Of a DNA stretch of 64,000 bases, positions 1 to 64,000 are shown in pieces; position 1 is the stretch's first letter; every line of letters begins with the position of its first letter. The notes beneath the pieces are model-generated. The model did not search any database and was not told where the DNA came from. It worked only from the letters and a program-made list of their open reading frames with translations. This stretch comes from a virus, in IMG/VR virus record IMGVR_UViG_3300010234_000004, positions 1 through 64,000 of that record; one strand, given 5' to 3'. The position numbers and the translations under genes were made by a program.

Positions 1-1
1 G

Positions 2-154
2 GTCTGGGATCGGGTTAATAATCAGGTCTGGGGTCAGGTCTATAATCAGGTCGAGAAACAGGTCGGGAATCCGGTCAGGCGTCAGGTCGAGGATCAGGTC
101 TGGCGTCAGGTCGCGGGTCAGGTCAGGAATCGGGTGTATGATGAAATCGGTTAG
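2..154 (+). CDS. QV-repeat mini-protein 1 (5' end outside window)
   Basis: Manual translation: VWDRVNNQVWGQVYNQV...RNRVYDEIG*; stop TAG at 152-154. Confidence 0.6.
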   Translation, partial: VWDRVNNQVWGQVYNQVEKQVGNPVRRQVEDQVWRQVAGQVRNRVYDEIG

Positions 155-353
155 GCAACAGGTCAAGACTCATGTCTGGAATCAGGTCGGGAATCAGGTC
201 GGGTATCAGGTCGGGAATCAGGTCTATAATCAGGTCGCGGGTCAGGTCAGGAATCGGGTCAGTATTCAGGTCGGGGGTCACGTCGGGGGTCATGTCAGGA
301 ATCAGGTCAGGCGTCAGGTCGAGGATCAGGTCTGGCGTCAGGTCTATAATTAG
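138..353 (+). CDS. QV-repeat mini-protein 2, ending at a CAG>TAG stop that removes the QVHDEIS tail
   Basis: MMKSVRQQV...QVYN*; the in-frame sequence after the TAG still reads VHDEIS*. Confidence 0.65.
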   Translation: MMKSVRQQVKTHVWNQVGNQVGYQVGNQVYNQVAGQVRNRVSIQVGGHVGGHVRNQVRRQVEDQVWRQVYN

Positions 354-357
354 GTGC

Positions 358-588
358 ATGATGAAATCAGTTAAGAAACAGTTCACACTTCATTCCTACA
401 AAGCCAAGACGGTCGATGGACGAATCTGTGTTATTGTAGAGAGTCAGATATTGGATCAGATCATGAAACGGGTCAAGGGTCAGGTCAAGGAAGATGTCTG
501 GGATCAGATATGGAGATCGCTTCATGGACCAGTCACGGTTCAACTTAGGAATCAGGTGTATAATCAGGTGCATGATGAAATCAGTTAG
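358..588 (+). CDS. QV-repeat mini-protein 3 (divergent, largely non-repetitive core)
   Basis: MMKSVKKQFTLHSYK...NQVYNQVHDEIS*; start placed at the conserved MMKSV rather than 172. Confidence 0.65.
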   Translation: MMKSVKKQFTLHSYKAKTVDGRICVIVESQILDQIMKRVKGQVKEDVWDQIWRSLHGPVTVQLRNQVYNQVHDEIS

Positions 589-760
589 GGATCAGGTCAG
601 TAGTCGGGTCTGGAATCAGGTCTATAATCAGATCGGGAATCAGGTCAGGTCTGGGGTCGAGGATCAGGTATGGGATCAGGTCAGTAATCAGGTCAGTATT
701 CGGGTCAGTATTCAGGTCTGGGGTCAGGTCAGGAGTCAGGTGCATGATGAAATCAGTTAG
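572..760 (+). CDS. QV-repeat mini-protein 4
   Basis: MMKSVRDQV...RSQVHDEIS*. Confidence 0.65.
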   Translation: MMKSVRDQVSSRVWNQVYNQIGNQVRSGVEDQVWDQVSNQVSIRVSIQVWGQVRSQVHDEIS

Positions 761-920
761 GAATCAGGTCGAGGATCGGGTCAGTAATCAGGTCAGGGGT
801 CATATCAGGAGTCAGGTCAGGATTCAGGTCAGTATTCAGGTCGAGGACCATGTCTGGGGTCAGGTCGAGGTTCAGGTCAGGAATCAGGTCAGGAGTCAGG
901 TGTATGATGAAATCAGTTAG
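744..920 (+). CDS. QV-repeat mini-protein 5 (58 aa, absent from the ORF track)
   Basis: Manual translation: MMKSVRNQVEDRVSNQV...RSQVYDEIS*. Confidence 0.65.
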   Translation: MMKSVRNQVEDRVSNQVRGHIRSQVRIQVSIQVEDHVWGQVEVQVRNQVRSQVYDEIS

Positions 921-1080
921 GAATCAGGTCGAGGATCGGGTCGAGGATCAGGCATGGGATCAGGTCAGGAATCAGGTCGGGGATCAGGTCTGGGGTCAGG
1001 TCTGGGATCAGGTCGGGCGTCAGGTCGGGGAACAGGTCGGGGGTTATGTCAGGAGTCAGGTGCATGATGAAATCAGTTAG
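904..1080 (+). CDS. QV-repeat mini-protein 6
   Basis: MMKSVRNQVEDRVEDQAWDQV...RSQVHDEIS*. Confidence 0.65.
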   Translation: MMKSVRNQVEDRVEDQAWDQVRNQVGDQVWGQVWDQVGRQVGEQVGGYVRSQVHDEIS

Positions 1081-1303
1081 GAATCAGGTCGAGGGTCATA
1101 TCAGGAGTAAGGTCAGGATTCAGGTCAGTATTCAGGTCGAGGATCATGTCTGGGATCAGGTCGAGGTTCAGGTCAGGAATCAGGTCAGGAGTCAGGTCTG
1201 GAATCAGGTCAGTAATCAGGTCAGTAATCAGGTCGAGGGTCAGGTCTGGGGTCAGGTCAGGGGTCATGTCTGGGATCAGGTCGAGGATCAGGTGTATATA
1301 TAG
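1064..1303 (+). CDS. QV-repeat mini-protein 7 (last in the array)
   Basis: MMKSVRNQVEGH...EDQVYI*. Confidence 0.65.
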   Translation: MMKSVRNQVEGHIRSKVRIQVSIQVEDHVWDQVEVQVRNQVRSQVWNQVSNQVSNQVEGQVWGQVRGHVWDQVEDQVYI

Positions 1304-1335
1304 GAATAACTATAACCCCTTTGGAGAGTAATTCC

Positions 1336-1485
1336 ATGAAGCAAGAAGAATTTATTTGTGTGCACTGTGAGGCCGAATACCTTATTGAACACGATCAACC
1401 CATTATACGGGCCTGTCCCTTCTGTAAGGAGGATATGATGGTTGAGGCCGAATGTCTCGAATTAGGTCTGGAGTGGGATGAGTGA
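1336..1485 (+). CDS. Small zinc-ribbon protein (49 aa)
   Basis: Manual translation: MKQEEFICVHCEAEY...RACPFCKED...; CxxC..CxxC; GGAG SD; stop overlaps next start (GTGA). Confidence 0.75.
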   Translation: MKQEEFICVHCEAEYLIEHDQPIIRACPFCKEDMMVEAECLELGLEWDE

Positions 1486-1997
1486 CTTGGTTCCTAAACG
1501 GCAACAGGTTTAATCCTGATGAAGACAAATTGAAAGATTGGGTGGGGTTCGTTTACGTTATAACGGACCTGAAGAATGAGAAAAAGTACGTCGGGAAGAA
1601 GACATTCTGGTCGAGAACCAAGCTTCCACCTTTAAAGGGTAAAACCCGCAAGCGTATCAAGATCAAACCGTCCAACTGGATGGATTATTATGGGTCATCC
1701 GAAGTAGTAACAAAAATGTTGAATGAGCAGGGTGAAAAGAATTTTCATCGTGAGATCATACATCTCTGCACATCAAAAGGTGAAATGTCCTACATGGAGG
1801 CGAAGGAACAGTTCGACCGCAACGTTCTCTTGGACGATTCCTATTATAACGGGATCATCAACTGTAGGATTAATCAGACCCATGTACTGAAGGTTAAAGA
1901 ACGATGGTTGGCCAATATACGAGATAATACGAAAGAATTGTCGTATGTTGAAATTTTATCTATTGACTCGTCTGATAATTCTGCTATAATTATGTAG
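1482..1997 (+). CDS. GIY-YIG-like nuclease family protein
   Basis: GFVYVIT...KKYVGKK, YYGSS, E..EQF and YYNG motifs. Confidence 0.75.
   Translation: MTWFLNGNRFNPDEDKLKDWVGFVYVITDLKNEKKYVGKKTFWSRTKLPPLKGKTRKRIKIKPSNWMDYYGSSEVVTKMLNEQGEKNFHREIIHLCTSKGEMSYMEAKEQFDRNVLLDDSYYNGIINCRINQTHVLKVKERWLANIRDNTKELSYVEILSIDSSDNSAIIM
1963..1990 (+). promoter_or_regulatory. Sigma70-type early promoter
   Basis: TTGACT-16 nt-TATAAT with extended TG, then GAGGAG SD before 2022. Confidence 0.75.
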
Positions 1998-2021
1998 AGT
2001 GATATAAACGAGGAGATCAAT

Positions 2022-2291
2022 ATGGACTATGGTAGAGTGTTCGTCAAAAATGGTATTATAGGTGCTATCAAATTCAAATTTTATGCGGTGGTACTTTTCA
2101 CGTTTTTGGTGGGGTCTTATATGCTATACGATTCTAATATGGTGCTGAATGTTTTCTACTCATACGCTGTGCCATTCACAATCGCCCTCTCAGCGGCGGT
2201 GGCAACTTTCCCTTGGTTTGAATTAGGATATGCAGCGGTAATAACTGTATTTCACGCAGCCTTTACAAGTGAAAAGAGTGATAATGGTTGA
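2022..2291 (+). CDS. Small membrane protein
   Basis: Several hydrophobic segments; strong SD. Confidence 0.7.
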   Translation: MDYGRVFVKNGIIGAIKFKFYAVVLFTFLVGSYMLYDSNMVLNVFYSYAVPFTIALSAAVATFPWFELGYAAVITVFHAAFTSEKSDNG

Positions 2292-2997
2292 GCAATCGAG
2301 ACTTGATTGTTATCCGACGGGTGGTCCAAGGCCAAACATTCAACCAGCTAGGAAGGCACGCGATTGGATGGATAATACGCGTGACCGTTTTGCGTATAGG
2401 TGCCTACCTCTAGCCATCGCTAACAGGGTGGGGTGGGAGATTATCAACCCTGTGTCGTTTACTGCTGTATGGACCGGTAGTGACGATGTGCGGGGTCTTA
2501 TCATACAACCAGAGGGTGATGGTTGTATTGCGTCCAGTCATTTCGGTCATGGTATCCTGACATTTTCAGTTGGTGGTCTATTCAGAACAAGTGAGAACGT
2601 CCAGTTATGGGTCGGTGGTTCACCAAATGAGGTTAAGGACTCGATCCAGCCGTTGACTGGAATCGTGGAAACTGATTGGAGCCATATGACATTCACCATG
2701 AATTGGAAGTTCACGCGCAAGCACGAAACCATTCGATTCGAAAAAGACGAGCCGTTCTGCTTCATCATGCCTATGCAAGTGGGGTTGCTGGAGGACTTGG
2801 AACCCCGTTTCAATTCTTTTCAGACAGATACCGACCTGTGCTTGAAATATTACGGTTGGTCCGATAAGAGAGAGATGTTCAATAATGATCTACAGACCAG
2901 ATCGGACCCAGTCACGGGTAAGGATTCGTGGCAAAAGACTTATCATCGAACGGCGGATCGCAACAAGATAAGGCTGAAAGAGTTCAAGGATGCATGA
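2284..2997 (+). CDS. DUF6065-like protein
   Basis: RDWMD..FAYRCLPL.IAN..GW, SHFG.GILTF and L.GIVETDW...FTMNWK motifs; start chosen at the ATG overlapping the upstream stop. Confidence 0.7.
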   Translation: MVEQSRLDCYPTGGPRPNIQPARKARDWMDNTRDRFAYRCLPLAIANRVGWEIINPVSFTAVWTGSDDVRGLIIQPEGDGCIASSHFGHGILTFSVGGLFRTSENVQLWVGGSPNEVKDSIQPLTGIVETDWSHMTFTMNWKFTRKHETIRFEKDEPFCFIMPMQVGLLEDLEPRFNSFQTDTDLCLKYYGWSDKREMFNNDLQTRSDPVTGKDSWQKTYHRTADRNKIRLKEFKDA

Positions 2998-4081
2998 TTA
3001 TGGGTCGGGTAGTCTGGATGTTGTTATTGATATCACCACCAAATGCAATGCAGCATGTCCACAATGCGACAGAACTGATATTAGCAGGGGTGCCAAGATG
3101 GGCACTAATCCGGAATTACCCGACGAGAATATGACTTTGAATCAACTGCGCAAAGTAATCAACGCGTCAAATATCGATAGGGTTAGACACGTGTCATTCT
3201 GTCCTAGCTGGGGTGAGCCGATTATTAATAACGATTTCCCGTACATGTTGGATCATCTGTTCTCGTCGGCCATAAAGGCGGATACAGGATTGATGGTGTC
3301 AGTTGATACCAATGGTTCATTACGTAGCGATGAGTGGTGGTTCAGTATCGGTCGATTGATGTCCTTGTTTAGTAACGAAAGGGACGATTTGACCTTGAAC
3401 TTCCGATTTGCTGTGGATGGTATCGATCAAGCTATGCATGAGAAATATCGACGACGTACCAATTTGGACAAGGTTTTGGCCACTATGGAAATGGTATCGG
3501 CCTTTCCCGCCACGCGTGTGATGAGCCAGACAGTCGTATTCCAGCACAATCAGGACTATTTGAATGAGATAAAAAGCTTGACACAAAGGCACGGTAGTGT
3601 TGATCATTCGTTTGTTCGGTCTGAACGGTTCGGGGGTCGTCAGTTCGAGTTCTATAACGAAAACGATGAGAGCGAGACATTGACCATTGCTGATCCATTT
3701 GGTATAATAGAGACTGAACGATCAGAGTTTGGTATGACCCCATCTTGTGAGTATCAGAAGATAAACAAGGTGCATATCAACTATGATGGACAGGTGCTTC
3801 CGTGTTGCTATTTTGCTAATGCATATGTGGCAGGTAGCAGATGGTCTAAGCTGTCAGATGCTGGAAAGTGGAAGGAAAGCTGGATTGGTAAAGAGTACCT
3901 GAAGACTAAAGATGCCCACAACGCCTTCAATCGTGATCTGTTTGACATATTGGAGGGTAATTGGTGGACTAAGAAGCTCCCGTTCTCTTGGAAGCATTCT
4001 GAGGAGAATGGTGCCGTCCAGTGCAGCAAACATTGTAGTGCCAAAGGTGGTACGTTTCGTGTAGGAGCGCATAGAAAATGA
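2990..4081 (+). CDS. Radical SAM protein with C-terminal SPASM/twitch-like domain
   Basis: CNAACPQC (Cx3Cx2C), WGEP, DTNGS, DGQVLPCC and a terminal CxxxC. Confidence 0.9.
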   Translation: MHDYGSGSLDVVIDITTKCNAACPQCDRTDISRGAKMGTNPELPDENMTLNQLRKVINASNIDRVRHVSFCPSWGEPIINNDFPYMLDHLFSSAIKADTGLMVSVDTNGSLRSDEWWFSIGRLMSLFSNERDDLTLNFRFAVDGIDQAMHEKYRRRTNLDKVLATMEMVSAFPATRVMSQTVVFQHNQDYLNEIKSLTQRHGSVDHSFVRSERFGGRQFEFYNENDESETLTIADPFGIIETERSEFGMTPSCEYQKINKVHINYDGQVLPCCYFANAYVAGSRWSKLSDAGKWKESWIGKEYLKTKDAHNAFNRDLFDILEGNWWTKKLPFSWKHSEENGAVQCSKHCSAKGGTFRVGAHRK

Positions 4082-5430
4082 CGAATAAGATTTTAGGGGT
4101 CAGTTCTGGATTCCACAACGCAGCATATGCATTAATTGAGGGTCGAGAGATACTGAGCGCAGAGGAAAGCGAGCGGTTCACGCTCAAAAAGAATGATCCG
4201 CATCTTAGAACCGACCATTTGGATGGTCTGGGTTGGGATCAATCGGTTTTTTACGAGAAGCCGTTCAAGAAGAATATCCGACGTTTGATCTATGGTCAGG
4301 GGTGGAAAAAGACGAAAAGTATCACCGACTCATATGTCGATCATCACTGGAGTCATGCAGCGGGGGCATATTACACGCGTCCAAACCATTTTCCAGAGCC
4401 TGTATGTGTCGTTATCGATGCTATTGGTGAGTGGGACACAGCGTCAATTTGGTTTAAAAAGAAAAAGGTCTGGAGTATGAGATACCCGAAATCGCTTGGG
4501 TTATTCTATTCAGCGGTGACCAAAGAGCTTGGATACACGCCTAATGAGGATGAACACGTCACCATGGCACTTGCAGCTTTGGGTGAACCCATTCATGCAG
4601 ACGTGTTGATGGAGATGGCGCACGAAAACTGTCATAAAGGTCTAGCATACGATTCTCGATTATTCTTTGCTGAACCAATCGATTTGGCGGCATCCGCACA
4701 ACTGGTGCTAGAGATTGAGGTCAAGAAGATCATGGAGAGAGCGCATAAGTATTCCGAATACTTGTGTTATGCGGGGGGTGTAGCTCTAAACTGTGTGGCC
4801 AATTCAAAAATATATCACATGTTCAAAGACATTTGGATCATGCCAAACCCTGGTGATGCTGGGTCTGCGTTAGGCTGTGCAGCCGCAATTAATGATAAAC
4901 GACTACATTGGAGAGGACCATATCTTGGATATAATATCGAGCGCGAAATCAACCCTAAAGAGGTCGCTGCGCACATTTCTAAACTTGGCGTTGCTGGCGT
5001 TGCTAATGGTCGCGGTGAGTTTGGTCCTCGCGCTTTTGGCAATCGTAGTATTCTCGCTGATCCCCGTGGCGATATTAAACCTACTGTGGACCGCATTAAA
5101 AAACGTCAATCGTTTAGGCCTTTCGCCCCAGCGATTCTGGAAGAACATGCGAAAAGCTATTTCAAAGGGCCAATGAACGAATACATGCAATTCGTCGCTA
5201 GAGCTAAACACGGCTACAATTCCGTAACTCATGTTGACGGAACCAGTCGCGTACAAGTAGTAACAAAAGACTGTGAATCGGTAATCAGGCCGATACTGGA
5301 GGAATGGTATGAGTTGACGGGGTGTCCAATGTTGCTAAATACTAGTATGAACGTGAAGGGTGAGCCTATGCCTAGAAGTTGGTGGGGCGCAAAACACTTC
5401 CAAGTCAAGTCTAAAGTCAAAGTATTTTGA
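4078..5430 (+). CDS. Carbamoyltransferase, NodU/CmcH family
   Basis: EERF-like motif, HHWSHAA, AGGVALNCVAN, GDAG, EFGPRAFGNRSILADP, RPFAP, HVDGTSRVQ and LNTS. Confidence 0.95.
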   Translation: MTNKILGVSSGFHNAAYALIEGREILSAEESERFTLKKNDPHLRTDHLDGLGWDQSVFYEKPFKKNIRRLIYGQGWKKTKSITDSYVDHHWSHAAGAYYTRPNHFPEPVCVVIDAIGEWDTASIWFKKKKVWSMRYPKSLGLFYSAVTKELGYTPNEDEHVTMALAALGEPIHADVLMEMAHENCHKGLAYDSRLFFAEPIDLAASAQLVLEIEVKKIMERAHKYSEYLCYAGGVALNCVANSKIYHMFKDIWIMPNPGDAGSALGCAAAINDKRLHWRGPYLGYNIEREINPKEVAAHISKLGVAGVANGRGEFGPRAFGNRSILADPRGDIKPTVDRIKKRQSFRPFAPAILEEHAKSYFKGPMNEYMQFVARAKHGYNSVTHVDGTSRVQVVTKDCESVIRPILEEWYELTGCPMLLNTSMNVKGEPMPRSWWGAKHFQVKSKVKVF

Positions 5431-5441
5431 GGAGAAGAAAT

Positions 5442-5588
5442 ATGCTAGACATTTTATATAGCTGGTGGTTACGCCTGAAATTCCGTTACTACCTGTGGAA
5501 ATATCGCGATATGCCAAGTGGCGATGCAGATACCTACATTTATGATGAACTATCGGGGGATGATGAGAGTGATATTAATCGATTTTAG
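5442..5588 (+). CDS. Small hypothetical protein (48 aa)
   Basis: GAGGAG SD; manual translation MLDILYSWWLRLKFRYY... Confidence 0.55.
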   Translation: MLDILYSWWLRLKFRYYLWKYRDMPSGDADTYIYDELSGDDESDINRF

Positions 5589-6441
5589 TGGCATTTCAGT
5601 GGCTGCATATCTAGCAGGTCACTGCGAAGCGAATGACATTAAGGGTTTAAGGCATACCATCCTTAACTCCATTCGAATCTATAGAAATAAGCACCGCGAT
5701 GAGTATGGTGAAATCGTTCTGGTGGCTGACGGCATTGGCAATTGGCGTGAGGATATTTTTCCTCAGTACAAGGAATGCCGTGCCAAAACCAAAGTGAATG
5801 ACAAGTACGATTGGGACACGTTTTCACAGACCAGATCGATCATACTGGATGAGTTAATGGATCATGTTCCATACGCGATTATCAGACAGAATGGATGTGA
5901 GGCCGACGATGCTATCAGCGAATTGGTACGATATGAGCATAACAAGCCGTTTGGTGAGAAGGAAAAAGTGCTGATAATTTCTTCTGATAAAGATTTCATC
6001 CAGCTACAGGCCTATGGTCACGTTGACCAGATCAACCCAGTGACGAAGAAGCACGTGCATGATGATGACCCCGATATGTATAGAAGGCTCCATATCCTCG
6101 CAGGATGCCCCACGGACGACGTTCCTAACGTTTTGAGTGATGACCTAAGCAAGGTTGAGGGAAGGCGTGCTACGACGCTTACAGCTAAAAAGAAGGCCAC
6201 TTTACTGGAAGACCCCCATGCGTTTGGCGATGAGGTCTATAAGAACTATCAGCGGAACTATTCCATGATCAATTTGATGGACGATACTGATTGTCCAGAT
6301 GTTGTCCGAAGCCAAATTATAAGTAGCTATGAGGGAAGAAATAAGCGTTGGCGTAAGAACGTGCGGAAGTTGATGCCGTATCTAATGTCCAACGGTCATG
6401 ATTATCTAATATCTAAAGTACACGATTTTGTTAAACGATGA
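5560..6441 (+). CDS. rnh: T4-type RNase H (5'-3' flap exonuclease)
   Basis: ILIDFS, WR...FPQYK..R, EADD, SSDKDFIQL and G...D.VPN motifs. Confidence 0.9.
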   Translation: MMRVILIDFSGISVAAYLAGHCEANDIKGLRHTILNSIRIYRNKHRDEYGEIVLVADGIGNWREDIFPQYKECRAKTKVNDKYDWDTFSQTRSIILDELMDHVPYAIIRQNGCEADDAISELVRYEHNKPFGEKEKVLIISSDKDFIQLQAYGHVDQINPVTKKHVHDDDPDMYRRLHILAGCPTDDVPNVLSDDLSKVEGRRATTLTAKKKATLLEDPHAFGDEVYKNYQRNYSMINLMDDTDCPDVVRSQIISSYEGRNKRWRKNVRKLMPYLMSNGHDYLISKVHDFVKR

Positions 6442-6875
6442 GAGAGACTATGAAAAAGTTTAAATACACGTATGAGACAGTCGAAGCCGCTAAGACCGCT
6501 AAGACTAAAGATGAAGCAGTAGAGATTTTGAAACACAACGAGACGTGGGCATTGAAAGATGTTTTGAAGGGTACGTTGTGTGATGAGGTGAAATGGTTGT
6601 TGCCGAAGGGTAAGGTGCCGTTCACCCCGAATGTGGAACAATCTACGCCATCCGACCTAATCCGTAAAAATCAGGACTTCAAATACTTCGTTGATGGGCC
6701 GGTTGGCCGTCAAGTGAAGCAGTTTAAACGTGAGTCAATCTTCTTGGGAATTCTGGAAGCTATCCATCCCCAAGATGCTGAATTGGTTGTGGACATGATC
6801 AACAAAGTAGAGTTTGGCGGTATGCTGACCTCTGATGTTGTGAACAGTGCATTTCCAAACCTAGTGAGTCGTTGA
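6438..6875 (+). CDS. Conserved T4-like phage hypothetical protein
   Basis: W.LP.G.VPF and KRE..F...LE.IHP.DAEL pattern, familiar from genes next to rnh in T4-like phages. Confidence 0.7.
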   Translation: MRETMKKFKYTYETVEAAKTAKTKDEAVEILKHNETWALKDVLKGTLCDEVKWLLPKGKVPFTPNVEQSTPSDLIRKNQDFKYFVDGPVGRQVKQFKRESIFLGILEAIHPQDAELVVDMINKVEFGGMLTSDVVNSAFPNLVSR

Positions 6876-6915
6876 TTATGTCCTTCTAACAGTAACAAAC
6901 GGGAGAATACCAAAA

Positions 6916-7068
6916 ATGGTAGTACATCAACTAGAACGTCTTGAGAATGATCTTATTGAGGTTTTGCAGCACGCGAAACGTCTTAAAAAAGAGGGTCAAT
7001 TGGTACTATCTAAAAAGGTGCTTATGAAGGGTGATTACATCCAGAAATGCATCTCTCAATTATCATAG
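6916..7068 (+). CDS. Small hypothetical protein (50 aa)
   Basis: GGAG SD; manual translation MVVHQLERLENDL... Confidence 0.6.
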   Translation: MVVHQLERLENDLIEVLQHAKRLKKEGQLVLSKKVLMKGDYIQKCISQLS

Positions 7069-7078
7069 AGGGTTAAAC

Positions 7079-7104
7079 GGGACGATGTCTCTGTGCATCG
7101 TCCC
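7079..7104. terminator. Intergenic stem-loop (possible terminator or processing site)
   Basis: GGGACGATG / CATCGTCCC 9-bp stem; weak U tract. Confidence 0.45.
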
Positions 7105-7128
7105 ACTCTTATTAAAGGAATTATTCCA

Positions 7129-7377
7129 ATGCCGATTTACACAATCGCGAACACGAAAACCAAGAAACGTGAGGATATTATATGCTCATACGACGAATTG
7201 CGTGAAATGCTGGCCAAGTATCCCGAATTGGTGCATGAGATAAAGCCTACTGTAACAGTGACAGAAACGTCTGCTGTTGGCGGAACATTAAAGAAAGCCG
7301 GTGACGGTTGGAACGACCTATTGAAATCGATCAAGGCGACGTCTGACAAAAAACTCACCACAATTAGGACGAGGTGA
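7129..7377 (+). CDS. FmdB-like small conserved protein upstream of phoH
   Basis: MPIYT N-terminus and DGWNDLLK.IK C-terminus; AAGGA SD. Confidence 0.6.
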   Translation: MPIYTIANTKTKKREDIICSYDELREMLAKYPELVHEIKPTVTVTETSAVGGTLKKAGDGWNDLLKSIKATSDKKLTTIRTR

Positions 7378-8120
7378 ATATGAAAAAAAGCTCAGCCGCG
7401 ACTGTATCGTTCGATGAGGTCGAGAAGTTTCAACCTATAACCCAGAACCAGAGCGAGGCTATGAAGGCTTGGAATGAGGGATATAACCTAGTGCTGAATG
7501 GTTCAGCGGGAACAGGTAAAACGTTTCAGGCCATGCATTTTGCTTTTAAAGAAATGCTGAAAGAGCCATTGAAATATCGTCGGGTTATGATCATGCGGTC
7601 GCTTGTAGCCACACGTGACAGTGGTCATTTGCCGGGTACGAAAGAGGAAAAAGAGGAGCCTTATAAGCTTCCATATAAAAATTTATGTGATGAGATTTTC
7701 GGATATGAGGGTGCCTTCGGTAAACTGGTGTCAGCTAAAAAGTTGAATTTCGAAACCACGTCATACATTCGTGGCTCCACATTCGATCAGACGATCCTGA
7801 TTGTTGACGAGATGCAGAACATGACATTCCATGAGTTGGATTCTGTTATTACTCGCGTAGGAAACGATTGTCGGGTGATATTTGCAGGAGATTACAAACA
7901 GACAGACTTTAGGTTCGCTGATGAGAAGGAAGGCCTACGTCGGTTCCTTGACATTATCGAGCTATCCAGATTCTTCAGGATCGTTGAATTCGGTGCCCAT
8001 GATATCGTGCGTTCGGACTTCGTGCGTGACTATATCATCACCAAGGAGATGCTGGAGAACAAACAGATTGATCAGATAGTAAAAGATAGCGTGAAATATG
8101 GCGAAATACAAAAGATTTGA
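7374..8120 (+). CDS. phoH: PhoH-family ATPase
   Basis: GSAGTGKT, GHLPG, YIRGSTF, VDEMQN and GD.KQTD motifs. Confidence 0.95.
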   Translation: MNMKKSSAATVSFDEVEKFQPITQNQSEAMKAWNEGYNLVLNGSAGTGKTFQAMHFAFKEMLKEPLKYRRVMIMRSLVATRDSGHLPGTKEEKEEPYKLPYKNLCDEIFGYEGAFGKLVSAKKLNFETTSYIRGSTFDQTILIVDEMQNMTFHELDSVITRVGNDCRVIFAGDYKQTDFRFADEKEGLRRFLDIIELSRFFRIVEFGAHDIVRSDFVRDYIITKEMLENKQIDQIVKDSVKYGEIQKI

Positions 8121-8238
8121 CCCGCGCAATAAGAAGCGGGAAAAGGGGGTTACACATTATGAGACTGACATTGAGAGACCTGTAAAGCCGAAATACAGGA
8201 AGCAAAAAGATGGTCCACAACTTCGACCGAAATCGTGA
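8098..8238 (+). CDS. Small basic hypothetical protein (46 aa)
   Basis: Manual translation MAKYKRFDPRNKK...; overlaps both neighbours in a coupled arrangement. Confidence 0.5.
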   Translation: MAKYKRFDPRNKKREKGVTHYETDIERPVKPKYRKQKDGPQLRPKS

Positions 8239-8575
8239 CGGGAAAGTAACAGTTGAGGAACTGGCGATTAGTCGTGAGCAACTCAAACTGGATAACGAAG
8301 ACCGTAAACAAGACGCCCAGAGGCATATGGTTTGGTACGCTTTGGGGGGGATGCTAACGTATCCCCTCATTTTAGTGCTGTCTGAATGGGCTGGTTTTGA
8401 AAGCTCCATGTCCGTAATTGGCTCATTCGCTTCAACCTATTTTGTATCAGTCTCCGCTATTGTGGCCGCATATTTCGCTAAGGAAGGCTACATCGGTCGT
8501 ATTGATCGAACAAACATCAACGTTTCAAATCACCACGAAAATATCAAAGAAAGCGTCGATGATGGCGAACACTAA
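8210..8575 (+). CDS. Membrane protein with EF-hand-like loop and two TM helices (holin-like?)
   Basis: DRNRDGKVTVEE followed by two hydrophobic segments. Confidence 0.6.
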   Translation: MVHNFDRNRDGKVTVEELAISREQLKLDNEDRKQDAQRHMVWYALGGMLTYPLILVLSEWAGFESSMSVIGSFASTYFVSVSAIVAAYFAKEGYIGRIDRTNINVSNHHENIKESVDDGEH

Positions 8576-8577
8576 GA

Positions 8578-8585
8578 TATAAGTA
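8578..8585 (+). promoter_or_regulatory. T4-type late promoter variant TATAAGTA
   Basis: Intergenic; same octamer as before the baseplate genes. Confidence 0.6.
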
Positions 8586-8621
8586 GTAGTAAGAAAGAAA
8601 CTCCGACGGTGTGGATGGCAT

Positions 8622-8849
8622 ATGGATGACGAACAAAGACTTTCCGCGCTCGAATCGAAGTATGCGGCCCTTGATGTAAGGTTAAGAGGCTTGGAAACAA
8701 ATGATGCGGTCGATCATGAGCGGCAAAAACAGGTTTTACGCGATTTATCTGAGGTTAAATCAACATTAACATGGCTAAACCGTCTTATGATTGGTGGTAT
8801 AGTCTTGGGTATAATTACATTCATAGTTAAAGGTGGCCTAGTAATATGA
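8622..8849 (+). CDS. Coiled coil plus C-terminal TM protein (XhlA/holin-like)
   Basis: Heptad-rich N-terminus and a single TM helix. Confidence 0.55.
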   Translation: MDDEQRLSALESKYAALDVRLRGLETNDAVDHERQKQVLRDLSEVKSTLTWLNRLMIGGIVLGIITFIVKGGLVI

Positions 8850-9304
8850 CAATTGCTTACAAAGGACATAGAATAATCTGTCTGACGATGACACTCATAT
8901 ATAAATGCCTATTGATCTTCTTGGTCTGTGCCGCGTTTTTCATTAATGGCCAAGAGATAGAAAAGCGTTTCTTCCCAGTAGTAACCGACTCTGAAATTAT
9001 TCGTTCTGAAACTGTATCAGCTACCTCAGTCGATGCGTGGTTTGTGTTTGAGAAGAAAAGAAACTGTACATTCGTCGACCTCGACTTCTACACAATCGAT
9101 CCGGTAAACGGTAGACACCATAGAGTGTTATATGAATTCCTATCCGACAAAGGTCTCCCGCCAGCTAGTCGTCCAGTTGGTAAACAATTCGGGGGGGCTT
9201 GGCGCATCGAAATCAGTCCGGAAGCTTTCACTGGTGAGATATTGGCAATTGTTCACCATCGGTGTCACCCTTTTTGGGTAACCGAATCTCAATTCTTCCC
9301 TTGA
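8846..9304 (+). CDS. Membrane-anchored hypothetical protein
   Basis: N-terminal TM; conserved-looking Cys pair (RNC...HRC). Confidence 0.6.
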   Translation: MTIAYKGHRIICLTMTLIYKCLLIFLVCAAFFINGQEIEKRFFPVVTDSEIIRSETVSATSVDAWFVFEKKRNCTFVDLDFYTIDPVNGRHHRVLYEFLSDKGLPPASRPVGKQFGGAWRIEISPEAFTGEILAIVHHRCHPFWVTESQFFP

Positions 9305-10038
9305 TCTAACCACTCTATAATCGTCACACCAATGGTAATCATGCCTTTACGGCTTGGATGGCACTCACCAATTTCTGGTGCAATTTCCTCGTAGTCCACC
9401 GATTCGAGACTCTTTCCATTTAGCTTTGGCATGAATGGCCACCCCAAAATGTTAATGGTTTCGTCACGTTCGTTTACCTTTGTAATCGGAAGGAATTTAG
9501 GATGCCTCTGCAACATATATGAGACCTCTCCTCTAGTGGCCTTTGGTTCATAAAGAGAGAACATGACCAACTCTTTACCCATCTCTTGACATAACCTAAC
9601 CAATTGGAAGATGCTATCCAAATTATGATTGAACACGAACGATTTTTGTAGGCTTTCTGGACGCGTATTCGCCAACACGTTAAATATACTAATTTCATCG
9701 GGTGTGCCTTCCCACCCATCTCTGTGGTGTCTAGTCGGCCATATGCCCGGGTTGTGAGTGAGGCCTAGCGTTGGAACGTAGTAACGGGTCCACCCTGTCA
9801 GTTCGATCATAACCAATTCGTAATGGTTTGGATTCGTTAATAGCTCTGTCATAGCATATGAGGTTATCCGATCATTACTGGTCCCGCTCACGCTGACATT
9901 TTTTGTAATGCGCCAGTCATAATGCTCGGCCACGTAATCGTACCACATCGGATAGTCATATCGCCACTCGCGTTTGATGGTGCTTACAAAGTGGGGATCG
10001 GAAAAGCTGCAACCCGATACTAGAACCCGTTTAGTCAT
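9289..10038 (-). CDS. SGNH-hydrolase-like protein
   Basis: GCSFS, G.SNDRI and C-terminal HP motifs. Confidence 0.55.
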   Translation of the reverse strand: MTKRVLVSGCSFSDPHFVSTIKREWRYDYPMWYDYVAEHYDWRITKNVSVSGTSNDRITSYAMTELLTNPNHYELVMIELTGWTRYYVPTLGLTHNPGIWPTRHHRDGWEGTPDEISIFNVLANTRPESLQKSFVFNHNLDSIFQLVRLCQEMGKELVMFSLYEPKATRGEVSYMLQRHPKFLPITKVNERDETINILGWPFMPKLNGKSLESVDYEEIAPEIGECHPSRKGMITIGVTIIEWLDQGKN

Positions 10039-10399
10039 CTTGGCAATATTTCATGCAGACAAGAGGGACTCTATCTGAATCATCCCATGAGTCATACAAC
10101 TCATTGAACCACTTCCCATCCATTATCTCAGGTAGAGATCGGTTATCCAGATTGTTGTCCTCTAGCTGGTCCAGATACGAATTCATTACTACTTCGTCTC
10201 TGGCACGAAAATCGTATGCCATGGTTTCAGCATTGTAGACTTCAAATTCGCTTTTTCCCTTGCGTTTTGGATCGGGGAACTTCTGAAGCAGGGATATTCT
10301 ATTAGCAAAATAGCAACACGGAAGCACCTGACCGTCGGGGTTAACAACGTATCTAGATTTCTTCATCCACTCGCACGTGATGTTACATTTGTTAACCAT
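10031..10399 (-). CDS. Stand-alone SPASM/twitch-like Fe-S domain protein
   Basis: C..., PDGQVLPCCYFAN, CMKYC; matches the C-terminus of 2990-4081. Confidence 0.8.
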   Translation of the reverse strand: MVNKCNITCEWMKKSRYVVNPDGQVLPCCYFANRISLLQKFPDPKRKGKSEFEVYNAETMAYDFRARDEVVMNSYLDQLEDNNLDNRSLPEIMDGKWFNELYDSWDDSDRVPLVCMKYCQDD

Positions 10400-11144
10400 T
10401 CATAATCTCCCGCATTTCGTTAATGCTCTCATGGTTGAGTTTCCACGTATCGAAAATTTTATGGTCGTCATCCAGTGTAGTCTTCATGAGGCTTTTCACT
10501 TCATAAAATTTCGACCGGAATCGGGTTTCAGTCCTGTCACCCTCAAAACGATTGGACGGTACGATGATCATATGTGTCATACCGGCATTATAAGCCTTCT
10601 CAGCGATGTTTGGGATAAATGCTTGGTTGTGTTCGAATATGATGGTAAACGCGCACGTGGTGGCCCCTATAGACGCTGCACGGGCATTCTCCAATACCTT
10701 GGCCAGATTAGTCTTCTGGCGATACATTTCATGTGTAGCCTGATTGTGACCGTCCAATGCGAATACTACAGTTAACCGACGCTTACAAATCACCTGTAAT
10801 TCGGTCCACCAATCTACAGATCGTAATGAGCCATTTGTATTAATATGAATTTTGGCGGTGGAATTCTCGATGATGTATTCACATATCTCTAACAGGTCGT
10901 GGTTCATTAGAGGGTCACCCCACGTTCCACAAAACTCAAAAGCCTTGTGCATTCGCAATGTATCAACGGGATAACGCCTTTTGAACTCGTTAATTGTCCA
11001 TACATACTCATCCAGAAAATCAGCAGTGACCAACCCATCCGGATTGGTCCTGTGACATTGTGGACATGCTGCATTGCATTTGGTAGATAGATCGACCCAG
11101 CCTATTAAGCATCTGTCGGCGATCATCTCTTTATAATTCATCAT
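10392..11144 (-). CDS. Radical SAM protein (core domain only)
   Basis: CNAACPQC, WGDP, NTNGS, FALDG. Confidence 0.9.
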   Translation of the reverse strand: MMNYKEMIADRCLIGWVDLSTKCNAACPQCHRTNPDGLVTADFLDEYVWTINEFKRRYPVDTLRMHKAFEFCGTWGDPLMNHDLLEICEYIIENSTAKIHINTNGSLRSVDWWTELQVICKRRLTVVFALDGHNQATHEMYRQKTNLAKVLENARAASIGATTCAFTIIFEHNQAFIPNIAEKAYNAGMTHMIIVPSNRFEGDRTETRFRSKFYEVKSLMKTTLDDDHKIFDTWKLNHESINEMREIMNG

Positions 11145-11404
11145 TAAAACGGTGTATACTCAGTCATTTCGATCATTCGGTCGATTCGAAATGAGCGCCA
11201 CCCTTTGGCTTCCAAATCCCAACACGCGATCACATCGTCGTTTGTCCGTTTGGACGTTTTACCGACTTTCGTTAGATCATCCTGATCGGGAAGATATGAA
11301 TCCATTAGCGTGCATTTCATTTCACGGATCGTGCCGTCGGCCTTTTCGAATTTGACCGTCTGTACACTGTTGCGAAGCGTTTCATTAATTGCAGATTTCT
11401 TCAT
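11144..11404 (-). CDS. WYL-like/SH3-fold phage protein (DUF2693-like)
   Basis: FEKADGTIREM.CTL and WDLEAKGWRSFR. Confidence 0.75.
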   Translation of the reverse strand: MKKSAINETLRNSVQTVKFEKADGTIREMKCTLMDSYLPDQDDLTKVGKTSKRTNDDVIACWDLEAKGWRSFRIDRMIEMTEYTPF

Positions 11405-11994
11405 TATGTATTCTCCATTGATATGAATTGACGATCAAGCATAAACACCTCAATGAACTGACCGCATTTGTTGTCGGATGTAGCTGACCAATATTCGTCC
11501 ATTAGATGGACTTCATTTATCCACCGCTGTTTAATATTGTTACCATATTGATGTAGTGCTGAATGTTTGGCGTTATCATGTGATGAATCAAACCCCACGA
11601 ATATGTTTGGGATGAAATCTCTGTACTCTGATCTATATGGTGGAGAATTCATATACCACACATCAGTCGTGCGTCCACGCGCAAGCTGTTTAGCTATTCG
11701 GTGAACTTTCTGGTGAACATGGTGATAATCTTCCTTCCAATGGGTGACCATCAGGTCATAACCATCAATGTCGATTGCAGCGATCACCTCACGTTCGGGA
11801 CAACTACGCGTAATGTTCAACGGAATGTAATTATATCCCAATAAATCTGCTGCCTGCGACATGGGTAAAAGATTAACGGGAGCATCCAATAAAATCAAAT
11901 CGACCTGATAACCTTTATCAGTCCATCTCTTCACAGTGCCACCCATTGCCAATTCAAGATCGTCGGCGTGGGCAGCGAATACCAAAATTTTCAT
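11404..11994 (-). CDS. PIG-L/LmbE family de-N-acetylase
   Basis: AHADD.E..MGG and THW..D.H..H motifs. Confidence 0.85.
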   Translation of the reverse strand: MKILVFAAHADDLELAMGGTVKRWTDKGYQVDLILLDAPVNLLPMSQAADLLGYNYIPLNITRSCPEREVIAAIDIDGYDLMVTHWKEDYHHVHQKVHRIAKQLARGRTTDVWYMNSPPYRSEYRDFIPNIFVGFDSSHDNAKHSALHQYGNNIKQRWINEVHLMDEYWSATSDNKCGQFIEVFMLDRQFISMENT

Positions 11995-12188
11995 TTTGGT
12001 GTGAATGTCCCGTTCTTAATCAATTTAATGAATTTGGCCATGTTGCCGTCACCCCCGCCGCCGAATTTCTCTTTAGCGCGGTCGTACACATGACGCTGTT
12101 TTACAGTCAAGTCTTTGTACTCGTATTCGCCTTCGTTTTTACGAAGCCAATCGGATATCTTCTCATACTCTTTAGCACTTAGTTTCAT
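11991..12188 (-). CDS. Hypothetical protein
   Basis: AAGGA SD and an upstream promoter. Confidence 0.7.
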   Translation of the reverse strand: MKLSAKEYEKISDWLRKNEGEYEYKDLTVKQRHVYDRAKEKFGGGGDGNMAKFIKLIKNGTFTPK

Positions 12189-12217
12189 TTTATTTCCTTC
12201 TATTCATCATCGTGTTT

Positions 12218-12246
12218 ATAGTATCATACCAAAAGGCCTAAGTCAA
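12218..12246 (-). promoter_or_regulatory. Sigma70-type promoter
   Basis: TTGACT-17 nt-TACTAT with extended TG on the minus strand. Confidence 0.7.
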
Positions 12247-14897
12247 CCCTTCATCAAGGATTTAGCCTTTTCCCTAACATCATGGTGGATACTACCCATA
12301 TAGACGGCAGTGACATAGATTGACGTGGTTTGATCGGATGTCTCCCAAGGGTCTTTAGCGTTACGTTCAATGATCTTGAATGTGGACCCAGGGGGGAGAA
12401 TCAACTCACGTTCGCCGTGATGCAGTGGTGAATATTTATTGGTTAATAGTGGAACTACAGGCGTTCCCTTTGGCAGGTAAAATCTGAATCGGATTTGAGA
12501 AGCGAAATCGATACTGGCTTTGATTGACGTACTCATAAATCCACCATCCCAATACAACTCGCCCGGAACCAAATTTTCCCTGAATTGCATTTTCGAAACA
12601 CCTAACGGGGGGTTATATGGTGCATCTGTTCCGCGATATACCCACATATTTTCTGGTGTAGTCGGAAGGTCTTCGAAACATTGTAGCAGATTTTGGCATT
12701 TCGATACAGGCATGTAAATATCATCGTTTGCAGCACTAGGGCTTAGGTGATTAATATCATTATCATCAACGGGTGAGTATTCGAGTTTCTTTGGATCAGC
12801 TTCGGCCACCTTATCATAAATTGATCTTAGAGCGTTGTTAACATCACCAGAACTACTCGAATATTTGTGAATAGCGTTCTTTTGAGAAGCCGACAATTTT
12901 TCCATAGCAGACCCGAAATAGTCCATTAAAAATTTTTCAACCTTAGTATCGTTTTCGTACCAATTATCCTGATGCCACTGGCGTCTGTGGGTCTTACCTG
13001 GAATGGCTATAGGACCAAAGGGGTCGTCATTAATGGTGTCGTGTAAAGCTTCGGCTGTTACGGAAGTCGACTTGAGAATTGTATGCCCAGACAAAAGGTC
13101 GGTTGAGGCTGAAGAAGAAATATTAGCCTCAGTATCAATACCGTCCAGCTTTTTGGCGTTATCAGAATTCAACCATTCTTTCATTTTTTTGAGAGGCTCT
13201 GCGTTCTGTTTCATTAAACTGTCAATGTTTGTGTATGATGCAATAGCTTTCATTACCTCGCGCCATGCGTCAAGATCAGACAAATCCGTCGATAGACCGA
13301 CATGATCCAACGTAGCCATTTTACTGAATGACAATTTATCCACGACATACTTCAGGTTTGATTTGTTGAACATGGATTCATCATAACCATGTTTCAACAA
13401 ATTTATAACCATGCCATTGAATGAAAGCGTTTGCATTATGGCTGCGATCTTCTGAGGCATGGTCGCGGGCTTTTTAATCCATGCCAAGGTGTCCTCTTCT
13501 TCGTCACTAGCACCATTAGGTGAAGCAAGCTCCTTAGACTTTGCATCGCCAAGTTGACGAACTTTCCTGATCTTAACAATACCAGAGCCAATAACGCCTT
13601 CGATTGTATCATTATCGCCTTTAACTTTAGGAATGAAAGTGCCATCATTAACATCTAGTTTAAAATCATAATAAAGTGATGCGAGACTGCGGTGTTTAAT
13701 TTTGTTGATATCACCGTTCTTTTTGAACATTCCAACCTCTTTCATCAGAACAACGTCCATTTTAGTGGCTTTAAAAACCTTATCCAAAAAAAGTTTACTG
13801 ACGGATACTGCTGCTGCTTCCTTCCTCCCAGTAACATGATCATTTGGGCTGAGTTCCATAAGGTCGTCGATTTCCTCACGTATAGCATTAAATATGGGTA
13901 GCGCCATCCATACCGCAAAATCATCAAACGTTTTATGACCCAACATCAAGCTTTTAATAGAAAGAGATGTCTTCGAATTGAAATCGTCTTTCGAGTGGTC
14001 GGAAAAAGTAGATTCGGACGTTTTAGCTTGGTCAGCTTTATCAACAAGGTCTTTAGCCTTCTCTACTTCTTTCATTTTTTCTTCATCGTGGTTGAGCGTG
14101 ACCGTATCTTTGGTATTAACGCCACCGATAACGTCTACGATATCATCGTTCGTCAACTGAACTTTCAACCCAGAGATCGCGTATTTCTTAGATGGCGTGA
14201 CTGACTTAACAGGTTTTACTACTACTTTCGGTTTCAGTTCAGCCAAGGTTTCATACGGAAGAGGATTCTTCGTGGTCAGACCTTTTGATAGATCGAAATC
14301 ATAACCCAACGTTTTGAAGTTCTTCGCCTTGAATATGGTAGCGGGAACCACGACCTTTTTGGCTATGAAAAGATAACGTTGCGTCTTACCATAAAAAACG
14401 CCCTTCTCGCCTGCCTTATTCTTCTTGGTTTCAACGTCAGGCTGCTTTACGGGAACGATCTTCATAGACTTCATGTAGGACTTTTTGATCATCTTGGTGG
14501 CGATGCGCTCAGACACCTCCATCATTTTTGTGTTAGCCATACGGAAACGAACGGCGATGCCCTTCAGCTTCGGTCCCAACAACTGCATAGACGTTTCAAC
14601 GAACTTTACCAGAGTGGACAACACTGGACGCAAATCTGACGGGGAATGGAACTTCCAATAATAAGACTTCCCGCCGCCCTTCGGTGTCCTCCCAACGTCC
14701 AAAATGTACATTCCTGCTGTTTTCGATTGTACTAGAGATATGACATACATGCTGTTTTCATCACCATCAATTGAGAAAGCCGCGTGCACTTGCATGGGCA
14801 ATTTGGTGTCATCAGTCATGTAAAATTCTTGAGGTGAATTGAGCGATTCAGTTAAGGAATGATCGTCTATAAAGCTTCTGAAATCCATTGTTTCCAT
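12243..14897 (-). CDS. alt: Alt-like NAD:protein ADP-ribosyltransferase (884 aa)
   Basis: C-terminal R-S-E ART motifs: Y...VN.ALR, VYRG, FMSTS, ERELILP; preceded by a late promoter. Confidence 0.8.
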   Translation of the reverse strand: METMDFRSFIDDHSLTESLNSPQEFYMTDDTKLPMQVHAAFSIDGDENSMYVISLVQSKTAGMYILDVGRTPKGGGKSYYWKFHSPSDLRPVLSTLVKFVETSMQLLGPKLKGIAVRFRMANTKMMEVSERIATKMIKKSYMKSMKIVPVKQPDVETKKNKAGEKGVFYGKTQRYLFIAKKVVVPATIFKAKNFKTLGYDFDLSKGLTTKNPLPYETLAELKPKVVVKPVKSVTPSKKYAISGLKVQLTNDDIVDVIGGVNTKDTVTLNHDEEKMKEVEKAKDLVDKADQAKTSESTFSDHSKDDFNSKTSLSIKSLMLGHKTFDDFAVWMALPIFNAIREEIDDLMELSPNDHVTGRKEAAAVSVSKLFLDKVFKATKMDVVLMKEVGMFKKNGDINKIKHRSLASLYYDFKLDVNDGTFIPKVKGDNDTIEGVIGSGIVKIRKVRQLGDAKSKELASPNGASDEEEDTLAWIKKPATMPQKIAAIMQTLSFNGMVINLLKHGYDESMFNKSNLKYVVDKLSFSKMATLDHVGLSTDLSDLDAWREVMKAIASYTNIDSLMKQNAEPLKKMKEWLNSDNAKKLDGIDTEANISSSASTDLLSGHTILKSTSVTAEALHDTINDDPFGPIAIPGKTHRRQWHQDNWYENDTKVEKFLMDYFGSAMEKLSASQKNAIHKYSSSSGDVNNALRSIYDKVAEADPKKLEYSPVDDNDINHLSPSAANDDIYMPVSKCQNLLQCFEDLPTTPENMWVYRGTDAPYNPPLGVSKMQFRENLVPGELYWDGGFMSTSIKASIDFASQIRFRFYLPKGTPVVPLLTNKYSPLHHGERELILPPGSTFKIIERNAKDPWETSDQTTSIYVTAVYMGSIHHDVREKAKSLMKG

Positions 14898-14919
14898 CCG
14901 ATAAAAGTTCTATTACTAC

Positions 14920-14927
14920 TATTTATA
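14920..14927 (-). promoter_or_regulatory. T4 late promoter TATAAATA
   Basis: Exact consensus just upstream of the alt-like start. Confidence 0.75.
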
Positions 14928-15654
14928 CCTTTAGAGAACCCACCATAATTGTTGCTGAATAGTGAATCGGACACTTCCAAGTTTCAATTATGTAACGATC
15001 TTCCAACCTCAATGCCAACTCATTGAACCACCGCAAATTGTCGACCCCATCGAATGATCGATTGAACACGAACATAAAGCTTTCGTGGTTCAGATTTTCT
15101 ATAACCTTTTCGCGATCAGCCAAAGGCATTTCGTTTAAACTGAATGTCGCAAGCATCAGGCTGAGATGAAGGGTGGACGAAAACTCTTCATTCAGCGTGC
15201 GGAAGGTGGTGTTAACGTGACCAACTGTTGTACTCTTGATATACTCCGACTGGAATTCCCGAAATTCTGGAAAGTCGACCACAAGGTAATCTCCCTCGAA
15301 TCCGATATCCTCTAAAAGTTTCGGTAACAGGGCATATCCTGCACCGATTTCGCATATCTCTTTAATCTGGTTAGTCGGAGCTATTTTCATATCGATGAGG
15401 TGAATGTAATAAAGATATTGGAGCGTGGATAGGGAAAAACCCCCGATGCCAATCGTAGGTTTGGCGTATGGGTTATCCATAGTGCCTTCAAGCATATGGG
15501 GGGCGTTCTCTCTCAGATAATCGAGATATTTCATTGCTAATGATCCGTGCGATGGATGCATTGTACGCTTGATCATTGGCTGTTGCAGCCAACTATCGGG
15601 ATTGTCTCTATACTCACGGACAATCTCCCGCTTCATACTATCCCACTGTGTCAT
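14923..15654 (-). CDS. Putative sugar O-methyltransferase
   Basis: EIGAGY SAM motif, VDFPE....Q and ATFSLNEM. Confidence 0.7.
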   Translation of the reverse strand: MTQWDSMKREIVREYRDNPDSWLQQPMIKRTMHPSHGSLAMKYLDYLRENAPHMLEGTMDNPYAKPTIGIGGFSLSTLQYLYYIHLIDMKIAPTNQIKEICEIGAGYALLPKLLEDIGFEGDYLVVDFPEFREFQSEYIKSTTVGHVNTTFRTLNEEFSSTLHLSLMLATFSLNEMPLADREKVIENLNHESFMFVFNRSFDGVDNLRWFNELALRLEDRYIIETWKCPIHYSATIMVGSLKV

Positions 15655-16246
15655 TAATTTCTTCCTTAAGGAATATAATATCGTGTTGCATGGTAACCCC
15701 CTTTTTGACGTGATCCTTCACTACTGTGTGATGCTTGAAACCCGCCTCAGAGAAGAATTCCATATACTCATCACGACTTGGTGCACCGACGTTGTATACC
15801 CTACCATATGCCGGAACCTCGCAATGCACATATTTGGTATGTTCTAATATCTCATCACAGCCGCTTAGGATATCCAACTCAGACCCCTGTGTGTCGATCT
15901 TGATCATATCGGGAAGCGGAATATTACCACTTTCAACGAACGAGCTAAGCTTCTGCGTGGTGACGAACAGGGTATCATATCTTGTGGAATCGGTGTATGC
16001 GCCAGTATCATCAATCTCTTTGTAGTAACTATCCCCCGTACCGTTCCTGTAATAGAACGGCACAGCTTTACCCTCACCTAAAACGACATTGAACCATTTA
16101 TGATCCAACAGATCATGTGGCAGGCTACGTTTGGAGTTCGCTTCAAACATGAAGCTCTTGGCTTCTGGATTCCGCTTCAGGAAATTTCTTGTGAAATCAC
16201 CATCAAATGCGCCAATATCATACAACACTTTTATATCATCGATCAT
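15638..16246 (-). CDS. FkbM-family methyltransferase
   Basis: DIGA..G, FEAN and IKIDTQGSELDIL.G. Confidence 0.9.
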   Translation of the reverse strand: MIDDIKVLYDIGAFDGDFTRNFLKRNPEAKSFMFEANSKRSLPHDLLDHKWFNVVLGEGKAVPFYYRNGTGDSYYKEIDDTGAYTDSTRYDTLFVTTQKLSSFVESGNIPLPDMIKIDTQGSELDILSGCDEILEHTKYVHCEVPAYGRVYNVGAPSRDEYMEFFSEAGFKHHTVVKDHVKKGVTMQHDIIFLKEEINDTVG

Positions 16247-16433
16247 GATTTATCCAGAGAATTCCATCAGACACAATTGGATATTTGTAAACGCTCATCC
16301 CAAAATCGTCCAGCACGGTAACATGATCATCTTTGATAACGATCCTATACCCAATTTTCGGCATCCTCTCTGCCATCATTGCCTCCAGACGATTAATAGC
16401 CTCGTCCACTGTTATAATATGTTCCACTGTCAT
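16236..16433 (-). CDS. Hypothetical protein
   Basis: GAGGA SD; fills operon. Confidence 0.6.
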   Translation of the reverse strand: MTVEHIITVDEAINRLEAMMAERMPKIGYRIVIKDDHVTVLDDFGMSVYKYPIVSDGILWINHDR

Positions 16434-16593
16434 CCTCGATAGCTATTAAAATTGCATTCTTCACATGGAAAATCTCGACACGATTTGTCATATTCCGATG
16501 AATGAAATTGCAACAATCCTCTGTTATGTCCTTATCATGTATGTATAAGCTAGGAGTACGTATACTTTTTTTAACCGATTTCAGGGTAATCAT
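16393..16593 (-). CDS. Hypothetical protein
   Basis: ATGA overlap with upstream gene. Confidence 0.55.
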   Translation of the reverse strand: MITLKSVKKSIRTPSLYIHDKDITEDCCNFIHRNMTNRVEIFHVKNAILIAIEDDSGTYYNSGRGY

Positions 16594-17480
16594 GATTTAG
16601 TCGATCCTTCCGTAAATCCGTGACCCCACTCATCCACAGGACGGTTAACAAATTTGTAATGCATATCAGCATCGTAGTTATCCGCACTGCGAAACTGGAC
16701 GTGAACGAATTTACTATCAGGTGTGCGGCTGTCGTAAATCTTAGGCTTATCGTAGGTGTCCTGCGTCAGCAGCGTATTCCAACCATTTGAAATTTCCTGT
16801 ACCTTCATGCCCTTAGAAAACATCATTGCGTGCAGGTAATTCTGATCAAGGGGGTAGACACCGCGTAAACCATTCATACTACAGGCCGTAACATAGTCAG
16901 AAAACGGTATAAACGCTCTCTTAGCGGCTTTCAGGCCTGCTTTGGAGTAGAGGACCATTCCGCTGTTATACACCTTTAAACGGCCTCTATCGTCGCGTGG
17001 AAGCGTGCCTCCCCACGAATTCATGACCATGCGTGCGAAAGCTTCTTCGGTGCTTTGTGTGACCTGTGTAACTACGCTTTTATCATAACGAATTGCAGGC
17101 TGAAGGGGTTCCGTACAGATACCTATGTCGGCCCCTCCTTCATAGAACTCATCAAATACGGATGCGGTCAAACCATCAACTGCAAATACGTCGGTGTCAG
17201 CAAACATCACTGCGTCATACTTTTCTACGATAGCGTCATCATAGACTGGCTTGAATGCACCGAAATGAGGTCGAACGCCGTGACTCTTTGCAAAGTTTAC
17301 ATTAGTCTCGAACACGTAATCCGCACCGATCCGCTCAGCATACGCTTTCATATTCTCAACGCCAGCCAAAGCGGAAGGACGAACCTCACCGTCCCAATAT
17401 TGGTAAATGAGATTCTTATTCCTTTTCACGACCGGAGATTTCTTGGCTCGCTTAGTTTTAGTCGGCTTCTTTCCACTCAT
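16590..17480 (-). CDS. GT-A fold glycosyltransferase-like protein (GT8/GT34-like)
   Basis: YAERIGADY, DTD (DxD), YNSGM, DQNYL, WN and FVH. Confidence 0.75.
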   Translation of the reverse strand: MSGKKPTKTKRAKKSPVVKRNKNLIYQYWDGEVRPSALAGVENMKAYAERIGADYVFETNVNFAKSHGVRPHFGAFKPVYDDAIVEKYDAVMFADTDVFAVDGLTASVFDEFYEGGADIGICTEPLQPAIRYDKSVVTQVTQSTEEAFARMVMNSWGGTLPRDDRGRLKVYNSGMVLYSKAGLKAAKRAFIPFSDYVTACSMNGLRGVYPLDQNYLHAMMFSKGMKVQEISNGWNTLLTQDTYDKPKIYDSRTPDSKFVHVQFRSADNYDADMHYKFVNRPVDEWGHGFTEGSTKS

Positions 17481-17686
17481 TTTTTAATCTCCTGTAGAAA
17501 GGCGTCGTAATCATCTGTAGTGCTATAGTAACGCAGCACTCGCAAAAGTGCTGACAGATCGGCACTTTTGTTGTCTATAGTTTCATGTGGATCGTTATCT
17601 TTGAGCATATCGCCTATCTGAATCTTCAGGCTCTCTGTGATAATTTCTTCCTCTTGATTACAGTTAATCTCGATCTTGATACTCAT
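17477..17686 (-). CDS. Hypothetical protein
   Basis: Coupled to both neighbours. Confidence 0.6.
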   Translation of the reverse strand: MSIKIEINCNQEEEIITESLKIQIGDMLKDNDPHETIDNKSADLSALLRVLRYYSTTDDYDAFLQEIKK

Positions 17687-18351
17687 TATACAATTCCTTT
17701 CGCTGATAACAGCATATAGTTCTCAATCTTTGGATATTTTGGGCCACCCTGCACTCGCTTTGGACGAATATGCACGATGTAAGAATCCTCAACATCAGGC
17801 TCAAACGAACTCTTGTTCCACTTATCCTTTTCCAGATAGGTTGAATCGTTAATCGGCATTCTAGCACGAACTGCCAGACGATGCAAGATGCCTTCGTCTT
17901 CATAATTGCCATCGAACTGTGAAAATTCATGCACCTCCAAATGACTGCGTAACAACTTTCGCGTTTCGCGGTCAAACTTGTAGATTGATCCTCCCCAATA
18001 CGGATATTTCGGATCGCCTAGTAGAGGAAAGCGGCGCTGTAAGTTTTCAACCAGCTTATCCTGAATTCCCCAATGCCGACCCATACCAGATTCGTTGAAA
18101 ATGTTCTTATTCAAATTCGTGCGGGTGAACATGTCAGCATCCATCATGACAACGTTGTCATACTCATCGAACTGATCAGAAAGCATTACTACTTTTTGGC
18201 ACGGCGATGATAGACGGGGATAAAAACAATCCCCTGTCATTAGACGATAATCGGCCCCACAGAATTCGGCATATTCTTTGATGTTATCAATCGACATTTG
18301 CGTTAGGCTATCAATAGGCCCAGACCAGTGTTGCAAGATGATATTCTTCAT
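17686..18351 (-). CDS. Glycosyltransferase-like protein
   Basis: YAEFCGADY, K, DAD (DxD), DEG and IVH. Confidence 0.65.
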   Translation of the reverse strand: MKNIILQHWSGPIDSLTQMSIDNIKEYAEFCGADYRLMTGDCFYPRLSSPCQKVVMLSDQFDEYDNVVMMDADMFTRTNLNKNIFNESGMGRHWGIQDKLVENLQRRFPLLGDPKYPYWGGSIYKFDRETRKLLRSHLEVHEFSQFDGNYEDEGILHRLAVRARMPINDSTYLEKDKWNKSSFEPDVEDSYIVHIRPKRVQGGPKYPKIENYMLLSAKGIV

Positions 18352-18620
18352 TAGTAAACATCCACTTCATCGAGTGTTTCATAAATTTCACTAGACAAGT
18401 CGCCCAACCTTGGGTCATCATTCACAATCGGTCGGCGCTTCTCAATCTCATATCGCAGAATCTTAATGTGCATCAAAAACTTTTCGGGTGACATTCCACT
18501 TTTGAAAGGCGATGGGTTCTTAACGATGCCGGGAGCCATGCACGACCGCCAAAGGAAGTCGCACATTTCGATAGCCTCTGCCATTGCCAAATATTCGGCT
18601 GTTGGTTCAAGGGAACTCAT
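18351..18620 (-). CDS. Hypothetical protein
   Basis: Fills operon; GAGG SD. Confidence 0.6.
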   Translation of the reverse strand: MSSLEPTAEYLAMAEAIEMCDFLWRSCMAPGIVKNPSPFKSGMSPEKFLMHIKILRYEIEKRRPIVNDDPRLGDLSSEIYETLDEVDVY

Positions 18621-18621
18621 T

Positions 18622-19332
18622 CTATACCTCTACAATTTTGACGTCATAAGATTCGGATATCTCTCTCGGATACCCAAGCGGATTTGAGACCATGCGACAA
18701 TCGCCGATCATGAAGTCCCAGCGGCTGTGGACATGTCCAAATACCCACAATTTCTTGTTTGAATCTTTGATCCGTTCATCGAGATCGTTACAAAAATAAG
18801 GATTCAACGAATCACCCACGAATCGTGGAGAAACCGCTTTCATTGTCGGTGACCAATGGGTCACAACAACTTCTTCCTCTGCATCAAAGATTTTCTCGAC
18901 ATGATCGTTGAACCCATCGACATAATTCTCAGGGGTCAGTTCTTTCGTACACCGAAAGTCGTTGACACACATCTGTGCACGTATCTTATAGATTGGATCA
19001 TTATGAAAATTCGTGAAAAGAGGGGATGAGACAATGTTGTCGCCATATTCCACTTCTGGAATATAGAAATCGGAATGATACCAATCGTGATTACCCATGA
19101 CGGCGCGAACGGGTTTATTCGTATCACCTCGGTCCGACCGGTTCGAACCGGTCAAATTATCTCCAGTTTCAATGGACTCAATTAAATTTTCACGAAATTC
19201 TTTAGAAGGATGAATATCACCCGCCATGACGATCAAATCGCATTTAGCATCACGGATTTTCCATACGATATCTGCACACTTAGCAGCATCCCAGAACTCC
19301 ATATGGAGATCGCTTACAATTCCAATTTTCAT
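18622..19332 (-). CDS. Calcineurin-like metallophosphoesterase
   Basis: SDLH, AGDI, GNHD, VTH and GHVH. Confidence 0.9.
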   Translation of the reverse strand: MKIGIVSDLHMEFWDAAKCADIVWKIRDAKCDLIVMAGDIHPSKEFRENLIESIETGDNLTGSNRSDRGDTNKPVRAVMGNHDWYHSDFYIPEVEYGDNIVSSPLFTNFHNDPIYKIRAQMCVNDFRCTKELTPENYVDGFNDHVEKIFDAEEEVVVTHWSPTMKAVSPRFVGDSLNPYFCNDLDERIKDSNKKLWVFGHVHSRWDFMIGDCRMVSNPLGYPREISESYDVKIVEV

Positions 19333-19346
19333 TTTTCAATTACCTC

Positions 19347-19970
19347 TTAGTAGGTCTCCACTACCTCGTCTGCAATCCCATGCTTAACACACTCTTCAGG
19401 CGTCAACCATACGTCCTGCGGCGGCAAAAGATGTTTACGAATGTATTTTTCATTTTTGCCAGTGCATTTTTTATAATGATTGACCATGTTCTGGCTAACC
19501 TGTCCATGACGAACGGTCGCGGCTTCAAGATCAAATTCTTTGCCCATCGATCCGGACGAAAACACGTGTGACATGACGTTCGCGTTATGCGTTACGTACC
19601 GATGCCCGCGTTCGCCCGCCATTAGTAATAGACACCCACATGATGCTGCCATACCCAGTGCATACGTGTATACAGGTATCTTGGACTGTTTAACAACGTC
19701 AATCAGATGCCATGCAGATGCAACGTGACCACCGGGTGAATTGATATACAGGTGAATGATTTCAGGCGCTTTATCATCCTCCATCAGGTTGTATTCCATA
19801 ATCGCACGCACCAGAGACATACACGTATCCTGATTAAAATCTTTATCCATGAAGAGAATGCCATTATCTCTAAGCAATTCACCCGGCTGTTTAGGAGGCA
19901 TTGGCGGCATTGGCGGCATTGGAATTTGGGGCGCTTCTTCAGCGGGCTTTGGTGTTGGTATAATGCTCAT
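19347..19970 (-). CDS. clpP: ClpP protease proteolytic subunit
   Basis: LYINSPGG, GMAAS (Ser), MSH (His), D.WLTPEEC..HGIAD. Confidence 0.9.
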   Translation of the reverse strand: MSIIPTPKPAEEAPQIPMPPMPPMPPKQPGELLRDNGILFMDKDFNQDTCMSLVRAIMEYNLMEDDKAPEIIHLYINSPGGHVASAWHLIDVVKQSKIPVYTYALGMAASCGCLLLMAGERGHRYVTHNANVMSHVFSSGSMGKEFDLEAATVRHGQVSQNMVNHYKKCTGKNEKYIRKHLLPPQDVWLTPEECVKHGIADEVVETY

Positions 19971-20944
19971 GATTTTTCCTTAATCTGTTTCTCGAATTCA
20001 CGCAGTCGTTTATACACCGATGCCATCTCAATAATCTGAGGCCATGCCTTGAATAGGTAAAGCAACGACGATTCCACCTTATTGAACGCACGCACGATCT
20101 GCTGTAACGTGCCTAGTGTAATGGCCCCCGCGACAATAGCGGGTGCTAGGAGTATATAGCCGACCAATACATTGGCCTGCTGGAACCCATAATTTCCGAC
20201 ATTGAAAAAGAAGTAGCGGGTGTAACTGGTGTAATTAATCTTTCGGACGTCATCAAACAACTCGTTTAATGACTTTGGGCGAATGCTGCCATCATCTTCG
20301 GCAATTACAAGAAGCTTGCGATACACGGCTTCTTTCTTCTGGATGTCATATTCTACTCCGACCAACCGCATCAGCCATGCAAGGCCGACTAGAAGAAGCG
20401 TTCCAAACGTCGCCCAAATAATAGCTCCGACGACCAGACCATACTGCCACACGTCAAAGAACATTATACTCAGTCCCTGTGATGTTGTCCACAGGATTGG
20501 ACCAAACGCAATCAAGAGCATTACGCTTTCAAGCATGTTGATGCCCAAAGATTTCATCATATTTGCAAATTTCACAGTGTCTTCTTGGACACGCTGACTC
20601 GCCCCCTCAATGCGACGTGCTGTCGAAAACATCGAATGGTAATATTCGACCATACTCATTCTCCAACGAAACACGAAATGACTCGTCAGATACACCCCGA
20701 AAATTGCAGTGGCGATATATTTACCAGCTATCACCCCAAAGGTGCCAATCTCAGCAAAATATTCGGTTAGCGTCACCGAATCTGGAGTCGCTAAAGCTTT
20801 CTGAATCATATCATAAAATGATCCGAACCACTCATTAATTTCAACATCTAGAGTGACCTGATACCAAAGCAACATGAATATGGATAACGATCCACCCCAC
20901 GACCATATTAACCATTTCTTCGTTGTGAAAAATTTAAACATCAT
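19967..20944 (-). CDS. sbmA: SbmA/BacA-family peptide transporter
   Basis: INEWFGSFYDMIQKAL, HFVFRWR and IEGASQRVQEDT; multiple TMs. Confidence 0.9.
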   Translation of the reverse strand: MMFKFFTTKKWLIWSWGGSLSIFMLLWYQVTLDVEINEWFGSFYDMIQKALATPDSVTLTEYFAEIGTFGVIAGKYIATAIFGVYLTSHFVFRWRMSMVEYYHSMFSTARRIEGASQRVQEDTVKFANMMKSLGINMLESVMLLIAFGPILWTTSQGLSIMFFDVWQYGLVVGAIIWATFGTLLLVGLAWLMRLVGVEYDIQKKEAVYRKLLVIAEDDGSIRPKSLNELFDDVRKINYTSYTRYFFFNVGNYGFQQANVLVGYILLAPAIVAGAITLGTLQQIVRAFNKVESSLLYLFKAWPQIIEMASVYKRLREFEKQIKEKS

Positions 20945-20989
20945 CAGCCTCCTAAAGGTTCTGCTACTTCGCGTTCGAGTTTGTAAAAT

Positions 20990-21766
20990 TTAGTCATGTA
21001 TATCCTTCATCAACTGATCGACGTTTTCACCTCTATTGGGGAGTTTGTCTTTCAGGAAAAAATGCACGAAGTGACATTCTTCGATACGTGTGTTGGCCGT
21101 GTATAGACCATTCCAACGCCAGTCCATGCGAGTAATGATCATCTTCTCTTTACGAATCCACCAGTTCAGAAGAGTTTGATCAGTTGACCATTTCCATGCA
21201 CCCTCACCATCAACGAAGGGTTGGAATTCTGGCCGTGCCAGAAATTGCTGCGGCGACTGACCTTTGAGGTATGGTTTCAGCTTCTTACAATTGATCAACA
21301 TCACTCCCATGTTCATGAACTCGAACCCCCGATCATTCAAATCGAACAATGCGGGGAATGTACGATATTGCATCATCGAATAATTTTTGATCTTATCGAC
21401 ATAGGCCTGATTGATAGGCATATCACGCTCGACTACAGCGCCGAAAGTAGACCCGTCTTCCAAAGCTCCAAAAATGCTAGGAGCATCAGGACGAACGAAA
21501 ACATCAGAATCCAATATACAAATTTGGTCATAATTCTCAATATAGTCAAACGCATTCTCCTTTTCAAAAATCGGCAATGGCAAGTCACGGCTCTGACAAT
21601 CCTTTGATCTATTCGACAACAGTGGATTAGGTCGAATCCGAAGTTTAGGTGTACGCTGAACGATATGATCAGCGCCTATTTTATCAGCATACGCAGCCGC
21701 TGAAGAAATGCATTTCTCATACAATTTCGATTTCGGTCCAATCGCCACCTGATAGATCAAATTCAT
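20990..21766 (-). CDS. GT8-like glycosyltransferase
   Basis: YADKIGAD, LDSD (DxD), NMGVM, DQTLLN, WN and FVHF. Confidence 0.8.
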   Translation of the reverse strand: MNLIYQVAIGPKSKLYEKCISSAAAYADKIGADHIVQRTPKLRIRPNPLLSNRSKDCQSRDLPLPIFEKENAFDYIENYDQICILDSDVFVRPDAPSIFGALEDGSTFGAVVERDMPINQAYVDKIKNYSMMQYRTFPALFDLNDRGFEFMNMGVMLINCKKLKPYLKGQSPQQFLARPEFQPFVDGEGAWKWSTDQTLLNWWIRKEKMIITRMDWRWNGLYTANTRIEECHFVHFFLKDKLPNRGENVDQLMKDIHD

Positions 21767-21960
21767 TTTACCAACTCCAATATTTTATATGCGATTTCTC
21801 CCGCCCGCTTCTGTGTATTCGAACGTGGGTGGGTTCTAATAAACCTTTGAAGATTTGATATAGTACCATCTTTGGCCCACTCAGGAAACCCTTTACGGCT
21901 GGATATCATCTCATATTCCGCTCTCAGATTGATAATCCGGAAAAAGTTCTGGTTGGTCAT
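21763..21960 (-). CDS. Hypothetical protein
   Basis: Fills operon. Confidence 0.65.
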   Translation of the reverse strand: MTNQNFFRIINLRAEYEMISSRKGFPEWAKDGTISNLQRFIRTHPRSNTQKRAGEIAYKILELVK

Positions 21961-21963
21961 GTG

Positions 21964-22587
21964 TTACCCCTCATTCGTTATATAGCGATAAATGTATTGC
22001 CAGTCCGAAAACATCGTCAGATGCCCCTCTGCGCCCGCATTAGCGTTATAATCATGATACATCAGTAAACCCTCCAAACCCACCTCGTTAGCCGCCTTGA
22101 CGTGTTCTGGATGATCATCTATAAAGAAGCATCCGGTATCTCTATACTGAGCCAGAAACGGCATTTTATCACCGTCCGTCGTGAACAGATATTTATCGAA
22201 CGCAGTCTCACCAAACAGTCTACGTGTGTTTTTCATTCGGGCTTGTCTGGCCAACTCGTTATTATCCTCGTCATTCCAATCATCACGAACCATTGACGTG
22301 ATCATATGGAATATATAACCATGTTTTCGGTGCAAGAGATCGATGTAGTATATAGCGTTTTTGTACGGCGGCAGTTTGCCGACACTCGTTGACCAATTAA
22401 ATTGCTGTATATAGCCGTATAAGGCCTCTACAGTGCAATCGTAGGTGCTGTGTAAGGTCATGTCCGGAACTTCGCTAACGCGCTTGTGGCCCTTCTCTGT
22501 AGTCATAAATTGATCGAATGCGTAGTACCAATCCATCAGCACCCCGTCACAATCAACCAAAATCACCTTTTCACGAATAGCTGTCAT
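21964..22587 (-). CDS. HAD-family 5'-nucleotidase-like protein (T4 30.2-like)
   Basis: DCDGVL, ITS, K and IDD motifs. Confidence 0.85.
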   Translation of the reverse strand: MTAIREKVILVDCDGVLMDWYYAFDQFMTTEKGHKRVSEVPDMTLHSTYDCTVEALYGYIQQFNWSTSVGKLPPYKNAIYYIDLLHRKHGYIFHMITSMVRDDWNDEDNNELARQARMKNTRRLFGETAFDKYLFTTDGDKMPFLAQYRDTGCFFIDDHPEHVKAANEVGLEGLLMYHDYNANAGAEGHLTMFSDWQYIYRYITNEG

Positions 22588-23012
22588 TATCTATACTCCT
22601 CGACCAACGATTCTTCCAATTCGATAGCCTCGACTTCCCAAGGCGTCTCATCGTAATCACAATCGTAAGTCTCATTTTTCCACGCCAAGTTACCGTCGAC
22701 CCATGAAAGATCACCTCTCGCGATTTGATTGAGATGAACCATCTCGTGAATTATCGTTTTTATAACTTCATCGCGGGTATCCAAATCAGACGATAGAACA
22801 CATTCAGCATACCCCTCATCCTGAACTAATACAGCCTCGCCATGAAAATTGAGTTCATCCAGAGTCTCGAAGGTTATGGAATACATATCAACCCCATATT
22901 CAATCATATCAAATTCATCATGCAAAGCCGTTACTACTTCGATCAATTGTTTTTCGGTAATGGGATACGATTCTGGAAAATCCTCCACTATCACCTCTAT
23001 CCTTATCGTCAT
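22587..23012 (-). CDS. HEXXH zinc metallopeptidase-like protein
   Basis: IIHEMVHLNQ and PWEVEA; start reassigned to ATG 23012 (AAGGA SD and promoter upstream). Confidence 0.8.
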   Translation of the reverse strand: MTIRIEVIVEDFPESYPITEKQLIEVVTALHDEFDMIEYGVDMYSITFETLDELNFHGEAVLVQDEGYAECVLSSDLDTRDEVIKTIIHEMVHLNQIARGDLSWVDGNLAWKNETYDCDYDETPWEVEAIELEESLVEEYR

Positions 23013-23044
23013 TAGTTGAATCCTTATATCTCTGGTCTGATTTA

Positions 23045-23073
23045 ATTGTACCACACCTGAGATAGGATTGCAA
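23045..23073 (-). promoter_or_regulatory. Sigma70-type promoter
   Basis: TTGCAA-17 nt-TACAAT with extended TG. Confidence 0.65.
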
Positions 23074-23106
23074 CCACAAAAACATATGAATAACTGAAAA
23101 AAAGAC

Positions 23107-23134
23107 TTGACAAATCTGAAAATTGCTGTATAAT
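23107..23134 (+). promoter_or_regulatory. Consensus sigma70 promoter facing antisense into a minus-strand operon
   Basis: TTGACA-16 nt-TATAAT with an upstream A-tract. Confidence 0.65.
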
Positions 23135-23173
23135 AAGGTAACATCTCCGGGAGGTCAGATTCCGGATTCCGAA

Positions 23174-23479
23174 TCAATTCCAATCCTTTTCTGAAACAAT
23201 CTGATTAATTTGATTCCCTATAAGATCATTGATGTAGTCATTATCTGAAACACCCTGTTCGATAACTTCATTGTAATAATCATTGTCACTGTTGGGATCA
23301 CAAACAGACGCATCCAGAGTTTCTTCAATCCATGTGTTCTTGATTGGTTCGACAACTTCATTAATAGCATTCAGACGATTCAATTTAGATTCATATCGAC
23401 GCTTTTGATTAGCTTTGACCTGATTTGCTCGATCATTTGTTTTATCCATCAGGCTTCTGATCGTTTTAATATTTGACAT
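23174..23479 (-). CDS. Hypothetical protein
   Basis: Start at MSNIK, overlapping the arfA-like stop. Confidence 0.7.
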   Translation of the reverse strand: MSNIKTIRSLMDKTNDRANQVKANQKRRYESKLNRLNAINEVVEPIKNTWIEETLDASVCDPNSDNDYYNEVIEQGVSDNDYINDLIGNQINQIVSEKDWN

Positions 23480-23606
23480 GTTTAGACTTTCTTGAATATG
23501 AGCCACGACCTTTTTTAGCCTTAACCACTTGTTTTTGGAATAGGGGTGATTGCAAGGCTACAGCCATCAAAGAGCGTGTAGCTGGTGTTTTGTTTTTCTT
23601 CGACAT
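23466..23606 (-). CDS. arfA: ArfA-like alternative ribosome-rescue factor (46 aa; not in the ORF track)
   Basis: MSKKNKTPATRSLMAVALQSPLFQKQVVKAKKGRGSYSRKSKHVKY matches the ArfA core PLF...KKGKGSY.RK.KH; GAGAGGA SD. Confidence 0.75.
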   Translation of the reverse strand: MSKKNKTPATRSLMAVALQSPLFQKQVVKAKKGRGSYSRKSKHVKY

Positions 23607-23630
23607 GGGGTATCCTCTCTTGTTGATACT

Positions 23631-23659
23631 GTTAAATCATAGAGAGGATACAGTGTCAA
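23631..23659 (-). promoter_or_regulatory. Sigma70-type promoter for the arfA-like gene
   Basis: TTGACA-17 nt-TTTAAC with extended TG; weak -10. Confidence 0.55.
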
Positions 23660-23835
23660 CTGTCATCTTTTGTAATCTTCAACAAATCACTTATGAAACA
23701 CCATTTGATGAATTCGGTATCCAATGTCGGGAGCATCTCTACGATTTTGTCATAGGATTTTTGCGACAGGACTCCACTCCGTCTATTGTTATTCAATCGT
23801 GTCATCATTTGGTTCACTGCTTCTCTGCGTGTCAT
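23656..23835 (-). CDS. Hypothetical protein (59 aa)
   Basis: Manual translation MTRREAVNQMMTRL...; ATGA overlap with upstream gene. Confidence 0.55.
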   Translation of the reverse strand: MTRREAVNQMMTRLNNNRRSGVLSQKSYDKIVEMLPTLDTEFIKWCFISDLLKITKDDS

Positions 23836-24068
23836 GCCATTTCCTTTTCAAAATGCTGTTTCCATACCAAAATTGTTTCGGCCTGTTTGGGGGTTACGTT
23901 CTGCTCTTCAAATGTCTGACCATGATCTTCCGTCATATAGAAGGGCGCTTGAGTAGGTGTTGACAACGATTTTCTGTAAAGAGAGTCCTTTATCATCACT
24001 ACGTATTTACGGGGATAAACCTCTTTGAGTTCTAAGTCACCCCGTTCTGTTACTACTTTCCAAGTCAT
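23832..24068 (-). CDS. Hypothetical early protein
   Basis: GGAG SD; ATGA overlap. Confidence 0.65.
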   Translation of the reverse strand: MTWKVVTERGDLELKEVYPRKYVVMIKDSLYRKSLSTPTQAPFYMTEDHGQTFEEQNVTPKQAETILVWKQHFEKEMA

Positions 24069-24283
24069 TCTCCCACTACCTCCAGACGGACGAGAGAATA
24101 TTCGGTCTCATACATCTCGTCCATCTCATTCTCACTTATGCTGTAAGGAGAATGCTCAATTAGGAAGTTAACTCGACGTTCAACTTCTTCATGGATAAAT
24201 TCTTCCGCTTCCCAATATTCTTCAAAGCGTTCTATATTTGGGTTCGGGTCGAGCGTGTCTGATGCGATCGTGACAGTATACAT
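24065..24283 (-). CDS. Hypothetical acidic early protein
   Basis: Fills operon; GAGG SD. Confidence 0.7.
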   Translation of the reverse strand: MYTVTIASDTLDPNPNIERFEEYWEAEEFIHEEVERRVNFLIEHSPYSISENEMDEMYETEYSLVRLEVVGE

Positions 24284-24287
24284 GATG

Positions 24288-24563
24288 TTACCCTCTCTGT
24301 TTCAGGAGTTGAATACGGGCTTGCTCGATCTCTGCTTCAAAGTGAGCCACTGTTCCCGCCATGTTGGCGAACAAGTTGACATCAGCACGCCGCATTGAAG
24401 AGGCCTGATCGCCATGGGTCTGGTAATTCCGACCATGGGGAAAGGCATTTGATACGGCGTTTCGTAACGCCTTTGCTGCATTTTGACAATCAGCAAGCTG
24501 CTTTGAAAGCGTTTCGTATGTGTCACCGTTATTATTAAGTTGAAATTGCATGGTCATCTCCAT
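24288..24563 (-). CDS. Hypothetical early protein
   Basis: Contains PHGRNYQT; fills operon. Confidence 0.7.
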   Translation of the reverse strand: MEMTMQFQLNNNGDTYETLSKQLADCQNAAKALRNAVSNAFPHGRNYQTHGDQASSMRRADVNLFANMAGTVAHFEAEIEQARIQLLKQRG

Positions 24564-24593
24564 TGAAAGTGTTAGTTATGGGGAAGTTGTACC

Positions 24594-24875
24594 CTATGGT
24601 TTTGGGGGTGTCAACCTTTTTCGGAATTTATATTCCATGTTCCAATTGTATTTGAAGTCTGCAAGCTTCTCGACAAGACGGGGAAGTCTAGCCTTAGCTG
24701 AATCAGACATCCAGTTAGCACCCTCCAGATTGCCTTCAAGAAGATTTTCTTCAACACATTGAAGCTCATACCTGTACCAGCGCATGACTTCTTCTAGATT
24801 CAGAGCATCAAGGTGAAGCTCGTTATAGAAGTCGAACGTGTCGCTGTTAGGCATTGTGTATGTTTTGTTTGCCAT
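24594..24875 (-). CDS. Hypothetical early protein
   Basis: Start MANK at 24875, downstream of a promoter. Confidence 0.7.
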   Translation of the reverse strand: MANKTYTMPNSDTFDFYNELHLDALNLEEVMRWYRYELQCVEENLLEGNLEGANWMSDSAKARLPRLVEKLADFKYNWNMEYKFRKRLTPPKP

Positions 24876-24907
24876 TTTATTCAATCCCTTCGTTGTTCTC
24901 TGACACC

Positions 24908-24943
24908 TTGATAGCATAAGAAAAGGGGGCTGTAAACCCCCTT
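24908..24943 (-). promoter_or_regulatory. Early promoter with an overlapping stem-loop
   Basis: TTTACA-17 nt-TATCAA; AAGGGGG/CCCCCTT hairpin spans the -35. Confidence 0.65.
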
Positions 24944-24953
24944 AATACATTTT

Positions 24954-25205
24954 TTAGAACCCATCTTTATTTTTTATGAACTGGATGAAATCGGCCACCT
25001 CATCCATTTGAACGAAACCTTTGATCACGTCTCCATCCGCGAATTCCATCATTTCCGAATCCTCACCGTCAGGCCATGCGGCTATCTCAACGGAGGTATC
25101 AGTTGAGTGACTACCTATACCCGATTGGATGGATACAGTCCACCCATTCGAGAAGGTCATCCAGACCCCTCCCGTACCGTTTATTTCGAATCCTTTGTTT
25201 GCCAT
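24954..25205 (-). CDS. Hypothetical early protein
   Basis: F.NGWTVS...S.EIA pattern seen in small phage proteins. Confidence 0.75.
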   Translation of the reverse strand: MANKGFEINGTGGVWMTFSNGWTVSIQSGIGSHSTDTSVEIAAWPDGEDSEMMEFADGDVIKGFVQMDEVADFIQFIKNKDGF

Positions 25206-25206
25206 T

Positions 25207-25398
25207 TTATTTAATCCCTTCGTTGTTTTCCGTACATCTTTTCATCGCTTTCTTAATTTCTTTTTGCATGAAATCTAATCGAACATATGTAGCGATCAAT
25301 TCATCACCTTCGCTCGGAACATCACTTGTATATCCGGTCAAGTTATTCTTTTTGACCACGTACAAAATTTCAGGATCGCCCATTTTTCCAGACATCAT
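25207..25398 (-). CDS. Hypothetical early protein
   Basis: GAGGAG SD and promoter upstream. Confidence 0.7.
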   Translation of the reverse strand: MMSGKMGDPEILYVVKKNNLTGYTSDVPSEGDELIATYVRLDFMQKEIKKAMKRCTENNEGIK

Positions 25399-25431
25399 TT
25401 TTCTCCTCTTTCTCTGTTTGTTTCTGACCCT

Positions 25432-25460
25432 GTTATGACACAGAGCCAGAATGAAGTCAA
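25432..25460 (-). promoter_or_regulatory. Early promoter
   Basis: TTGACT-17 nt-CATAAC with extended TG. Confidence 0.55.
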
Positions 25461-25465
25461 CACCC

Positions 25466-25864
25466 TTATGAAGTTTTTACTACTTTGTATATGCTCTTTA
25501 CGCGATGGCGGCGACCAGCAGTCCAATCGCAATTCACTGAACCATGAAACGCTGCAACGTGGCCGCGAAAGTTGACCAAGTAGAAGCCACCCTTCAAGTG
25601 TTTACCGACGTTACCAGCAGTCTTGCCCGCAGTGGACAATTTTACAGGCTTGATTGTGTAGCCCAACGATGCGATTGCGCGGTGGTATTGTTCAGGATAC
25701 ATTCCGCGACCCTTACGACGGCCTTGCGCGGCACAGGCTGCATGAGCCTTCTCATATGATGTGCGGCAAGTGATGGCAACTGCCTTAACAGTGCAGTCAT
25801 TCTTCTCACCGTAACGGGAGGACTTAGCACACAGTTTGGAAAATTTTTCTTTCTGGACTGACAT
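25466..25864 (-). CDS. Basic hypothetical protein with NDC..H..D pattern (possible papain-like fold)
   Basis: NDCTVKAVA, GHVAA and DW. Confidence 0.65.
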   Translation of the reverse strand: MSVQKEKFSKLCAKSSRYGEKNDCTVKAVAITCRTSYEKAHAACAAQGRRKGRGMYPEQYHRAIASLGYTIKPVKLSTAGKTAGNVGKHLKGGFYLVNFRGHVAAFHGSVNCDWTAGRRHRVKSIYKVVKTS

Positions 25865-25894
25865 GTTTTCTCTCTTTCGTTTCGTTCTGACACC

Positions 25895-25964
25895 TTGATA
25901 GCATATGAAAATTATCCTGTCAACAAAAAAGATTACTTGACAATCAAAAAAAATAGTGTATTAT
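25895..25964. promoter_or_regulatory. Back-to-back early promoters at a strand switch
   Basis: Minus: TTGACA(25918-23)-17-TATCAA. Plus: TTGACA(25937-42)-16-TATTAT. Confidence 0.75.
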
Positions 25965-25995
25965 GTAGATATTATTGAAAATTTTGGGAATCGTT

Positions 25996-26367
25996 ATGGG
26001 CCAATTTACTGAAGAGGTAAAACGTGTGTGGAGTGAAATCTATACAGACGCGGAACCGGATGAGTTACCAACGGAGACTGATTATCGTACAGAGATCATG
26101 ACGCTGATGTCAAAACTCAACGGTCGGGATCGAATTATATCAAAACAATTGGATGATATTAGCCTACTGCGTAAAGAGAACGTGGGGTTGATGGATCGAT
26201 TGGTAGAATCCGAAGCGAACCTTCTATCAGTGCGTCAGGAGAAGGGTTTGTATTGGGATGAACAAAAGGCCAATGCGCCTTACAGAGAAAATCCATATTT
26301 GAAATATGCTATATACACTGACGCGTCAGATGAGATTAACGGTAGATTGGATGATGGTGATGAATGA
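25996..26367 (+). CDS. Hypothetical coiled-coil protein
   Basis: ORF directly after the promoter. Confidence 0.65.
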   Translation: MGQFTEEVKRVWSEIYTDAEPDELPTETDYRTEIMTLMSKLNGRDRIISKQLDDISLLRKENVGLMDRLVESEANLLSVRQEKGLYWDEQKANAPYRENPYLKYAIYTDASDEINGRLDDGDE

Positions 26368-26641
26368 GATTATTCTATTTGGGATCGGGATTGGTCTAGT
26401 CGGGGCAGGGTATTACCTCGGCAGACAGGACATCGAGCGCATGAAAAAAGAGCTTCGGGGGTTCGCCTCTCAGCTAGGTCGCGAGATAGACGCTGATGTT
26501 GCTCGAAAAAATGAAGAGATGGTTGATATTGTGTGTCAACGATTTATTGACGATGGGTATATCAAAACCGGAATCGATGAAGACGGCGATGTCACTTTGA
26601 TTAAAATTGTGGATGTTGAAGACGCTGCTCGAAGGGGCTGA
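26360..26641 (+). CDS. Hypothetical membrane-anchored protein
   Basis: N-terminal TM; overlaps upstream stop. Confidence 0.65.
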   Translation: MNEIILFGIGIGLVGAGYYLGRQDIERMKKELRGFASQLGREIDADVARKNEEMVDIVCQRFIDDGYIKTGIDEDGDVTLIKIVDVEDAARRG

Positions 26642-26644
26642 GAT

Positions 26645-27781
26645 ATGGCTAAAAAAGTGAAAAATGCCAAGTTCCGACGCAAGTCTGGATTCGCTGGTGC
26701 GCCAACCGATAAAGGTTGGCACTATTTCTACGAGTACGTTCGCTTGTACGTTGATCGTAAGGATATTATGGCCAAGGTTAAGGGCTATATAAAAACGACA
26801 TACAAGGCCAAGGAGCGTAAATTGCTTCTTGGGGCAACGGACACCGTTTACGGAACGTCTTACGCTCTAGCAGCCGCTCTCGCGTTCAATGAGGCCGGTT
26901 TCGCCATGCCTAAAGGGTGGAATTACGATACCCTGTTGGAATTAAAGATCGGAGAGATTAAGCGTCGTGCCATCAAGCGGTTTGCTGAAAAGGAAGACGC
27001 CGAAGAGGATAAACCAAAGGTCAAGAAAACTCCAGCCGCAGCTCAGCGTGCGATTGCTGATGAATTGATCGGAGAGGTTGAGGCTCAAGTGGATTTATTC
27101 TTTACCAATGATCTGAAAACCAAGTTCAGTATGTTTGAGTTTTTGGCAAAGCATAACGTGTCGGCTCCCACCGCCACCATGATCAGGAACAGCTATTTGA
27201 GGTTGCAGGCTGAACTGGATGAGTTGGTTAACCTGCCCATCAAAGCTAAACAGAATGCGATGCAGAAACAACTGGCCGAGGGATACGCGGAGTACAATGC
27301 CTCAGACAAGCGCAAGCTGGCAAAGTTTGTTACTACTTTGGTCGATGAGTGTGAAGCGTTGGCCATGACTAAAAAGGCTCAGCGGAAACCCCGTAAGGTC
27401 AAGGCCAAATCTGCTGACAAGATCGTTAGCAAGATCGTGTATATGAAAGACTCCCCCGAATTCAAAATTGCGTCGGTCGATCCGACATCTTTGGTGGGCG
27501 CAAAAAGGGTCTATTTGTTCAACACTAAATATAGAGTGTTGACTGAATTGGTTGCATCAAAGGAGGCTGGATTGACGATCAGGGGCACAAGCCTATATGA
27601 TTATGATGACAAGTTGAGTCGTGCCACCAAGCTTAGGAAGCCTCTAGAGTTTCTTCCGATGGTATTGAGTCGAACGCCAATACAGCTTGATAAGGAATGG
27701 AAGAAGCTGACCACAAAATCGACAAAGTTTAGTGGTAGGATAAGTAGTGATGTGATCATAATGAAAGTGAGTAATAAATGA
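26645..27781 (+). CDS. Conserved T4-like hypothetical protein upstream of gene 33
   Basis: QL.EGY, FNTKYR.L, KLRKP and GRI motifs; synteny. Confidence 0.75.
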   Translation: MAKKVKNAKFRRKSGFAGAPTDKGWHYFYEYVRLYVDRKDIMAKVKGYIKTTYKAKERKLLLGATDTVYGTSYALAAALAFNEAGFAMPKGWNYDTLLELKIGEIKRRAIKRFAEKEDAEEDKPKVKKTPAAAQRAIADELIGEVEAQVDLFFTNDLKTKFSMFEFLAKHNVSAPTATMIRNSYLRLQAELDELVNLPIKAKQNAMQKQLAEGYAEYNASDKRKLAKFVTTLVDECEALAMTKKAQRKPRKVKAKSADKIVSKIVYMKDSPEFKIASVDPTSLVGAKRVYLFNTKYRVLTELVASKEAGLTIRGTSLYDYDDKLSRATKLRKPLEFLPMVLSRTPIQLDKEWKKLTTKSTKFSGRISSDVIIMKVSNK

Positions 27782-28011
27782 AGCCAGATGAAATTATGAT
27801 GAATACTAGTAAATTCACCACGTTGGTGGAAAACGCAGTGATCAGTTGCAACCTGAGTTATATAGATGCGGTAGTACACGTGTGTGAGATGATCGACAGC
27901 GATCCAGAGGATGTCAAGAAGTGGATATCCAGACCAATCAAGTCCAAGCTGGAATCTGAAGCCATGGACTTAAACTACCTCGAACGTCAACAAAAATTGA
28001 CATTCGAGTAA
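27778..28011 (+). CDS. 33: Late transcription co-activator gp33
   Basis: YIDAV..CE....PE....IS.PIK.KLE.EA..LNYL. Confidence 0.85.
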   Translation: MKPDEIMMNTSKFTTLVENAVISCNLSYIDAVVHVCEMIDSDPEDVKKWISRPIKSKLESEAMDLNYLERQQKLTFE

Positions 28012-28019
28012 AAAAAGGG

Positions 28020-28048
28020 TTGTAGTTCACTATGGTGTGTGCTATAAT
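28020..28048 (+). promoter_or_regulatory. Sigma70-type promoter
   Basis: TTGTAG-17 nt-TATAAT with extended TG. Confidence 0.6.
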
Positions 28049-28075
28049 ATCAAACCACTACGAAAGGATTATATT

Positions 28076-28309
28076 ATGAGTGACTTGAAATGGAAAACTG
28101 ATATCGAATTGGTTGATGTGATTCAGAGTAATCAGGCTTATATTATGAAAATTGAAGGAGAGAAAGAAAAGTTGCATATGAAAATTCGCGACATTGACGC
28201 GTCTATCAATGCAGTGTCTCAACGTTCTGAATGGGCTATTAAATATCTTAGTCGTGAAGAACAGCCTGCTTATCTTAAAACACGTCATGACCCTATGCGT
28301 AGTGAATAA
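28076..28309 (+). CDS. Hypothetical coiled-coil protein
   Basis: AAGGA SD. Confidence 0.65.
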   Translation: MSDLKWKTDIELVDVIQSNQAYIMKIEGEKEKLHMKIRDIDASINAVSQRSEWAIKYLSREEQPAYLKTRHDPMRSE

Positions 28310-28332
28310 ACAAGGAACAGAGGAAATACCAA

Positions 28333-29229
28333 ATGGCATTTAAACGAAGAGCAAAGGTCGACCTGAGCAAGTTGGTTCAGGCAGCAAAGGCAGATACGAA
28401 ATCCTATGCGGATGATCGATTCTGGAAACTGAAGCGTGATGACGCGGGTAACGGCAGTGCGCTGATCCGCTTTCTTCCATCAGTGGAAGAACACCCAATT
28501 CCATGGGCATCTTTTAAGGAATATGCATTCCAAGGTCCAACAAAACGTTACTACATTGAGAAATCTTTGGAGTCTATTGGACAACCTGATCCGGTGCAGG
28601 AACGGTTCTGGCAACTTTGGGATGAAGGTGAAGAGGAAGAGGCTAAAAAACTCTCTCGTCGTGAATATAACGTATCCAACATTCTGGTCGTTGAGGATGA
28701 ACTGAACCCGCAAAACGTCGGCAAGGTTTTCCTTTTCAAGTATGGTAAACAGATTTTTGATATGATCAAAAAGGCCATGGACCCTGAATTCAAGGATAAA
28801 ACAAAGCTTGATCCATTTGATGTGGATGATGGTCCTGATTTTCGTATCCGTCTGACAGCCCGTGGAAAGCGTCCACCAACATATGAAGATAGTGAATGGA
28901 CGGCACCGCGATCAATTGGGGACGAAGCGTTTATTGAGAAAATCGATGAACAGCTTTACGACCTATCAGAATTTACTGATCCATCAACGTACAAATCTTA
29001 CCAAGAATTGTCCGACAAACTGGCTGAAGTTCTGGTCTTGAATAAGACACCACCAAAGTCGAAGGAACCAACTCAGGACTCGGTTGACATGTTCTCTAAG
29101 CCAGAACCAAAAGTTGAGACCATTGATACGGATTTCATCCCCGATTTTGACAAACCGTCAGAGGAGGCGAAGCCACCAGCGAGTGAGGGTAAGGATGATC
29201 TGATGGCTTTGTTCGAGAAGGCATTCTAG
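28333..29229 (+). CDS. 32: Single-stranded DNA-binding protein gp32
   Basis: DDRFWK...GNG.ALIRFLP, GKVFLFKYGK.IFD, DPFD and an acidic tail. Confidence 0.95.
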   Translation: MAFKRRAKVDLSKLVQAAKADTKSYADDRFWKLKRDDAGNGSALIRFLPSVEEHPIPWASFKEYAFQGPTKRYYIEKSLESIGQPDPVQERFWQLWDEGEEEEAKKLSRREYNVSNILVVEDELNPQNVGKVFLFKYGKQIFDMIKKAMDPEFKDKTKLDPFDVDDGPDFRIRLTARGKRPPTYEDSEWTAPRSIGDEAFIEKIDEQLYDLSEFTDPSTYKSYQELSDKLAEVLVLNKTPPKSKEPTQDSVDMFSKPEPKVETIDTDFIPDFDKPSEEAKPPASEGKDDLMALFEKAF

Positions 29230-29230
29230 T

Positions 29231-29359
29231 ATGCATTTTATGTGGACATTTGAGGGCGTGGTGCAAGCCACGTTCCTCGCCGTAATAGCCGTAATTTTGC
29301 TTGTATCCGTGGGCCTCAGATGGTGGGATGAAAAGCAAAAAGAAAAGGGGAAAGAATAA
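29231..29359 (+). CDS. Small single-TM peptide (42 aa)
   Basis: Manual translation MHFMWTFEGVVQATFLAVIAVILLVSVGLRWW... Confidence 0.45.
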   Translation: MHFMWTFEGVVQATFLAVIAVILLVSVGLRWWDEKQKEKGKE

Positions 29360-29382
29360 CATTCCGATTCCCTAAAAAGATT

Positions 29383-29463
29383 TACCGACCCCCTTTTTTC
29401 TTTTTTTTTCAGGGGTCGGTATAGGGGGGTCATGATCTCCGTGGTAATACTACATGACCCCCC
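29383..29463. other. Two adjacent GC-rich inverted repeats
   Basis: TACCGACCCC/GGGGTCGGTA (10 bp) and GGGGGGTCATG/CATGACCCCCC (11 bp). Confidence 0.8.
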
Positions 29464-29563
29464 ACCTTACGAATTTAGCTAAACCTACTACTTTAGGGGC
29501 TTACATTCTTCTCAAAAGTGTGTTAGATTAATCTCAGGACAATAGATACAACGGAGATAAAAA

Positions 29564-29761
29564 ATGAAAACCGTGAAAGCCAAAACGCCGGTTGAACTGA
29601 CCGCCAAAATTTACAAGCTGCACGGTTGGGTTCGTCAATACGGTGAAAGCCAAGCGTTGCGGATTAAGCAGTATTACACGCTGTCAATCGATCTGAAAAA
29701 CAACTGGTATGTTGCCGCACCGAAAACCGCAATTGGCCCGACAGCGCCATACAACAAATAG
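29564..29761 (+). CDS. Hypothetical early protein
   Basis: GGAGA SD. Confidence 0.7.
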   Translation: MKTVKAKTPVELTAKIYKLHGWVRQYGESQALRIKQYYTLSIDLKNNWYVAAPKTAIGPTAPYNK

Positions 29762-29772
29762 GGAAGTTTGAT

Positions 29773-30861
29773 ATGCGAGATATGGATGGCCGGAATGTAA
29801 AAATTGGTATACTGGGATTAGGTGGAGTCGGCGTCGTAGCCGCAAACCTACTCCATGATTTGGGATATGACGTGGTTGGTTTCGACGTTGATCCAAACTT
29901 GGAGGGGAATAAGAATTTTGAAACCTTTTGTGTATCCGTGACTCCGGAGGAAATCGAAAAGGTCGGGGTGGATGCAGTTCTTTCATGCCTGCCATATCAC
30001 CTGAATATTGATATTATTGAATGGTGTGCTGAAACAGGTGTGCATTATTTCGATCTGACTGAGGATGTGACCACTACGAAATTCGCTCAGGAATCAGCAA
30101 CAGACAAATCTGCTATCGTTCCACAGTGCGGACTCGCCCCAGGTTTGGTCAACATTGTGGCCGCAAACATGATCAGGGAATATCCCGAATCAGAGTGGAA
30201 AAACCTAGCAGTTGAAATGTCTGTGGGCGCATTGCCTCAAAGCAACACTAGCAACTCACTTGGCTATGCCGTCAATTGGTCGCCTCAAGGTTTAATAAAC
30301 GAGTACCTTAATAAAGGTTGGGCCATTCTTAACGGAGAGGTTATAAAAACTCATCCGCTAGGAGGGTATGAAACGCTGTTTGCACCGTATTGGCCGGACA
30401 TGGAAATGTTTAACACGTCCGGTGGTATTGGGACAATGTATGAATCATTCAAGAATATGAATGAATTGACGTATCGAACATTGCGTTATGATGGCCACTG
30501 GAATCTGTTGAGGTTCATGATCGAAGAGGCCAAAATGGACTTCGATACCTTAATAGACACGTTCATGGCCGCTTGCCCTGCTGATAAAAATGATGTTGTG
30601 TATATGCTGGTCAAGTGTAAACACTGGACAAGGGGACATTCAACCACTAAATCATTCAAGCGTAGGTGGTTCCCACTTCGCACGGGTGGTGGGGATCGAA
30701 CTGCCATTACATGGACTACCGCACACTCTGCCGTTGCCGCCGTTGATATTGTTCTGAAGAACGACATAAAGGGGTTTGTAAAACAGGAGGATTTGTGTTA
30801 CAATGAGTTTTCGAACCACCCTTTGGTGGGGCCATTGCTAGGGTATAATGAAGATGGATAG
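29773..30861 (+). CDS. Saccharopine dehydrogenase-family oxidoreductase
   Basis: GLGGVG Rossmann motif, HYFDLTED, CGLAPG, VGALP, NWS..GLINEY and YRTLRY.GH. Confidence 0.85.
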   Translation: MRDMDGRNVKIGILGLGGVGVVAANLLHDLGYDVVGFDVDPNLEGNKNFETFCVSVTPEEIEKVGVDAVLSCLPYHLNIDIIEWCAETGVHYFDLTEDVTTTKFAQESATDKSAIVPQCGLAPGLVNIVAANMIREYPESEWKNLAVEMSVGALPQSNTSNSLGYAVNWSPQGLINEYLNKGWAILNGEVIKTHPLGGYETLFAPYWPDMEMFNTSGGIGTMYESFKNMNELTYRTLRYDGHWNLLRFMIEEAKMDFDTLIDTFMAACPADKNDVVYMLVKCKHWTRGHSTTKSFKRRWFPLRTGGGDRTAITWTTAHSAVAAVDIVLKNDIKGFVKQEDLCYNEFSNHPLVGPLLGYNEDG

Positions 30862-31009
30862 ATCAGAACGCAGAGTTAGGGCTTTTGAAGACCTCAAATG
30901 GGCTGCACGGTGCCATCTGAAAGGCGAGAACATGGATGACCTATTCCGATCCGCGCTGGCTGAATTTGACTCTCTCCATCGGGAAGCAATGGAGGAGCCT
31001 GAGACGTGA
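30854..31009 (+). CDS. Small hypothetical protein (51 aa)
   Basis: Manual translation MDRSERRV...EEPET*; coupled to neighbours. Confidence 0.55.
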   Translation: MDRSERRVRAFEDLKWAARCHLKGENMDDLFRSALAEFDSLHREAMEEPET

Positions 31010-31233
31010 AGCCATTCTTCCCTGGATATATGTTCGCTCACGCTGTCGGCCCAAGTGTGAAGTTTTTTGCACTCTGGCCGCGCAAGGCTTGGAACGGCAA
31101 ATGGATTTGGTTTCGCAAAGCTTGGCGTCAAACGATGGTGGTTCACGGATACCTTCAGGGGGCTGGCGACTCTTTCTTCGTTTATTCCACTGACTACACG
31201 AAGGAGCATAAGAATGGACAATCAACGACGTAG
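31006..31233 (+). CDS. Small hypothetical protein
   Basis: GGAGGAG SD; GTGA overlap. Confidence 0.65.
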   Translation: MKPFFPGYMFAHAVGPSVKFFALWPRKAWNGKWIWFRKAWRQTMVVHGYLQGAGDSFFVYSTDYTKEHKNGQSTT

Positions 31234-31405
31234 ACAAATATTCCAAGGTGCAGGTTTTTTTTGGTTTCTTGAGACTTCATGGTATTACGTAAACCCGAAA
31301 GGTTGGAGGGAGATGGTCAAATTCGCGCAGGATTTTCCCAGCGTTTGGAGGAGTTATCAATCCGCAATGACCTACGACAAAAAGGAGCCTACAGATGGAA
31401 GTTAG
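31214..31405 (+). CDS. Small hypothetical protein
   Basis: AAGGAG SD. Confidence 0.65.
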   Translation: MDNQRRRQIFQGAGFFWFLETSWYYVNPKGWREMVKFAQDFPSVWRSYQSAMTYDKKEPTDGS

Positions 31406-31586
31406 AACCCTTGAAGAAATCAAAACAGACATTCAGCAGCAGCTAGATGATATTTGCGAATATATGTGCAGCCGTGGTGACACCGTACACTTGCGCGGCG
31501 ATGTGCGGCGCAGCGCGCGAGGGTATCTCCATGCGTTGAGTGCCAAAGGTTGGAAGGTCACCAAAAAGGAGCCTTCAGATGGCTAG
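31395..31586 (+). CDS. Small hypothetical protein
   Basis: AAGGAG SD. Confidence 0.65.
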   Translation: MEVRTLEEIKTDIQQQLDDICEYMCSRGDTVHLRGDVRRSARGYLHALSAKGWKVTKKEPSDG

Positions 31587-31800
31587 CTATCGGTTCCATA
31601 GGATGGGCAAGTTTCACGACTTGAACCGGAAAGACGGTTACATGATTTCATTTACTAAGCCGGTCGGGTTTTTAACGCTTGCGGTGCGCCCTAGTATCCG
31701 TTTCGCTTTCGTTAACTTGGGTTGGAAATGGCGGCTCTACGTGGGGCCTTTTGAAATCGAAAGCTACTACAATCAGGAGCCTTCTGATGCCGACCTATAA
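31579..31800 (+). CDS. Small hypothetical protein
   Basis: AAGGAG SD. Confidence 0.65.
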   Translation: MASYRFHRMGKFHDLNRKDGYMISFTKPVGFLTLAVRPSIRFAFVNLGWKWRLYVGPFEIESYYNQEPSDADL

Positions 31801-31984
31801 CGCTAATTATTCTCTTGGCATTCAAAAGATGCCAGAAGGCTACGATTTAATGCTGGCTGACGACACTCATTATTTTTGGGTGGAACGTGCCACGGAGCGC
31901 GAAAGCTCCTTTCATTGGGATAAGTGGGCTGTGTATCGCGGGGCAAAAAAAGACGCGCTGAAAAAGGAGGGTTCAGATGGCTGA
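31787..31984 (+). CDS. Small hypothetical protein
   Basis: AGGAG SD. Confidence 0.65.
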   Translation: MPTYNANYSLGIQKMPEGYDLMLADDTHYFWVERATERESSFHWDKWAVYRGAKKDALKKEGSDG

Positions 31985-32069
31985 AATTACACTGATTGAA
32001 ATTCCGTTAGCATTATTTGTTTTCGCCGGAATATTGGTTTTTGTGCTGACCAGATCAGACCACATATAA
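31977..32069 (+). CDS. 30-aa single-TM peptide
   Basis: AAGGAGG SD; MAEITLIEIPLALFVFAGILVFVLTRSDHI*. Confidence 0.55.
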   Translation: MAEITLIEIPLALFVFAGILVFVLTRSDHI

Positions 32070-32076
32070 TGGCCTC

Positions 32077-32565
32077 CTACTTCCTCTTCCTCTTTGGTTT
32101 GGATAGAGGCTTCAAGCGCTTACGCGAGGCCTTCATGATACCCATCGCATTGAGGGTATGTTCGGTCCAAACAACAAATTCCCATCCACGCTTACTAGCG
32201 TATTTTGATGCGGCTTCCCATTTCTGTTGATTCTTTATGAACGTCGTGGCTTCGGTTATGTACCGTTTGGTCTTTCGGCCTTTGAATTCTGGCTTCTTGG
32301 TTTCTTTATCAGGCTTGATTTCGATTAGTAACGTTTTGTCCTCAAATTCTATCAAGAGGTCGCAGAAATAGCGGTGCCATCGCTTATCAACATCCCAAAA
32401 ATATGGTACGACAACATCCTCACTTGACCAGCGTTTTACTGCGGTATTAGTGTCACACCACTTGAATGCGTGCCGTTCCCATGATGAACGATAGATTATA
32501 TCACCCTTTCCGGTATATTTCGCTGGATTTTTGGGTTTAAATACCCCTTGTTTGTATTTTGCCAT
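32077..32565 (-). CDS. 4: Head completion nuclease gp4
   Basis: PKNP.KY.G, YRSSWE, WSSE, HRYF.D, IEIKP and KW.AA. Confidence 0.9.
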   Translation of the reverse strand: MAKYKQGVFKPKNPAKYTGKGDIIYRSSWERHAFKWCDTNTAVKRWSSEDVVVPYFWDVDKRWHRYFCDLLIEFEDKTLLIEIKPDKETKKPEFKGRKTKRYITEATTFIKNQQKWEAASKYASKRGWEFVVWTEHTLNAMGIMKASRKRLKPLSKPKRKRK

Positions 32566-32575
32566 TGGGAAACCG

Positions 32576-32606
32576 TATAAGTAGTGATAAGATACAATTA
32601 CTTATA
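32576..32606. promoter_or_regulatory. Late promoters for the divergent genes 48 and 4 (TATAAGTA + at 32576-83; - at 32599-606)
   Basis: Both octamers lie in the 51-bp gap between the genes. Confidence 0.7.
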
Positions 32607-32616
32607 GGGTACAGGC

Positions 32617-33363
32617 ATGAAATTTCCGGTAGATTTATCGCTAAACGATGATGCGTTTATACGATTCCAAATCGTGGATGCGTCTAGTGCTAATAGGAAT
32701 CCTGTCGGGGAGGCTATTGATATATATTTACCGCAGGGTATTCAAAAGTCGGATGCGATGACCTATGCCAACAACGACTTCAAGAAGTTGGGTTTAGCTG
32801 TTGAAATGGGGTCACGCGCTTGGAAAGACGGGAATTTAGATAGGGCTAAGGAACAGATTCAGAGGATTATTAGTGATGTGGCAGGTAATCCATATAGAGA
32901 AACCGCAGAGAAAGTGGTTCAGGTTCTGACTGATACGAAATCACAATCTTATATTACTAGACAATCCCTGAATCCAAACACCAAAGTGATGTTTGAGCGA
33001 GTGAACATTAGGACTTTCAATTTCAGCTTCAATTTTATACCAAACAGCAAGGCCGAAGCCGACACGATTCGGGAAATCATCAAAATGTTTAGGGTCAACA
33101 TGTATCCGGAAGTGAGTGATGAATTCAGTCTGTTCATGAAATACCCCCCACAATTCGAGATTACGGCATATCCGGCAGGCGATAAGACTGAAACTGAAAA
33201 TCATATTAAATGGCTTCCTGCTTATCTCACCTCATCACAACACAATTTCAATTCAACCGCTACAACGTACCATCAGGACGGTGCGCCAGTAGATAGCACT
33301 CTATCATTGACGTTCACTGAGAATGTGACTATGAGTAAGAAAGATGTCGAGGAAGGATTCTAA
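32617..33363 (+). CDS. 48: Baseplate tail-tube cap gp48
   Basis: NP....F....R.F.F.F...P....EA and L.F.E; synteny. Confidence 0.8.
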   Translation: MKFPVDLSLNDDAFIRFQIVDASSANRNPVGEAIDIYLPQGIQKSDAMTYANNDFKKLGLAVEMGSRAWKDGNLDRAKEQIQRIISDVAGNPYRETAEKVVQVLTDTKSQSYITRQSLNPNTKVMFERVNIRTFNFSFNFIPNSKAEADTIREIIKMFRVNMYPEVSDEFSLFMKYPPQFEITAYPAGDKTETENHIKWLPAYLTSSQHNFNSTATTYHQDGAPVDSTLSLTFTENVTMSKKDVEEGF

Positions 33364-33902
33364 TGTCAGTTCAATCAATTAACGAATTGCGTACAAGCCT
33401 TATAGGGAATGGCGGCATTCCCTTGGCCAACCGATTCTTTGTCGAGTTGCCCGCGATTGGTAGCGTTCAAATGCCTCAGATGAACATACTCTGCAAGGCC
33501 ATGAACATGCCAGGTAAGCAAATCACAACAGTTGATCGCATGATTAACGGCACTTTGGAAAAGGTGGCCTACGCTGCCTTGTGGGAAGAGGTTACGTTAA
33601 CATTCCACCCGCGAGGCGACTTTCTCGCTAAAAAGTATTTCGAAGAATGGCAGAATATGACCTTTGATATGACTGATGAAGGCGAGATATATCATAAGCC
33701 TAAATACAGGGAAGAATACGAGAAAGACGTATATCTCTATCAGGTGAATAAAGATGACGGCGAGGTGAGTTATGGGTGTAAACTCTTGAACTCATTTCCT
33801 ACGTCAATCAACTCTGTAGGATACAGTGACGACAACAAGCAACCCATCGAATTACAGGTGCAGCTAACATACAGACGCTGGGCCAATATGAACATAACAT
33901 AA
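33363..33902 (+). CDS. 54: Tail-tube initiator gp54 (gp19-like fold)
   Basis: NRF.V, LC....PG, FEEWQ, FPT and V...YR.W. Confidence 0.75.
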   Translation: MSVQSINELRTSLIGNGGIPLANRFFVELPAIGSVQMPQMNILCKAMNMPGKQITTVDRMINGTLEKVAYAALWEEVTLTFHPRGDFLAKKYFEEWQNMTFDMTDEGEIYHKPKYREEYEKDVYLYQVNKDDGEVSYGCKLLNSFPTSINSVGYSDDNKQPIELQVQLTYRRWANMNIT

Positions 33903-33912
33903 GGACAATATA

Positions 33913-34632
33913 ATGACTCTACCCACCTTGAATGACCTACCAAACCACGAAGTGAAGATACCATCGACCGGAAAAGTAGTAAAATTCCGGCCATTTCTGG
34001 TTAAAGAAGAAAAGGTGTTGATGACTGCATTCGAATCCAAGGACGATCCAAAGGTTGGTATGAAAGCTATTATGGACACGTTAGTCGCGTGTGATCAGTC
34101 AGGTGGTCTTGGTGATATCGCTGATCTTACTATATATGACGCTCAGTATATGTTTACCAAGTTGCGTGCGAGATCAATTGGCGAGGCCAGTGAAATGGTC
34201 GTAGCTTGTAAGAAATGTGAATTTAGTAACGATGTGGAAATCAATATTGACACGGTTGAAACTGAGGTCAAGCCTTCGAAGAAAACGATCAAACTGACCG
34301 ACCATGCCAGTATCGAAATAAGCCATCCGAAATACGTTAATACTATGAACGATGAGGTTGTGATGGATGGAGATGCAGCGGGCGAGGCGATGATTAATTT
34401 GGTGGCTAGTAATATCACCAGTGTCAAAACGCCAACTGAACGCTTTGATTTTTCCGAATATAGCGTGCAGGACAGAATGGCATTTGTCGAGAGCATGACA
34501 ACTGACCAGTTCAAAGTGTGCTGGGAGTTCTTAGACGATGCTCCGAAAATGTCATTTCCAGTGAAGTTCGTTTGTATGAGTTGCGGTGAGAAGAACGAAT
34601 TTATGATATCGGAGCAAGCTGATTTTTTTTAA
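33913..34632 (+). CDS. 26: Baseplate hub assembly protein (gp26-like)
   Basis: LP, FRPFLVKEEK.L, LRARSIGE, two CxxC and C-terminal DFF. Confidence 0.85.
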   Translation: MTLPTLNDLPNHEVKIPSTGKVVKFRPFLVKEEKVLMTAFESKDDPKVGMKAIMDTLVACDQSGGLGDIADLTIYDAQYMFTKLRARSIGEASEMVVACKKCEFSNDVEINIDTVETEVKPSKKTIKLTDHASIEISHPKYVNTMNDEVVMDGDAAGEAMINLVASNITSVKTPTERFDFSEYSVQDRMAFVESMTTDQFKVCWEFLDDAPKMSFPVKFVCMSCGEKNEFMISEQADFF

Positions 34633-34799
34633 TATGGTCAGGGGATACGCTCATTGATTATTATAGAACTCAATTTGCCTTGATGAAGCATGGGTTTTCC
34701 CTGACCGAATTGGAAATGATGATACCATTTGAGCGTGAAGTGTTCATAGCCTTAACAGCACACCACGTGGAAGAGCAAGAAAGGCGCAGCAAGGAATAA
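34623..34799 (+). CDS. 51: gp51-like hub assembly segment in the -1 frame, probably reached by frameshift
   Basis: LIDYYRTQFALMKHGFSLTELEMMIPFERE; no ATG before the conserved YY; TGA immediately upstream. Confidence 0.7.
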   Translation, partial: FFLIWSGDTLIDYYRTQFALMKHGFSLTELEMMIPFEREVFIALTAHHVEEQERRSKE

Positions 34800-34803
34800 T
34801 ATT

Positions 34804-36768
34804 TTGGCCAAAGACATACAAGAACTGATCGAAGAGCTTGCATACAGGCAGGATAAGAGCGAGGAACAACGTGACAACTTAAACGAGGTTGTGATGGACG
34901 TCCGGGATTATCTCGATACGTTGGCTAGGGATTCCGGTCAGCTCTTGAAGATCAATAAAAAGCTGTTGAAGGCTAACGCCGAATCTCGTCGATTAGAGAA
35001 GGCCTCAAATCTCCAAGACTTGGAAGATAAGCGGGAGAAAGGGGCCGATGCTGACGGGGGCGGTAAAGGCGGTAAAGGCGGTAAAGGTGGTAGTGGTGGT
35101 AAGGGTGCCGGTGGAATACCTTTAGGTCTGAAGCCGGGGTTTTTCGATAAATTGCTGGATGGGGAATCGATTGGTAAGTCGATCAGTGACGGCATGGCAA
35201 TTGCCACAGGTATGTCATTAGCCACTGCTGTTAAAAAATTCGCAAAAAAAGCTGGTCCATTGGCCATGAAGAATGTGGGTAAAACAGTTCTCGCGGGGAT
35301 CGCCTTGGCTGTTATGGAGGCTGGTAAGCGGTTGGGGGATACGTTTGCGGATTATGTGAGAGAGGCTACAGGTAGTGAAGAAGCCGCTATGGCTGCTGAT
35401 CTTGCTACTGGTGGTGCACTGGGTTACGCAGCGGGTGCTTTGGTATTCCGTAAATTCAAATTCTTACGCGTGATTCCGGCCATTGGCGGTATGTGGTACA
35501 ATATGCTTGATGAGTCTGAGCAGGGCGTAGTCGATGAAGCCAGCGGTTTTTTCGAGAAGGTCACTGCTTTGATTAAGGCGATTCCGAAAACCGATTGGAC
35601 CAAACTTGACGTTTCTCCGATCAAGTCGGCTTTGGGGGATTTTTCGTCAGAAATAGCGGTGATGGCTGGGGCTGGTGCATTGGCTGTCGTTGGAAATATT
35701 CGCCGAAATGTTGCGACGGGTATTACCGGCAGGGGTGCCGTCAAGGGTGCTACCGGTGGTATCATGTCGAAGATGCTTGGTATCAGGACTCTGTTGGCAG
35801 GGTGGGTCGTGGCAGAACAAGATCAGATCGCGGAATGGATTAAAGGAAAGACTGGGTCTTCGACGTTGGGTGATGTGGGTGCACTTACGATTGCGGGTGG
35901 AACCTTGGGGTCCGTATTTGGTCCACTGGGTGGTTTGGTTGGTGCCTTGGCTGGGTTCGCTGCTGGAGGCGCATTCGCAATTGCCAATTGGGTGAGAAAT
36001 AAAGCAAAAGAAATAAACGAGAGTATTAGAGTCCGCTCAGAAAAGAAATTGAGGGTGTTAGAACAGAATGTGGCTGATGCTGAAGAGAAGTTAAATAGGG
36101 CCAAGCGCAGTAATGCCTCGCCAGAGGAGGTTGTTAAACTTACGGAAAATGTTACACAAAAACGGGTGGCGGCGGTGGATGCCCGACAAGGTATAAACAA
36201 TGAATATAAGCGAGCTAGGCAAACGGGCGAAGATACCGTAGATGTACAAAGTAGAGATGTTACAAAACTTAGAGAGATGATTCGAAATGAGACAGATGGT
36301 AAAGTTCGGAGAAGTTTGCAAGTGCTTTTGGCGAGTAAAATAAAGGAAATCAACAGTCAGTTAAAGAGCGAGAAAGACCATGTTAAACTGTCTCAACGAG
36401 AAATCGAGCAGTTTATCTTCGACGTAGTTACGGATGGCGGCAGTGTATCAGACCACCTTGAAGAGCGTAGAGGAAAGATTAACCTGAATGTTTTCAAGAG
36501 GGGTAGTGCTAATGACGCTATGTTCACAGACCTCGCCTATGGTGATAAGCCCATAGGTGATATGAACATGGCCATATCCAAAAATACAAAAATCAATCAG
36601 GAAAAGGTGCAGGCCAATGTACCGACAGAATCAGGTAGCAGTCTGGTGGACGCGTCAACAACAAATATCGTCAATAACAATGGTGGCGGTGGTGATAACG
36701 GCGGTGTGGTTGAGTCTGGCATTACTCCAGTCACCAATCCTTCGTTCAACTACGGTGGAATGTTCTGA
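34804..36768 (+). CDS. Tape-measure-like / gp29-like hub protein
   Basis: Ala/Gly-rich helical protein with coiled coils and a T/N-rich C-terminus; follows 26/51. Confidence 0.6.
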   Translation: MAKDIQELIEELAYRQDKSEEQRDNLNEVVMDVRDYLDTLARDSGQLLKINKKLLKANAESRRLEKASNLQDLEDKREKGADADGGGKGGKGGKGGSGGKGAGGIPLGLKPGFFDKLLDGESIGKSISDGMAIATGMSLATAVKKFAKKAGPLAMKNVGKTVLAGIALAVMEAGKRLGDTFADYVREATGSEEAAMAADLATGGALGYAAGALVFRKFKFLRVIPAIGGMWYNMLDESEQGVVDEASGFFEKVTALIKAIPKTDWTKLDVSPIKSALGDFSSEIAVMAGAGALAVVGNIRRNVATGITGRGAVKGATGGIMSKMLGIRTLLAGWVVAEQDQIAEWIKGKTGSSTLGDVGALTIAGGTLGSVFGPLGGLVGALAGFAAGGAFAIANWVRNKAKEINESIRVRSEKKLRVLEQNVADAEEKLNRAKRSNASPEEVVKLTENVTQKRVAAVDARQGINNEYKRARQTGEDTVDVQSRDVTKLREMIRNETDGKVRRSLQVLLASKIKEINSQLKSEKDHVKLSQREIEQFIFDVVTDGGSVSDHLEERRGKINLNVFKRGSANDAMFTDLAYGDKPIGDMNMAISKNTKINQEKVQANVPTESGSSLVDASTTNIVNNNGGGGDNGGVVESGITPVTNPSFNYGGMF

Positions 36769-36775
36769 TTCGGGT

Positions 36776-36783
36776 TATAAGTA
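36776..36783 (+). promoter_or_regulatory. Late promoter TATAAGTA
   Basis: Intergenic, before gene 2. Confidence 0.7.
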
Positions 36784-36801
36784 GAGGGGGAAGGAATCTT
36801 C

Positions 36802-37386
36802 ATGGCAGACTTTGATAAAAAGGGTTCGATTTTCACCCAGCTTGAAATCGAGGCTTTCAAAACGGGAATCACTCCCAAGACAAAGGAGTCTATAGAGTGG
36901 TTCCGCAAGCGTGTGCGCGAGTTGTATCGTGGACGTCATGACGTTGCACAAAAAAAGGTCATGGTCGATCCGATGGTTGAGTTAAAATCTAAACCAACGA
37001 CGAAGGCGTATGGCAACCTATGCCTGTTTTTTTATGACGCTAAAACGAAAGCTCAGTTGAAATATTGGGATGCAGCGCCGTTGGTATTTCCCATATCTTC
37101 GTTCACGGGTAAGGGTGGCGCAAAGGGTTTCACCGGTTTGAATATGCATTACCTTCCACCAATTCACAGAGCCAAGGTTCTGGATGCTTTTTTAAACGGG
37201 GGGTCGATCCCTAAGCGGTATATGGAGCCGATGATCCATAACTATTTGTTCTCACATATTCGGTCGCGGGTTGCACATATCGAAACGCCTGAATGGGAAA
37301 TTGCTGCATTTCTACCACTGGCTGCTTGGAATAAAGACACGGCCAAAAATGTTTATGCAGATTCACGTAGAAAGATGAAAAGATAA
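36802..37386 (+). CDS. 2: DNA end protector gp2
   Basis: FFYD.K.K..L.YWD..PL, GLN.HYLPP..R, EW..A.FLP and VY.DS. Confidence 0.9.
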   Translation: MADFDKKGSIFTQLEIEAFKTGITPKTKESIEWFRKRVRELYRGRHDVAQKKVMVDPMVELKSKPTTKAYGNLCLFFYDAKTKAQLKYWDAAPLVFPISSFTGKGGAKGFTGLNMHYLPPIHRAKVLDAFLNGGSIPKRYMEPMIHNYLFSHIRSRVAHIETPEWEIAAFLPLAAWNKDTAKNVYADSRRKMKR

Positions 37387-38102
37387 TGCCATTTTTTCCT
37401 AATTACATCACAACGCCATACTACTTTGGTGATAAATCTTTCATGGTTGAGGCTCCAGATTTGGCCGCGTACTCCGACATCATTGATATTGTGAAACAGA
37501 ATGAGTCGTTTTATAAAAAATATAGAATTCCGCGTGGTAACAGGCCAGATAACGTGAGTCAAACTTTCTATGGAACGCCTGAATATCATTGGGTGTTATA
37601 TCTGATCAACGACAACCTAAGAGAATCCGGTTGGCCATTGGAGCAGTATGATCTGGATCGGAGGATGTTGGAAAATCACCCGTACAAAGTAATGACCACC
37701 AAGGATACTATATTTACCACCTTTCTTATAGGCTCGACTGTAACTGGATCATTATCGGAAGCTTCGGGCACTGTCATTCACCGTAATGTCGATCTGGGTC
37801 AAATCTTCATTGACACGTCCGATACGTTCATTGATGGCGAGGAAGTTACCACTACCATCAATGAAGCACAGGTGAATATTACGATGGATACTATCGAGGA
37901 TGAGCTTGAAGCTGCCCTATACTATGAAGACGGTGCGGGAAATCCTGTTGACATTGACCCCACAGTCGGCCCAGAAGGTAATACCAAATTTCGATATACC
38001 GATCTATACACAGAGCGTAATGAGGCCTTGCGTCAAATTCGTGTTATCAAGCCTGAATCTATTACTAGAATTGTCGAAGAATTTAAGAGAGTGATGGTCT
38101 AA
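37386..38102 (+). CDS. 53: Baseplate wedge gp53
   Basis: RPD.VS..FYG...YHWV...N, WPL and NE..R.I..IKP. Confidence 0.85.
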   Translation: MPFFPNYITTPYYFGDKSFMVEAPDLAAYSDIIDIVKQNESFYKKYRIPRGNRPDNVSQTFYGTPEYHWVLYLINDNLRESGWPLEQYDLDRRMLENHPYKVMTTKDTIFTTFLIGSTVTGSLSEASGTVIHRNVDLGQIFIDTSDTFIDGEEVTTTINEAQVNITMDTIEDELEAALYYEDGAGNPVDIDPTVGPEGNTKFRYTDLYTERNEALRQIRVIKPESITRIVEEFKRVMV

Positions 38103-39532
38103 TGGCGGGCGCTCCAGGGTTTGGTCCACACTCATATGAGATACTGACTGCCAGAATTACATCAGATAGACTGCCGGGTAATAGCATGGATATCACCCCC
38201 GCCATCAACGATTTGTCTCTATATGAGCATTTGGGTGTTGCCTACATGACCGGCGAATTAACTTTTATCGACACTGTAGATATTATGAATATGCTGGGGA
38301 TGCAAGGAACTGAGAAATTCACGTTTTCGGCACGATATGGTAACCCCGACCTCTCATTCGGCACGTTCGAAAAGACCTTCATCATCACTTCCGTTCAGCG
38401 GGCAATGAAGACCAACGACAACGTTGAAGTTATACTGATGGGTTTGGTCGAGGAGAGCTTCTTTTTAGGGTCATTGGATACCGTTTCAAAGGAATTCACG
38501 GGTAAGCCAAACGTTATCATCGACAAGATATTGAAGAATTCCAATTCTGGTAAGACGCTTGAAGTTCGAGGCACACCCGAAGTCCAGACCGACATGAGAT
38601 ATCTCGCTCCATACGTGTCGAGTTTCACGGCCATGGAAATCATACGCGAGGCGTCAACAACTCAAGAGGGTCTACCGTTTTTCCTATATTCGACGCCGTG
38701 GGAAAAGGATAAGCTGTTTTTCGAAAGCCTTGACAACATGATAGCTTCCGGAACGATTGTCAGTCCGTATGCACCATTTCGATATTCGTTGTATTCAACG
38801 GGTCTGGCCGACTCCCATTTGAATAGAAGATTCGGCGCTGATAACCATCTTGATCCACGGGATCGCGGTAGTAGTCAAAAGAGGCAGATAGCTAAACTGG
38901 AACATGCGGCATCCTTCATTGAGCGATACACGGTGACCAACACCCACAACACGTTGTCGATGATTCAGAAGGGTAGTATTGGGTCACGTCGTGAGTTTGT
39001 TAATATCAATGAGTTTGACTTCCGCGAACAGCATTTTAGTATCAAGGAAACACTTGATAGGCTGAAGCCGAAAATGCCGACAGGACAACAGAGAATGTCA
39101 TATGACGAGGTGTCACATGGTGGTATGCACACGAAGGACAGTCGCAACATCACCAACATATTCGCATCACACACGTATACTGACTTCATGAACAACATCT
39201 ATGATACTGGTCCTGAATTGGGTGGCTTTTTGCCATTACATTCCAGTAAGGATGCGCTCAGACATATGATGGAAACGACAGCAATTGATATTCAGGTTCC
39301 GGGTTACCATTTCTGGCCGAAGGCGGGGGGTGATAAACACAGATCGATTGGACGATTGATCCCGCTTCGGTTCTTTAACAACGACACAGAATTTGAAGGA
39401 CGCACGGGCAATGCAAGCAATATTGATCCAGAACGCTCTGGTGAATATCTGATGTACGCTGCCAATCACATATTTTCAACTGAGAAATATTCTGTTGCTT
39501 TGACAGCGGTGAAATATTCAAACCTAAACTAG
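38102..39532 (+). CDS. Baseplate hub protein (gp27-like)
   Basis: Lies between 53 and 5; YE, FF.Y, VPG and SG.YL....H motifs. Confidence 0.6.
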   Translation: MAGAPGFGPHSYEILTARITSDRLPGNSMDITPAINDLSLYEHLGVAYMTGELTFIDTVDIMNMLGMQGTEKFTFSARYGNPDLSFGTFEKTFIITSVQRAMKTNDNVEVILMGLVEESFFLGSLDTVSKEFTGKPNVIIDKILKNSNSGKTLEVRGTPEVQTDMRYLAPYVSSFTAMEIIREASTTQEGLPFFLYSTPWEKDKLFFESLDNMIASGTIVSPYAPFRYSLYSTGLADSHLNRRFGADNHLDPRDRGSSQKRQIAKLEHAASFIERYTVTNTHNTLSMIQKGSIGSRREFVNINEFDFREQHFSIKETLDRLKPKMPTGQQRMSYDEVSHGGMHTKDSRNITNIFASHTYTDFMNNIYDTGPELGGFLPLHSSKDALRHMMETTAIDIQVPGYHFWPKAGGDKHRSIGRLIPLRFFNNDTEFEGRTGNASNIDPERSGEYLMYAANHIFSTEKYSVALTAVKYSNLN

Positions 39533-39540
39533 GACTCACA

Positions 39541-40416
39541 ATGCTATTTGACAATGGCCATTACAGTAAATTTTACGGTGACCAAACCCGTTGGTGGTAT
39601 GGAGTCGTGCAGGAAGTTGCATCTGATCCTTTGGAATTGGGTCGTGCGCGAGTACGCATAGTAGGCATCCACGGTCCAGATATCGAAGACAGTTCGTTGC
39701 CATGGGCGTCGGTGGTACTACCCACGACAGGCGGCGGGGTGTCGGGCGTTGGAACTACTCCATGGCTACAGCCGACAGCACGCGTGTTCGGCATCTTTCT
39801 GGACGGACGCAACAGTCAAAATCCGATAGTGATAGGAGCATTACCAGCAATCGAGGGCACTGCTAACAATGCTGCTGCTGGTTCGGCTGGTGTATATGGT
39901 GACTACAATCAAACTAGGGGTATCACAACTAACACAAATTTCTCAGGCACTGACCCCGAAGCGCGAGCAGTCGTTGAGAGGGTGTTTAGACCGATTTCCG
40001 CTGATGAGTTTCGTGTATTAATTGCCTTGACCGCTGCTGAATCATCTGGTGATCAACTAGAACAAGCATGGGTAGCGGGGGTCATTATCAACAGGTCGAG
40101 GAAGCGAAATGCTACTATTCAACAAACGGCGAATGCACCAAGCCAGTTTCACGCAGTGACCGGTCCTGCTAGGGATACCGTGAACTACAGGAATGGACCA
40201 TCTGAGTCCAGAGCGAAGTCAATCTATGGCTCAATCACAAATTACCTTGAACAGGTTCCACACGATGTTTACTACTTTGACTCGAACAATGTTGCTGCAT
40301 ACGGACGCGTTGGTGGTGCGGCTAAATATAACAGTGTGGCGAGAGATCGTAGGCGTGCGGGTGGCAATTTAAAAGTTATCGGTAAATCGAGATTTTGGCC
40401 GGGTGTAAAATACTAG
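39541..40416 (+). CDS. 5: gp5 N-terminal OB-fold domain fused to a SleB/Hydrolase_2-like muralytic domain
   Basis: DPLELGRARVRI.G.H, LPWA and G.FLDG...Q.P; then AE...Q..VA.VIINR...SQF. Confidence 0.8.
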   Translation: MLFDNGHYSKFYGDQTRWWYGVVQEVASDPLELGRARVRIVGIHGPDIEDSSLPWASVVLPTTGGGVSGVGTTPWLQPTARVFGIFLDGRNSQNPIVIGALPAIEGTANNAAAGSAGVYGDYNQTRGITTNTNFSGTDPEARAVVERVFRPISADEFRVLIALTAAESSGDQLEQAWVAGVIINRSRKRNATIQQTANAPSQFHAVTGPARDTVNYRNGPSESRAKSIYGSITNYLEQVPHDVYYFDSNNVAAYGRVGGAAKYNSVARDRRRAGGNLKVIGKSRFWPGVKY

Positions 40417-40426
40417 GAGATATGAT

Positions 40427-42487
40427 ATGGCAGTTGACGTTTCAAGCATCAATAAAACATTAGGTTCGGCCTTTATGGGTGGCGACATTGGCGGGTTGAC
40501 CGGCGGTGGTGGCGGTGGTGTGGCAGTTGAACCGTCATATGATCTAGCCGCACGCATGGGTTATCTGGGAGGTTCGTCGCCTGTTCAGAAAGACGACGAT
40601 GAGTATTTCAAGGCAATGGCGTCATTGCGGGATTCTGATATGGGGTTCGCGTACCTTCCATCGTTAGTTCTTTTTGGTGATAAAATCCAAGAGGGTAAGA
40701 CCATATTCGATAACACGAAGGCGATTGAGCCTGTTAAAGAGCCGGTCGAAAAAATTGATGGTCACAAAGACGAGAAGAAAGATGCATCGCCATTCCACCA
40801 ACTGGAGGTGTTGATGGGGGGTAACGCAGCGGCGGTCAACTATGCACTTTCATTGCTGACTGGTGACAACCTTGATAAAAACTTGGAGATGCTCAAGAAG
40901 AATCTGGTGGTTCCGCAATCGGTAATCGATAAAATCAGGGACTCTATTCAGCAGACTGATGAAAAACTACTGACCCCGTCTGGCCCCGGTGAGTATGAAA
41001 AGTTTAGGCAGGGCGAGAAGAGTGCAGGTCAAGGTGTGTTGGGTAAGCGAGAGGGGCAACCACCCCCAGGTGGCATTTCGAATATGGGCAAGATCGTTGC
41101 TGCTTTGGGTTCGATATCAGGCGGTGCATCTCAAATTCAGAGCATTATTGGTCAGGTCAAAAACAAGTTGGAATCCGCAGTGCCGACTCTGACGGGTAAA
41201 TTGTTTGATGATCTGGCGCTTAACATTGATCCATTCGTGCAGAACATCCTTAATGGATTGATTGGTTCAGTCTTGGATGATTCAAAGGGTCGCTTGGAAA
41301 TTCTAAAGGCCATCGCCAATGGGAATCTGGATAGGGCCGCGCAGTTGATTTTGGAGCTATCCGCCGTCGAGGGTATGACAATTGAGAAGATTACCGCCGC
41401 TTTGGAAGTCATTGAGACTGATGTTTCCAAATATGTGCAAACTGGAAAATATGAACCGGACGTGGAAACCGATTTGTCTAGAGAGGATAATAATGATTCT
41501 TATGTCGAGACGGCTGAAGAGTTCGAAGCTGAGATTTCATCGTCACCGCGACCTATCAATGGGGTCGTGCTTCATACATCCAGTAAAGCCGATCCACGCA
41601 GTAATATCGATCCTACGCTGCTGGAAGAAACGCTGAAACAGTCATTTCATTACATCATGCAACCTAATGGTAGGATTTATAGGAGTTCGGGGCTTGGTAA
41701 AATTATGGGTGGTCTGGCGGGAAATGCGGCTGGATTGATTCACATTCTAGTCGCGAAGGCTGATGACAATCCAAACAATTTTTTGAGCATCGATCAGGGC
41801 AAGAGTTATAGAGAAATGGTGAAGGTTTTTCACAGGTTGATTCCGGGTGTCCAGATTGCAAACTTCTCTGAGTTGAGTGATGCCAGCACAACCCCGATTG
41901 TTGGTATGAACCCAGGAGCAGTTCAATGTGGAATCACGGGCCTCAACAATCTAGGAACTGGTCCAGCGTCCAACTATCAACCGGGTATCAGAACAGGCGC
42001 AGAGCCGCCATCTAAGAACGCTCAAAGTTATGGTGGTCGAACCACCACAGGAAAGATGAAACACCAATTAGACCCGCGTTGTGGGGCCGTAAACGGCATT
42101 CTAACCTCGGTAGGAGATGCTTTGGGTATTCAGGTACGTGTTTCTTCCGGTTTTCGTGGTTCAGGCGGGTCTGGCAGGCACAACGGCAGGGCATCAGATT
42201 GTTATCTTGTGCGTGATGGGGTTATCATGTCAGCTATGCGTGCAGATCAGCGACCATATGTAATCAAATTCACCGACGAATTTCTTAAAGCTGGGGGTCG
42301 TGGTGTTGGGTGTGCGAACCATGCAACGGGCGGGAAAAAATACATGGGTGGTGACCACTATCACTACGACGTGGTTGGTAACCGTCGAGGTGGTGTGGAT
42401 TTTTGGGGTGACCGACAGACTAAACATAATGGTGGTGCGCCAGTATGGTTATGGAACCTTGCACGTAGTCACGGATACAGGGGTTAA
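40427..42487 (+). CDS. Baseplate-associated protein with amidase-like and peptidase M15-like domains
   Basis: VVLHT..HYI...G (amidase_2-like); SSGFR..RH..A.D..HYHYD (M15-like). Confidence 0.6.
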   Translation: MAVDVSSINKTLGSAFMGGDIGGLTGGGGGGVAVEPSYDLAARMGYLGGSSPVQKDDDEYFKAMASLRDSDMGFAYLPSLVLFGDKIQEGKTIFDNTKAIEPVKEPVEKIDGHKDEKKDASPFHQLEVLMGGNAAAVNYALSLLTGDNLDKNLEMLKKNLVVPQSVIDKIRDSIQQTDEKLLTPSGPGEYEKFRQGEKSAGQGVLGKREGQPPPGGISNMGKIVAALGSISGGASQIQSIIGQVKNKLESAVPTLTGKLFDDLALNIDPFVQNILNGLIGSVLDDSKGRLEILKAIANGNLDRAAQLILELSAVEGMTIEKITAALEVIETDVSKYVQTGKYEPDVETDLSREDNNDSYVETAEEFEAEISSSPRPINGVVLHTSSKADPRSNIDPTLLEETLKQSFHYIMQPNGRIYRSSGLGKIMGGLAGNAAGLIHILVAKADDNPNNFLSIDQGKSYREMVKVFHRLIPGVQIANFSELSDASTTPIVGMNPGAVQCGITGLNNLGTGPASNYQPGIRTGAEPPSKNAQSYGGRTTTGKMKHQLDPRCGAVNGILTSVGDALGIQVRVSSGFRGSGGSGRHNGRASDCYLVRDGVIMSAMRADQRPYVIKFTDEFLKAGGRGVGCANHATGGKKYMGGDHYHYDVVGNRRGGVDFWGDRQTKHNGGAPVWLWNLARSHGYRG

Positions 42488-42489
42488 TC

Positions 42490-43770
42490 ATGCCAGAGAA
42501 TAGATCACCAAATGACCCGGGTAACCTGACCGACAAAAACGTTACTACTCCATCCCCGCGTCCACGGAAGGGCAACTTTGACGGCTCGACGAAGGAGTGG
42601 GAAACCTACAGTCGAAATTCGGCAGGCGGATTCCCGCGTGATCAATACAAAGATCAATCGGGGGTAAACGCTGGGGCGAGAGGTCAAGGCAATCGCCGTC
42701 TTAATACGGCTGGGGCATTGCCAGGGTCTTCAATTGGTTGTGGATCGGAGAACCGTTCTTCATACGCACAGGCACAGATCACTGAAACTCCAGGTGGTCA
42801 TATAGTAGAATATAACGACACGCTTGGGTCAGAAAGAATTCTAATTCGGCACGTGAGTGGTTCGGGTATTGAGTTTAGACCAGACGGATCGTGCGTCATT
42901 TCGTCAACTCGGTTGATTTTTGATACACAGGGTGATGTGAATCATCTCATGACGGGTAACATGAACTTCAAGGTTCCTGGTGTATTCAGTATGAAGTCCG
43001 GTGCCGATCTGAATATCGAGGCTGGCGGTAACATTGAATTGCTAACAGGCGGTTCTCTGGTCGAAAAGGTGGCGACCACCAAGCTAACTCATGTTGGCGG
43101 TAACACCCGACATATAACATTGGGTGAATCCCAAACTGTCACAGTTGGTCCGAAAAGCGATACAAATTTGGGGGGTACTCAGTTATCCACGAAGGGCGAC
43201 TTGACTATTCGTACAGAGGGTCGCGCAGGCATATACACAAGTGGCGCGATGGGGATCACAAGCCAGATCAACGCGTATTTGTCAGCACCTAAGATGGCGG
43301 TCAACGGTGATCAGCTAGAGATTGTCGGGAATAGGGGCACGATTGGTGGTCAGAACATCATCACATATTGCTTCAATGGTTACGCAGGCCACACATTCAA
43401 ATCAGGGGATACGGTATCGACCAGAACCCTACGCTCATCCGACACTGTTGTATCTCCGTATGCTGATATTACGGATATCAAGTCGACTCACATGAGCGCA
43501 ACCACGTTCAACGGTGATTTGGACGGCATAGCGAAAGAAGCATTGGTTGCACCAAATGGTGTTGTAACGGGTGGGACTTTTCAGAGTGTGAACGAGACCG
43601 CTCATGTTGCTGATAATACGGATGCGACATTCGAACCAAATGAGGAAATCATGGCCGCACGTATGAAGACTTTGGGTCATGGTGTGAAGTTCGTGAAGGT
43701 CGACCCCGCAGGATATATCAAGGACAGCTTGAACAGAGCCAATCACAACGGCTTACTAGTAGCACCATAA
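42490..43770 (+). CDS. 5: gp5 C-terminal beta-helix spike part
   Basis: ET.GGH..E..DT.G.ERI...H.SG..IE..PDG followed by beta-helix repeats. Confidence 0.8.
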   Translation: MPENRSPNDPGNLTDKNVTTPSPRPRKGNFDGSTKEWETYSRNSAGGFPRDQYKDQSGVNAGARGQGNRRLNTAGALPGSSIGCGSENRSSYAQAQITETPGGHIVEYNDTLGSERILIRHVSGSGIEFRPDGSCVISSTRLIFDTQGDVNHLMTGNMNFKVPGVFSMKSGADLNIEAGGNIELLTGGSLVEKVATTKLTHVGGNTRHITLGESQTVTVGPKSDTNLGGTQLSTKGDLTIRTEGRAGIYTSGAMGITSQINAYLSAPKMAVNGDQLEIVGNRGTIGGQNIITYCFNGYAGHTFKSGDTVSTRTLRSSDTVVSPYADITDIKSTHMSATTFNGDLDGIAKEALVAPNGVVTGGTFQSVNETAHVADNTDATFEPNEEIMAARMKTLGHGVKFVKVDPAGYIKDSLNRANHNGLLVAP

Positions 43771-43781
43771 AGGATTAGAAG

Positions 43782-44696
43782 ATGGTAGCACCTACAAAAA
43801 ATGATGGTAAGAAAACGACCGAAGATGTTCCATACGTACAAGGTGAGCAATTCCCCACATTAACGGCTAAACAGGCCGCGACGAAAATGTGGAATAGCAA
43901 GCTTAGAAGCAATGGTAAATTCCTCCAGACACAAATCATGGAGGGCAACCTTGGTGAGAACGCCGTAACAGGAAGTGCACCGTCTGTCAAGGCTATTGCT
44001 ACACGGGGGGCGCGTACAGGATTCACGGCTTTGGGTACGGGGGGTAATCCATCAAAAACGTTTAAATCGAATCCCCAATTGCCGACATTCATTCCACACC
44101 CCGATTACTATCCGGACTATGACACGTCTGTGATGAGCCGATATGACAGGGGTGCAGATAACAACCTAACTCGGCGGATTGCCATGGGTGCATTTATGGG
44201 GGGCAATTCAGTCGGTTCTCTGAAGGATGTTGACCATACAGAGATTGCCCGAAACCTACACATGCAGGCACAGATTCTAGATGCTATTCGTATGCGTCCA
44301 GAATTTAATGGTTATATGCTAGATGTGGATGAGGGGGTCTACAAGTATGAGAAATTGGAGGAGAAACAGGAAGGCGACATGGCCGATTTTCTTTCAAAAG
44401 GACGGACGGTTGGATATAAAATGTACGATTACAACGGTAAGGAGTCTATCTACAAGCTTTGGGAGGTCGCTCAATACCTACAGGATTTTCCGTTCACAGA
44501 AAAAGTAATGATGGAATATAACACATGGAACGAGGGGGGTGCACAGACTCGCCTGTTTGTCGGAGTTCCGGACATGCGGGGTGATATTCACGGTGCAAAA
44601 TTCAAACGTCAGACGGAAACTATCTTTAATGGCACTCCAATATCGGGTTCTTTGATGCTTTGTGATGTGATAAAAGTGGACGAGGGTCCATCTTAA
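43782..44696 (+). CDS. Hypothetical baseplate-associated protein
   Basis: Located between 5 and 25. Confidence 0.6.
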   Translation: MVAPTKNDGKKTTEDVPYVQGEQFPTLTAKQAATKMWNSKLRSNGKFLQTQIMEGNLGENAVTGSAPSVKAIATRGARTGFTALGTGGNPSKTFKSNPQLPTFIPHPDYYPDYDTSVMSRYDRGADNNLTRRIAMGAFMGGNSVGSLKDVDHTEIARNLHMQAQILDAIRMRPEFNGYMLDVDEGVYKYEKLEEKQEGDMADFLSKGRTVGYKMYDYNGKESIYKLWEVAQYLQDFPFTEKVMMEYNTWNEGGAQTRLFVGVPDMRGDIHGAKFKRQTETIFNGTPISGSLMLCDVIKVDEGPS

Positions 44697-44698
44697 TG

Positions 44699-44706
44699 TA
44701 TAAGTA
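44699..44706 (+). promoter_or_regulatory. Late promoter TATAAGTA
   Basis: Intergenic, before gene 25. Confidence 0.7.
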
Positions 44707-44724
44707 GTATTAAGGAGACATCAC

Positions 44725-45174
44725 ATGGCCACTACACAAAGACGGTTCTCAATTGAGGACGGTGATCTGAATGTTAGAACGCTTTATAGTTCACGCGACA
44801 CTAGTTATTCAGACCTTGACCTTTCGTTCGAGGAGAATAGTATTGGAGATGTGTATAAAAAGTTGGACGCGGCTGCTGTTAAACAGGCTGTCAAGAATAT
44901 CGTTCTATGTAATTATGGGGAGAAACCTTTTCAACCTTATTTCGGAACTGATATTAGGAACATGCTCTTTGAGTTGTTCGATTTCGGCACGAGCGAGGAC
45001 GTTAAACGACGCATTCAACTGGCTATCGACCTATACGAGCCGCGTGCACGTATAAGAGAAATATTCGTTTCGGCGGAAGATGAGGTGAATTCCCTATCCG
45101 TCGAGATCATTTTTGAAGTGATAAATACATCTGAGGTGGTCACTTTGGTTACATCAATTTCAAGGCTGAGATAA
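44725..45174 (+). CDS. 25: Baseplate wedge gp25
   Basis: YSDLDLSF, AVKQAVKNI, GEKPF.P.FG and YEPR. Confidence 0.95.
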   Translation: MATTQRRFSIEDGDLNVRTLYSSRDTSYSDLDLSFEENSIGDVYKKLDAAAVKQAVKNIVLCNYGEKPFQPYFGTDIRNMLFELFDFGTSEDVKRRIQLAIDLYEPRARIREIFVSAEDEVNSLSVEIIFEVINTSEVVTLVTSISRLR

Positions 45175-45176
45175 AA

Positions 45177-47018
45177 ATGGCAAAGACAAATATCAATCCG
45201 TCGGATTTAGATTTTGATGGGATCAAAACTAAGCTGAAAACCTATCTCCAGTCTAAGGATGAGTTTGCGGATTACGATTTCGAGGGTTCGGCCTTATCGA
45301 ATGTATTGGATGTGCTTGCGTACAATAGTCATATCAATGCATTGACGGCAAACATGGCGATCAACGAATCCTTTTTGGAGACGGCACAGCTTCGAGGTTC
45401 GATTGTAACACATTCTCATTCGTTGGGATATTATCCTACGTCAATGACAGCGTCCAACGCCACCTTGAACATTGTGGCCGACCTGTCTGGATTTATTGGT
45501 GATCGACCATCGACCATCACTCTTCCAGAAGGCTTCAGGTTTACTACAACAGTTGAGGATGTTGCCTACACTTTTCGGACACAAAGTTCATACACAGCAG
45601 TTGATGATGGCGGCGGTTCTTATGTGTTTGTTGATGAAAATGGTAGTAGTGAAATCAAAGTTTATGAGGGCACTTATAAAACTAAAACCTTTCTTGTGCC
45701 GTCATCGTCTGATCTGAGGCACTACATCATTAATGATGTGGCTATTGATACCGAAACGCTTACCGTGCGCGTGTATGAGAATACGTCTACTACTGATTAC
45801 GCCACCTATAACAATATCGTTGATGCGGTTCGTATCACAGATGAATCGACATACTACATCATACAAGAGACACCAAATGGCAACTTTGAACTCCAGTTCA
45901 CTGATGGTGGTAATGTGGGAAGATCACCGGACCCTGGCAATAAAGTTGAGGCCGTTTACATTGCGACCAATGGACCAGCTTCAAATGGTGCTAATACGTT
46001 TGTGGCGTCGGATTCGCTTACGGTTGAGGGGCAGGATTTTTCCGTTAGTGTTACTACTCAAGCCGCTGCTGGGGGTGGTAGTGAGAAGGAAGGTATATCT
46101 TCAATCAAATTCCATGCACCAATCGCATATGCCAGCCAACGAAGAATGGTGACTGCCCAAGACTATCATATCCAGATTACAAGTAATTATTCGTTTATCG
46201 AGGACGTTGTTTCTTGGGGTGGCGAGGATAATATTCCAATTGACTATGGTAAGATTTACATATCAATCAAGTACCCTGAAGAAACTAGCGAAGATACTAA
46301 AACAGAAACGCAAGATAGCATCGTTCAGAATTTGATTGAACCGTTGGGGACCGTATCCATCTCGGCCAAATTCATTGAACCCATTTACACATACATTGGC
46401 GCTACTACGTCATTTGACTTCAACCCATCTCTGTCTGGTATCACGATCCAAGCCACTGGTGACAGAATTGCAGCCAAGGTCGCAGAGTATTTCGATAACA
46501 ATTTAGGTCAGTTCGAGGAGGAGTTTAGACGTTCTACACTCCTCGCAGAAATTGACGACATCAGTCCAGCGGTTCTATCTAGTAAAATCGACGTGAGTAT
46601 GAACCAGCGGTTGACGCCAATCCTAAATTTTGTCAAGACTTATGACATCATTTTCCCCGTGAAATTGGCGATTCCTGACGACGTTAATAGTGTTATCACT
46701 TCGACGGCGTTTCGCTACAAGGATAAGATTTGTACGATTCGTAACAAATTCCTGAGCCAGAACTTGGAAATCATTGATGGTAACTCTAATGTTGTTACAG
46801 ATTCGATTGGAACATATGATCCGTCTACAGGCGAAGTGAATATCGTGGACTTTTCCCCGCAATCGATTATCGGTGGCGCATCATTTATTAAAATTTCAGC
46901 AATTCCTGCCAAGCAGTCAACTATCAAACCTTTGAGGAATTATCTGTTGGTGCTGGATGATGATTTGAACGTTTCGACTGGAACGGTCGATTTCCAGAAA
47001 ACGAGAGTGTCGATTTAA
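45177..47018 (+). CDS. 6: Baseplate wedge gp6
   Basis: LDFD.IK, DYDFEGS, LAYN, NESFL.TAQLR, Q.RMVTA.DY and WGGE. Confidence 0.95.
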   Translation: MAKTNINPSDLDFDGIKTKLKTYLQSKDEFADYDFEGSALSNVLDVLAYNSHINALTANMAINESFLETAQLRGSIVTHSHSLGYYPTSMTASNATLNIVADLSGFIGDRPSTITLPEGFRFTTTVEDVAYTFRTQSSYTAVDDGGGSYVFVDENGSSEIKVYEGTYKTKTFLVPSSSDLRHYIINDVAIDTETLTVRVYENTSTTDYATYNNIVDAVRITDESTYYIIQETPNGNFELQFTDGGNVGRSPDPGNKVEAVYIATNGPASNGANTFVASDSLTVEGQDFSVSVTTQAAAGGGSEKEGISSIKFHAPIAYASQRRMVTAQDYHIQITSNYSFIEDVVSWGGEDNIPIDYGKIYISIKYPEETSEDTKTETQDSIVQNLIEPLGTVSISAKFIEPIYTYIGATTSFDFNPSLSGITIQATGDRIAAKVAEYFDNNLGQFEEEFRRSTLLAEIDDISPAVLSSKIDVSMNQRLTPILNFVKTYDIIFPVKLAIPDDVNSVITSTAFRYKDKICTIRNKFLSQNLEIIDGNSNVVTDSIGTYDPSTGEVNIVDFSPQSIIGGASFIKISAIPAKQSTIKPLRNYLLVLDDDLNVSTGTVDFQKTRVSI

Positions 47019-47019
47019 T

Positions 47020-47985
47020 ATGTCGATTCGTACCACCGTTGAGCATAATGCCAGAGAAGTATCATTGCGCTACCCCCGCGTGGCCAGTCTTCTTCCTGAT
47101 TATTTTCCGAAACACTATCCGAATCTGGTAAACTTCCTTGAATCATATTACGAGCAATCTGCCGCTAATGATACGTTAGATCATACCTTCAATCAAAAGC
47201 TGTTTGCGATTCGTGATCTAGACGAGATATCTTTGGACTACATTGATAGCCTATTCTATGAAATCGGAAACGGTGCATCATCTGACTATTTCCAAGACCC
47301 ACGGTTTGTGGGTAAATTGCTTCCGTTACTACTTCGATCAAAGGGTACGGAACTTGGTATACAACTCTTTTTCAGGACGTTTTTCGGATTCAGTCCGGAA
47401 ATACAGTATCCAAAACTTGACATGCTTGAAGTGTTTTCTGGCGATTCTGATGAAACGAATAAGGCTAGAATTGGTGTTGACGATGGTAAGGTTCTACAAA
47501 ATTCGGCCAAATACCAAAAGCTTTCAGTGTTGATCAGATCGGAGGCATCGTTCCTCGACTGGGAAAATCTGTATAGAAAGTTCGTTCACTCGGCTGGTTA
47601 TTTTCTATCCTCAGAAGTAGTAACGGAAGGGGTTGCAAATGCCAATCCGCTTGCTAGTGTTTATCTTAACGATTTGGACTCATCCGAATACGGTGTCTTG
47701 ACGTTCGGTGAATTGGTAGAGCCTGTTGGTGATCAATTATCACAGTCTGAAGTTTACATCATACTGGAGTCTGATAACACTGAATTCCATCTTTCAACAG
47801 TTGATACTCTCGATAAATATAGCACCGTGCCGATTTCGTATATGGATACCCATTATGATGGACCTTATGCGGCGGCTGATCTCAATAGTCCACGTGTCGA
47901 TCAGGATTCTGATGGAACCACCAAGATTATTGAAACCAGTACGACGCTCGAATTGGTCGATGCATCGCTTGTTGATTCGGCATAA
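47020..47985 (+). CDS. Short gp7-like baseplate wedge protein
   Basis: LP.YF...YP..V.FL..YY, KGT...FFR and VH.AG. Confidence 0.7.
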   Translation: MSIRTTVEHNAREVSLRYPRVASLLPDYFPKHYPNLVNFLESYYEQSAANDTLDHTFNQKLFAIRDLDEISLDYIDSLFYEIGNGASSDYFQDPRFVGKLLPLLLRSKGTELGIQLFFRTFFGFSPEIQYPKLDMLEVFSGDSDETNKARIGVDDGKVLQNSAKYQKLSVLIRSEASFLDWENLYRKFVHSAGYFLSSEVVTEGVANANPLASVYLNDLDSSEYGVLTFGELVEPVGDQLSQSEVYIILESDNTEFHLSTVDTLDKYSTVPISYMDTHYDGPYAAADLNSPRVDQDSDGTTKIIETSTTLELVDASLVDSA

Positions 47986-48009
47986 TTATGAAATCCACCC
48001 TCCCGAAGG

Positions 48010-48017
48010 TATAAATA
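48010..48017 (+). promoter_or_regulatory. T4 late promoter TATAAATA
   Basis: Exact consensus, intergenic. Confidence 0.75.
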
Positions 48018-48042
48018 GATATAAGAGATAACGAGGCATTAC

Positions 48043-48825
48043 ATGAGTAGACAAGATATTTTTACCGGCACAACGGCCAATGACGGGACGGGTGAACCGT
48101 TACGTGCTGCCCTTCAGAAGGTTAACCTCAACTTTGTTGAGTTATACCAGAGGCTTGGGATCGATTCTGACAACTTGGCCGCTATCGCCTTTGGTGACAG
48201 CGGGGATATAGTGTTCGAAGGTGGTTCGTTCAACACCACTCTGGAATTCGTGCAACCAACCGCGACCAGAACTGTTACTATTTCAGATGCTTCTGGAACG
48301 CTTGTTCTGGACACTGCCACACAGACACTCACTAATAAAATTCTAAATCTCCCTGACATTCACGATTCCGATAATAATGAGGTTATGAAGTTTGCGGGTG
48401 CCGCTTCAGCAGTCAACGCCATGACGCTCACGAACGCCGTAACAGGAAGTGCGCCGTCTCTTGCAACTACGGGAACCGATGCGAACATCAACTTGGATTT
48501 GAACGCTAAGGGGTCTGGTGCAGTTGTCGTGGAGAAGGCCTCATTCGGACGTATTCAAATCACGGCCAACGGCGCAGTAAGTGTCAACAAAACTCACATT
48601 CAATGTTTTAAGGCTACCGCACTGGCATTGACTATGGGTGACGGCACGGTTAACAGCGAAGTTAAATATTTCACCAATTCTGGAGCGGGAACTGCTACTG
48701 TCACACCCACCAACTTCGCACTTGGAACGAATTTCGCTATACCACAAAATCACGCATGTCAGGTTATGTGGGACTCAGACAACTGGTTTGTTGTCGGTGC
48801 CAGCTCTGGCGTAATAATTACATAA
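48043..48825 (+). CDS. gp9/gp10-like baseplate-fibre connector
   Basis: Q.I..G..ANDGTG..LR.A..K.N.NF.ELY. Confidence 0.75.
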   Translation: MSRQDIFTGTTANDGTGEPLRAALQKVNLNFVELYQRLGIDSDNLAAIAFGDSGDIVFEGGSFNTTLEFVQPTATRTVTISDASGTLVLDTATQTLTNKILNLPDIHDSDNNEVMKFAGAASAVNAMTLTNAVTGSAPSLATTGTDANINLDLNAKGSGAVVVEKASFGRIQITANGAVSVNKTHIQCFKATALALTMGDGTVNSEVKYFTNSGAGTATVTPTNFALGTNFAIPQNHACQVMWDSDNWFVVGASSGVIIT

Positions 48826-48834
48826 GGAAATAAC

Positions 48835-50151
48835 ATGACCGCTATCCTCACTGATAATCTGAAGCGTGAGTTACTAGACCGGCTTCTAGCCTCAACAGAT
48901 TCTGATAAATATTATATCGGTATCGGTCGTTCAGAACCATGGAACGATTCAGATATCGCTACTACTCCTGTCAATTGCCTATCAGACGTGAGAGGGTTCA
49001 GGACTTCTATGCAGGCCGTCAAAATTGCACAGGATGTTACATTTTGCGTACCAAGAACCAATTGGGCATCTGGTACGACTTATGCGGCATATGATGACAC
49101 AGTGTCGGGTCATACAACTCCATCATTTTTCGTATTCACCGATGAGAACAACGTTTACGCGTGTATAGAGCGCGGTAGAACCGCGTTAGGCGCAACGAAG
49201 GCCTCAACCATCAAGCCGACAGGACAGGCCACCTCGGCCTTCCAGACATCCGATGGGTACACTTGGAAATTCTTGTACACCATCACGACGGCGGTATCAA
49301 CTAAATTTCTTTCATCGAATTTTATACCGGTTGAGTGGGTTGATTCGGATGAGGCCGCTGCTAACGTTGGTTCGGCACTCCAAAGAGCTGTTCAGACCGC
49401 TGCTACAGTAGGAGAGATTCTTTCGATTCCCGTCACTGCTGGTGGTTCGGGATACACCTCTGCACCGACTGTTACTATCAAAGGGAACGGGATCGGTGCT
49501 ACGGCCACTGCTACGATTGCTTCTGGCGCAGTAGTAAAAATTGAGATGGCTACTAGAGGGTCTGCATACGGATTTGCTGATGTGGCTATCACAGGCGGCG
49601 GTGGTTCGGGTGCGACGGCACGTGTAGTAATTGGTAACGCTGGTGGTTTTGGTTCCAATCCAGTTGATGATTTGAAGGCAAAGGCTCTAATGTTCAATAT
49701 CAAGCCTGACGGTTTTGAAAATGAAGATTTTATCGTGGGTCAGGACTTCAGACAGATTGGCATCATCCAAAATCCCGAAGACTATGCTGGGACCGCATAT
49801 GTAGGATCAACTGGTAGTACACTCAAAAAGATTGTGCTTTCGTCTCCAGGCGAAGCTGGAACGTTCGCCCTTGATCAGACATTCACGGGCAATACCACTT
49901 CGAATCAGGCATTGGTGGACTATATCGACTCAGACACGATTTTTTATCATCAAAATACGACTACTGGGTTCGGTTCATTTGACAGTGATGCTACTATTAC
50001 TGCGCCGGGCGCGTCGGGCACGATCTCTCAACATATAGATAGTGCAGATGTTGATTTTATGTCGGGTAAGGTTTTGGTTGTCGACAACCGAAGCGCCATT
50101 ACGCGAGATGCGAATCAGACTGAAGATATCAAAGTAATTATCCAGATTTAA
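48835..50151 (+). CDS. 8: Baseplate wedge gp8
   Basis: PR.NW..G..Y..YD, DGY.WKFLYT, DFRQIG and I.R...QTEDIK. Confidence 0.85.
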   Translation: MTAILTDNLKRELLDRLLASTDSDKYYIGIGRSEPWNDSDIATTPVNCLSDVRGFRTSMQAVKIAQDVTFCVPRTNWASGTTYAAYDDTVSGHTTPSFFVFTDENNVYACIERGRTALGATKASTIKPTGQATSAFQTSDGYTWKFLYTITTAVSTKFLSSNFIPVEWVDSDEAAANVGSALQRAVQTAATVGEILSIPVTAGGSGYTSAPTVTIKGNGIGATATATIASGAVVKIEMATRGSAYGFADVAITGGGGSGATARVVIGNAGGFGSNPVDDLKAKALMFNIKPDGFENEDFIVGQDFRQIGIIQNPEDYAGTAYVGSTGSTLKKIVLSSPGEAGTFALDQTFTGNTTSNQALVDYIDSDTIFYHQNTTTGFGSFDSDATITAPGASGTISQHIDSADVDFMSGKVLVVDNRSAITRDANQTEDIKVIIQI

Positions 50152-50161
50152 GGCACTCAAG

Positions 50162-53100
50162 ATGACATCAAGCTACATACAAAATACATTCGAGAACGTC
50201 TATAAGGATGATTATTCAGACAGCGCGGGTTTTCATCGAATCTTGTTTAATGCTGGCCGACCTGTTCAGGGTCGTGAACTTATTCAAGCACAGACAATCA
50301 TCCAAAAAGAGATTAAGCGGTTTGGGGATAACATCTTCAAAGATGGGGGTGCTGTAAACCCCTCCCAAAACATTAAATGTAACACACGTCACCATTTCGT
50401 TAAGCTGTTGCCGTCAGATGATCCGACCACTGCAACACTTCTTACCACGTTCACTGGGGCAACATCTGGTGTGAGTGGTAAGCTGTTTGAATATAGAGAG
50501 ACTGAGCATGGTGATCCGCCAACGATCTTCGTACAATATACCGAAGGTGGTGGGGTTCTTGGAGTTAATAGTTTTACTGCTGGTGAAACAATCTCGAACG
50601 GCGCTGTCACATTTACAGTTCAGACAACCAATACTGAAGCTAATCCAGCGACTGGACGCTGTACCAAAATTTCAGTTGGTGATGGTGACTTCTACACACA
50701 AGGACATTTCACATATGGTGAAGCGCAGTCCCTGATTATCGACAAGTATTCACCATTCGGAACCGCCATTGTCGGTTTCAAGGTATCTGAATCTATCGTC
50801 TCTGCGACTGACGATATATCCCTCTATGATAACCAAGGCGATTTACCCAACCTGACCGCTCCGGGCGCTGATCGATATAAGATTAACTTAACACTGGTTA
50901 ACGATTCTGATGTTGCAGCCGAAGAAACATTCGTGTACATCGCCAACATTCAAAATGGTGAGGTGGTTCAGACCAACAATGGTCGTGATGACTATAACCG
51001 AATTCTTGACCTTATGGCGGAACGCACGCATGAAGAATCTGGTAACTATGCGGTTCGACCTTTCTTTATTACTTTTGAAGCTGACAGTGCAGACACACAC
51101 CTTCTGGTTAACACTCCTGCCAGCGTTGGGTATGTTGATGGATACCGCATTGAAACGCTGAATGAAAAGTTGCGGATTCCCAAACCTACATCCACAGAAC
51201 TGGTAAACAACGACGGTGTTTCTGCCGAATATGGAAATTACCTGTTGGTCAACACCGTTGTCGGTCTTCCCGACCTGACCTCATATGAGAAGATCAATCT
51301 GGTCGATAGTGATGTTTATGCATCCGGTAATGTTATCGGAACCAGCCGCGTGCGGAGTATCGTGGACGAAGGTTCTGGGACATTCAAATTCTACATGTTC
51401 GACACGAAAATGCATACTGGCAAAAACTTCCGTAGTGTGAAGGCTGTCGGTACTGGTGCCAGCAACAACGCTAAAATCACACTTGAAAGTAATGTCGCGG
51501 TTCTAAAAGATCGTAAAAATAGTAATCTACTTTTCTCCCTACCAAAAGAACGCCCGTCCTCCATTTCGGCGGCTGACTACACATATTCAGTTGTTCGACA
51601 TGCATCTAAGACGGTTTCTACGAACACGATCACATTGACGAAGGGTACAGGCGAAAGCTTCACGTCAACCGATGAGTGGATTTTCACTGACCAAGGCGCA
51701 AGTGGTGTACAAATCACCGCAACAAACATTAACACAACGACAGGCTTGGTTACGTTCACGTCGGCCACTGGACCAGTTGACGCGGTTTACAATATTCAAA
51801 AAGGTGGGGTTGGTGCACCTACTCCCTACAAAACGAAAACGCTAAACGAATCCACAGTCACTGCATCCGTAACAACAGATTCCGATGGAACATATGTTGA
51901 CTTAGGTAAGGTTGATATTTTCTCGGTGTCACGCGTGCGTGCAATCGACTCAGACGGTGCTGACCTTAGTTCGCGGTTCTATGTTGACAACGGACAAAGA
52001 GACAACTATTACGATCATGGTCGCATGGTGGTTGCCCCTGGGACAGCTACTCCAGCGGGTAACGTATTTGTTCGATTTAAGCATTTCGATCATTCTGGTG
52101 TTGGTGACTTCTTCTGCATCAATTCCTATGATACGGTTTCTGATATTACATACGCAACGGTCCCAAGCCATCGCCAAACGAACGGTGAGACTGTTCCGCT
52201 GCGTGATGTTCTGGACTTCCGTCCTACTATTGACGACACTGGAACAGAATTTACAGGCACGGGTGGTCTGGTATCTGAACTCCCCCAAAATACTGATCTG
52301 GTGACCATTGATACCACGTATTACCTGCCACGTAAAGATCGGCTTCTTCTGAACCGCAGAGCCAAACTGTCATATGTTACTGGCGAGCCAGACTTTGATC
52401 CTAAGCCACCAAGCACAAATGACGCAATGCTCTTGTATGAAGTTGACATGCGACCCAACACGCTTAACGAACAAGATTTGGGTGTAGAATATATCGACAA
52501 TCGCCGCTGGACAATGCGTGATATCAGCATTCTACACAAGAAAATTGAGGCGGTCGAAGAGACTGCGGTATTGAGCCTGTTGGATATTCAGGCGTCTACG
52601 CTTGAAGTTCTTGATAATGACGGCCTATCGCGTACTAAAGCCGGATTCCTGACTGACGATTTCAGAGACCATCGTGCAGCACGCGTGGATGATTTGGAAT
52701 ATCGTGCAGCGATTGATCCTACGCAAGGCATCATGAGGCCAGCATTTCGTGAAAAGAATGTCGGACTGCTGTTTGATTCTGCTGACGGTGCAACGACTTC
52801 TACGATTTTGAAATCCGATGCGGTTATGCTGGACTACACGGAAGAGTTGTTCATTAGTCAACCGCTTTGTTCAGGCACTGAAAACGTTAACCCGTATACA
52901 ATCATGTATTTTGAAGGCACATTGATTTTGTCACCGGCTTCCGACGAATCCCGTGACGTGGTAAACTTTAGCTTGCGCGGGGATCGCCGTAGTGAAATCG
53001 GTATTGAAACGTTCCTCCAGCGTGTGCTTGGTCAGCAAGATACCAATTCGGTATTCGAAAACCTTACACGTAACCAGCGGTCGCAGTTTATTCGTAACAG

Positions 53101-55435
53101 AATTTCAGTAGAAGAAGCGACCAATTTCACGTCTTCCGGCTCATTGGAAGAGGCTATCAACACGCTTCCCCCGCAACAGAACCAGATTTTGGCTCAGGTC
53201 TTCGATACAATTTCACCAACATGGCGTGAATACACGTGGGGTTGGGCTGGTATTGATAGAAGCGCCAATGGCTCGTCACAGGGTGTTGGACCCGGCGTCA
53301 CAGACGGTTCAACGTTCGGACGTTTCGCCACTAGATTGTTTACCCCGCGTATTCGCGCACGTGAGATTCGTATGCGTGCGGTCGGGTTGCTTCCAAATGC
53401 ACGTCATTGGCCTTTCTTTGACGACATTGATGTTAGCAATTATTGTGTCCAGAACCAGCGTATCGGTGTTGGCGACTTCCCGTCCATTAACTGGGAGTTT
53501 TCAAGACGTGAGAGCAACTGGCAGTGGTCTGGCTTTAACGGTCGCCTTTTCCAGCGTGCACGTAGTAACAACTGGCACCCGTTTTGGGGAACCACAGCAC
53601 CGACAGATGAGCAAAAGTCTCTCATATCAAGTAGTAACGGAACTATCAATGCTTCGTTCTTCATGCCAAACAATGAGGAGCTTTGGTTCTGGTCTGGCGT
53701 AAAGGTTATGAAGTTGGTGGATGTTTCCGATGGCAACATCGACAACGCAGTATCTCATTGCAATGGCATCTACTCAGCCGAAGGATCAATTGATGTTCGG
53801 TGGAGAATCATTCCGCCGCCACCACCACCTCCTCCTCCACCACCACCTTCAGGCGGCGGTTCGGGTGTAGCATCTGGCAACCGCCCCGATCCAACAGGTT
53901 ACGGTGATCCTATTGCTCAGTCGTTTATGGTCGAAAACTCCGCTGGCGTGTTCATAACAAAAGTATCTGGATACTTCAAAGCTAAGGATGATACAATTCC
54001 CGTGGCCGCATTCCTTGTGCCAATGATGAATGGTTATCCCATGGGACTTTCGCCCTATGCGGGAGCGTATAAGGTTCTTGCACCATCTGAGGTTAATATC
54101 TCCGATGATGCGACTGCTGTCACGCATTTTGAATTTGATCGTCCGGTGTATCTCCCACCGGGAGAACATGCATTGATTTTCAAATCTAATTCATTTGATT
54201 ACAGGGTCTATATTTCTCGCGTTGGAGAGTTTGTCTTGGGTACGACCCTGAAGAAGATTACTAAACAGCCTACCTTTGGGTCTCTGTTCAAGTCGCAGAA
54301 CTCATCTACATGGTCTGCGTCTCAGTGGGAAGACCTGAAAATGGATATCTATCGGGCCGAATTTGCGACGGACGGTGTTGCTATCTTCAAAAATGATGAT
54401 TTTACATCTAAGCTTCTTGTACCAAATCCATTCCTATTCGATAGTGGGGATGCAACGGTTCGGGTTATCCATCCAAACCATAACTTGATGGTCAACGATG
54501 TGCAATATTTCCACGGTGTGGATAGTGCACAATCGTATCCTATGAGCGTCAATTCTATTGTGGGTAATCGCACGATTACGGCAGTTGATGGAACGGGTTA
54601 TACCTTTGAGGCTGATTCGGCTGCGACTAGCGATGCCAGAACCGGTGGTGAAGGTGTGTGGACTTGTGACAACCTCATGATGGACTTGGTAGTGCCTTCC
54701 ATTGACGTAGTTAACCAAATCGGTACTACTACTGCACTGAAAGGTAAATTTACATCAGGTAAGTCATTAGCTGGTCTCGAAACACCATATGGTCTGGAAT
54801 CCACATTCAGTCATAATCTTGTACCATATGAGGAATACCAGTTTAACGCTCCACGCATGGTGGTCGGTGAAGAACTGGAAGGTGAGGTCGGATATCCTAC
54901 CAAATCGTCGTATGTTCAAGCCACATTACACACCGACAACACGTGGGTGTCTCCGGTGATTCACGCAGACAGATGTTCGTTGACTGGTATTCATAACCTG
55001 ATCGACAATCAAGATTCTGCTGCAACGGTTGGCTGGAATGTGCCGTTGAGTTACATCGATGAAACTGATCCATTCGGCGGCACACAGTTGGCCAAGTACG
55101 TCACTAAGCCAGTCACCTTAGAGGAAGACGCAGTAGGCTTGAAGATCATCTACGCGGCCAACAGACCGTCTGTAGCGGGCATCAAGGTGTACTACAAGAC
55201 GATTGACGATGACGGTGATATCAACACTGAGCCATGGACGTTGATTGATCTGGAAGCTCCTATACGAAGCGACGAAGACCCTACGAAATTCAGGGAGCAT
55301 CGTCACCTTGTTGGGGGGATTGCTGGATTGGATACACCATTCAATACGTTCCAAGTCAAAATTGTTATGACCTCAACCAACAGTTCTAAGGTTCCGGTAT
55401 TCAGGGATTTCAGAGCAATTGCATTGACCATCTAA
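50162..55435 (+). CDS. Large virion structural protein (VrlC/DUF4815-like)
   Basis: Y.DD..., LF..GR..Q.REL.Q.Q, APGADR, RT.EESG.Y, DP.AQSF and FKSQN..TW. Confidence 0.85.
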   Translation: MTSSYIQNTFENVYKDDYSDSAGFHRILFNAGRPVQGRELIQAQTIIQKEIKRFGDNIFKDGGAVNPSQNIKCNTRHHFVKLLPSDDPTTATLLTTFTGATSGVSGKLFEYRETEHGDPPTIFVQYTEGGGVLGVNSFTAGETISNGAVTFTVQTTNTEANPATGRCTKISVGDGDFYTQGHFTYGEAQSLIIDKYSPFGTAIVGFKVSESIVSATDDISLYDNQGDLPNLTAPGADRYKINLTLVNDSDVAAEETFVYIANIQNGEVVQTNNGRDDYNRILDLMAERTHEESGNYAVRPFFITFEADSADTHLLVNTPASVGYVDGYRIETLNEKLRIPKPTSTELVNNDGVSAEYGNYLLVNTVVGLPDLTSYEKINLVDSDVYASGNVIGTSRVRSIVDEGSGTFKFYMFDTKMHTGKNFRSVKAVGTGASNNAKITLESNVAVLKDRKNSNLLFSLPKERPSSISAADYTYSVVRHASKTVSTNTITLTKGTGESFTSTDEWIFTDQGASGVQITATNINTTTGLVTFTSATGPVDAVYNIQKGGVGAPTPYKTKTLNESTVTASVTTDSDGTYVDLGKVDIFSVSRVRAIDSDGADLSSRFYVDNGQRDNYYDHGRMVVAPGTATPAGNVFVRFKHFDHSGVGDFFCINSYDTVSDITYATVPSHRQTNGETVPLRDVLDFRPTIDDTGTEFTGTGGLVSELPQNTDLVTIDTTYYLPRKDRLLLNRRAKLSYVTGEPDFDPKPPSTNDAMLLYEVDMRPNTLNEQDLGVEYIDNRRWTMRDISILHKKIEAVEETAVLSLLDIQASTLEVLDNDGLSRTKAGFLTDDFRDHRAARVDDLEYRAAIDPTQGIMRPAFREKNVGLLFDSADGATTSTILKSDAVMLDYTEELFISQPLCSGTENVNPYTIMYFEGTLILSPASDESRDVVNFSLRGDRRSEIGIETFLQRVLGQQDTNSVFENLTRNQRSQFIRNRISVEEATNFTSSGSLEEAINTLPPQQNQILAQVFDTISPTWREYTWGWAGIDRSANGSSQGVGPGVTDGSTFGRFATRLFTPRIRAREIRMRAVGLLPNARHWPFFDDIDVSNYCVQNQRIGVGDFPSINWEFSRRESNWQWSGFNGRLFQRARSNNWHPFWGTTAPTDEQKSLISSSNGTINASFFMPNNEELWFWSGVKVMKLVDVSDGNIDNAVSHCNGIYSAEGSIDVRWRIIPPPPPPPPPPPPSGGGSGVASGNRPDPTGYGDPIAQSFMVENSAGVFITKVSGYFKAKDDTIPVAAFLVPMMNGYPMGLSPYAGAYKVLAPSEVNISDDATAVTHFEFDRPVYLPPGEHALIFKSNSFDYRVYISRVGEFVLGTTLKKITKQPTFGSLFKSQNSSTWSASQWEDLKMDIYRAEFATDGVAIFKNDDFTSKLLVPNPFLFDSGDATVRVIHPNHNLMVNDVQYFHGVDSAQSYPMSVNSIVGNRTITAVDGTGYTFEADSAATSDARTGGEGVWTCDNLMMDLVVPSIDVVNQIGTTTALKGKFTSGKSLAGLETPYGLESTFSHNLVPYEEYQFNAPRMVVGEELEGEVGYPTKSSYVQATLHTDNTWVSPVIHADRCSLTGIHNLIDNQDSAATVGWNVPLSYIDETDPFGGTQLAKYVTKPVTLEEDAVGLKIIYAANRPSVAGIKVYYKTIDDDGDINTEPWTLIDLEAPIRSDEDPTKFREHRHLVGGIAGLDTPFNTFQVKIVMTSTNSSKVPVFRDFRAIALTI

Positions 55436-55641
55436 TGGCCACTATGAAGATAAAAGAGCAGCCACATCTTGTAAAGGATGTGGCCTCTGGTGCAGTTATA
55501 AATACTAACAAGGACGAAATCCTTTCGGCCAAAAAGCGTAAGGCTGCACGCATGGCGGAAAAGGAACGTATAAATAACTTAGAGCATGAAGTGGAAGAGA
55601 TGCGTGAAATCATCAAAATGCTTATCAGGGAAACCAAATGA
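55435..55641 (+). CDS. Small conserved coiled-coil protein
   Basis: L.KD..SGAVIN motif; follows the VrlC-like gene. Confidence 0.75.
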   Translation: MATMKIKEQPHLVKDVASGAVINTNKDEILSAKKRKAARMAEKERINNLEHEVEEMREIIKMLIRETK

Positions 55642-56117
55642 CACAGATTACCAGTAATGATACATTCGCTGAGTGGATCACACAATATAACAGCCTAGAT
55701 TCTGATTTTAGAACGGGCGGATTGACTCGTACATCGATTAGTGTCGCGGACACTGGTGGATTGGGCGGATTGTCTTATAACTCCGTGACCGGCATCATCA
55801 CTTATACTGGAGCGTCAGATTCTGATGTGAGAAATCTATTCTCGGTCGGCTCTGGATTAACGTATGATAGTGCTACCGGACAGTTCGACGCGACGGTCGT
55901 GAATAACGCGTCGGAAACTGTCTTGGGTATTGCATCATTCGATTCTGACGCTTTCACTGTCACCGCTGGTCATGTTTCATTGGACGCTTTGACAATCACT
56001 ACTTCTCAGATTGCGACCGATGCAGTAACTGCCGCTAAGCTCTCTAATTTGACAACACTGGTCGTGTATAATTCGGCTGGGTCTGCGGTGAAAACACTAT
56101 ACGGAGCGGGAAGCTAA
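55638..56117 (+). CDS. Fibre/neck-like structural protein
   Basis: DTF.EW...N, YNS.TG repeats and GIASF. Confidence 0.65.
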   Translation: MTQITSNDTFAEWITQYNSLDSDFRTGGLTRTSISVADTGGLGGLSYNSVTGIITYTGASDSDVRNLFSVGSGLTYDSATGQFDATVVNNASETVLGIASFDSDAFTVTAGHVSLDALTITTSQIATDAVTAAKLSNLTTLVVYNSAGSAVKTLYGAGS

Positions 56118-56123
56118 TATATT

Positions 56124-57704
56124 ATGACTGCAAGAACCCCCTTAAAACTGGACTCTGATAACTCGCTGATCGAAATGACGGCTGGGGAAATTGGTAGGAT
56201 TGTCAGGCACTGTAAATACCTCTATGGCCTAAATCCATCAGTGGGTGTTAAGTGGATTGATTCTTCGGGTACGCTTGGAACCCTGACGGATACCCGCGTT
56301 ATTGCTGGTGTAATGTCCAATGATAACGCTTCCTTTCCCAATGAGACGACGACGGCTGAACCTGGGTCGACCTCTAATGATTATGCACGAATGAGTGATA
56401 GTGCTGTCTCAGCAACGGTGGCCACTCCAGATACAAATAATCTGGCGTTCCCATGTTACCAAATTGCGGGTAACATTTACGCTATGACGGATTCAGATTT
56501 GTATGATACCTTTATCCACCCTGCTATAACAGAATTGGTGGACGGTACAGATCAACCCGGCACATTTAGAATTCACACGGCCAGTACTTTGGCCGGTCAC
56601 ACAGTTATTGGCGGTTCGAAATCAGTTGTATCGGTTCCAACGTTCGTATCCAGCCAGACATCGTCAACCACATCAATGACCTATCCAAGCGGGATTCAGG
56701 CCAATGATATAATTGTATTTGCACAGTGTCAGGATACCGTTGGCACTTATGCCGTTCCGACGGATACGGTTACGGGAACCTATACACAATCTGAAGGTTA
56801 TAATTCAGATAACCCATCATTTCAAATATGCTATAAAGTGGCCAACGGTGATGAATCTGGTACTACTCTCTCATGGTCTGAGTCGTCTTCGGCAACAATA
56901 TGTCAGGTTTGGAGAGGGTGTGATTACGCTGGCACTCCACTAGAAATCGGAACCAGAAAAGGTTCATCCGGATCAACATACAACTGGAATTATGTCACCA
57001 CAACGACAGATAATAACACCATCCTCCAATTCATGTTTCTGGATGATGATAACACGACTATCAGCTTTGGGGATGCAAGTTCAACCAATGTGATCACGCT
57101 GGGAAGAACCGCTGCATCTATTGGTAGTGCTGCAAATTTTCAGAGATATGCAGGCACACACCAACCGCCTAATTCCACTGGTACAGCCGACGCATACCAG
57201 ACACAAGTAGTCGTTTTGCGTGGTGAGACTGTCACCGAAACCACGAATCCGGTATTTCTTGATTCGCGTGCCGATACTACAATGTACTCGGCGGGTGGTA
57301 TTGGTGAACAGCTTGATCAGCCTGTGACGGTAACTGAATTTTACCTCATGCAGACGGATGCTGACTCCGACGAAACTTTTCCCTTGCCTGTTTATATCAG
57401 GACTGATCTGGACTCGGCGGCTCAAAGCTGGGTTGGTATTCAGGAGTTCGATTCGGCCAGTATCAGCGACATTTTCAGTAACAGCATTCGCCATGTTGCA
57501 ACGTCCGTATCACCATCGATTATTTCATATAACATAGACGGTGCAGGGAATAATAGAGGATCAGGCATCACTGATACCATCTTAACAGGCGGCTCTGGCA
57601 CCCGCGTCACCCGACAAGTCGACGACGATTATCGTGCCCAAGAACTTCCGGATGGAACGCCATCGACTGCAACCACATCATATCTACGTATCACGAAGGC
57701 ATAA
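56124..57704 (+). CDS. Virion structural protein
   Basis: S/T/G-rich; RTPL N-terminus and YRAQE.P.G C-terminus. Confidence 0.7.
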   Translation: MTARTPLKLDSDNSLIEMTAGEIGRIVRHCKYLYGLNPSVGVKWIDSSGTLGTLTDTRVIAGVMSNDNASFPNETTTAEPGSTSNDYARMSDSAVSATVATPDTNNLAFPCYQIAGNIYAMTDSDLYDTFIHPAITELVDGTDQPGTFRIHTASTLAGHTVIGGSKSVVSVPTFVSSQTSSTTSMTYPSGIQANDIIVFAQCQDTVGTYAVPTDTVTGTYTQSEGYNSDNPSFQICYKVANGDESGTTLSWSESSSATICQVWRGCDYAGTPLEIGTRKGSSGSTYNWNYVTTTTDNNTILQFMFLDDDNTTISFGDASSTNVITLGRTAASIGSAANFQRYAGTHQPPNSTGTADAYQTQVVVLRGETVTETTNPVFLDSRADTTMYSAGGIGEQLDQPVTVTEFYLMQTDADSDETFPLPVYIRTDLDSAAQSWVGIQEFDSASISDIFSNSIRHVATSVSPSIISYNIDGAGNNRGSGITDTILTGGSGTRVTRQVDDDYRAQELPDGTPSTATTSYLRITKA

Positions 57705-57707
57705 CAC

Positions 57708-58262
57708 ATGAAGAATTTAGATTTTGTAACGGCACGCTTCACCGACAACGATAGAAAAACCATCCTATCGACTTGGACCGATGGAACAAGGGTCGTTGAA
57801 ACTTATTGTGAGGCTGCTGACAGGGACGCGCAGTACAGAGACCTTATCGCCAACCATTGCACACTAGACCAGATTCATGAAAACACGTGGACGTGGATTG
57901 GCCGTAGTCGCGAAGAGATAGATGATTATATCATTTCAATCGGTAAGAAGCGGGGAATGATCACCTCAGTTGGTGACGGTCTGACTGGTGACGTTTGGCA
58001 TCTAATCACCAAGGCCTTGTTCACCGAAGACGTGGATAAGGAACAATTGTTCCTATTGAAGCTGGAGCTTTTTGAACTCGATTTCATCAAGGCGTGTAAA
58101 GATCGTGGCCTGAAATCCAAGTTGCGGAAAGCCAAAACGGTATTAGAATCTATCAGTCTGGCAACAGAAATTCGGAATACCAAGGAAGAGGAGCCTGCTC
58201 CGAAGAAGAAGGCACCCGCGAAGAAGCGGAAGCCTCGCGCATCAAATCGTGTCTCTGATTAA
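57708..58262 (+). CDS. Hypothetical protein
   Basis: LF.LKL..FE motif; basic tail. Confidence 0.7.
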   Translation: MKNLDFVTARFTDNDRKTILSTWTDGTRVVETYCEAADRDAQYRDLIANHCTLDQIHENTWTWIGRSREEIDDYIISIGKKRGMITSVGDGLTGDVWHLITKALFTEDVDKEQLFLLKLELFELDFIKACKDRGLKSKLRKAKTVLESISLATEIRNTKEEEPAPKKKAPAKKRKPRASNRVSD

Positions 58263-58764
58263 ATAGATAAACGTCAAATTCATCTGAAGGCTCTGTGACT
58301 GTTTGGAAAGTGCAGTAACGATCTACCCTGCCATATCGATTGTATCCTATATTTTCGAATAGGAACTGATCCATACCAAGGCGGTATTTGAACAGATAAT
58401 ACTCAGGGTCTTCCATAAACTTTTCATAAATGTATGACTGATCCCCCTTCCAAGATATGATATCTGAGCAGATCGGGGTATGGAAGGCGTTTCTCCACCA
58501 AGCATAACAGGTCGTCAAATCGCTTCTCAAGAAGTGATTACAGTCCCCCTTGATGATCACGTCAAGGTCAAAATAGATGTTCTGGCCGTCCCTGTACTTG
58601 TCAAACATCAACAGCTTGTTGAACACGCCATCATATAAGTCCTCATCCATTACTACGAATTCGTCATAGTTCAGACCCGAATATGTGTCCACCATATGGC
58701 GAAGATTGTCCTCCCACCATTTATCGAATTTCGTACCTGTACGCACGCAAATCACCCGAAGCAT
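58153..58764 (-). CDS. Glycosyltransferase-like protein
   Basis: CV..G.KF, KL..F, YFDLDV.I (DxD) and DQ. Confidence 0.7.
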   Translation of the reverse strand: MLRVICVRTGTKFDKWWEDNLRHMVDTYSGLNYDEFVVMDEDLYDGVFNKLLMFDKYRDGQNIYFDLDVIIKGDCNHFLRSDLTTCYAWWRNAFHTPICSDIISWKGDQSYIYEKFMEDPEYYLFKYRLGMDQFLFENIGYNRYGRVDRYCTFQTVTEPSDEFDVYLFNQRHDLMREASASSRVPSSSEQAPLPWYSEFLLPD

Positions 58765-59570
58765 TGATCAAATTCCTTATTTACCATATGTGCCAGATAG
58801 CACGATTGTTTGTTCAGGGTTCCGCTCTCGACAATAAAATTCCATGCCATGCTCAACTCATTGTGCGGAACGTTATTACTTTCAATTAAAAACGTCATGA
58901 AACATTCGTTATTCGGTGTGAAGTGTTTGGATATGCGTCCATCGAAGAGTGTATCATCGATAGCCTCATGAACCAGATCGGTCATGAATTGCATGTTCTC
59001 CTTGAATTTCAACTTCTTTACTACTTCACGACCAGCAGCGATAACCCCCGTGTTGAAGACGTAGTCATGTCCCACGACATCATGTTCAATCATCATCATG
59101 CTTTTTTTGGCGGCAATCTTACAATACACGTTCATGGGGTCGAAATCTATTGTGTCCATGTAATTTGGGACACGCCATTTGACATGCATATTATCTCGTT
59201 CAGCCGGTCGGCCATTTCCCCCCACGTTCCCATAGTATTTGTATAGAGGGAGCATATTCATTTCATTCAAATTCACCATATCGAATATGCATGGTGCATC
59301 ATTCATTGGAATCACGTCGAAGTCGAGATACAACAGTTCATCAAACTCATTGGCCAGTTCTTCAAGAAGGCATACCTTATCCATCTGAATGTCGGGGTAT
59401 TGGCTCGATTCGGTAGAGAGCAACCGATACTCAGCACCCATATTTTTTGCATATTGCGCCTGACGTTCCTCGATTTGTGTAGCATACTTCTTCATCTGAT
59501 CGATCTTGAATGATGGTTGATGGCTTGGAGCCATGTCATCATTCCATATGCTGTAGACGATTCTTTTCAT
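58752..59570 (-). CDS. Glycosyltransferase-like protein
   Basis: YA...GAEY, LYLDFDVIP, NTGV, NE, WN and H..NK. Confidence 0.7.
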   Translation of the reverse strand: MKRIVYSIWNDDMAPSHQPSFKIDQMKKYATQIEERQAQYAKNMGAEYRLLSTESSQYPDIQMDKVCLLEELANEFDELLYLDFDVIPMNDAPCIFDMVNLNEMNMLPLYKYYGNVGGNGRPAERDNMHVKWRVPNYMDTIDFDPMNVYCKIAAKKSMMMIEHDVVGHDYVFNTGVIAAGREVVKKLKFKENMQFMTDLVHEAIDDTLFDGRISKHFTPNNECFMTFLIESNNVPHNELSMAWNFIVESGTLNKQSCYLAHMVNKEFDQCFG

Positions 59571-60435
59571 ACCATTTCCTAACGAATTCGAATTCCTTGG
59601 TTATAGCGTGCACCAAGTGTGTGTTTGGTGGAATGGTCTTATGCCGATCCATGACATAATGCCAACGCCCATCCAATTGCTGCTCGATCACTTCATTCAC
59701 CACCGACTTGTAACCCCACAGGGTTTCGTTATCCCATCCGAATGAGTCAATCTGCCATTGCATAAACATATCATCTGGATTAGTGACCAGTTCGGACATG
59801 AAAGCCATATCTTCATCGAACGTGTCGAAATACGCTAGTGTATCGAGATGCTCCTTTGTTGCCCCTATGATCCCTGTATTGTAGACGGGTTGATCGGGTT
59901 CGAAGTGAGTGTCGGTCAGCATTGCATAAGTGTTCCAGTATTTGGCCTCTGGACTTCTGTTACTAGTTATACGGACTGCTCGCTTTTTCATGTGATAGGT
60001 TGATCGTACAATGTCGCTTGCAGGCAGCTTCTGGATAGCAATGCCTTCATTCAGATTCCACGCCTCAAAGAAGTTTTCGGATGTGACCGGAATCACGTCC
60101 AAATCCATGTATAAGACTTCATCAAACTCATGGGCCAATTCGTACAGCAAATGGATTTTATAGAAATTGATGATCAGATACGTTGTCAGGAACGGGTAAC
60201 GCGTTTTCATATCATTATAATATGCGCCCCACACAACACCCCCCTGATATAATCGGTATTCGGCCTCGCACTCGCGTGCATACTCGCGTTGCATATCAGC
60301 CAGCCAATCCACCGAAGCCTTGAAGTTATCCTTGGCCTTGAAGTTTTTGTTAATACTTTCCCCTTGGAATGGCAGTTGATCATCCAACTGGGACTTGGGT
60401 ATGTCGATGTATATGGAGTAGATAACGCGTGTCAT
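59539..60435 (-). CDS. Glycosyltransferase-like protein (paralog of 58752-59570)
   Basis: YA....AEY, LYMDLDVIP, NTGI, NET, WH and H..TK; the start may instead be 60450. Confidence 0.7.
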   Translation of the reverse strand: MTRVIYSIYIDIPKSQLDDQLPFQGESINKNFKAKDNFKASVDWLADMQREYARECEAEYRLYQGGVVWGAYYNDMKTRYPFLTTYLIINFYKIHLLYELAHEFDEVLYMDLDVIPVTSENFFEAWNLNEGIAIQKLPASDIVRSTYHMKKRAVRITSNRSPEAKYWNTYAMLTDTHFEPDQPVYNTGIIGATKEHLDTLAYFDTFDEDMAFMSELVTNPDDMFMQWQIDSFGWDNETLWGYKSVVNEVIEQQLDGRWHYVMDRHKTIPPNTHLVHAITKEFEFVRKWYEKNRLQHME

Positions 60436-60453
60436 GAAGAATCCTTTCATGAC

Positions 60454-60485
60454 TACTTAGCTTGACGCCTTCGAATGTATAAATA
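60454..60485. promoter_or_regulatory. Divergent late promoters: TATAAATA (+, 60478-85) and candidate CTAAGTA (-, 60454-60)
   Basis: The plus-strand site is exact; the minus-strand site has only the TAAGTA core. Confidence 0.6.
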
Positions 60486-60514
60486 GTAGTAAGGGTTCAA
60501 ATAAGGAGATTTCA

Positions 60515-60877
60515 GTGGCTGTATATGAAGATTTGAGCATTGATCAGGGATCGGATGTGGCCATTGAGTTGCACTTGACGTTGGACAATGGGTCGAAGAA
60601 AGATTTAACCGGATTTAGCGCTGCCGCGAAGATGAAGAAGTCATACACGTCATCTGATTCTGACGCGGTGTCATTTAATGTGACATTCCCTAATCCAAGA
60701 ACCGACGGAGTATTGGTTCTTAGCCTTACAAACACAGAATCAGATGCTTTAAAACGCGGCAAGTATCTATATGACGTTGAAATTTCATATGTCGACTCCG
60801 ATGCAAACACGATTGTAGAACGGGTTCTTGAGGGTCGCGCAACAGTTAATCAGAGCATTACGAGGCTTCAGTCATGA
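60515..60877 (+). CDS. Ig-like/BppU-like virion protein
   Basis: IDQG, DLTG, LSLT...., G.Y.YDVEI and RVLEG. Confidence 0.75.
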   Translation: MAVYEDLSIDQGSDVAIELHLTLDNGSKKDLTGFSAAAKMKKSYTSSDSDAVSFNVTFPNPRTDGVLVLSLTNTESDALKRGKYLYDVEISYVDSDANTIVERVLEGRATVNQSITRLQS

Positions 60878-61146
60878 CAAATGTGATTAATGTACGTACA
60901 AGAGCATCATCTAACGTCATGGTTGGACGTGATCCGTCCGCAACAGTGGTTAAAGAAATTCGCGTTGGGGTTCCTATCCGCCGCGTTAATACAACTTCGG
61001 GAAATAATTTGGAGGGTGCGGCCAACGTTAGACCTGTAGACCCCGTTCCAGATGGCGCTTTGTTAATTTTTGATGCGGCTGAGCAGGAATGGGTAGTAAC
61101 TAAAAACGTAGAAACTGGTCAAGATATTAACGGAGGTAGTTACTAA
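60874..61146 (+). CDS. Small fibre-associated protein
   Basis: DGA.L.FD....W and C-terminal INGGSY. Confidence 0.65.
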   Translation: MTNVINVRTRASSNVMVGRDPSATVVKEIRVGVPIRRVNTTSGNNLEGAANVRPVDPVPDGALLIFDAAEQEWVVTKNVETGQDINGGSY

Positions 61147-62696
61147 TGGCTGCAATTATTCGAATTAAAAGGTCGACTGGCACCTCTTCACCTGGGTCAC
61201 TTAAATCGGGTGAATTGGCATATTCGGGCGGTGTTGGTGTCGATTCAAACGGCGGGTCTAGACTGTTTTATGGTCTTGGCGACGATGGTAATGGTAATGC
61301 CACCAGTATTGTTCGTGTCGGCGGGGAATATTATGCCGACAAAATGGATCACATCCCAGGTACACTAACCGCTTCAGCAGCAATAATTGCTGACGTTAAT
61401 AAGAAAATTGACCAATTACTCGTTGATAACATAGACATCAACGGGAATACAATCGCTACAACAAACACTAACGGCAATCTGGTTCTAGACCCCAATGGTT
61501 CTGGCTCAGTCGATGTCAACACTTCGTTGATCGTCAATGTCTCTGACCCAGCGTCTGCCCAAGACGCGGCCACTAAGAATTATGTCGACACGCAAGTCAC
61601 CGCAAACAACAATCTTTCGATCACAGGTGATACTGGTTCTGATGTTGTCGATATTCTCGATTCTTCGTTAGATTTCGATGGTGGGACTGGCCTGACGGCG
61701 ACAGTCACAGATAATCGAGTTTCATATGCTCTGGATAATACGACAGTCTCGGCCAATACATACGGCTCAACGACAGCCATTCCGGTCATTACAGTCGATG
61801 CACAGGGTCGCCTAACGACAGTCACAACAGCGTCTATCACGACGATTCTTTCTACGTCAGCAGAAAGTGGAACTGGTTCGATCTCACTCGCAGATTCCTC
61901 GTTGGATATTGCTGCTGGTGAGGGTATCGACACAGTCGCATCCGGAAACGTAATTACGATTTCTGGTGAAGATGCTACTACCGCAAACAAGGGTATCGCA
62001 TCATTTGCTACAGCGAACTTCACAGTCGCATCCGGTGCGGTCTCGGCCAAGACAATCACTCTTGGTTCTTCGACTCTATCTTTGGGTGGCACAGAAACTG
62101 ACGTCGCTGGATTGACATCGCTGGTTGTTGATCAGTTGACTCTCAACGGAAACGTTTTAAGTTCGACCGATGGAACAATCGCTCTTGATCCGAATAGTGC
62201 AGACTCTGATGTCGGCACAGTCATTGTACGAGGTAATCTCCAAGTCGAAGGTGAACAGACGATTGTCAACAGTTCGACCGTGTCAGTAAATGACTTGAAC
62301 ATCACTGTTGCTGATAGTGCGGCGAATGCCGCAGCGGCTGACGGAGCTGGCTTGACAGTCGGTGGATCGAGTTATTCTGGTACACAAGCTACATTACTAT
62401 TCGACGGTGCTAGTGACAAATGGGGATTCAACAAAACACTGAATCTACCCGCTGGCCTTACTTCGCTAGAATTCGGCGGTGTTGATGCGACCGAAGTGAT
62501 TGAAGATCACCTCGCGACTTTCTTCTTAGAGGGCGAAGGACTAAACATCACGTATGACGACGGAGCGCACACGATGACATTTGCTGCCGAAACGGCGACA
62601 TACACCAATTTGGGTGTTGCGAGTTTCGACTCTGATCAGTTCACTTTGTCCGCAGGATTCGTGACAGTAACCGAATTAGACGGTGGAGTCTACTAA
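61146..62696 (+). CDS. Tail fibre-like protein
   Basis: I.IKRS...L..GELAY, DAATKNYVD, GNLQV.G..T.VNS and LDGG.Y. Confidence 0.8.
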   Translation: MAAIIRIKRSTGTSSPGSLKSGELAYSGGVGVDSNGGSRLFYGLGDDGNGNATSIVRVGGEYYADKMDHIPGTLTASAAIIADVNKKIDQLLVDNIDINGNTIATTNTNGNLVLDPNGSGSVDVNTSLIVNVSDPASAQDAATKNYVDTQVTANNNLSITGDTGSDVVDILDSSLDFDGGTGLTATVTDNRVSYALDNTTVSANTYGSTTAIPVITVDAQGRLTTVTTASITTILSTSAESGTGSISLADSSLDIAAGEGIDTVASGNVITISGEDATTANKGIASFATANFTVASGAVSAKTITLGSSTLSLGGTETDVAGLTSLVVDQLTLNGNVLSSTDGTIALDPNSADSDVGTVIVRGNLQVEGEQTIVNSSTVSVNDLNITVADSAANAAAADGAGLTVGGSSYSGTQATLLFDGASDKWGFNKTLNLPAGLTSLEFGGVDATEVIEDHLATFFLEGEGLNITYDDGAHTMTFAAETATYTNLGVASFDSDQFTLSAGFVTVTELDGGVY

Positions 62697-62738
62697 ACAA
62701 TATATGGGATTTTTATCCCTTGAATAAGGACCATTTTT

Positions 62739-64000
62739 ATGGCTAAACCTGTAGTACCCCTGATACAAAAGCGTTCGTCTGTCCCAGCTAAGGTTCCCTT
62801 GGTGGGCGACCTTGTATATGGTCAGCTTGCGATTAACTACGCCGACGGCCTGATCTACTATAAAGACGCTTCCAACAACATCAAGAAGTTTCTCGATTCC
62901 GATAATATCCTGTCATCAGTGGGTGGGGTGTATCCCAATGCTACGAGAGCGGGGGGGCGTGATTATCTCGATATTGACTCTGCGACTCAGGCGATCACTC
63001 TGAATGCAATCGACTTAGGAACCGATATAACTGGTAACCTTCCGGTCGCTAACTTGAATGGTGGTGCGAGTGCGTCTGCCAGCACATATTGGAGAGGCGA
63101 TGGAACATGGGCTGCAATCGCGGGTGGGATTGATGATTCAGCAGTAACAACGGCAAAGCTCGATCACTTCGCAGTCACGACTCCAAAAATCGCACAAGGT
63201 GCGGTGACTACATTAAAACTTGCGGACAATTCTGTGACTCTTGGTAAGATCGCAGACTCAGCAGTATCAACGGTAAAGCTTGATCACTTCGCAGTCACGA
63301 CTCCAAAAATCGCACAAGGTGCAGTGACTACATTAAAACTTACAGACAATTCTGTGACTCTCGCCAAGATCGCAGACTCAGATTTTAGTGAATCTCTAGT
63401 CACGGACGGTTCTAATCCATACACGCTCGTAAAACGTAATGCTAATGGATATATCGGTTCGCGGTACGTTTACTCATTCTATAACAGTATGAACCACTCT
63501 GCCGCTCAACGCGATGCCGACACAGTGTTCTATTCATCTACAGACAACTTCGTCAGGAAAAATACTGAAACGGGTTTCATCAATAGTCTGAATGTCGGAG
63601 GTTCTCTCGATAGCGCAATTTCAAACAATGCTGCGGTTGTATCAAACACCGCTAAGGTTACAAATGCAACACATACGGGTGACGTGACGGGCGATTCTGC
63701 TCTTACTATTGCGGCAAATGCGGTCACGGCCACAAAACTCAATGTGGATTCTGACGGTACTGTTGGACACTATGTGAAATCTAACGGCGATGGATCGTTC
63801 AGTTGGGGTTCACCCGGAGGTGGTGGAGCATCTGTCACAGTAGATTCGAGTGCACCGACATTCGGCATTGGTTCTCTTTGGTGGCACACGGTTCTTGGTG
63901 CGCTGTTCGTCGGATTTCAAGATTCGGACGGGACGCAAGCTTTCGTTGAAGCATCGCCAGCACCGGCTCAGGAATTGGCGGTTAGAATGAACATATATAA
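62739..64000 (+). CDS. Tail fibre protein (runs off the window end; not in the ORF track)
   Basis: Manual translation [15 protein letters not shown]...[10 protein letters not shown]..., open to 64000; AVT..K(I/L)A repeats; AAGGA SD. Confidence 0.85.
63135..63374 (+). repeat. 120-bp tandem duplication inside the fibre gene (2 x 40 aa)
   Basis: 63135-63254 and 63255-63374 are nearly identical. Confidence 0.9.

What the first reader, a model, noticed from the sequence alone, without database searches (positions are those of the whole stretch)
1..1303. Array of at least 7 variable (xxQV)n mini-genes chained by a conserved 17-nt start/stop overlap
Seen: at the junction ATGATGAAATCAGTTAG one frame reads (H/Y)DEIS* and ends a gene, while another frame reads MMKSV(R/K) and starts the next. 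The cores are shuffled 12-nt units drawn from a small vocabulary (WDQV, RNQV, SIQV, EDQV, YNQV, WGQV). Blocks recur between copies, for example GHIRSxVRIQVSIQVEDHVWxQVEVQVRNQVRSQV in genes 5 and 7. Gene lengths differ but frame is always kept. Inference: a translationally coupled, recombination-driven peptide library with fixed ends and a variable core. It could act as anti-defence decoys or as polymer/amyloid-like tetrad-repeat peptides. I know of no function described for it.
Basis: partly seen in the sequence, partly recalled or inferred. Interest (0 to 1): 0.85.

Follow-up and report, generated by a model that had tools for sequence, protein, structure and literature searches.

The report
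Hypervariable QV-repeat mini-gene array
An uncultured marine T4-like phage carries chains of tiny overlapping genes built from a fast-changing four-amino-acid repeat (two variable residues, then Gln-Val). They are free-standing copies of a repeat that other phages build into one unstudied protein (DUF6745), and they look like a library of exchangeable parts for it, with function unknown.

Summary
Window 1-1303 holds seven chained mini-ORFs of (xxQV)n; the first is cut by the contig start. They are linked by a 17-nt start/stop module that never occurs in shuffles. The window starts at base 1 of a 102.6-kb, about 63% complete T4-like contig. That contig has three more arrays (about 20 such genes), and both contig ends break inside arrays.

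Only the QV frame avoids stop codons (0 seen; 11.5 and 26.9 expected). It has ATG starts behind Shine-Dalgarno-like sequences and runs with the neighbouring genes.

The peptides match the internal repeat tract of DUF6745 proteins (E down to 1e-32). Marine contigs with the same junction carry a repeat-less DUF6745 between such arrays, next to rIIA/rIIB. There the flanks differ by at most 0.6%, while the arrays differ by up to 21%, almost only in the two variable codons.

A complex model docks a window peptide onto that DUF6745: score 0.78, best control 0.08. This contig holds no DUF6745, and no expression data could be obtained.

Decoy or amyloid roles are not supported. This scan found the same class earlier on other DNA. 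I found no paper on it.

The parts
2..154 (+). Mini-gene 1, 3' part only. It holds (xxQV)n and ends ..YDEIG-stop.
   Evidence: The 5' end is cut by the contig start. Bases 1-55 are identical to contig 89785 downward on the minus strand.
138..353 (+). Mini-gene 2, 71 aa. It has the MMKSV head and ends at a premature TAG in the last unit, so it lacks the usual tail.
358..588 (+). Mini-gene 3, 76 aa. It has the canonical head and tail, but its core is mostly non-repeat, with degenerate units near the 3' end.
   Evidence: There is no Pfam or PHROG family match.
572..760 (+). Mini-gene 4, 62 aa
744..920 (+). Mini-gene 5, 58 aa. It shares a long block with mini-gene 7.
904..1080 (+). Mini-gene 6, 58 aa. 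This is the peptide used in the complex model.
1064..1303 (+). Mini-gene 7, 79 aa, the last of the array. It ends in a degenerate junction (..QVYI-stop).
   Evidence: AlphaFold2 on the single sequence gives one helix over residues 2-77, pLDDT 80.
744..760 (+). Example of the 17-nt dual-coding junction module. It holds the stop of gene n and the ATG-ATG start of gene n+1 in the +1 frame. Other copies lie at 138, 358, 572, 904 and 1064.
   Evidence: 6 matches with at most 1 mismatch, 0 in shuffles.
731..742 (+). Shine-Dalgarno-like AGGAG (731-735) and AGGTG (738-742) ahead of the start at 744. The same arrangement lies at 891-902 and 1051-1062.
   Evidence: CAGGTG replaces CAGGTC almost only directly before a junction (15 of 16 cases).

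Best explanation
Window 1-1303 is one of four arrays, about 20 genes in all, of real overlapping protein-coding micro-genes in an uncultured marine T4-like myovirus.

**The products.** Each gene encodes a 54-79-aa peptide read in the QV frame. It has a short fixed head, a run of tetrads (two variable residues, then Gln-Val) and a short fixed tail. The peptide is predicted to be helical. The peptides are detached, multiplied copies of the hypervariable tetrapeptide tract that DUF6745 proteins carry between their N- and C-terminal parts.

**How the arrays change.** The arrays evolve by exchange, gain and loss of 12-nt units. The constant CAGGTC half of the unit supplies the homology. Change is kept only in the first two positions of the two variable codons (inferred: concerted evolution plus diversifying selection).

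**How they are expressed.** Ribosomes are passed from gene to gene through the overlapping stop/start module, which has its own Shine-Dalgarno-like sequence (inferred).

**What they do.** The products most likely dock through their conserved Gln/Val ladder onto a repeat-less DUF6745 core, so that one core can carry many alternative variable surfaces (inferred from a model). In the closest relatives that core gene lies between such arrays, beside rIIA/rIIB. In this phage it would have to lie in the unassembled third of the genome. What the DUF6745-peptide complex does is unknown. The hypervariability suggests that it meets a variable host or competitor molecule.
For: **The QV frame is coding**
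- Hexamers between the constant cores show 0 stops in the QV frame. Expected under positional independence: 11.5 in this contig (n=154) and 26.9 in relatives (n=716).
- The other two forward frames show no avoidance: 25 against 22.8, 21 against 23.4, and 26 against 17.2.
- Variation sits at unit positions 1, 2, 4 and 5 (1.3-1.7 bits), all of them non-synonymous only in this frame.
- ATG-ATG starts lie behind AGGAG and AGGTG.
- All four arrays run in the same direction as their neighbouring genes.
- The junction module is grafted onto the 3' ends of two unrelated enzyme genes.

**Family link**
- A phmmer search of the 79-aa peptide against 1.84 billion proteins gave 542 hits at E up to 1e-3. 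The best reached 2e-32.
- The best hits are mostly 300-600 aa proteins. Six of ten tested carry PF20530, the Pfam model for DUF6745.
- The tract is read in this frame inside long ORFs.

**Closest relatives**
- 21 marine metagenome contigs hold the same degenerate junction.
- Seven of them have a 303-aa repeat-less DUF6745 flanked by arrays with the same head and tail.
- One 9.2-kb contig reads array, DUF6745, 150-aa gene, array, rIIA, rIIB, array.

**Hypervariability**
- The DUF6745 gene and a 544-nt flank differ by 0-3 nt between contigs.
- The first 132 nt of the array differ by up to 28 nt, and 86 of 93 differences lie at positions 1, 2, 4 and 5.

**Docking model**
- The window peptide 904-1080 with the relative's DUF6745 scored 0.78; the best of 3 controls scored 0.08.
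- That mark was reached by 58 of 80 solved complexes and 2 of 110 mismatched pairs.
- The runs share at least 60% of their contacts, and the partner's pLDDT is at least 79.
- Contacts follow the Q/V ladder. They fall on core residues of about 60-114, around the site where long relatives carry the tract.
- There is no solved relative from which the model could have remembered the complex.
Against: - This 102.6-kb contig has no DUF6745 and no homologue of the 150-aa partner gene. Tested with Pfam and PHROG family searches, my own N- and C-domain profiles on the six-frame translation, and phmmer. Here the arrays adjoin a TET-associated glycosyltransferase gene, a Glu/Leu/Phe/Val-dehydrogenase-like gene and a SegE homing endonuclease gene.
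- There are no transcript, ribosome or peptide data.
- The docking result is a model. Its core comes from another phage, and it may simply reproduce how the tract packs inside long DUF6745 proteins.
- Slippage of a 12-nt unit keeps the frame mechanically, so frame conservation alone is weak evidence.
- The reverse in-register frame cannot form stops, so the stop test does not exclude it.
- One relative with a 74% identical DUF6745 has no array within 6 kb upstream.
- One mini-gene in a relative is frameshifted, and one in this window has a premature stop.
Confidence: 0.55

Rival explanations
1. The peptides are translated but act on their own, without DUF6745. They could be self-assembling helical or polymer-like peptides, or decoys or sponges for a host factor.
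For: - No DUF6745 is present in the 102.6 kb held.
- All three arrays whose upstream or downstream side lies inside the contig adjoin unrelated genes.
- The peptide alone is predicted as one long helix, pLDDT 80.
Against: - The contig is about 63% complete and both ends break inside arrays.
- The only relatives with the same junction keep a DUF6745 between arrays.
- The same tract is covalently part of DUF6745 in hundreds of proteins.
- A valine every fourth residue does not give a persistent hydrophobic face on a straight alpha-helix (own reasoning).
- No defence or anti-defence family matched.
Confidence: 0.2
2. The arrays are a selfish or neutral expanding 12-nt DNA repeat, perhaps a recombination hot spot. 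The ORFs would be by-products with no function as proteins.
For: - Synonymous positions 3, 6, 9 and 12 of the unit hardly vary. That points to a constraint or homogenisation at the DNA level.
- Exact blocks are shared between arrays in both orientations.
- Assemblies break in the arrays.
- A 12-nt period preserves the frame without any selection.
Against: - Stop codons are avoided in the QV frame only.
- The start/stop module with its Shine-Dalgarno-like sequence is conserved between phages whose cores differ.
- Other lineages keep mini-ORFs with a different junction, an ATGA overlap.
- The variable residues are restricted to polar, charged, Trp and Gly types.
- The same repeat is undoubtedly coding inside DUF6745 genes.
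Confidence: 0.12
3. The coding frame is a different one. It would be either the minus-strand in-register frame, a (Asp-Leu-x-Pro)-like repeat with its own ATG and stop per unit, or the +1 frame, a Ser-Gly-Ile-Arg-like repeat.
For: - Both frames are open across the cores.
- Half of the variable positions are wobble positions in these frames.
- The reverse frame cannot contain stops.
Against: - There is no Shine-Dalgarno-like sequence before the minus-strand ATG.
- That frame runs against all neighbouring genes.
- The +1 frame has no conserved start. In lineages with another junction it becomes a different peptide, whereas QV stays.
- Second codon positions in these frames vary as much as the wobble positions.
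- Long DUF6745 ORFs fix the QV frame.
Confidence: 0.04
4. The array is an assembly artefact of short reads.
For: The first and last 55 nt of the contig are exact copies of internal array sequence. That is typical of a k=55 assembly-graph break.
Against: - The same architecture appears in four places in the contig.
- It also appears in about 20 independently assembled marine contigs from different projects.
- The interior of the array has unique unit orders anchored to unique flanks.
Confidence: 0.03

Closest known systems
Pfam DUF6745 (PF20530; phrog_31813) proteins with an internal tetrapeptide tract, for example gene 38 of Mycobacterium phage prophiGD102-1 (annotated as a hypothetical protein)
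   Same: - They carry the same xxQ(V/L) tetrad repeat, read in the same frame. Variation is confined to the two x codons, and the number of tetrads differs greatly between proteins.
- The tail of the window peptides resembles the distal end of such tracts.
   Different: - There the tract is one internal segment of a 300-600-aa protein. Here it is cut into about 20 separate genes of 54-79 aa, each with its own start, stop and ribosome-binding site, and no DUF6745 domain is on the contig.
- DUF6745 itself has no known function, no solved relative and no paper in the library searched.
Detached QV mini-gene arrays beside a repeat-less DUF6745 in other T4-like phage contigs. These are known from earlier notes of this scan and were re-found here in IMG/VR contigs 3300005512_001286 and 3300025889_000291 and in marine contigs such as Ga0302118_10002496.
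   Same: - The 12-nt unit, the chained overlapping mini-ORFs and the hypervariability are the same.
- The marine contigs share the identical head, tail and 17-nt junction.
   Different: - In those contigs the arrays directly flank DUF6745. In this contig they flank unrelated genes, and the core gene is not on the contig.
- The IMG/VR examples use an ATGA overlap, where the next gene lies in the -1 frame, instead of the 17-nt overlap, where it lies in the +1 frame.
Repeat-driven contingency loci, and cassette systems that diversify a binding protein (VNTRs in surface-protein genes, shufflons, diversity-generating retroelements)
   Same: Localised, very fast variation of a protein surface next to conserved sequence, with a repeat as the engine (established knowledge).
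   Different: - Every variant here is a separate, apparently co-expressed gene, not one gene that switches.
- There is no invertase site.
- There is no reverse transcriptase on the contig.
- Changes are not limited to adenines.
Translationally coupled overlapping genes (ATGA or TAATG type overlaps in phage operons)
   Same: The stop of one gene overlaps the start of the next, and a Shine-Dalgarno-like sequence lies inside the upstream gene.
   Different: - The overlap is 17 nt, codes in both frames, and is itself a repeated, portable module.
- Coupling has not been measured.

Membership tests
DUF6745 (PF20530) proteins | A DUF6745 C-terminal domain of about 200 aa | tested here: not met
   - Pfam found no match in the mini-proteins.
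- PF20530 or phrog_31813 found no match anywhere in the 102.6-kb contig.
- My own profile search found none either.
- The contig is only about 63% complete.
DUF6745 (PF20530) proteins | An internal xxQ(V/L) tetrapeptide tract. This is common in the family but not part of the Pfam model. | tested here: met
   - phmmer gave 542 hits, the best at 2e-32.
- The hits fall in the tract of DUF6745 proteins.
- E-values are inflated by the repeat.
Detached QV mini-gene array with a repeat-less DUF6745 | A tandem chain of mini-ORFs with a fixed head and tail and overlapping stop and start | tested here: met
Detached QV mini-gene array with a repeat-less DUF6745 | A 12-nt unit with a constant CAGGTC half and variation confined to positions 1 and 2 of the two x codons | tested here: met
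Detached QV mini-gene array with a repeat-less DUF6745 | A repeat-less DUF6745 gene adjacent to an array | tested here: inconclusive
   - It is absent from the contig.
- Both contig ends lie inside arrays.
- Seven of 21 contigs with the same junction do have it.
Detached QV mini-gene array with a repeat-less DUF6745 | Arrays that are hypervariable between strains with near-identical flanks | tested here: met
   - This was shown in the closest relatives, not in this phage itself.
- No near-identical copy of this contig was available.
Detached QV mini-gene array with a repeat-less DUF6745 | The mini-protein binds the DUF6745 core | not testable with these tools
   - Only a model is available. 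It scored 0.78, and the best control scored 0.08.
- The mark was reached by 58 of 80 solved complexes and 2 of 110 mismatched pairs.
- The core was taken from a related phage.
Diversity-generating retroelement target | A reverse transcriptase plus a template/variable repeat pair with adenine-specific changes | tested here: not met
   - No RVT_1 (the Pfam reverse-transcriptase domain) on the contig.
- The variable positions interchange T, G and A.
Pentapeptide-repeat proteins (PF00805) | A five-residue period forming a beta-helix | tested here: not met
   - The period is 4 residues, or 12 nt.
- Pfam found no match.
- The model is helical.
Translationally coupled overlapping genes | Stop and start overlap, with a ribosome-binding site inside the upstream gene | tested here: met
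   Coupling itself has not been measured.

The most novel reading that the evidence does not exclude
The phage makes a protein-level cassette system. Dozens of co-expressed, fast-evolving helical micro-proteins each dock in trans, through an invariant Gln/Val ladder, into the same site of one DUF6745 core. This would give a population of complexes with different exposed surfaces that track a variable host or rival-phage target. The 12-nt unit with an invariant half would be the built-in engine of diversification.
Probability: 0.35. Interest if true: 0.85.

Novelty: new variant of a known kind. Interest (0 to 1): 0.7.

Why it matters
**If the peptides are made and bind DUF6745.** This would be a way of diversifying a protein surface that differs from DGRs, shufflons and single-gene repeat variation. 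The variable part is split off, multiplied into a gene library and exchanged in trans on a constant core. It would also give a first handle on DUF6745, a widespread phage and prophage family with no described function.

**For genome annotation.** Gene callers and assemblers handle these regions badly. No protein of similar length was found in a 5.8-billion-protein index, and contigs break inside the arrays. About 3-4% of such phage genomes is therefore missed or mis-annotated.

**For genome stability.** Identical blocks of 30-67 nt in arrays of both orientations may drive rearrangements in T4-like genomes.

Tried and rejected
**Searches that found nothing useful**
- blastn of the array and of an 8-kb structural block against GenBank phages: no match.
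- Word-indexed protein search at near length: no candidate.
- Exact 17-nt junction in IMG/VR: three chance hits without arrays.
- Degenerate junction in IMG/VR: none.
- Relatives of the neighbouring DUF6065 gene in IMG/VR: none.
A single-protein query gave 4 loci.
- Fold of the relative's DUF6745 against the PDB: Foldseek gave nothing at E up to 1e-3. VIA-align gave a best Z of 5.2 (rmsd 4.1 Å, 67 aligned residues), on one beta-sheet part only.
- PDB by sequence: none for DUF6745, and one spurious low-complexity hit for the peptide.
- ESM Atlas: nothing informative.
- PADLOC: none.
- Rfam on 1-2000: none.
- Literature searches for DUF6745, PF20530, and "tetrapeptide repeat" with phage: no papers.

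**Tools unavailable**

**Ideas considered and dropped**
- A DGR: no reverse transcriptase, and the changes are not adenine-specific.
- Pentapeptide-type beta-helix: wrong period.
- Heptad coiled coil: a period of 4 is out of range.
- Programmed +1 frameshift at the junction joining the genes into one polyprotein: the frames would fit, but the P-site codon cannot re-pair.
- A universal DNA-level constraint on wobble bases. G at unit position 3 and T at position 6 held across loci of 28-69% GC, but those loci were found with a CAGGTC pattern. An independently found mycobacteriophage tract uses C at position 6 and CTC for the last codon. Only the near-absence of synonymous variation within each tract is general.
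Full report
**1. What is there**

The window is the first 64 kb of a 102,602-nt IMG/VR virus record, classed as linear and about 63% complete. The gene content is T4-like:
- gp6- and gp8-type baseplate proteins
- an RNase H-like 5'-3' exonuclease
- a SegE GIY-YIG endonuclease
- DUF6065, a radical-SAM protein and a carbamoyltransferase
- an 884-aa ADP-ribosyltransferase

No psbA gene was found. All relatives of the array come from marine metagenomes.

Bases 1-1303 consist of 12-nt units. Tandem Repeats Finder gives period 12. The units are organised as seven ORFs on the plus strand.

Six copies of a 17-nt module link the ORFs. None was found in 100 shuffles. One frame of the module ends a gene with (H/Y)DEIS-stop. 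The +1 frame starts the next gene with Met-Met-Lys-Ser-Val. The chain therefore steps through the three frames.

Head-to-head spacing is 4 mod 12 in 31 of 39 cases. The module amounts to one unit plus four extra bases.

Three points were missed within the array:
- Gene 138-353 ends at a premature TAG.
- Gene 358-588 has a mostly non-repeat core.
- The first gene is cut by the contig start.

**2. The array is not alone, and the contig ends are assembly breaks**

The contig has three more arrays, all on the minus strand: about 89285-90668 (eight genes), 96902-97096 (one gene) and 101955-102602 (four genes, running off the other end). That makes about 20 repeat genes.

There are also two ORFs with the same head but no repeats, and one 14-aa ORF that is head plus tail only.

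The arrays share exact blocks of 30-172 nt. The first 55 nt of the contig equal a stretch of the second array. The last 55 nt equal a stretch of the third array. This is what a k=55 assembly-graph break looks like. "At least 7" genes is therefore right, but the left edge is technical.

**3. Which frame is read**

All three forward frames and one reverse frame are open across the cores, so this had to be tested.

- **Where the variation lies.** The unit is N N (G/T) N N T C A G G T C. Entropy is 1.3-1.7 bits at positions 1, 2, 4 and 5 and low elsewhere. Only in the QV frame are all four variable positions first or second codon positions.
- **Stop-codon test.** I took every hexamer lying between two constant cores, without assuming a frame. 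Expected counts assume positional independence.

| Frame | This contig (n=154): seen / expected | Relatives (n=716): seen / expected |
|---|---|---|
| QV | 0 / 11.5 | 0 / 26.9 |
| +1 | 0 / 0 | 26 / 17.2 |
| +2 | 25 / 22.8 | 21 / 23.4 |

- The reverse in-register frame cannot form stops, so this test does not bear on it.
- **Starts.** Each start is an ATG-ATG preceded by AGGTG, often with AGGAG 8 nt upstream. The valine codon changes from GTC (189 times) to GTG (16 times) almost only in the unit just before a junction, in 15 of 16 cases. The minus-strand ATG has no such sequence before it.
- **Orientation.** All arrays run with their neighbouring genes.
- **Other lineages.** Their junction is a plain ATGA overlap, and the out-of-frame peptides are different. 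The QV frame stays.
- **Long proteins.** The same repeat lies in this frame inside long ORFs with conserved flanking domains.

I conclude that the QV frame is coding. No transcript or peptide data could be obtained.

**4. What the repeat is related to**

A pattern scan of IMG/VR for four in-register CAGGTC cores gave more than 117 loci. They fall into two classes:
- **Long proteins.** An N-terminal part of about 85-130 aa, then a tract of 5-60 tetrads, then a C-terminal part of about 215 aa that is Pfam DUF6745.
- **Mini-gene arrays like this one.**

A full phmmer search with the 79-aa peptide gave 542 representatives at E up to 1e-3. The best reached 2e-32. The best hits are mostly 300-600 aa, with the match inside the tract. 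Six of ten tested carry PF20530. The E-values are inflated by the repeat, but the architecture is consistent.

In two IMG/VR contigs with arrays, a repeat-less DUF6745 of about 300 aa follows the array.

DUF6745 has no known function:
- No paper in the library searched mentions it.
- It has no PDB relative by sequence.
- Its predicted structure (pLDDT 87.5) matched no solved fold.
- It has no PADLOC match.
- In GenBank phages it is annotated only as a hypothetical protein.

**5. The closest relatives**

The degenerate form of this window's junction is absent from IMG/VR. It occurs in 21 marine metagenome contigs, from TARA and several JGI projects. Most of them hold arrays with the same head and tail.

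Seven of them contain a 303-aa repeat-less DUF6745 with arrays on both sides. The longest, at 9.2 kb, reads: array fragment, DUF6745, a 150-aa gene, eight mini-genes, rIIA, rIIB, four more mini-genes.

None of these flanking genes has a homologue in our contig, and our contig has no rIIA. This fits a picture in which that module lies in the unassembled third of our genome, bounded by the arrays where the assembly broke. That is an inference.

**6. Hypervariability**

Four of these contigs come from different samples.
- Their DUF6745 coding sequences differ by 0-2 of 855 nt.
- The 544 nt downstream differ by 0-3 nt.
- From the first unit of the array onward they differ by up to 28 of 132 nt, and there is a 12-nt indel.
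- 86 of 93 differences lie at unit positions 1, 2, 4 and 5.
- Two contigs with identical DUF6745 genes have upstream mini-genes with different unit number and order.

It is shown in relatives, not in this phage itself.

Synonymous positions hardly vary within any tract, while the amino-acid-changing positions vary freely. The simplest reading is rapid unit turnover (concerted evolution) with retention of amino-acid variants.

I first thought the wobble bases were conserved across lineages of 28-69% GC. That sample was chosen by a CAGGTC pattern. A mycobacteriophage tract found independently uses other wobble bases and Leu for Val.

**7. How it may work**

- **Fold.** Alone, the 79-aa peptide is predicted as one helix over residues 2-77, pLDDT 80, from a single sequence.
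- **Complex model.** It paired the window's 58-aa peptide (904-1080) with the marine DUF6745. The result supports binding but does not show it.
  - Score 0.78; best of 3 controls 0.08.
  - The mark was reached by 58 of 80 solved complexes and 2 of 110 mismatched pairs. These counts hold only roughly, because my own alignment was used.
  - The runs agree in at least 60% of their contacts, and the partner's pLDDT is at least 79.
- **Interface.** Contacts on the peptide recur every four residues, on Gln, Val and the following residue. On the core they cluster at about residues 60-114, around the point where long relatives carry the tract. The model thus puts the conserved ladder against the core and leaves mainly the second variable residue exposed.
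- **Caveats.** The core is from another phage. The model may only be reproducing the intramolecular packing of long family members.
- **Portable junctions.** Two junction types occur in this contig. The second uses a GTG start 7 nt behind GAGGAG. Both are found fused to the 3' ends of unrelated enzyme genes, whose products thereby end in the array's tail. This suggests that the module is a portable coupling device.

**8. Verdict**

- **Best reading (about 0.55).** These are translated, coupled micro-genes. They are detached, multiplied and hypervariable copies of the DUF6745 tract, and they probably dock on a DUF6745 core encoded off-contig.
- **Rivals.**
  - Stand-alone peptides: 0.2.
  - A selfish DNA repeat without protein function: 0.12.
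  - Another coding frame: 0.04.
  - An assembly artefact: 0.03.
- **Prior sightings.** The same class was noted several times by this scan on other genomes. I re-derived the DUF6745 link independently (before reading those notes). I then tested their adjacency, hypervariability and docking claims on new loci.
- **What is different here.**
  - There are four arrays in one genome, none of them next to DUF6745 in the assembled part.
  - The junction is a 17-nt, +1-frame module.
  - Junction modules are grafted onto unrelated genes.
- **Literature.** I found no publication describing any of this.

Noticed in passing
window 1-55 and contig 102548-102602: The first 55 nt of the contig are identical to contig 89785 downward. 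The last 55 nt are identical to 97054 downward. Both contig ends are repeat-induced assembly breaks (k=55-like), and arrays of both orientations share blocks of 30-67 nt that could mediate inversions or deletions.
   Followed up: partly
window 1336-1997: Directly after the array lie a 49-aa ORF with two CxxC pairs (zinc-ribbon-like) and then a SegE-type GIY-YIG homing endonuclease (Pfam E 3e-36). A mobile endonuclease thus sits at the edge of the recombining array.
   Followed up: partly
window 358-588; contig 101971-101777 (minus); contig 89836-89792 (minus): The MMKSV head is also carried by two ORFs with little or no repeat content (76 aa and 64 aa). A 14-aa ORF consists of head plus tail only, as expected from recombination between junction modules.
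   Followed up: partly
contig 97080-98051 (minus) and 90583-91785 (minus), outside the window: A Glu/Leu/Phe/Val-dehydrogenase-like gene ends in ..DEIG-stop, and a TET-associated glycosyltransferase gene ends in ..RNQVEEKISE-stop. Array junction modules are therefore fused to the 3' ends of unrelated genes. The second junction type starts the next gene with GTG behind GAGGAG.
   Followed up: partly
window 12243-14897 (minus): An 884-aa protein with a C-terminal ADP-ribosyltransferase exoenzyme domain (Pfam E 3e-17). It resembles the Alt-type packaged ADP-ribosyltransferases of T4-like phages.
   Followed up: no
window 2269-5430: A cluster of DUF6065 (E 3e-87), a radical-SAM/SPASM protein and a carbamoyltransferase lies just downstream of the array.
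   Followed up: no
L146 2622-2946 (Ga0302118_10002496): One mini-gene of the related marine phage changes frame in mid-core and continues in the -1 frame (Gly-Ser-Gly-Gln-like). This is either a frameshifted copy or an assembly error. It is the only such case among about 50 mini-genes inspected.
   Followed up: no
L131 (IMGVR_UViG_3300038701_003621): A repeat-less DUF6745 that is 74% identical to the one beside the array of L100 has no QV mini-genes within the 6 kb upstream. Arrays are not always present next to this gene.
   Followed up: no
L012-L128 (IMG/VR pattern hits): Many contigs end inside the DUF6745 tract: ORFs with a full N-terminal part and a tract that runs off the contig. These tracts commonly break short-read assemblies.
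   Followed up: no

Follow-up and report, generated by a model that had tools for sequence, protein, structure and literature searches.

A short ArfA-family gene behind a conserved leader hairpin in an uncultured marine T4-like phage that also carries a tmRNA

An uncultured marine T4-like phage (myovirus) carries a gene that, at the level of homology, is a member of the ArfA family of ribosome rescue factors. Compared with the E. coli protein, the phage gene appears to encode almost exactly the ordered, active part of ArfA, followed by a normal stop codon, and its ribosome binding site and start codon are buried in a hairpin that is conserved in a related phage. The same virus record encodes a permuted two-piece tmRNA. 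Taken together, we consider it rather probable that the gene product is a functional phage ArfA, trimmed to its ribosome-ordered part, which would carry out rescue with RF2 under control at the level of translation and with the phage's own tmRNA alongside.

The record is a 102.6-kb IMG/VR virus with an estimated completeness of ~63%, and the window, the whole stretch of DNA that was analysed, is its first 64 kb (64,000 nucleotides). Genes for T4-type baseplate and tail proteins were found in the window, confirming the phage setting. The gp6-like wedge protein was 41% identical to that of Phage C48C1 and 32-34% identical to the Melnitz, Mosig, HTVC008M and cyanomyophage proteins, and all of these relatives are Kyanoviridae. 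Elsewhere in the window, an 884-aa protein (12243-14897, minus strand) had a C-terminal match to phrog_3895 (ADP-ribosyltransferase exoenzyme toxin; E 1e-13) and is possibly an Alt/ModA-like host-takeover enzyme, to judge from the match, while a Nol-like carbamoyltransferase (phrog_1601, E 3e-74), an auxiliary gene, was located at 4078-5430 (plus strand) in the left arm.

The earlier note had described a 46-aa ORF containing a quoted peptide, and both were found on the minus strand in the interval listed in Table 1, which includes the stop codon. The comparison with the ArfA family that the note had asked for gave a clear match of the protein, MSKKNKTPATRSLMAVALQSPLFQKQVVKAKKGRGSYSRKSKHVKY, to PF03889 with a score of 44.1 bits (E 1.4e-11), above the curated gathering cut-off of 25.5, over positions 17-43 of the 44 in the profile. 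A six-frame profile search of the genome found the same locus (PF03889, 42.2 bits), and no other Pfam family matched the protein, even at E <= 10. When all PDB chains were searched with phmmer, only E. coli ArfA entries were returned (7OJ0, 5MGP, 5U4I, 5MDV and 5H5U, E ~1e-5). Residues 13-43 of the phage protein aligned without gaps to residues 15-45 of E. coli ArfA, with 16 of the 31 positions identical, and the E. coli core sequence that the note had given agrees with the aligned chains. The proposal of a phage-borne ArfA was thus borne out by Pfam, the six-frame search and the PDB alignment.

Other collections added little. An identical protein, with PF03889 precomputed, was already present in the protein collection. 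The NCBIfam search gave no match, and the PHROGs search gave two weak families only, of unknown function. INPHARED yielded no match by megablast with the region or by tblastn with the phage peptide and a second viral ArfA-like peptide, but these were short lysine-rich queries searched with the low-complexity filter on, so that absence from cultured phages is not implied. A scan of metagenomes contributed nothing beyond the same relative and a single distant locus.

Table 1. Features of the arfA-like locus and the companion tmRNA (window coordinates unless another sequence is named)
Feature	Position	Strand	Basis and remarks
arfA-like CDS	23466..23606	minus	46 codons and TAA stop; ORF list, Pfam, PDB match, dN/dS
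Shine-Dalgarno GAGAGGA	23613..23619	minus	Inside 3' arm of hairpin; sequence and fold
Leader hairpin	23600..23659	minus	RNA fold; Shine-Dalgarno and AUG buried
TTGACA hexamer, claimed as -35	23654..23659	minus	Overlaps upstream TGA (23656-23658); outer stem of hairpin
Upstream ORFan, 59 aa	23656..23835	minus	Stop codon on 5' side of hairpin; ORF list
Downstream gene, ~101 aa	23174..23479	minus	ATG (23477-23479) overlaps end of arfA-like gene by 14 nt
Permuted two-piece alpha-type tmRNA	G000:C1 ~100628-100987 = L166:4629-4988	minus	Rfam and ARAGORN; ~36.6 kb past window end

The gene has two or three close homologues, and for two of them the identities were 89% and 86%. The closest, P0002, came from a 32.7-kb contig, and another was found on an 8.8-kb IMG/VR contig, designated L002, that is syntenic over at least eight neighbouring genes. 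The upstream ORFan is conserved and syntenic in L002 and the L002 orthologue of the downstream gene starts alike; neither neighbour was assigned to a Pfam or PHROG family. The small genes of this run abut or overlap, and the 49-nt spacer in front of the arfA-like gene is the sole sizeable gap.

The leader of the arfA-like gene was predicted to fold into a hairpin of -24.5 kcal/mol (z -5.0), and none of 200 shuffled sequences was as stable. In the 11-bp main stem, residues 23641-23651 pair with 23610-23620 across a 20-nt loop, and the paired segment includes the Shine-Dalgarno sequence, which the note had rightly reported and which lies 6 nt before the ATG. In a 6-bp outer stem, the TTGACA hexamer pairs with residues 23600-23605, UGUCGA, which comprise the UG of the AUG and the next four bases. 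The same fold was predicted for the leader of the L002 orthologue (-25.3 kcal/mol, z -5.5). The base of the stem differs on both arms, GUAUCC/GGAUAC in this phage and AUGACCUC/GAGGUUAU in L002, while the loop is 100% identical and 32 nt spanning it are unchanged where nearby synonymous sites have diverged. The hairpin is therefore conserved with compensatory changes, two sequences being the basis of the covariation. It occurs as a single copy in the genome, and neither the hairpin itself nor a scan of 22500-25000 gave any real match in Rfam. A hairpin of this kind is not a general trait of viral arfA-like genes; the median z was -0.7 over 42 leaders and only this clade stood out.

Because the conserved hairpin hides both the Shine-Dalgarno sequence and the AUG, the arfA-like gene is probably controlled at translation rather than being free of control. 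The TGA of the upstream gene falls within the outer stem and precedes the 5' arm of the main stem by a few bases. A ribosome finishing the upstream ORF would cover and melt that arm, exposing the Shine-Dalgarno sequence, and the geometry in the two sequences thus suggests translational coupling through opening of the hairpin.

The earlier note had instead given the gene its own promoter, with TTGACA as the -35 element. The hexamer is present, but its role as a promoter was not upheld. The sequence at a spacing of 17 nt, TTTAAC, lacks A2 and T6 of an acceptable -10 element, TATGAT is only 12 nt away and the consensus scan for sigma-70 promoters was silent. Moreover, the hexamer overlaps the stop codon of the upstream gene and forms the outer stem of the hairpin; these two constraints, the shared coding end and the pairing with the start region, account for its conservation.

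An alternative that keeps a role for these motifs in transcription, and which we regard as unlikely, places the start within the hairpin, with TATGAT at the beginning of the loop as the -10 and, 12 nt before it, TTGACA in the role of a phage-specific -30-type element. RNAs that begin at the loop would be missing the 5' arm and could be translated, while those from read-through would be silent; in a variant of the same idea, the stem would be an RNase III site whose cleavage frees the Shine-Dalgarno sequence. T4 has such an arrangement, an occluding hairpin with an internal start, for some of its genes (e, soc and I-TevI). Consistent with this alternative, the two phages share TTGACA, TATGAT and every base of the loop despite the divergence of flanking synonymous sites, but for TTGACA the upstream coding end and the pairing with AUGUC provide another explanation. 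A terminator-like hairpin (AAGGGGG...CCCCCTT, followed by a T-rich tail) was observed upstream at 24923-24943 (minus strand), between an 83-aa and a 107-aa gene; it may divide the early minus-strand genes between two transcription units and suggests that some promoter may be needed downstream of it. However, canonical sigma-70 spacing is absent and the promoter scan reported none. The loop also lacks the T4-type late TATAAATA, a motif that was found before the late genes of this phage. The pattern TTGACA-N11-13-TAnnnT occurs 11 times in the genome compared to 3.8 +/- 2.3 times in shuffled sequences, but the shuffles were of mononucleotides, the sites do not consistently precede genes and the modest excess is unconvincing. 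As for the RNase III variant, the continuous stem of 11-13 bp is short for that enzyme.

In E. coli, arfA is translated from an mRNA that is cut or terminated inside the ORF, and ArfA escapes only when tmRNA is overwhelmed (PMC8012679). The residues of E. coli ArfA beyond the active part are hydrophobic and destabilising (PMC8012679). This proteobacterial design, a hairpin-interrupted ORF, a hydrophobic tail and repression by tmRNA, is not that of the phage gene. The note had stated that the phage ORF ends at a normal stop just past the functional core and would therefore be outside of tmRNA control, and indeed the ORF ends with TAA, no strong local hairpin was found in or after it and no terminator-like site was found in 22500-24500. 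With a normal stop and neither a hairpin nor a terminator in frame, the phage gene cannot be gated as in E. coli, through a non-stop mRNA and tagging by tmRNA, and its escape from tmRNA control is a sound deduction from the sequence.

The residues through which ArfA contacts RF2 and the ribosome were recognisable in the alignment. Phe23 of the phage protein corresponds to E. coli Phe25, a hydrophobic contact with RF2, and K25-Q-V-V28 corresponds to E. coli Q27-R-V-E30, the beta-strand that is added to domain II/IV of RF2. In the E. coli complex, the Phe25 contact gives RF2 specificity and the Q27-E30 strand extends the sheet of RF2 domain II/IV (PMC8012679). The basic C-terminal tail, residues 31-43 (KKGRGSYSRKSKH), contains KKGRGSY where E. 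coli ArfA has KKGKGSY, and K42-H43 at the position of K44-H45, the 'KH' motif, which occupies a pocket of the mRNA entry channel (PMC8012679). The protein stops 3 residues past KH, at the equivalent of E. coli residue 48. All five cryo-EM studies of E. coli ArfA found 46-48 residues to be ordered; C-terminally truncated ArfA is fully active, the missing tail serving regulation only, while a 40-residue form is inactive (PMC8012679).

Val16 of the phage protein occupies the column of E. coli Ala18, a residue that matters for function but does not define homology. Replacement of Ala18 by threonine, which is isosteric with valine, gives an E. coli ArfA that binds the ribosome and RF2 without activating RF2 (PMC8012679). 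The column is occupied by G, A, K, R or V in related short ArfA-like proteins, and because it varies in this way, the Ala18 constraint may not carry over to the phage protein and the N-terminal contact with RF2 may differ. The 12 N-terminal residues are also unlike those of E. coli ArfA. The pairing of ArfA with RF2 is species-sensitive, since T. thermophilus RF2 stays closed with E. coli ArfA (PMC8012679).

The second component of the proposed phage rescue equipment is the tmRNA. The Rfam model alpha_tmRNA (RF01849) matched over its full length (1-355) with 106.6 bits compared to a gathering score of 50 (E 4.3e-29), and ARAGORN, applied to the whole record, reported a permuted tmRNA near the far end with the tag ANDNIAYEAPVALAA. 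No glutamine riboswitch was found beside it at E <= 0.01, unlike in phage Melnitz. Searches across the 102.6-kb record for SmpB and for an RF-1 domain gave no match; a RegB search was also without a match, but the RegB model matched none of the control genomes either. BLAST of the tmRNA against 401 genomes sampled from the class of an alphaproteobacterial Denitrobaculum MAG (G007, which holds locus L087) returned only partial matches of 33-100 nt. Two-piece tmRNAs are known in Melnitz and the pelagimyophages, in a paper that makes no mention of ArfA (PMC9004378). PF03889 was found in none of the four closest cultured myophages (C48C1, Melnitz, Mosig and HTVC008M), and an alpha-type tmRNA in none of five other long viral contigs that bear ArfA. 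Since the cultured relatives are without ArfA and the other ArfA contigs are without an alpha-type tmRNA, the pairing of the two is a property of this lineage and not a fixed module.

The mechanism that we favor follows that of E. coli ArfA. When a ribosome has stalled at the 3' end of a broken message, its empty mRNA channel would be probed by the basic tail, KKGRGSYSRKSKH, while the N-terminal half, with the LF and KQVV region, would dock RF2. RF2 would then hydrolyse the peptidyl-tRNA, and the ribosome would be freed with its product left untagged. As the tmRNA is also phage-borne, the phage appears to bring both rescue routes. We infer that the protein binds the ribosome and RF2, supports RF2-dependent rescue and benefits the phage.

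The valine at the Ala18 position is the main reason to retain a second interpretation, in which the peptide would occupy the vacant channel for mRNA, and might bind RF2 as well, without activating hydrolysis. Its role would then be that of a decoy or blocker that competes, for instance, with the host tmRNA-SmpB for non-stop ribosomes, so that phage products remain untagged, or that contributes to host shut-off. The behavior of the isosteric A18T protein fits this possibility, as do the divergence of the first 12 residues and the overlap, within the channel, between the ArfA tail and the site of SmpB (PMC8012679). Nevertheless, we consider it improbable. The phage has a tmRNA of its own with a canonical degradation tag, which argues against blocking trans-translation, and trapping of RF2 would harm phage translation too. 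Moreover, the Phe that contacts RF2 and the beta-strand segment are conserved, and the variability of the Ala18 column in the short clade, with Ala and Gly included, suggests a different register rather than a designed defect.

Returning to the favored reading, a functional ArfA, the codon comparison with the L002 orthologue (14 synonymous and 7 non-synonymous codon differences) gave dN 0.095, dS 0.73 and dN/dS ~0.13, which indicates purifying selection on the arfA-like gene. We regard it as very unlikely that the ORF is only a piece of a cellular arfA that was once captured and is now neutral or decaying, without a function in infection. Its setting among small ORFans, as is typical of hyperplastic early regions, and the lack of an ArfA match in the four closest cultured relatives of the phage would fit such a reading. 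Against it, the dN/dS is 0.13, the start, stop, Shine-Dalgarno sequence and leader structure are intact in a relative at dS 0.73, all of the core motifs are intact and comparable genes are kept in many unrelated viral contigs.

A reading frame on the opposite strand was open in both phages, with 148 aa in the window (23473-23919, plus strand) and 164 aa in L002 (4893-5387, minus strand). The window frame was rejected as a gene, being the shadow of three minus-strand genes, and both the Pfam match and the substitution pattern favor the minus frame. Its conservation is most likely that of a shadow frame arising from codon bias.

Short genes of this type are widespread. The pattern KG[KR]GSYSR identified at least 102 ArfA-like stretches in IMG/VR, and most of the ORFs that contain them have 37-60 aa and stop 5-10 residues past the motif. 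After clustering at 70% identity, the median tail following the motif was 8 aa in 23 viral clusters and 22.5 aa in 26 bacterial clusters, both sets having been drawn with the same pattern and the sample being biased by it. Short, stop-terminated ArfA-like genes are common in IMG/VR contigs but are not exclusive to viruses, because there are also bacterial proteins with short tails, mostly from Pelagibacteraceae. One of these, a 38-aa ORF in the Pelagibacteraceae single-cell genome AG-430-F03 (L133:1492-1608, plus strand), scored 30.2 bits against PF03889, above the cut-off, and is flanked on its 529-kb contig by genes for a response-regulator-like protein and a PfkB kinase. Further SAR11 ArfA-like ORFs of 38-46 aa with a normal stop were seen in L110, L115, L121-L123, L126, L137, L139, L149 and L163.

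Other forms were encountered among the same matches. Many gammaproteobacterial ArfA frames end in ...RQAA, ...SKAA or ...KVA, like the end of the ssrA degradation tag, and these ends might be a built-in degron that replaces the hydrophobic tail. They were found in Halomonadaceae (L109, L114, L118, L125, L132, L136, L143, L148, L155, L158, L160-L162 and L164) and Vibrionaceae (L093, L107, L108, L111, L116 and L119). In the IMG/VR contigs L060, L061, L068 and L072, an ArfA-like core (NPMAKKLSDPKFKPKVVAPKKGKGSYSRKGK) is joined to a basic extension of ~65 aa in ORFs of 119 aa, a fused or extended form. The very large viral record L027 (IMGVR_UViG_3300046616_000314, 561 kb, 97% complete) has an ArfA-like ORF of 82 aa, whose hydrophobic tail is that of the bacterial type, and no alpha-type tmRNA.

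In a survey of 15,259 genomes, arfA was confined to Gammaproteobacteria, a portion of the Betaproteobacteria and 10 Bacillus subtilis group species, and was absent from all of the 2,376 Alphaproteobacteria (PMC11633108). ArfA has been annotated in two cultured phages, Citromicrobium phage vB_CbaS-RXM (g10, OL963731; PMC8953757) and Pelagibacter phage HTVC027P (gp30, MN698241), in the latter of which the gene is transcribed both early and late in infection (PMC12753301). The hosts of both phages are Alphaproteobacteria, despite the absence of arfA from that class in the survey. In our search against PF03889, RXM g10 scored 29.6 bits, which passes the cut-off, and HTVC027P gp30 scored 20.2 bits. 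Phage ArfA genes have so far been known only by annotation, and the present gene appears to be a further member of this group.

For the phage described here, the alpha-type tmRNA and the hosts of the cultured phages RXM and HTVC027P hint at Alphaproteobacteria as hosts. In a broader and more doubtful interpretation, which we put forward tentatively, some marine phages would carry their own two-route rescue kit, consisting of a two-piece tmRNA and a 'pre-truncated' ArfA that is free of control by trans-translation and is gated by a hairpin responding to translation of an upstream early ORF, and would thereby give alphaproteobacterial hosts an RF2-dependent rescue that they lack.

If this broader interpretation is correct, ribosomes would be kept free while host and phage mRNAs are degraded or are cut by defence RNases; the note had likewise proposed a benefit against mRNA decay or abortive-infection RNases. 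ArfA is otherwise a proteobacterial back-up factor, the synthesis of which is wired to the failure of tmRNA, and the phage copy would have dropped this wiring. That only the ribosome-ordered core has been retained, and next to a phage tmRNA, suggests that phage growth is limited by ribosome rescue. There are two further uses for the locus. The protein would be a compact, naturally minimal ArfA with which to define the residues needed for recruitment and activation of RF2, the valine at the Ala18 position being especially useful, and the conserved hairpin that occludes the Shine-Dalgarno sequence and AUG offers a simple case for translational gating in an uncultured marine phage.

Phage ArfA, as judged by comparison with known systems, is one instance of a theme that recurs in the literature and not a new kind of system. 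1) The phage protein shares with E. coli ArfA (YhdL, PF03889) the PLF sequence, the beta-strand segment, KKGxGSY, KH and the basic tail, and its length is that of the ordered, active part. Unlike the E. coli gene, that of the phage has no hairpin of the RNase III or terminator kind within the frame, encodes no hydrophobic tail and closes with a normal stop; the product has Val at the Ala18 position and a different sequence in the 12 N-terminal residues, and the hairpin of the gene is located at the 5' end, over the Shine-Dalgarno sequence and AUG, rather than at the 3' end. 2) Like RXM g10 and HTVC027P gp30, it is a small ArfA-like ORF of a marine phage with the layout RNPxAxxL...KKGRGS(Y/F), but it is nearer to the canonical profile (44.1 bits compared to 29.6 and 20.2 bits), has 46 aa rather than 60 and 58 aa, and is encoded by a T4-like myovirus with a tmRNA. 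3) The short ArfA-like proteins of Pelagibacteraceae are similar in having ~38-46 aa and a normal stop 5-6 residues past KGKGSYSRK, but they are cellular and ~50-60% identical to the phage protein. 4) The tmRNA is permuted and of the alpha type, as in Melnitz-type phages and pelagimyophages (PMC9004378), but Melnitz, Mosig and HTVC008M, to which this phage is distantly related by its baseplate protein, had no ArfA match. 5) Bacillus BrfA is likewise a small basic peptide that places KH in the mRNA channel and recruits RF2 by addition of a beta-strand (PMC8012679), as the phage protein is predicted to do from its sequence. In contrast, BrfA has no similarity to ArfA beyond KH and is made from a non-stop mRNA, whereas the phage protein is a true homologue of ArfA and its gene ends with a normal stop.

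Follow-up and report, generated by a model that had tools for sequence, protein, structure and literature searches.

Why is the tail exterior of an uncultured marine T4-like phage (IMGVR_UViG_3300010234_000004) so rich in a single tripeptide, Asp-Ser-Asp/Ala? A sequence-only reading of the 64,000 nucleotides analysed here (the window, positions 1 to 64,000 of the record) took the motif for a sequon that directs O-glycosylation of the virion by phage enzymes. In the following, positions outside the window are given as genome positions.

The motif in the source genome

Tripeptide counts were compared with expectations from composition-preserving shuffles (n=1000). In the distal set of 12 proteins, encoded from 47020 to genome position 65584 (5,039 aa), D-S-[D/A] occurs 53 times against 6.0 +/- 2.5 expected, and the maximum reached in the 1000 shuffles was 15. 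DSD is the top outlier among all tripeptides (31 vs 2.8 expected, z 16.9), and DSA reaches z 10.3 (22 vs 3.2 expected). The remaining proteome (27,476 aa) holds 19 DS[DA], with 16.2 expected. Within the distal set, D or A comes after 53 of the 65 DS dipeptides, and the middle residue of D-x-D is S 31 times and never T. The hand tally in the sequence-only reading, about 28 DSD and 18 DSA in nine peripheral proteins, proved exact (28 and 18 in the nine plus-strand proteins of 47020-64000), as did its DSD counts for gp8, the gp9-like protein, the proteins at 55638 and 60515 and the last fibre. It had also noted that codons vary; we find all six codons for Ser and both for Asp in use, so the motif is not a DNA repeat. 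Nor is it a duplicated domain, because its sequence contexts are mostly unrelated rather than repeated blocks. The analysis confirms the observation and makes it stronger than originally stated.

The onset of the motif is abrupt, just past the gp6-like gene. Its first bearer, on the plus strand like all those that follow, is a 321-aa baseplate wedge protein that replaces gp7 (47020..47985; PF23786 Baseplate_wedge and PHROG wedge matches; 2 DSD and 1 DSA). Next to it are a 260-aa protein with a gp9/gp10-like N-terminal domain (48043..48825; PF07880 T4_gp9_10_N, E 5e-10; 3 DSD), whose family is present in 81 of 95 motif-bearing loci and in none of 33 motif-free loci, and the 438-aa baseplate wedge subunit gp8 (48835..50151; phrog_438, E 1e-82; 5 DSD and 1 DSA). 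A VrlC-like giant structural protein of 1757 aa (50162..55435; phrog_358/877) has 4 DSD and 6 DSA among its 11 DS. After it comes a small fibre-associated protein of 159 aa (55638..56117; 3 DSD and 1 DSA); the homologous giant-fibre N-termini of relatives come with 29-35 motifs. Then follow a 526-aa fibre protein (56124..57704; 3 DSD and 3 DSA) that has no family match among PHROG and Pfam profiles, and a small conserved fibre-module protein of 120 aa (60515..60877; phrog_1084/3304; 2 DSD), which all relatives retain and whose homologues in G001, G002, G003 and G004 are 47-53% identical and have 2 motifs each. Last come a 516-aa fibre/structural protein (61146..62696; phrog_15769; 2 DSD and 1 DSA) and a 434-aa tail fibre protein (62739..64000, ending at genome position 64043; phrog_892 tail fiber; 4 DSD and 5 DSA among 10 DS).

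Exposed loops had been expected as the setting of the motif. In an AF2 model of gp8 (pLDDT 88.5), the six sites (22, 38, 170, 365, 383 and 402) lie at strand or helix ends, and all are predicted to be in loops or turns.

Enrichment outside, depletion inside

The sequence-only reading was also right about the poverty of the hub and inner wedge. The plus-strand genes for the tube cap, the hub, the gp5-like, gp25-like and gp6-like proteins and other inner-baseplate proteins (32617..47018) encode one DSD and no DSA in about 4,700 aa. Across five genomes, the motif occurs 230 times in outer baseplate and fibres (31 expected) and 39 times in sheath, gp14 and gp15, which are also marked (5.7 expected), but only once in the inner baseplate (12.0 expected, P 8e-5). 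Counts are 6 vs 9.5 expected for head, tube and portal, and 12 vs 15.6 for non-structural proteins. The sheath sites of the five phages all fall within residues 62-286, the variable outer part. In 95 motif-bearing loci, outer proteins have 1551 motifs against 261 expected and inner-baseplate proteins 23 against 83.9 (P 3e-15), whereas the inner baseplate of motif-free loci shows no avoidance (24 vs 24.9 expected). The confinement of the motif to the tail exterior and its avoidance by the inner baseplate provide strong circumstantial support for a sequon.

Residue specificity and distribution among relatives

Residue preferences are sharp. Over 270,822 aa, observed/expected ratios are 6.5x for DSD, 5.5x for DSA, 2.5x for DSS and 1.9x for DSN, and fall to 0.1-0.6x where a bulky or charged residue comes after DS and to 0.4-0.6x for hydrophobic DS[V/I/L]. 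ESD stands at 0.8x, DTD at 0.5x and DT[DA] at 0.5-0.7x. In other words, the position before the Ser requires Asp and not Glu, the middle position Ser and not Thr, and the +1 position a small residue. At +2, Gly is enriched and Pro (0.1x), Lys (0.2x) and likewise Arg are avoided; the residues preceding Asp are hydrophobic (aliphatic or aromatic). Corresponding ratios in motif-free relatives are near 1.

In the source phage and about a hundred sampled relatives, the outward tail, baseplate and fibre proteins have the motif at six to nine times chance. The trait is bimodal across 163 related loci (present in 95, absent from 33, intermediate in 4) and has a single origin in a large marine clade. 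Orthologues of gp8 and VrlC in Mosig, HTVC008M, P-HM1, G008 and the 33 loci lack it (0-1 in VrlC homologues of motif-free phages), and one nested lineage has purged it from gp8 and VrlC while retaining it on fibres. The folds therefore do not need the motif. Among about 15 hot columns in 121 gp8 homologues, sites come and go, shift by a single residue and swap between DSD and DSA. The preference for DSD or DSA is partly genome-wide (Spearman 0.40, p 7e-4), and whole lineages use DSA almost exclusively (gp8 with 0 DSD and 6 DSA).

Candidate enzymes

The source genome has many glycosyltransferase (GT) genes. The three DxD genes to which the sequence-only reading pointed are real: minus-strand, GT-A-like and of the classic hydrophobic-strand-DxD type (58153-60450). 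The first, fam6 (58153..58764, 203 aa), has a weak match to phrog_1962 glycosyltransferase (E 6e-4) and a paralogue at genome position 88200-88931 with a better one (E 1e-7); it occurs in the source genome, G007, G009, G010, G001 and G002, and is absent from G006 and G008. Of the GT8-like pair, the 272-aa member (58752..59570) scores below the PF01501 cut-off (E 4e-3, 17.1 bits vs 24.3) and the 303-aa member, GT8a (59539..60450), just above it (25.4 bits). The sole phage-database homologue of GT8a is in the motif-free Pelagibacter phage Mosig; it also occurs in a weak-motif lineage (L033), and was not found in G006, G007, G008 or C48C1. We reject the three genes as writers of the motif because the pair is missing from two motif-bearing genomes that are 84-87% complete and from C48C1, and is present in Mosig.

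Other families track the motif better. Only 7 are common to at least four of five motif-bearing genomes and absent from the motif-free G008 (81% complete), and four or five of these are glyco-enzymes (GT25, GT8b, fam6, a carbamoyltransferase and fam2). We consider fam2 (204 aa, genome position 95613-96227, outside the window) the best candidate priming enzyme, in preference to the fibre-block genes. Its predicted fold best matches the catalytic core of the Maf flagellin O-glycosyltransferase (5mu5; Z 11.4, rmsd 3.5 A, 166 residues), resembles sialyltransferases, and is also common to pyrophosphokinases and SteA (Z 9.4-9.6). It has no Pfam match, and in 50,697 phage records it matches only C48C1, itself motif-bearing. 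The wider family has a GNGPS-type motif, and four phages with distant fam2-like genes show neither DS[DA] nor another tripeptide outlier. GT8b, a second GT8-like family (20990..21766, minus strand, 258 aa; PF01501 27.3 bits vs cut-off 24.3), has a paralogue at 16590-17480 and strong homologues in G006 (broken), G010 and G014; it is not clearly present in G007, and there is none in G008 or in the 50,697 phage records. GT25 paralogues outside the window are further candidates: motif-bearing genomes share GT25, GT8b and fam2, G008 lacks all three, and the phage records contain them hardly or not at all. The carbamoyltransferase (4078..5430, plus strand; PF16861/PF02543, E 1e-39 to 1e-42) is of the NodU/CmcH, sugar-tailoring type and is present in the source genome, G006, G009, G010, C48C1 and Mosig.

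These associations are confounded by phylogeny. Since the motif-bearing phages form one clade, any gene specific to that clade will accompany the motif, and the gene associations count as about one evolutionary event. At the sensitivity used, no single GT family turned up in every motif-bearing genome, and the GT cassette was not detected in G009 (61% complete) or G004 (23% complete). Within 63% of the source genome we identified no CMP-sugar/nucleotide-sugar pathway and no GT-B (PF00534) gene.

Comparison with known systems

A close parallel in acceptor sequence is SdgB of the staphylococcal Ser-Asp repeat adhesins, a soluble transferase that O-GlcNAcylates the minimal peptide Asp-Ser-Asp, by itself a sufficient acceptor, before a second enzyme, SdgA, extends the glycan (PMC8561734). 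There, as in the motif here, Ser is flanked by Asp. However, SdgB and SdgA belong to the GT-B class, carry a DUF1975 insert and act on a long tandem (SD)n tract, whereas each phage site is a lone tripeptide in a loop of a folded protein, and the phage also uses DSA. Maf enzymes O-glycosylate exposed Ser/Thr of filament proteins in the cytoplasm before assembly, and nearby hydrophobic residues matter (PMC11339370). The likeness is that of fam2 to the Maf core (e.g. Magnetospirillum, PDB 5mu5), but fam2 has neither the N-terminal nor the C-terminal domains of Maf and no PF01973 match, Thr is not used at the phage motif, and distant fam2-like genes also occur in motif-free phages. Maf is not known to follow a sequon.

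General O-glycosylation in Bacteroidota reportedly uses the sequon D-(S/T)-(A/I/L/V/M/T), which likewise has three residues, with Asp first and the acceptor central, and DSA would fit both. That system is periplasmic, works via an oligosaccharyltransferase, accepts Thr and prefers an aliphatic +1 residue. The sequence-only reading had drawn this comparison, and it fails: the phage motif refuses Thr and is depleted of hydrophobic +1 residues, its commonest form is DSD, and phage virion proteins are cytoplasmic. Some mycobacteriophages reportedly encode GTs that decorate their own structural proteins, as we propose here. Those sites, however, are found where capsid and tail-tube proteins have Ser/Thr-rich C-terminal extensions, with no defined tripeptide, and the hosts, GT families and virion parts are all unlike those of the source phage. 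The genomic setting of the fibre block is that of the host recognition cluster of pelagimyophages and cyanomyophages, a variable VrlC-gp14 island of fibre genes, GT8-type GTs and radical-SAM cassettes (Zaragoza-Solas et al. 2020, PMC7029224). That study proposes host O-chain modification and mentions no structural-protein motif.

Discussion

We see about an even chance that a trans-acting phage enzyme reads the motif as a sequon, with O-glycosylation of Ser the most plausible outcome. The sequon part of the sequence-only reading is strongly, if circumstantially, supported, given the residue specificity, the predicted loops, the restriction to the exterior and the on/off behaviour of the trait across the clade. 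Its proposed writers do not, and modification of the Ser, by a sugar and with fam2 as the priming enzyme, is what we infer.

It is possible, but unlikely, that the reader does not glycosylate. It could modify Ser or Asp covalently in another way (by phosphorylation, by acylation, by adding a phospho-sugar or phosphoglycerol, or by hydroxylating Asp with a 2OG or radical-SAM enzyme, of which these phages have many), or the motif could dock an assembly or decoration protein that forms a coat around the outside of the tail. Sequon-like properties fit any reader, and the lack of a universal GT family is in keeping with this. The source genome encodes a small P-loop kinase and several radical-SAM/SPASM proteins, and the syntenic fibre-block slot of G004 holds three radical-SAM genes, one B12-radical-SAM gene and two 2OG oxygenase genes, with no GT. 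Yet the list of families shared by motif-bearing genomes and absent from G008 consists mainly of GT families and includes none of these other enzyme families; motif-free pelagiphages and cyanophages commonly have 2OG and radical-SAM genes too; and we found no candidate decoration protein.

Asp and Ser readily form turns and N-caps. The position of the sites at strand and helix ends, the Gly at +2 and the hydrophobic residues ahead of Asp could mark an unmodified structural or physicochemical device favoured by the clade on exposed loops, such as a tight Asx/ST turn closing a strand (often D-S-D-G) or a cation-binding/hydration site that stabilises tails or prevents their sticking in sea water. 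We doubt this more strongly, as neither a turn nor a charge patch should exclude Thr, Glu and Asn so exactly, and lineages close to DSA-only drop the second carboxylate. Other marine phages build the same folds without the motif, sites slide and turn over, and contexts in the source genome are not repeated blocks. That the inner baseplate is depleted in motif-bearing phages alone is difficult to account for unless carrying the motif has a cost.

Least probable is that the GTs serve host-envelope remodelling against superinfection, or phage-DNA glycosylation, and that the motif has a separate cause: the authors of the host recognition cluster do assign its GTs to the host O-chain (PMC7029224), the source genome does encode a TET-associated DNA glycosyltransferase (PF20691, E 9e-31) and GT8a does not track the motif, but the DNA glycosyltransferase is unique to the source among the genomes compared, GT25, GT8b and fam2 have the distribution described above, and the motif itself would be left unexplained.

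If the motif is indeed a glycosylation sequon, D-S-(D/A), and more weakly D-S-(S/N), would act as a short linear recognition code, with aliphatic or aromatic residues before it and no Pro, Lys or Arg after. A soluble phage-encoded enzyme acting in the infected cell would read it and covalently modify the Ser, most plausibly with the first unit of an O-linked glycan; further GT-A enzymes of the phage (GT25, GT8-like) may lengthen it. Selection would have spread the code over the loops of all outward-facing tail proteins, namely neck gp14/gp15, outer sheath domains, outer baseplate, the VrlC-like giant protein and fibres, and would have purged it from the inner-baseplate proteins, whose assembly a bulky adduct would prevent.

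Motif enrichment in the outer virion proteins

The window covers the opening 64 kb of a 102.6-kb linear contig of an uncultured marine T4-like myovirus, which CheckV places at 63% completeness. In gp8 it shares 37% identity with Phage C48C1, and 28-29% with cyanomyophages and with the Pelagibacter phages Mosig and HTVC008M. Genes for the tube cap, hub, gp5-like, gp25-like and gp6-like proteins (32617-47018) are followed by those for the outer wedge (a gp7-replacing protein, a gp9/10-like protein and gp8), a VrlC-like 1757-aa protein and the fibres (47020-65584). Downstream of 65584 lie the neck (gp13/14/15), terminase, sheath, tube, portal and head genes.

The sequence-only reading had described saturation of the outer virion proteins with Asp-Ser-Asp and Asp-Ser-Ala, together written DS[DA]. 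Its counts were exact on recount, and the saturation is confirmed after correction for composition: 12 distal proteins (5,039 aa) hold 53 DS[DA] against 6.0 +/- 2.5 expected from 1000 rounds of composition-preserving shuffling, none of which yielded more than 15. Among all 8000 tripeptides, DSD is the strongest outlier in these proteins (z 16.9). The remaining proteome (27,476 aa) holds 19 against 16.2 expected. Within the distal set, Asp or Ala comes next in 53 of the 65 DS dipeptides, the middle residue of D-x-D is Ser 31 times and never Thr, and the first residue of x-S-D is Asp 31 times and Glu twice. A DNA-level cause is ruled out by the use of six Ser codons and both Asp codons, and internal repeats by the small number of sites in repeated segments of this genome and the uniqueness of most site contexts. 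Beyond the window, sites occur in the gp14-like (2), gp15-like (2) and sheath (4) proteins; the tube, portal, major head protein and terminase of this genome are not marked. One of the few DSD tripeptides outside structural proteins is the catalytic DxD itself (ICILDSDVF, residue 86) of a GT8-like enzyme that we call GT8b (20990-21766, minus strand).

When five genomes were tallied by virion part, the motif was concentrated in the outer baseplate and fibres (230 observed, 31.3 expected) and in the sheath, gp14 and gp15 (39, 5.7). Counts were 6 against 9.5 in the head, tube, portal and terminase, 12 against 15.6 in non-structural proteins, and only 1 against 12.0 in the inner baseplate and hub (P 8e-5). 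Over the 95 related loci that carry the enrichment (motif-positive), the inner baseplate has 23 sites where 83.9 are expected (P 3e-15); over 33 motif-free loci it has 24, with 24.9 expected. An AlphaFold model of gp8 (pLDDT 88.5) places each of the six sites in a loop or turn that immediately follows a strand or helix; loops were the placement that the earlier reading had anticipated. In the sheath proteins of five phages every site lies within residues 62-286, which we take to correspond to the protruding outer domains of T4 gp18. A 1052-aa protein of one relative (G007 contig 64289-67447, locus L223) has 25 of its 30 DS dipeptides as DS[DA]; it is encoded in the head gene module, with the major head protein on one side and a prohead gene on the other, and may be a head fibre or decoration protein that is tagged too.

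Residue specificity

To measure specificity, we pooled the outer proteins of the 95 motif-positive loci (270,822 aa); the counts include inherited sites and so describe the code and not independent events. DSD is found at 6.5x and DSA at 5.5x expectation, followed by DSS (2.5x), DSN (1.9x) and DSG (1.4x), and DS followed by any bulky or charged residue falls to 0.1-0.6x. Replacing the first or second residue removes the enrichment (ESD 0.8x, DTD 0.5x, DTA 0.7x), and aliphatic residues in third place are depleted (DSV 0.4x, DSI 0.6x, DSL 0.4x). At +2 Gly is favoured (2.5x), with Pro at 0.1x, Lys at 0.2x and Arg at 0.3x. In other words, the code admits only Asp at -1, only Ser at 0 and small residues at +1, excludes Pro, Lys and Arg at +2, and favours an aromatic or aliphatic residue immediately before the Asp. 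In motif-free relatives the same ratios are near 1 and the profile is flat.

Distribution across relatives

The motif is partitioned among individual proteins in the same way in IMG/VR relatives whose gp8 is 46-57% identical. Nearly all of 120 metagenomic gp8 homologues carry 3-7 sites, almost exclusively DSD in some lineages and almost exclusively DSA in others. About 15 alignment positions of gp8 act as sites, 3-7 of which are used by any one phage, and sites have been gained or lost, have moved by one residue, or have changed between the DSD and DSA forms. The trait is bimodal across 163 distinct loci, with an observed/expected ratio of at least 3 in 95, at most 1.5 in 33, and a value in between in only 4. 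In a tree rooted on cyanophage, the motif-free phages form a basal grade and the motif-positive phages a single derived clade, a topology from which we conclude that the trait arose once. The gp8 and VrlC orthologues of Mosig, HTVC008M, P-HM1, the 131-kb contig G008 and others lack the motif, and Mosig has no tripeptide outlier of comparable strength, so no substitute sequon is seen there. Near-complete motif-positive relatives have saturated fibres (up to 35 sites in 1961 aa) and 73-122 motifs per genome, compared with 17 in G008.

A nested lineage that includes C48C1 has purged the motif from gp8 and VrlC and kept it on the fibres, the gp9/10-like protein and the sheath, which implies that the sites are dispensable for folding. 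The motif is a clade trait and not a property of the folds. Single fibre proteins of this lineage still have all or most of their DS dipeptides as DS[DA] (L181:16620-17873, where it is 6 of 6; C48C1, L001:18306-23012 and 29673-31046; L249:1-3884), a pattern that suggests fibre-gene exchange or selective retention.

Candidate enzymes

The earlier reading had pointed to the glycosyltransferase-like genes inside the fibre block as possible writers of a modification. All three of these minus-strand genes encode GT-A-like proteins with a textbook DxD after a hydrophobic strand. The product of 59539-60450 passes the Pfam cut-off for glycosyltransferase family 8 (PF01501, 25.4 bits against 24.3), that of 58752-59570 falls below it (17.1 bits), and that of 58153-58764 has no Pfam match. 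Sequence searches of the PDB with the glycosyltransferase genes gave nothing significant, only weak matches to LgtC. The fibre-block genes fail to track the motif, and the proposal that they act as its writers is not supported. The GT8-like pair (58752-59570 and 59539-60450) occurs in a weak-motif lineage (L033), is absent from the motif-positive G006 (87% complete), G007 (84% complete) and C48C1, and has a single homologue in 50,697 phage records, that of motif-free Mosig. This distribution rules out the 59539-60450 enzyme as a universal writer. In motif-positive G004 (L026:10076-19038) the glycosyltransferase slot contains instead two genes for 2OG-Fe(II) oxygenases and four for radical-SAM proteins, one of them B12-binding.

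A search for gene families within +/-10 kb that separate motif-positive from motif-free loci had as its top matches structural proteins that are no more than clade markers. Comparing the gene content of five motif-positive genomes with that of motif-free G008, we found that only seven families are shared by four or five of them and missing from G008: GT25 paralogues (2-4 per genome), GT8b (20990-21766 and 16590-17480), the 58153-58764 family, a carbamoyltransferase, a fibre, a small head ORF, and fam2, a 204-aa protein of no assigned family (genome 95613-96227). The fam2 and GT25 genes cluster in one cassette in this phage, G006, G007, G010 and G014, and neither is found in G008 or G011; in G009 (61% complete) the cassette was not found in the sequenced part. 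Together with GT8b they occur in this phage, G006, G007 (partly), G010, G014 and C48C1, and, in a comparison where most contigs are fragments, not in G008, Mosig, HTVC008M or P-HM1. Given the single origin of the motif, this co-occurrence amounts to little more than one observation. GT8b has no match in any deposited phage. In G006 its homologue (contig 71096-71871) is split in three by in-frame TGA and TAA stops and is either a pseudogene or an assembly error.

The fam2 model (pLDDT 90) has the sialyltransferases Cst-II and ST8SiaIII as its top Foldseek matches. An independent all-against-all alignment ranked first the catalytic core of Maf, a flagellin O-glycosyltransferase (5mu5_A; Z 11.4, rmsd 3.5 A over 166 of 204 residues, chain range 272-508), followed by SteA, Cst-I and an MptE-type kinase (Z 9.4-9.6; Cst-I 9.4). 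The predicted structure thus has the fold of the central sialyltransferase-like catalytic domain of Maf. Both fam2 and its relatives are single-domain proteins of ~200 aa, and the flanking N- and C-terminal domains of the three-domain Maf architecture are missing. By sequence, PF01973 (MAF_flag10) has no match at E <= 1 in this genome, a fam2 profile found no match among PDB sequences, and Pfam assigned no family to 51 distant relatives, one of which matches PF01973 at E 0.008. The wider family (241 representatives) shares a GNGPS...NSGH...WGxDS signature. C48C1 is the single deposited phage with fam2, and the motif is present there also. Distant fam2-like genes also occur in four phages, including a complete non-T4-like genome, that show neither DS[DA] enrichment nor another tripeptide outlier; the neighbourhoods of 46 distant fam2-like genes show no motif enrichment and are mostly without structural genes.

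Other features of the genome

An 884-aa protein (12243-14897, minus strand), found in this genome only among those compared, carries an ADP-ribosyltransferase exoenzyme domain at its C-terminus (PF03496, E 3e-17), a feature that recalls T4 Alt. The phage also encodes a full-length SbmA/BacA-family peptide transporter (19967-20944, minus strand; PF05992, E 2e-115), whose neighbours are genes for a metallophosphoesterase and ClpP (19347-19970). In the non-structural proteome the strongest tripeptide outliers are GDQ, IRS, QVW, RSG and NQV, which fit arrays of xxQV-repeat mini-genes already picked out in the sequence-only reading (1-1303, and genome ~89.3 kb). These adjoin radical-SAM/SPASM genes (2990-4081 and 10392-11144), with which they may form a RiPP-like system.

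Interpretation

The exactness of the residues, the independence from fold, the on/off distribution, and enrichment outside with avoidance inside together point to a trans-acting molecule that recognises the motif and whose action is costly at buried interfaces. Such costs would be expected if the motif Ser carried a covalent, bulky modification added before assembly. On these sequence patterns, we give roughly even chances to the motif being a phage-encoded Ser O-glycosylation sequon. More tentatively, as possible but short of probable, we put forward a complete scheme in which T4-like phages of a large clade, abundant in the sea, would run cytoplasmic, sequon-directed O-glycosylation with a (hydrophobic)-D-S-(D/A) code. 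A miniature Maf-like enzyme would prime a glycan on the motif Ser, GT25/GT8 enzymes would lengthen it, the sugar coat would be limited to the outward-facing tail and fibre surface, and inner tail proteins would have evolved to avoid the code.

Mycobacteriophages reportedly glycosylate their virions, with no defined motif, and are the nearest functional precedent for this reading. Self-glycosylation by a phage with a defined code would be a variant of that phenomenon. The likeness to the Bacteroidota O-glycosylation sequon proposed earlier did not hold: the two share just the Asp and the DSA form, and the Bacteroidota sequon accepts Thr and an aliphatic +1 residue, which the phage code does not. 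Maf enzymes act in the cytoplasm, where they O-glycosylate exposed Ser/Thr of flagellin; they are not known to have a sequon, and one of them can use CMP-Kdo (PMC11339370). On the acceptor side the nearest precedent is SdgB, an enzyme that can O-GlcNAcylate a peptide as short as Asp-Ser-Asp (PMC8561734); unlike the proposed phage system, it belongs to the GT-B enzymes and acts on long SD repeats, and GT-B (Glycos_transf_1, PF00534) has no match at E <= 0.1 in the 102.6-kb, 63% complete contig. Our searches of the literature turned up nothing relevant on a DS sequon in phages or on glycosylation of tail proteins.

A reader of the motif need not be a glycosyltransferase, and we regard another modification or a docking role as unlikely, though the leading competitor to glycosylation. 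Alternatively, the glycosyltransferases could serve host O-antigen remodelling, the role already proposed for those of the glycosyltransferase-rich host recognition cluster in pelagimyophages (PMC7029224), or they could act on DNA. This phage encodes a TET-associated glycosyltransferase (PF20691, E 9e-31; L019:6583-7785, minus strand, equivalent to genome 90583-91785), which suggests that its DNA may contain glycosylated hypermodified cytosine; the gene is not in the other motif-positive genomes compared. An unmodified structural element is also unlikely, since a turn or charge patch leaves unexplained the exclusion of Thr, Glu and Asn, the DSA-only lineages and the avoidance by inner proteins.

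If the Ser is modified, the motif would be the first acceptor code to be defined for modification of a phage virion, and one of the few short sequons for a soluble O-transferase of prokaryotic type, useful in glyco-engineering. Because it can be read from sequence alone, it could also map exposed and buried surfaces of uncharacterised tail proteins. Should glycosylation prove true, the many glycosyltransferases of pelagiphage-like myoviruses would have to be seen as enzymes of self-decoration and not of host-envelope remodelling. A glycan coat would then cover the host-recognition apparatus of a large proportion of marine myovirus particles, with a bearing on adsorption, host range, decay and grazing.
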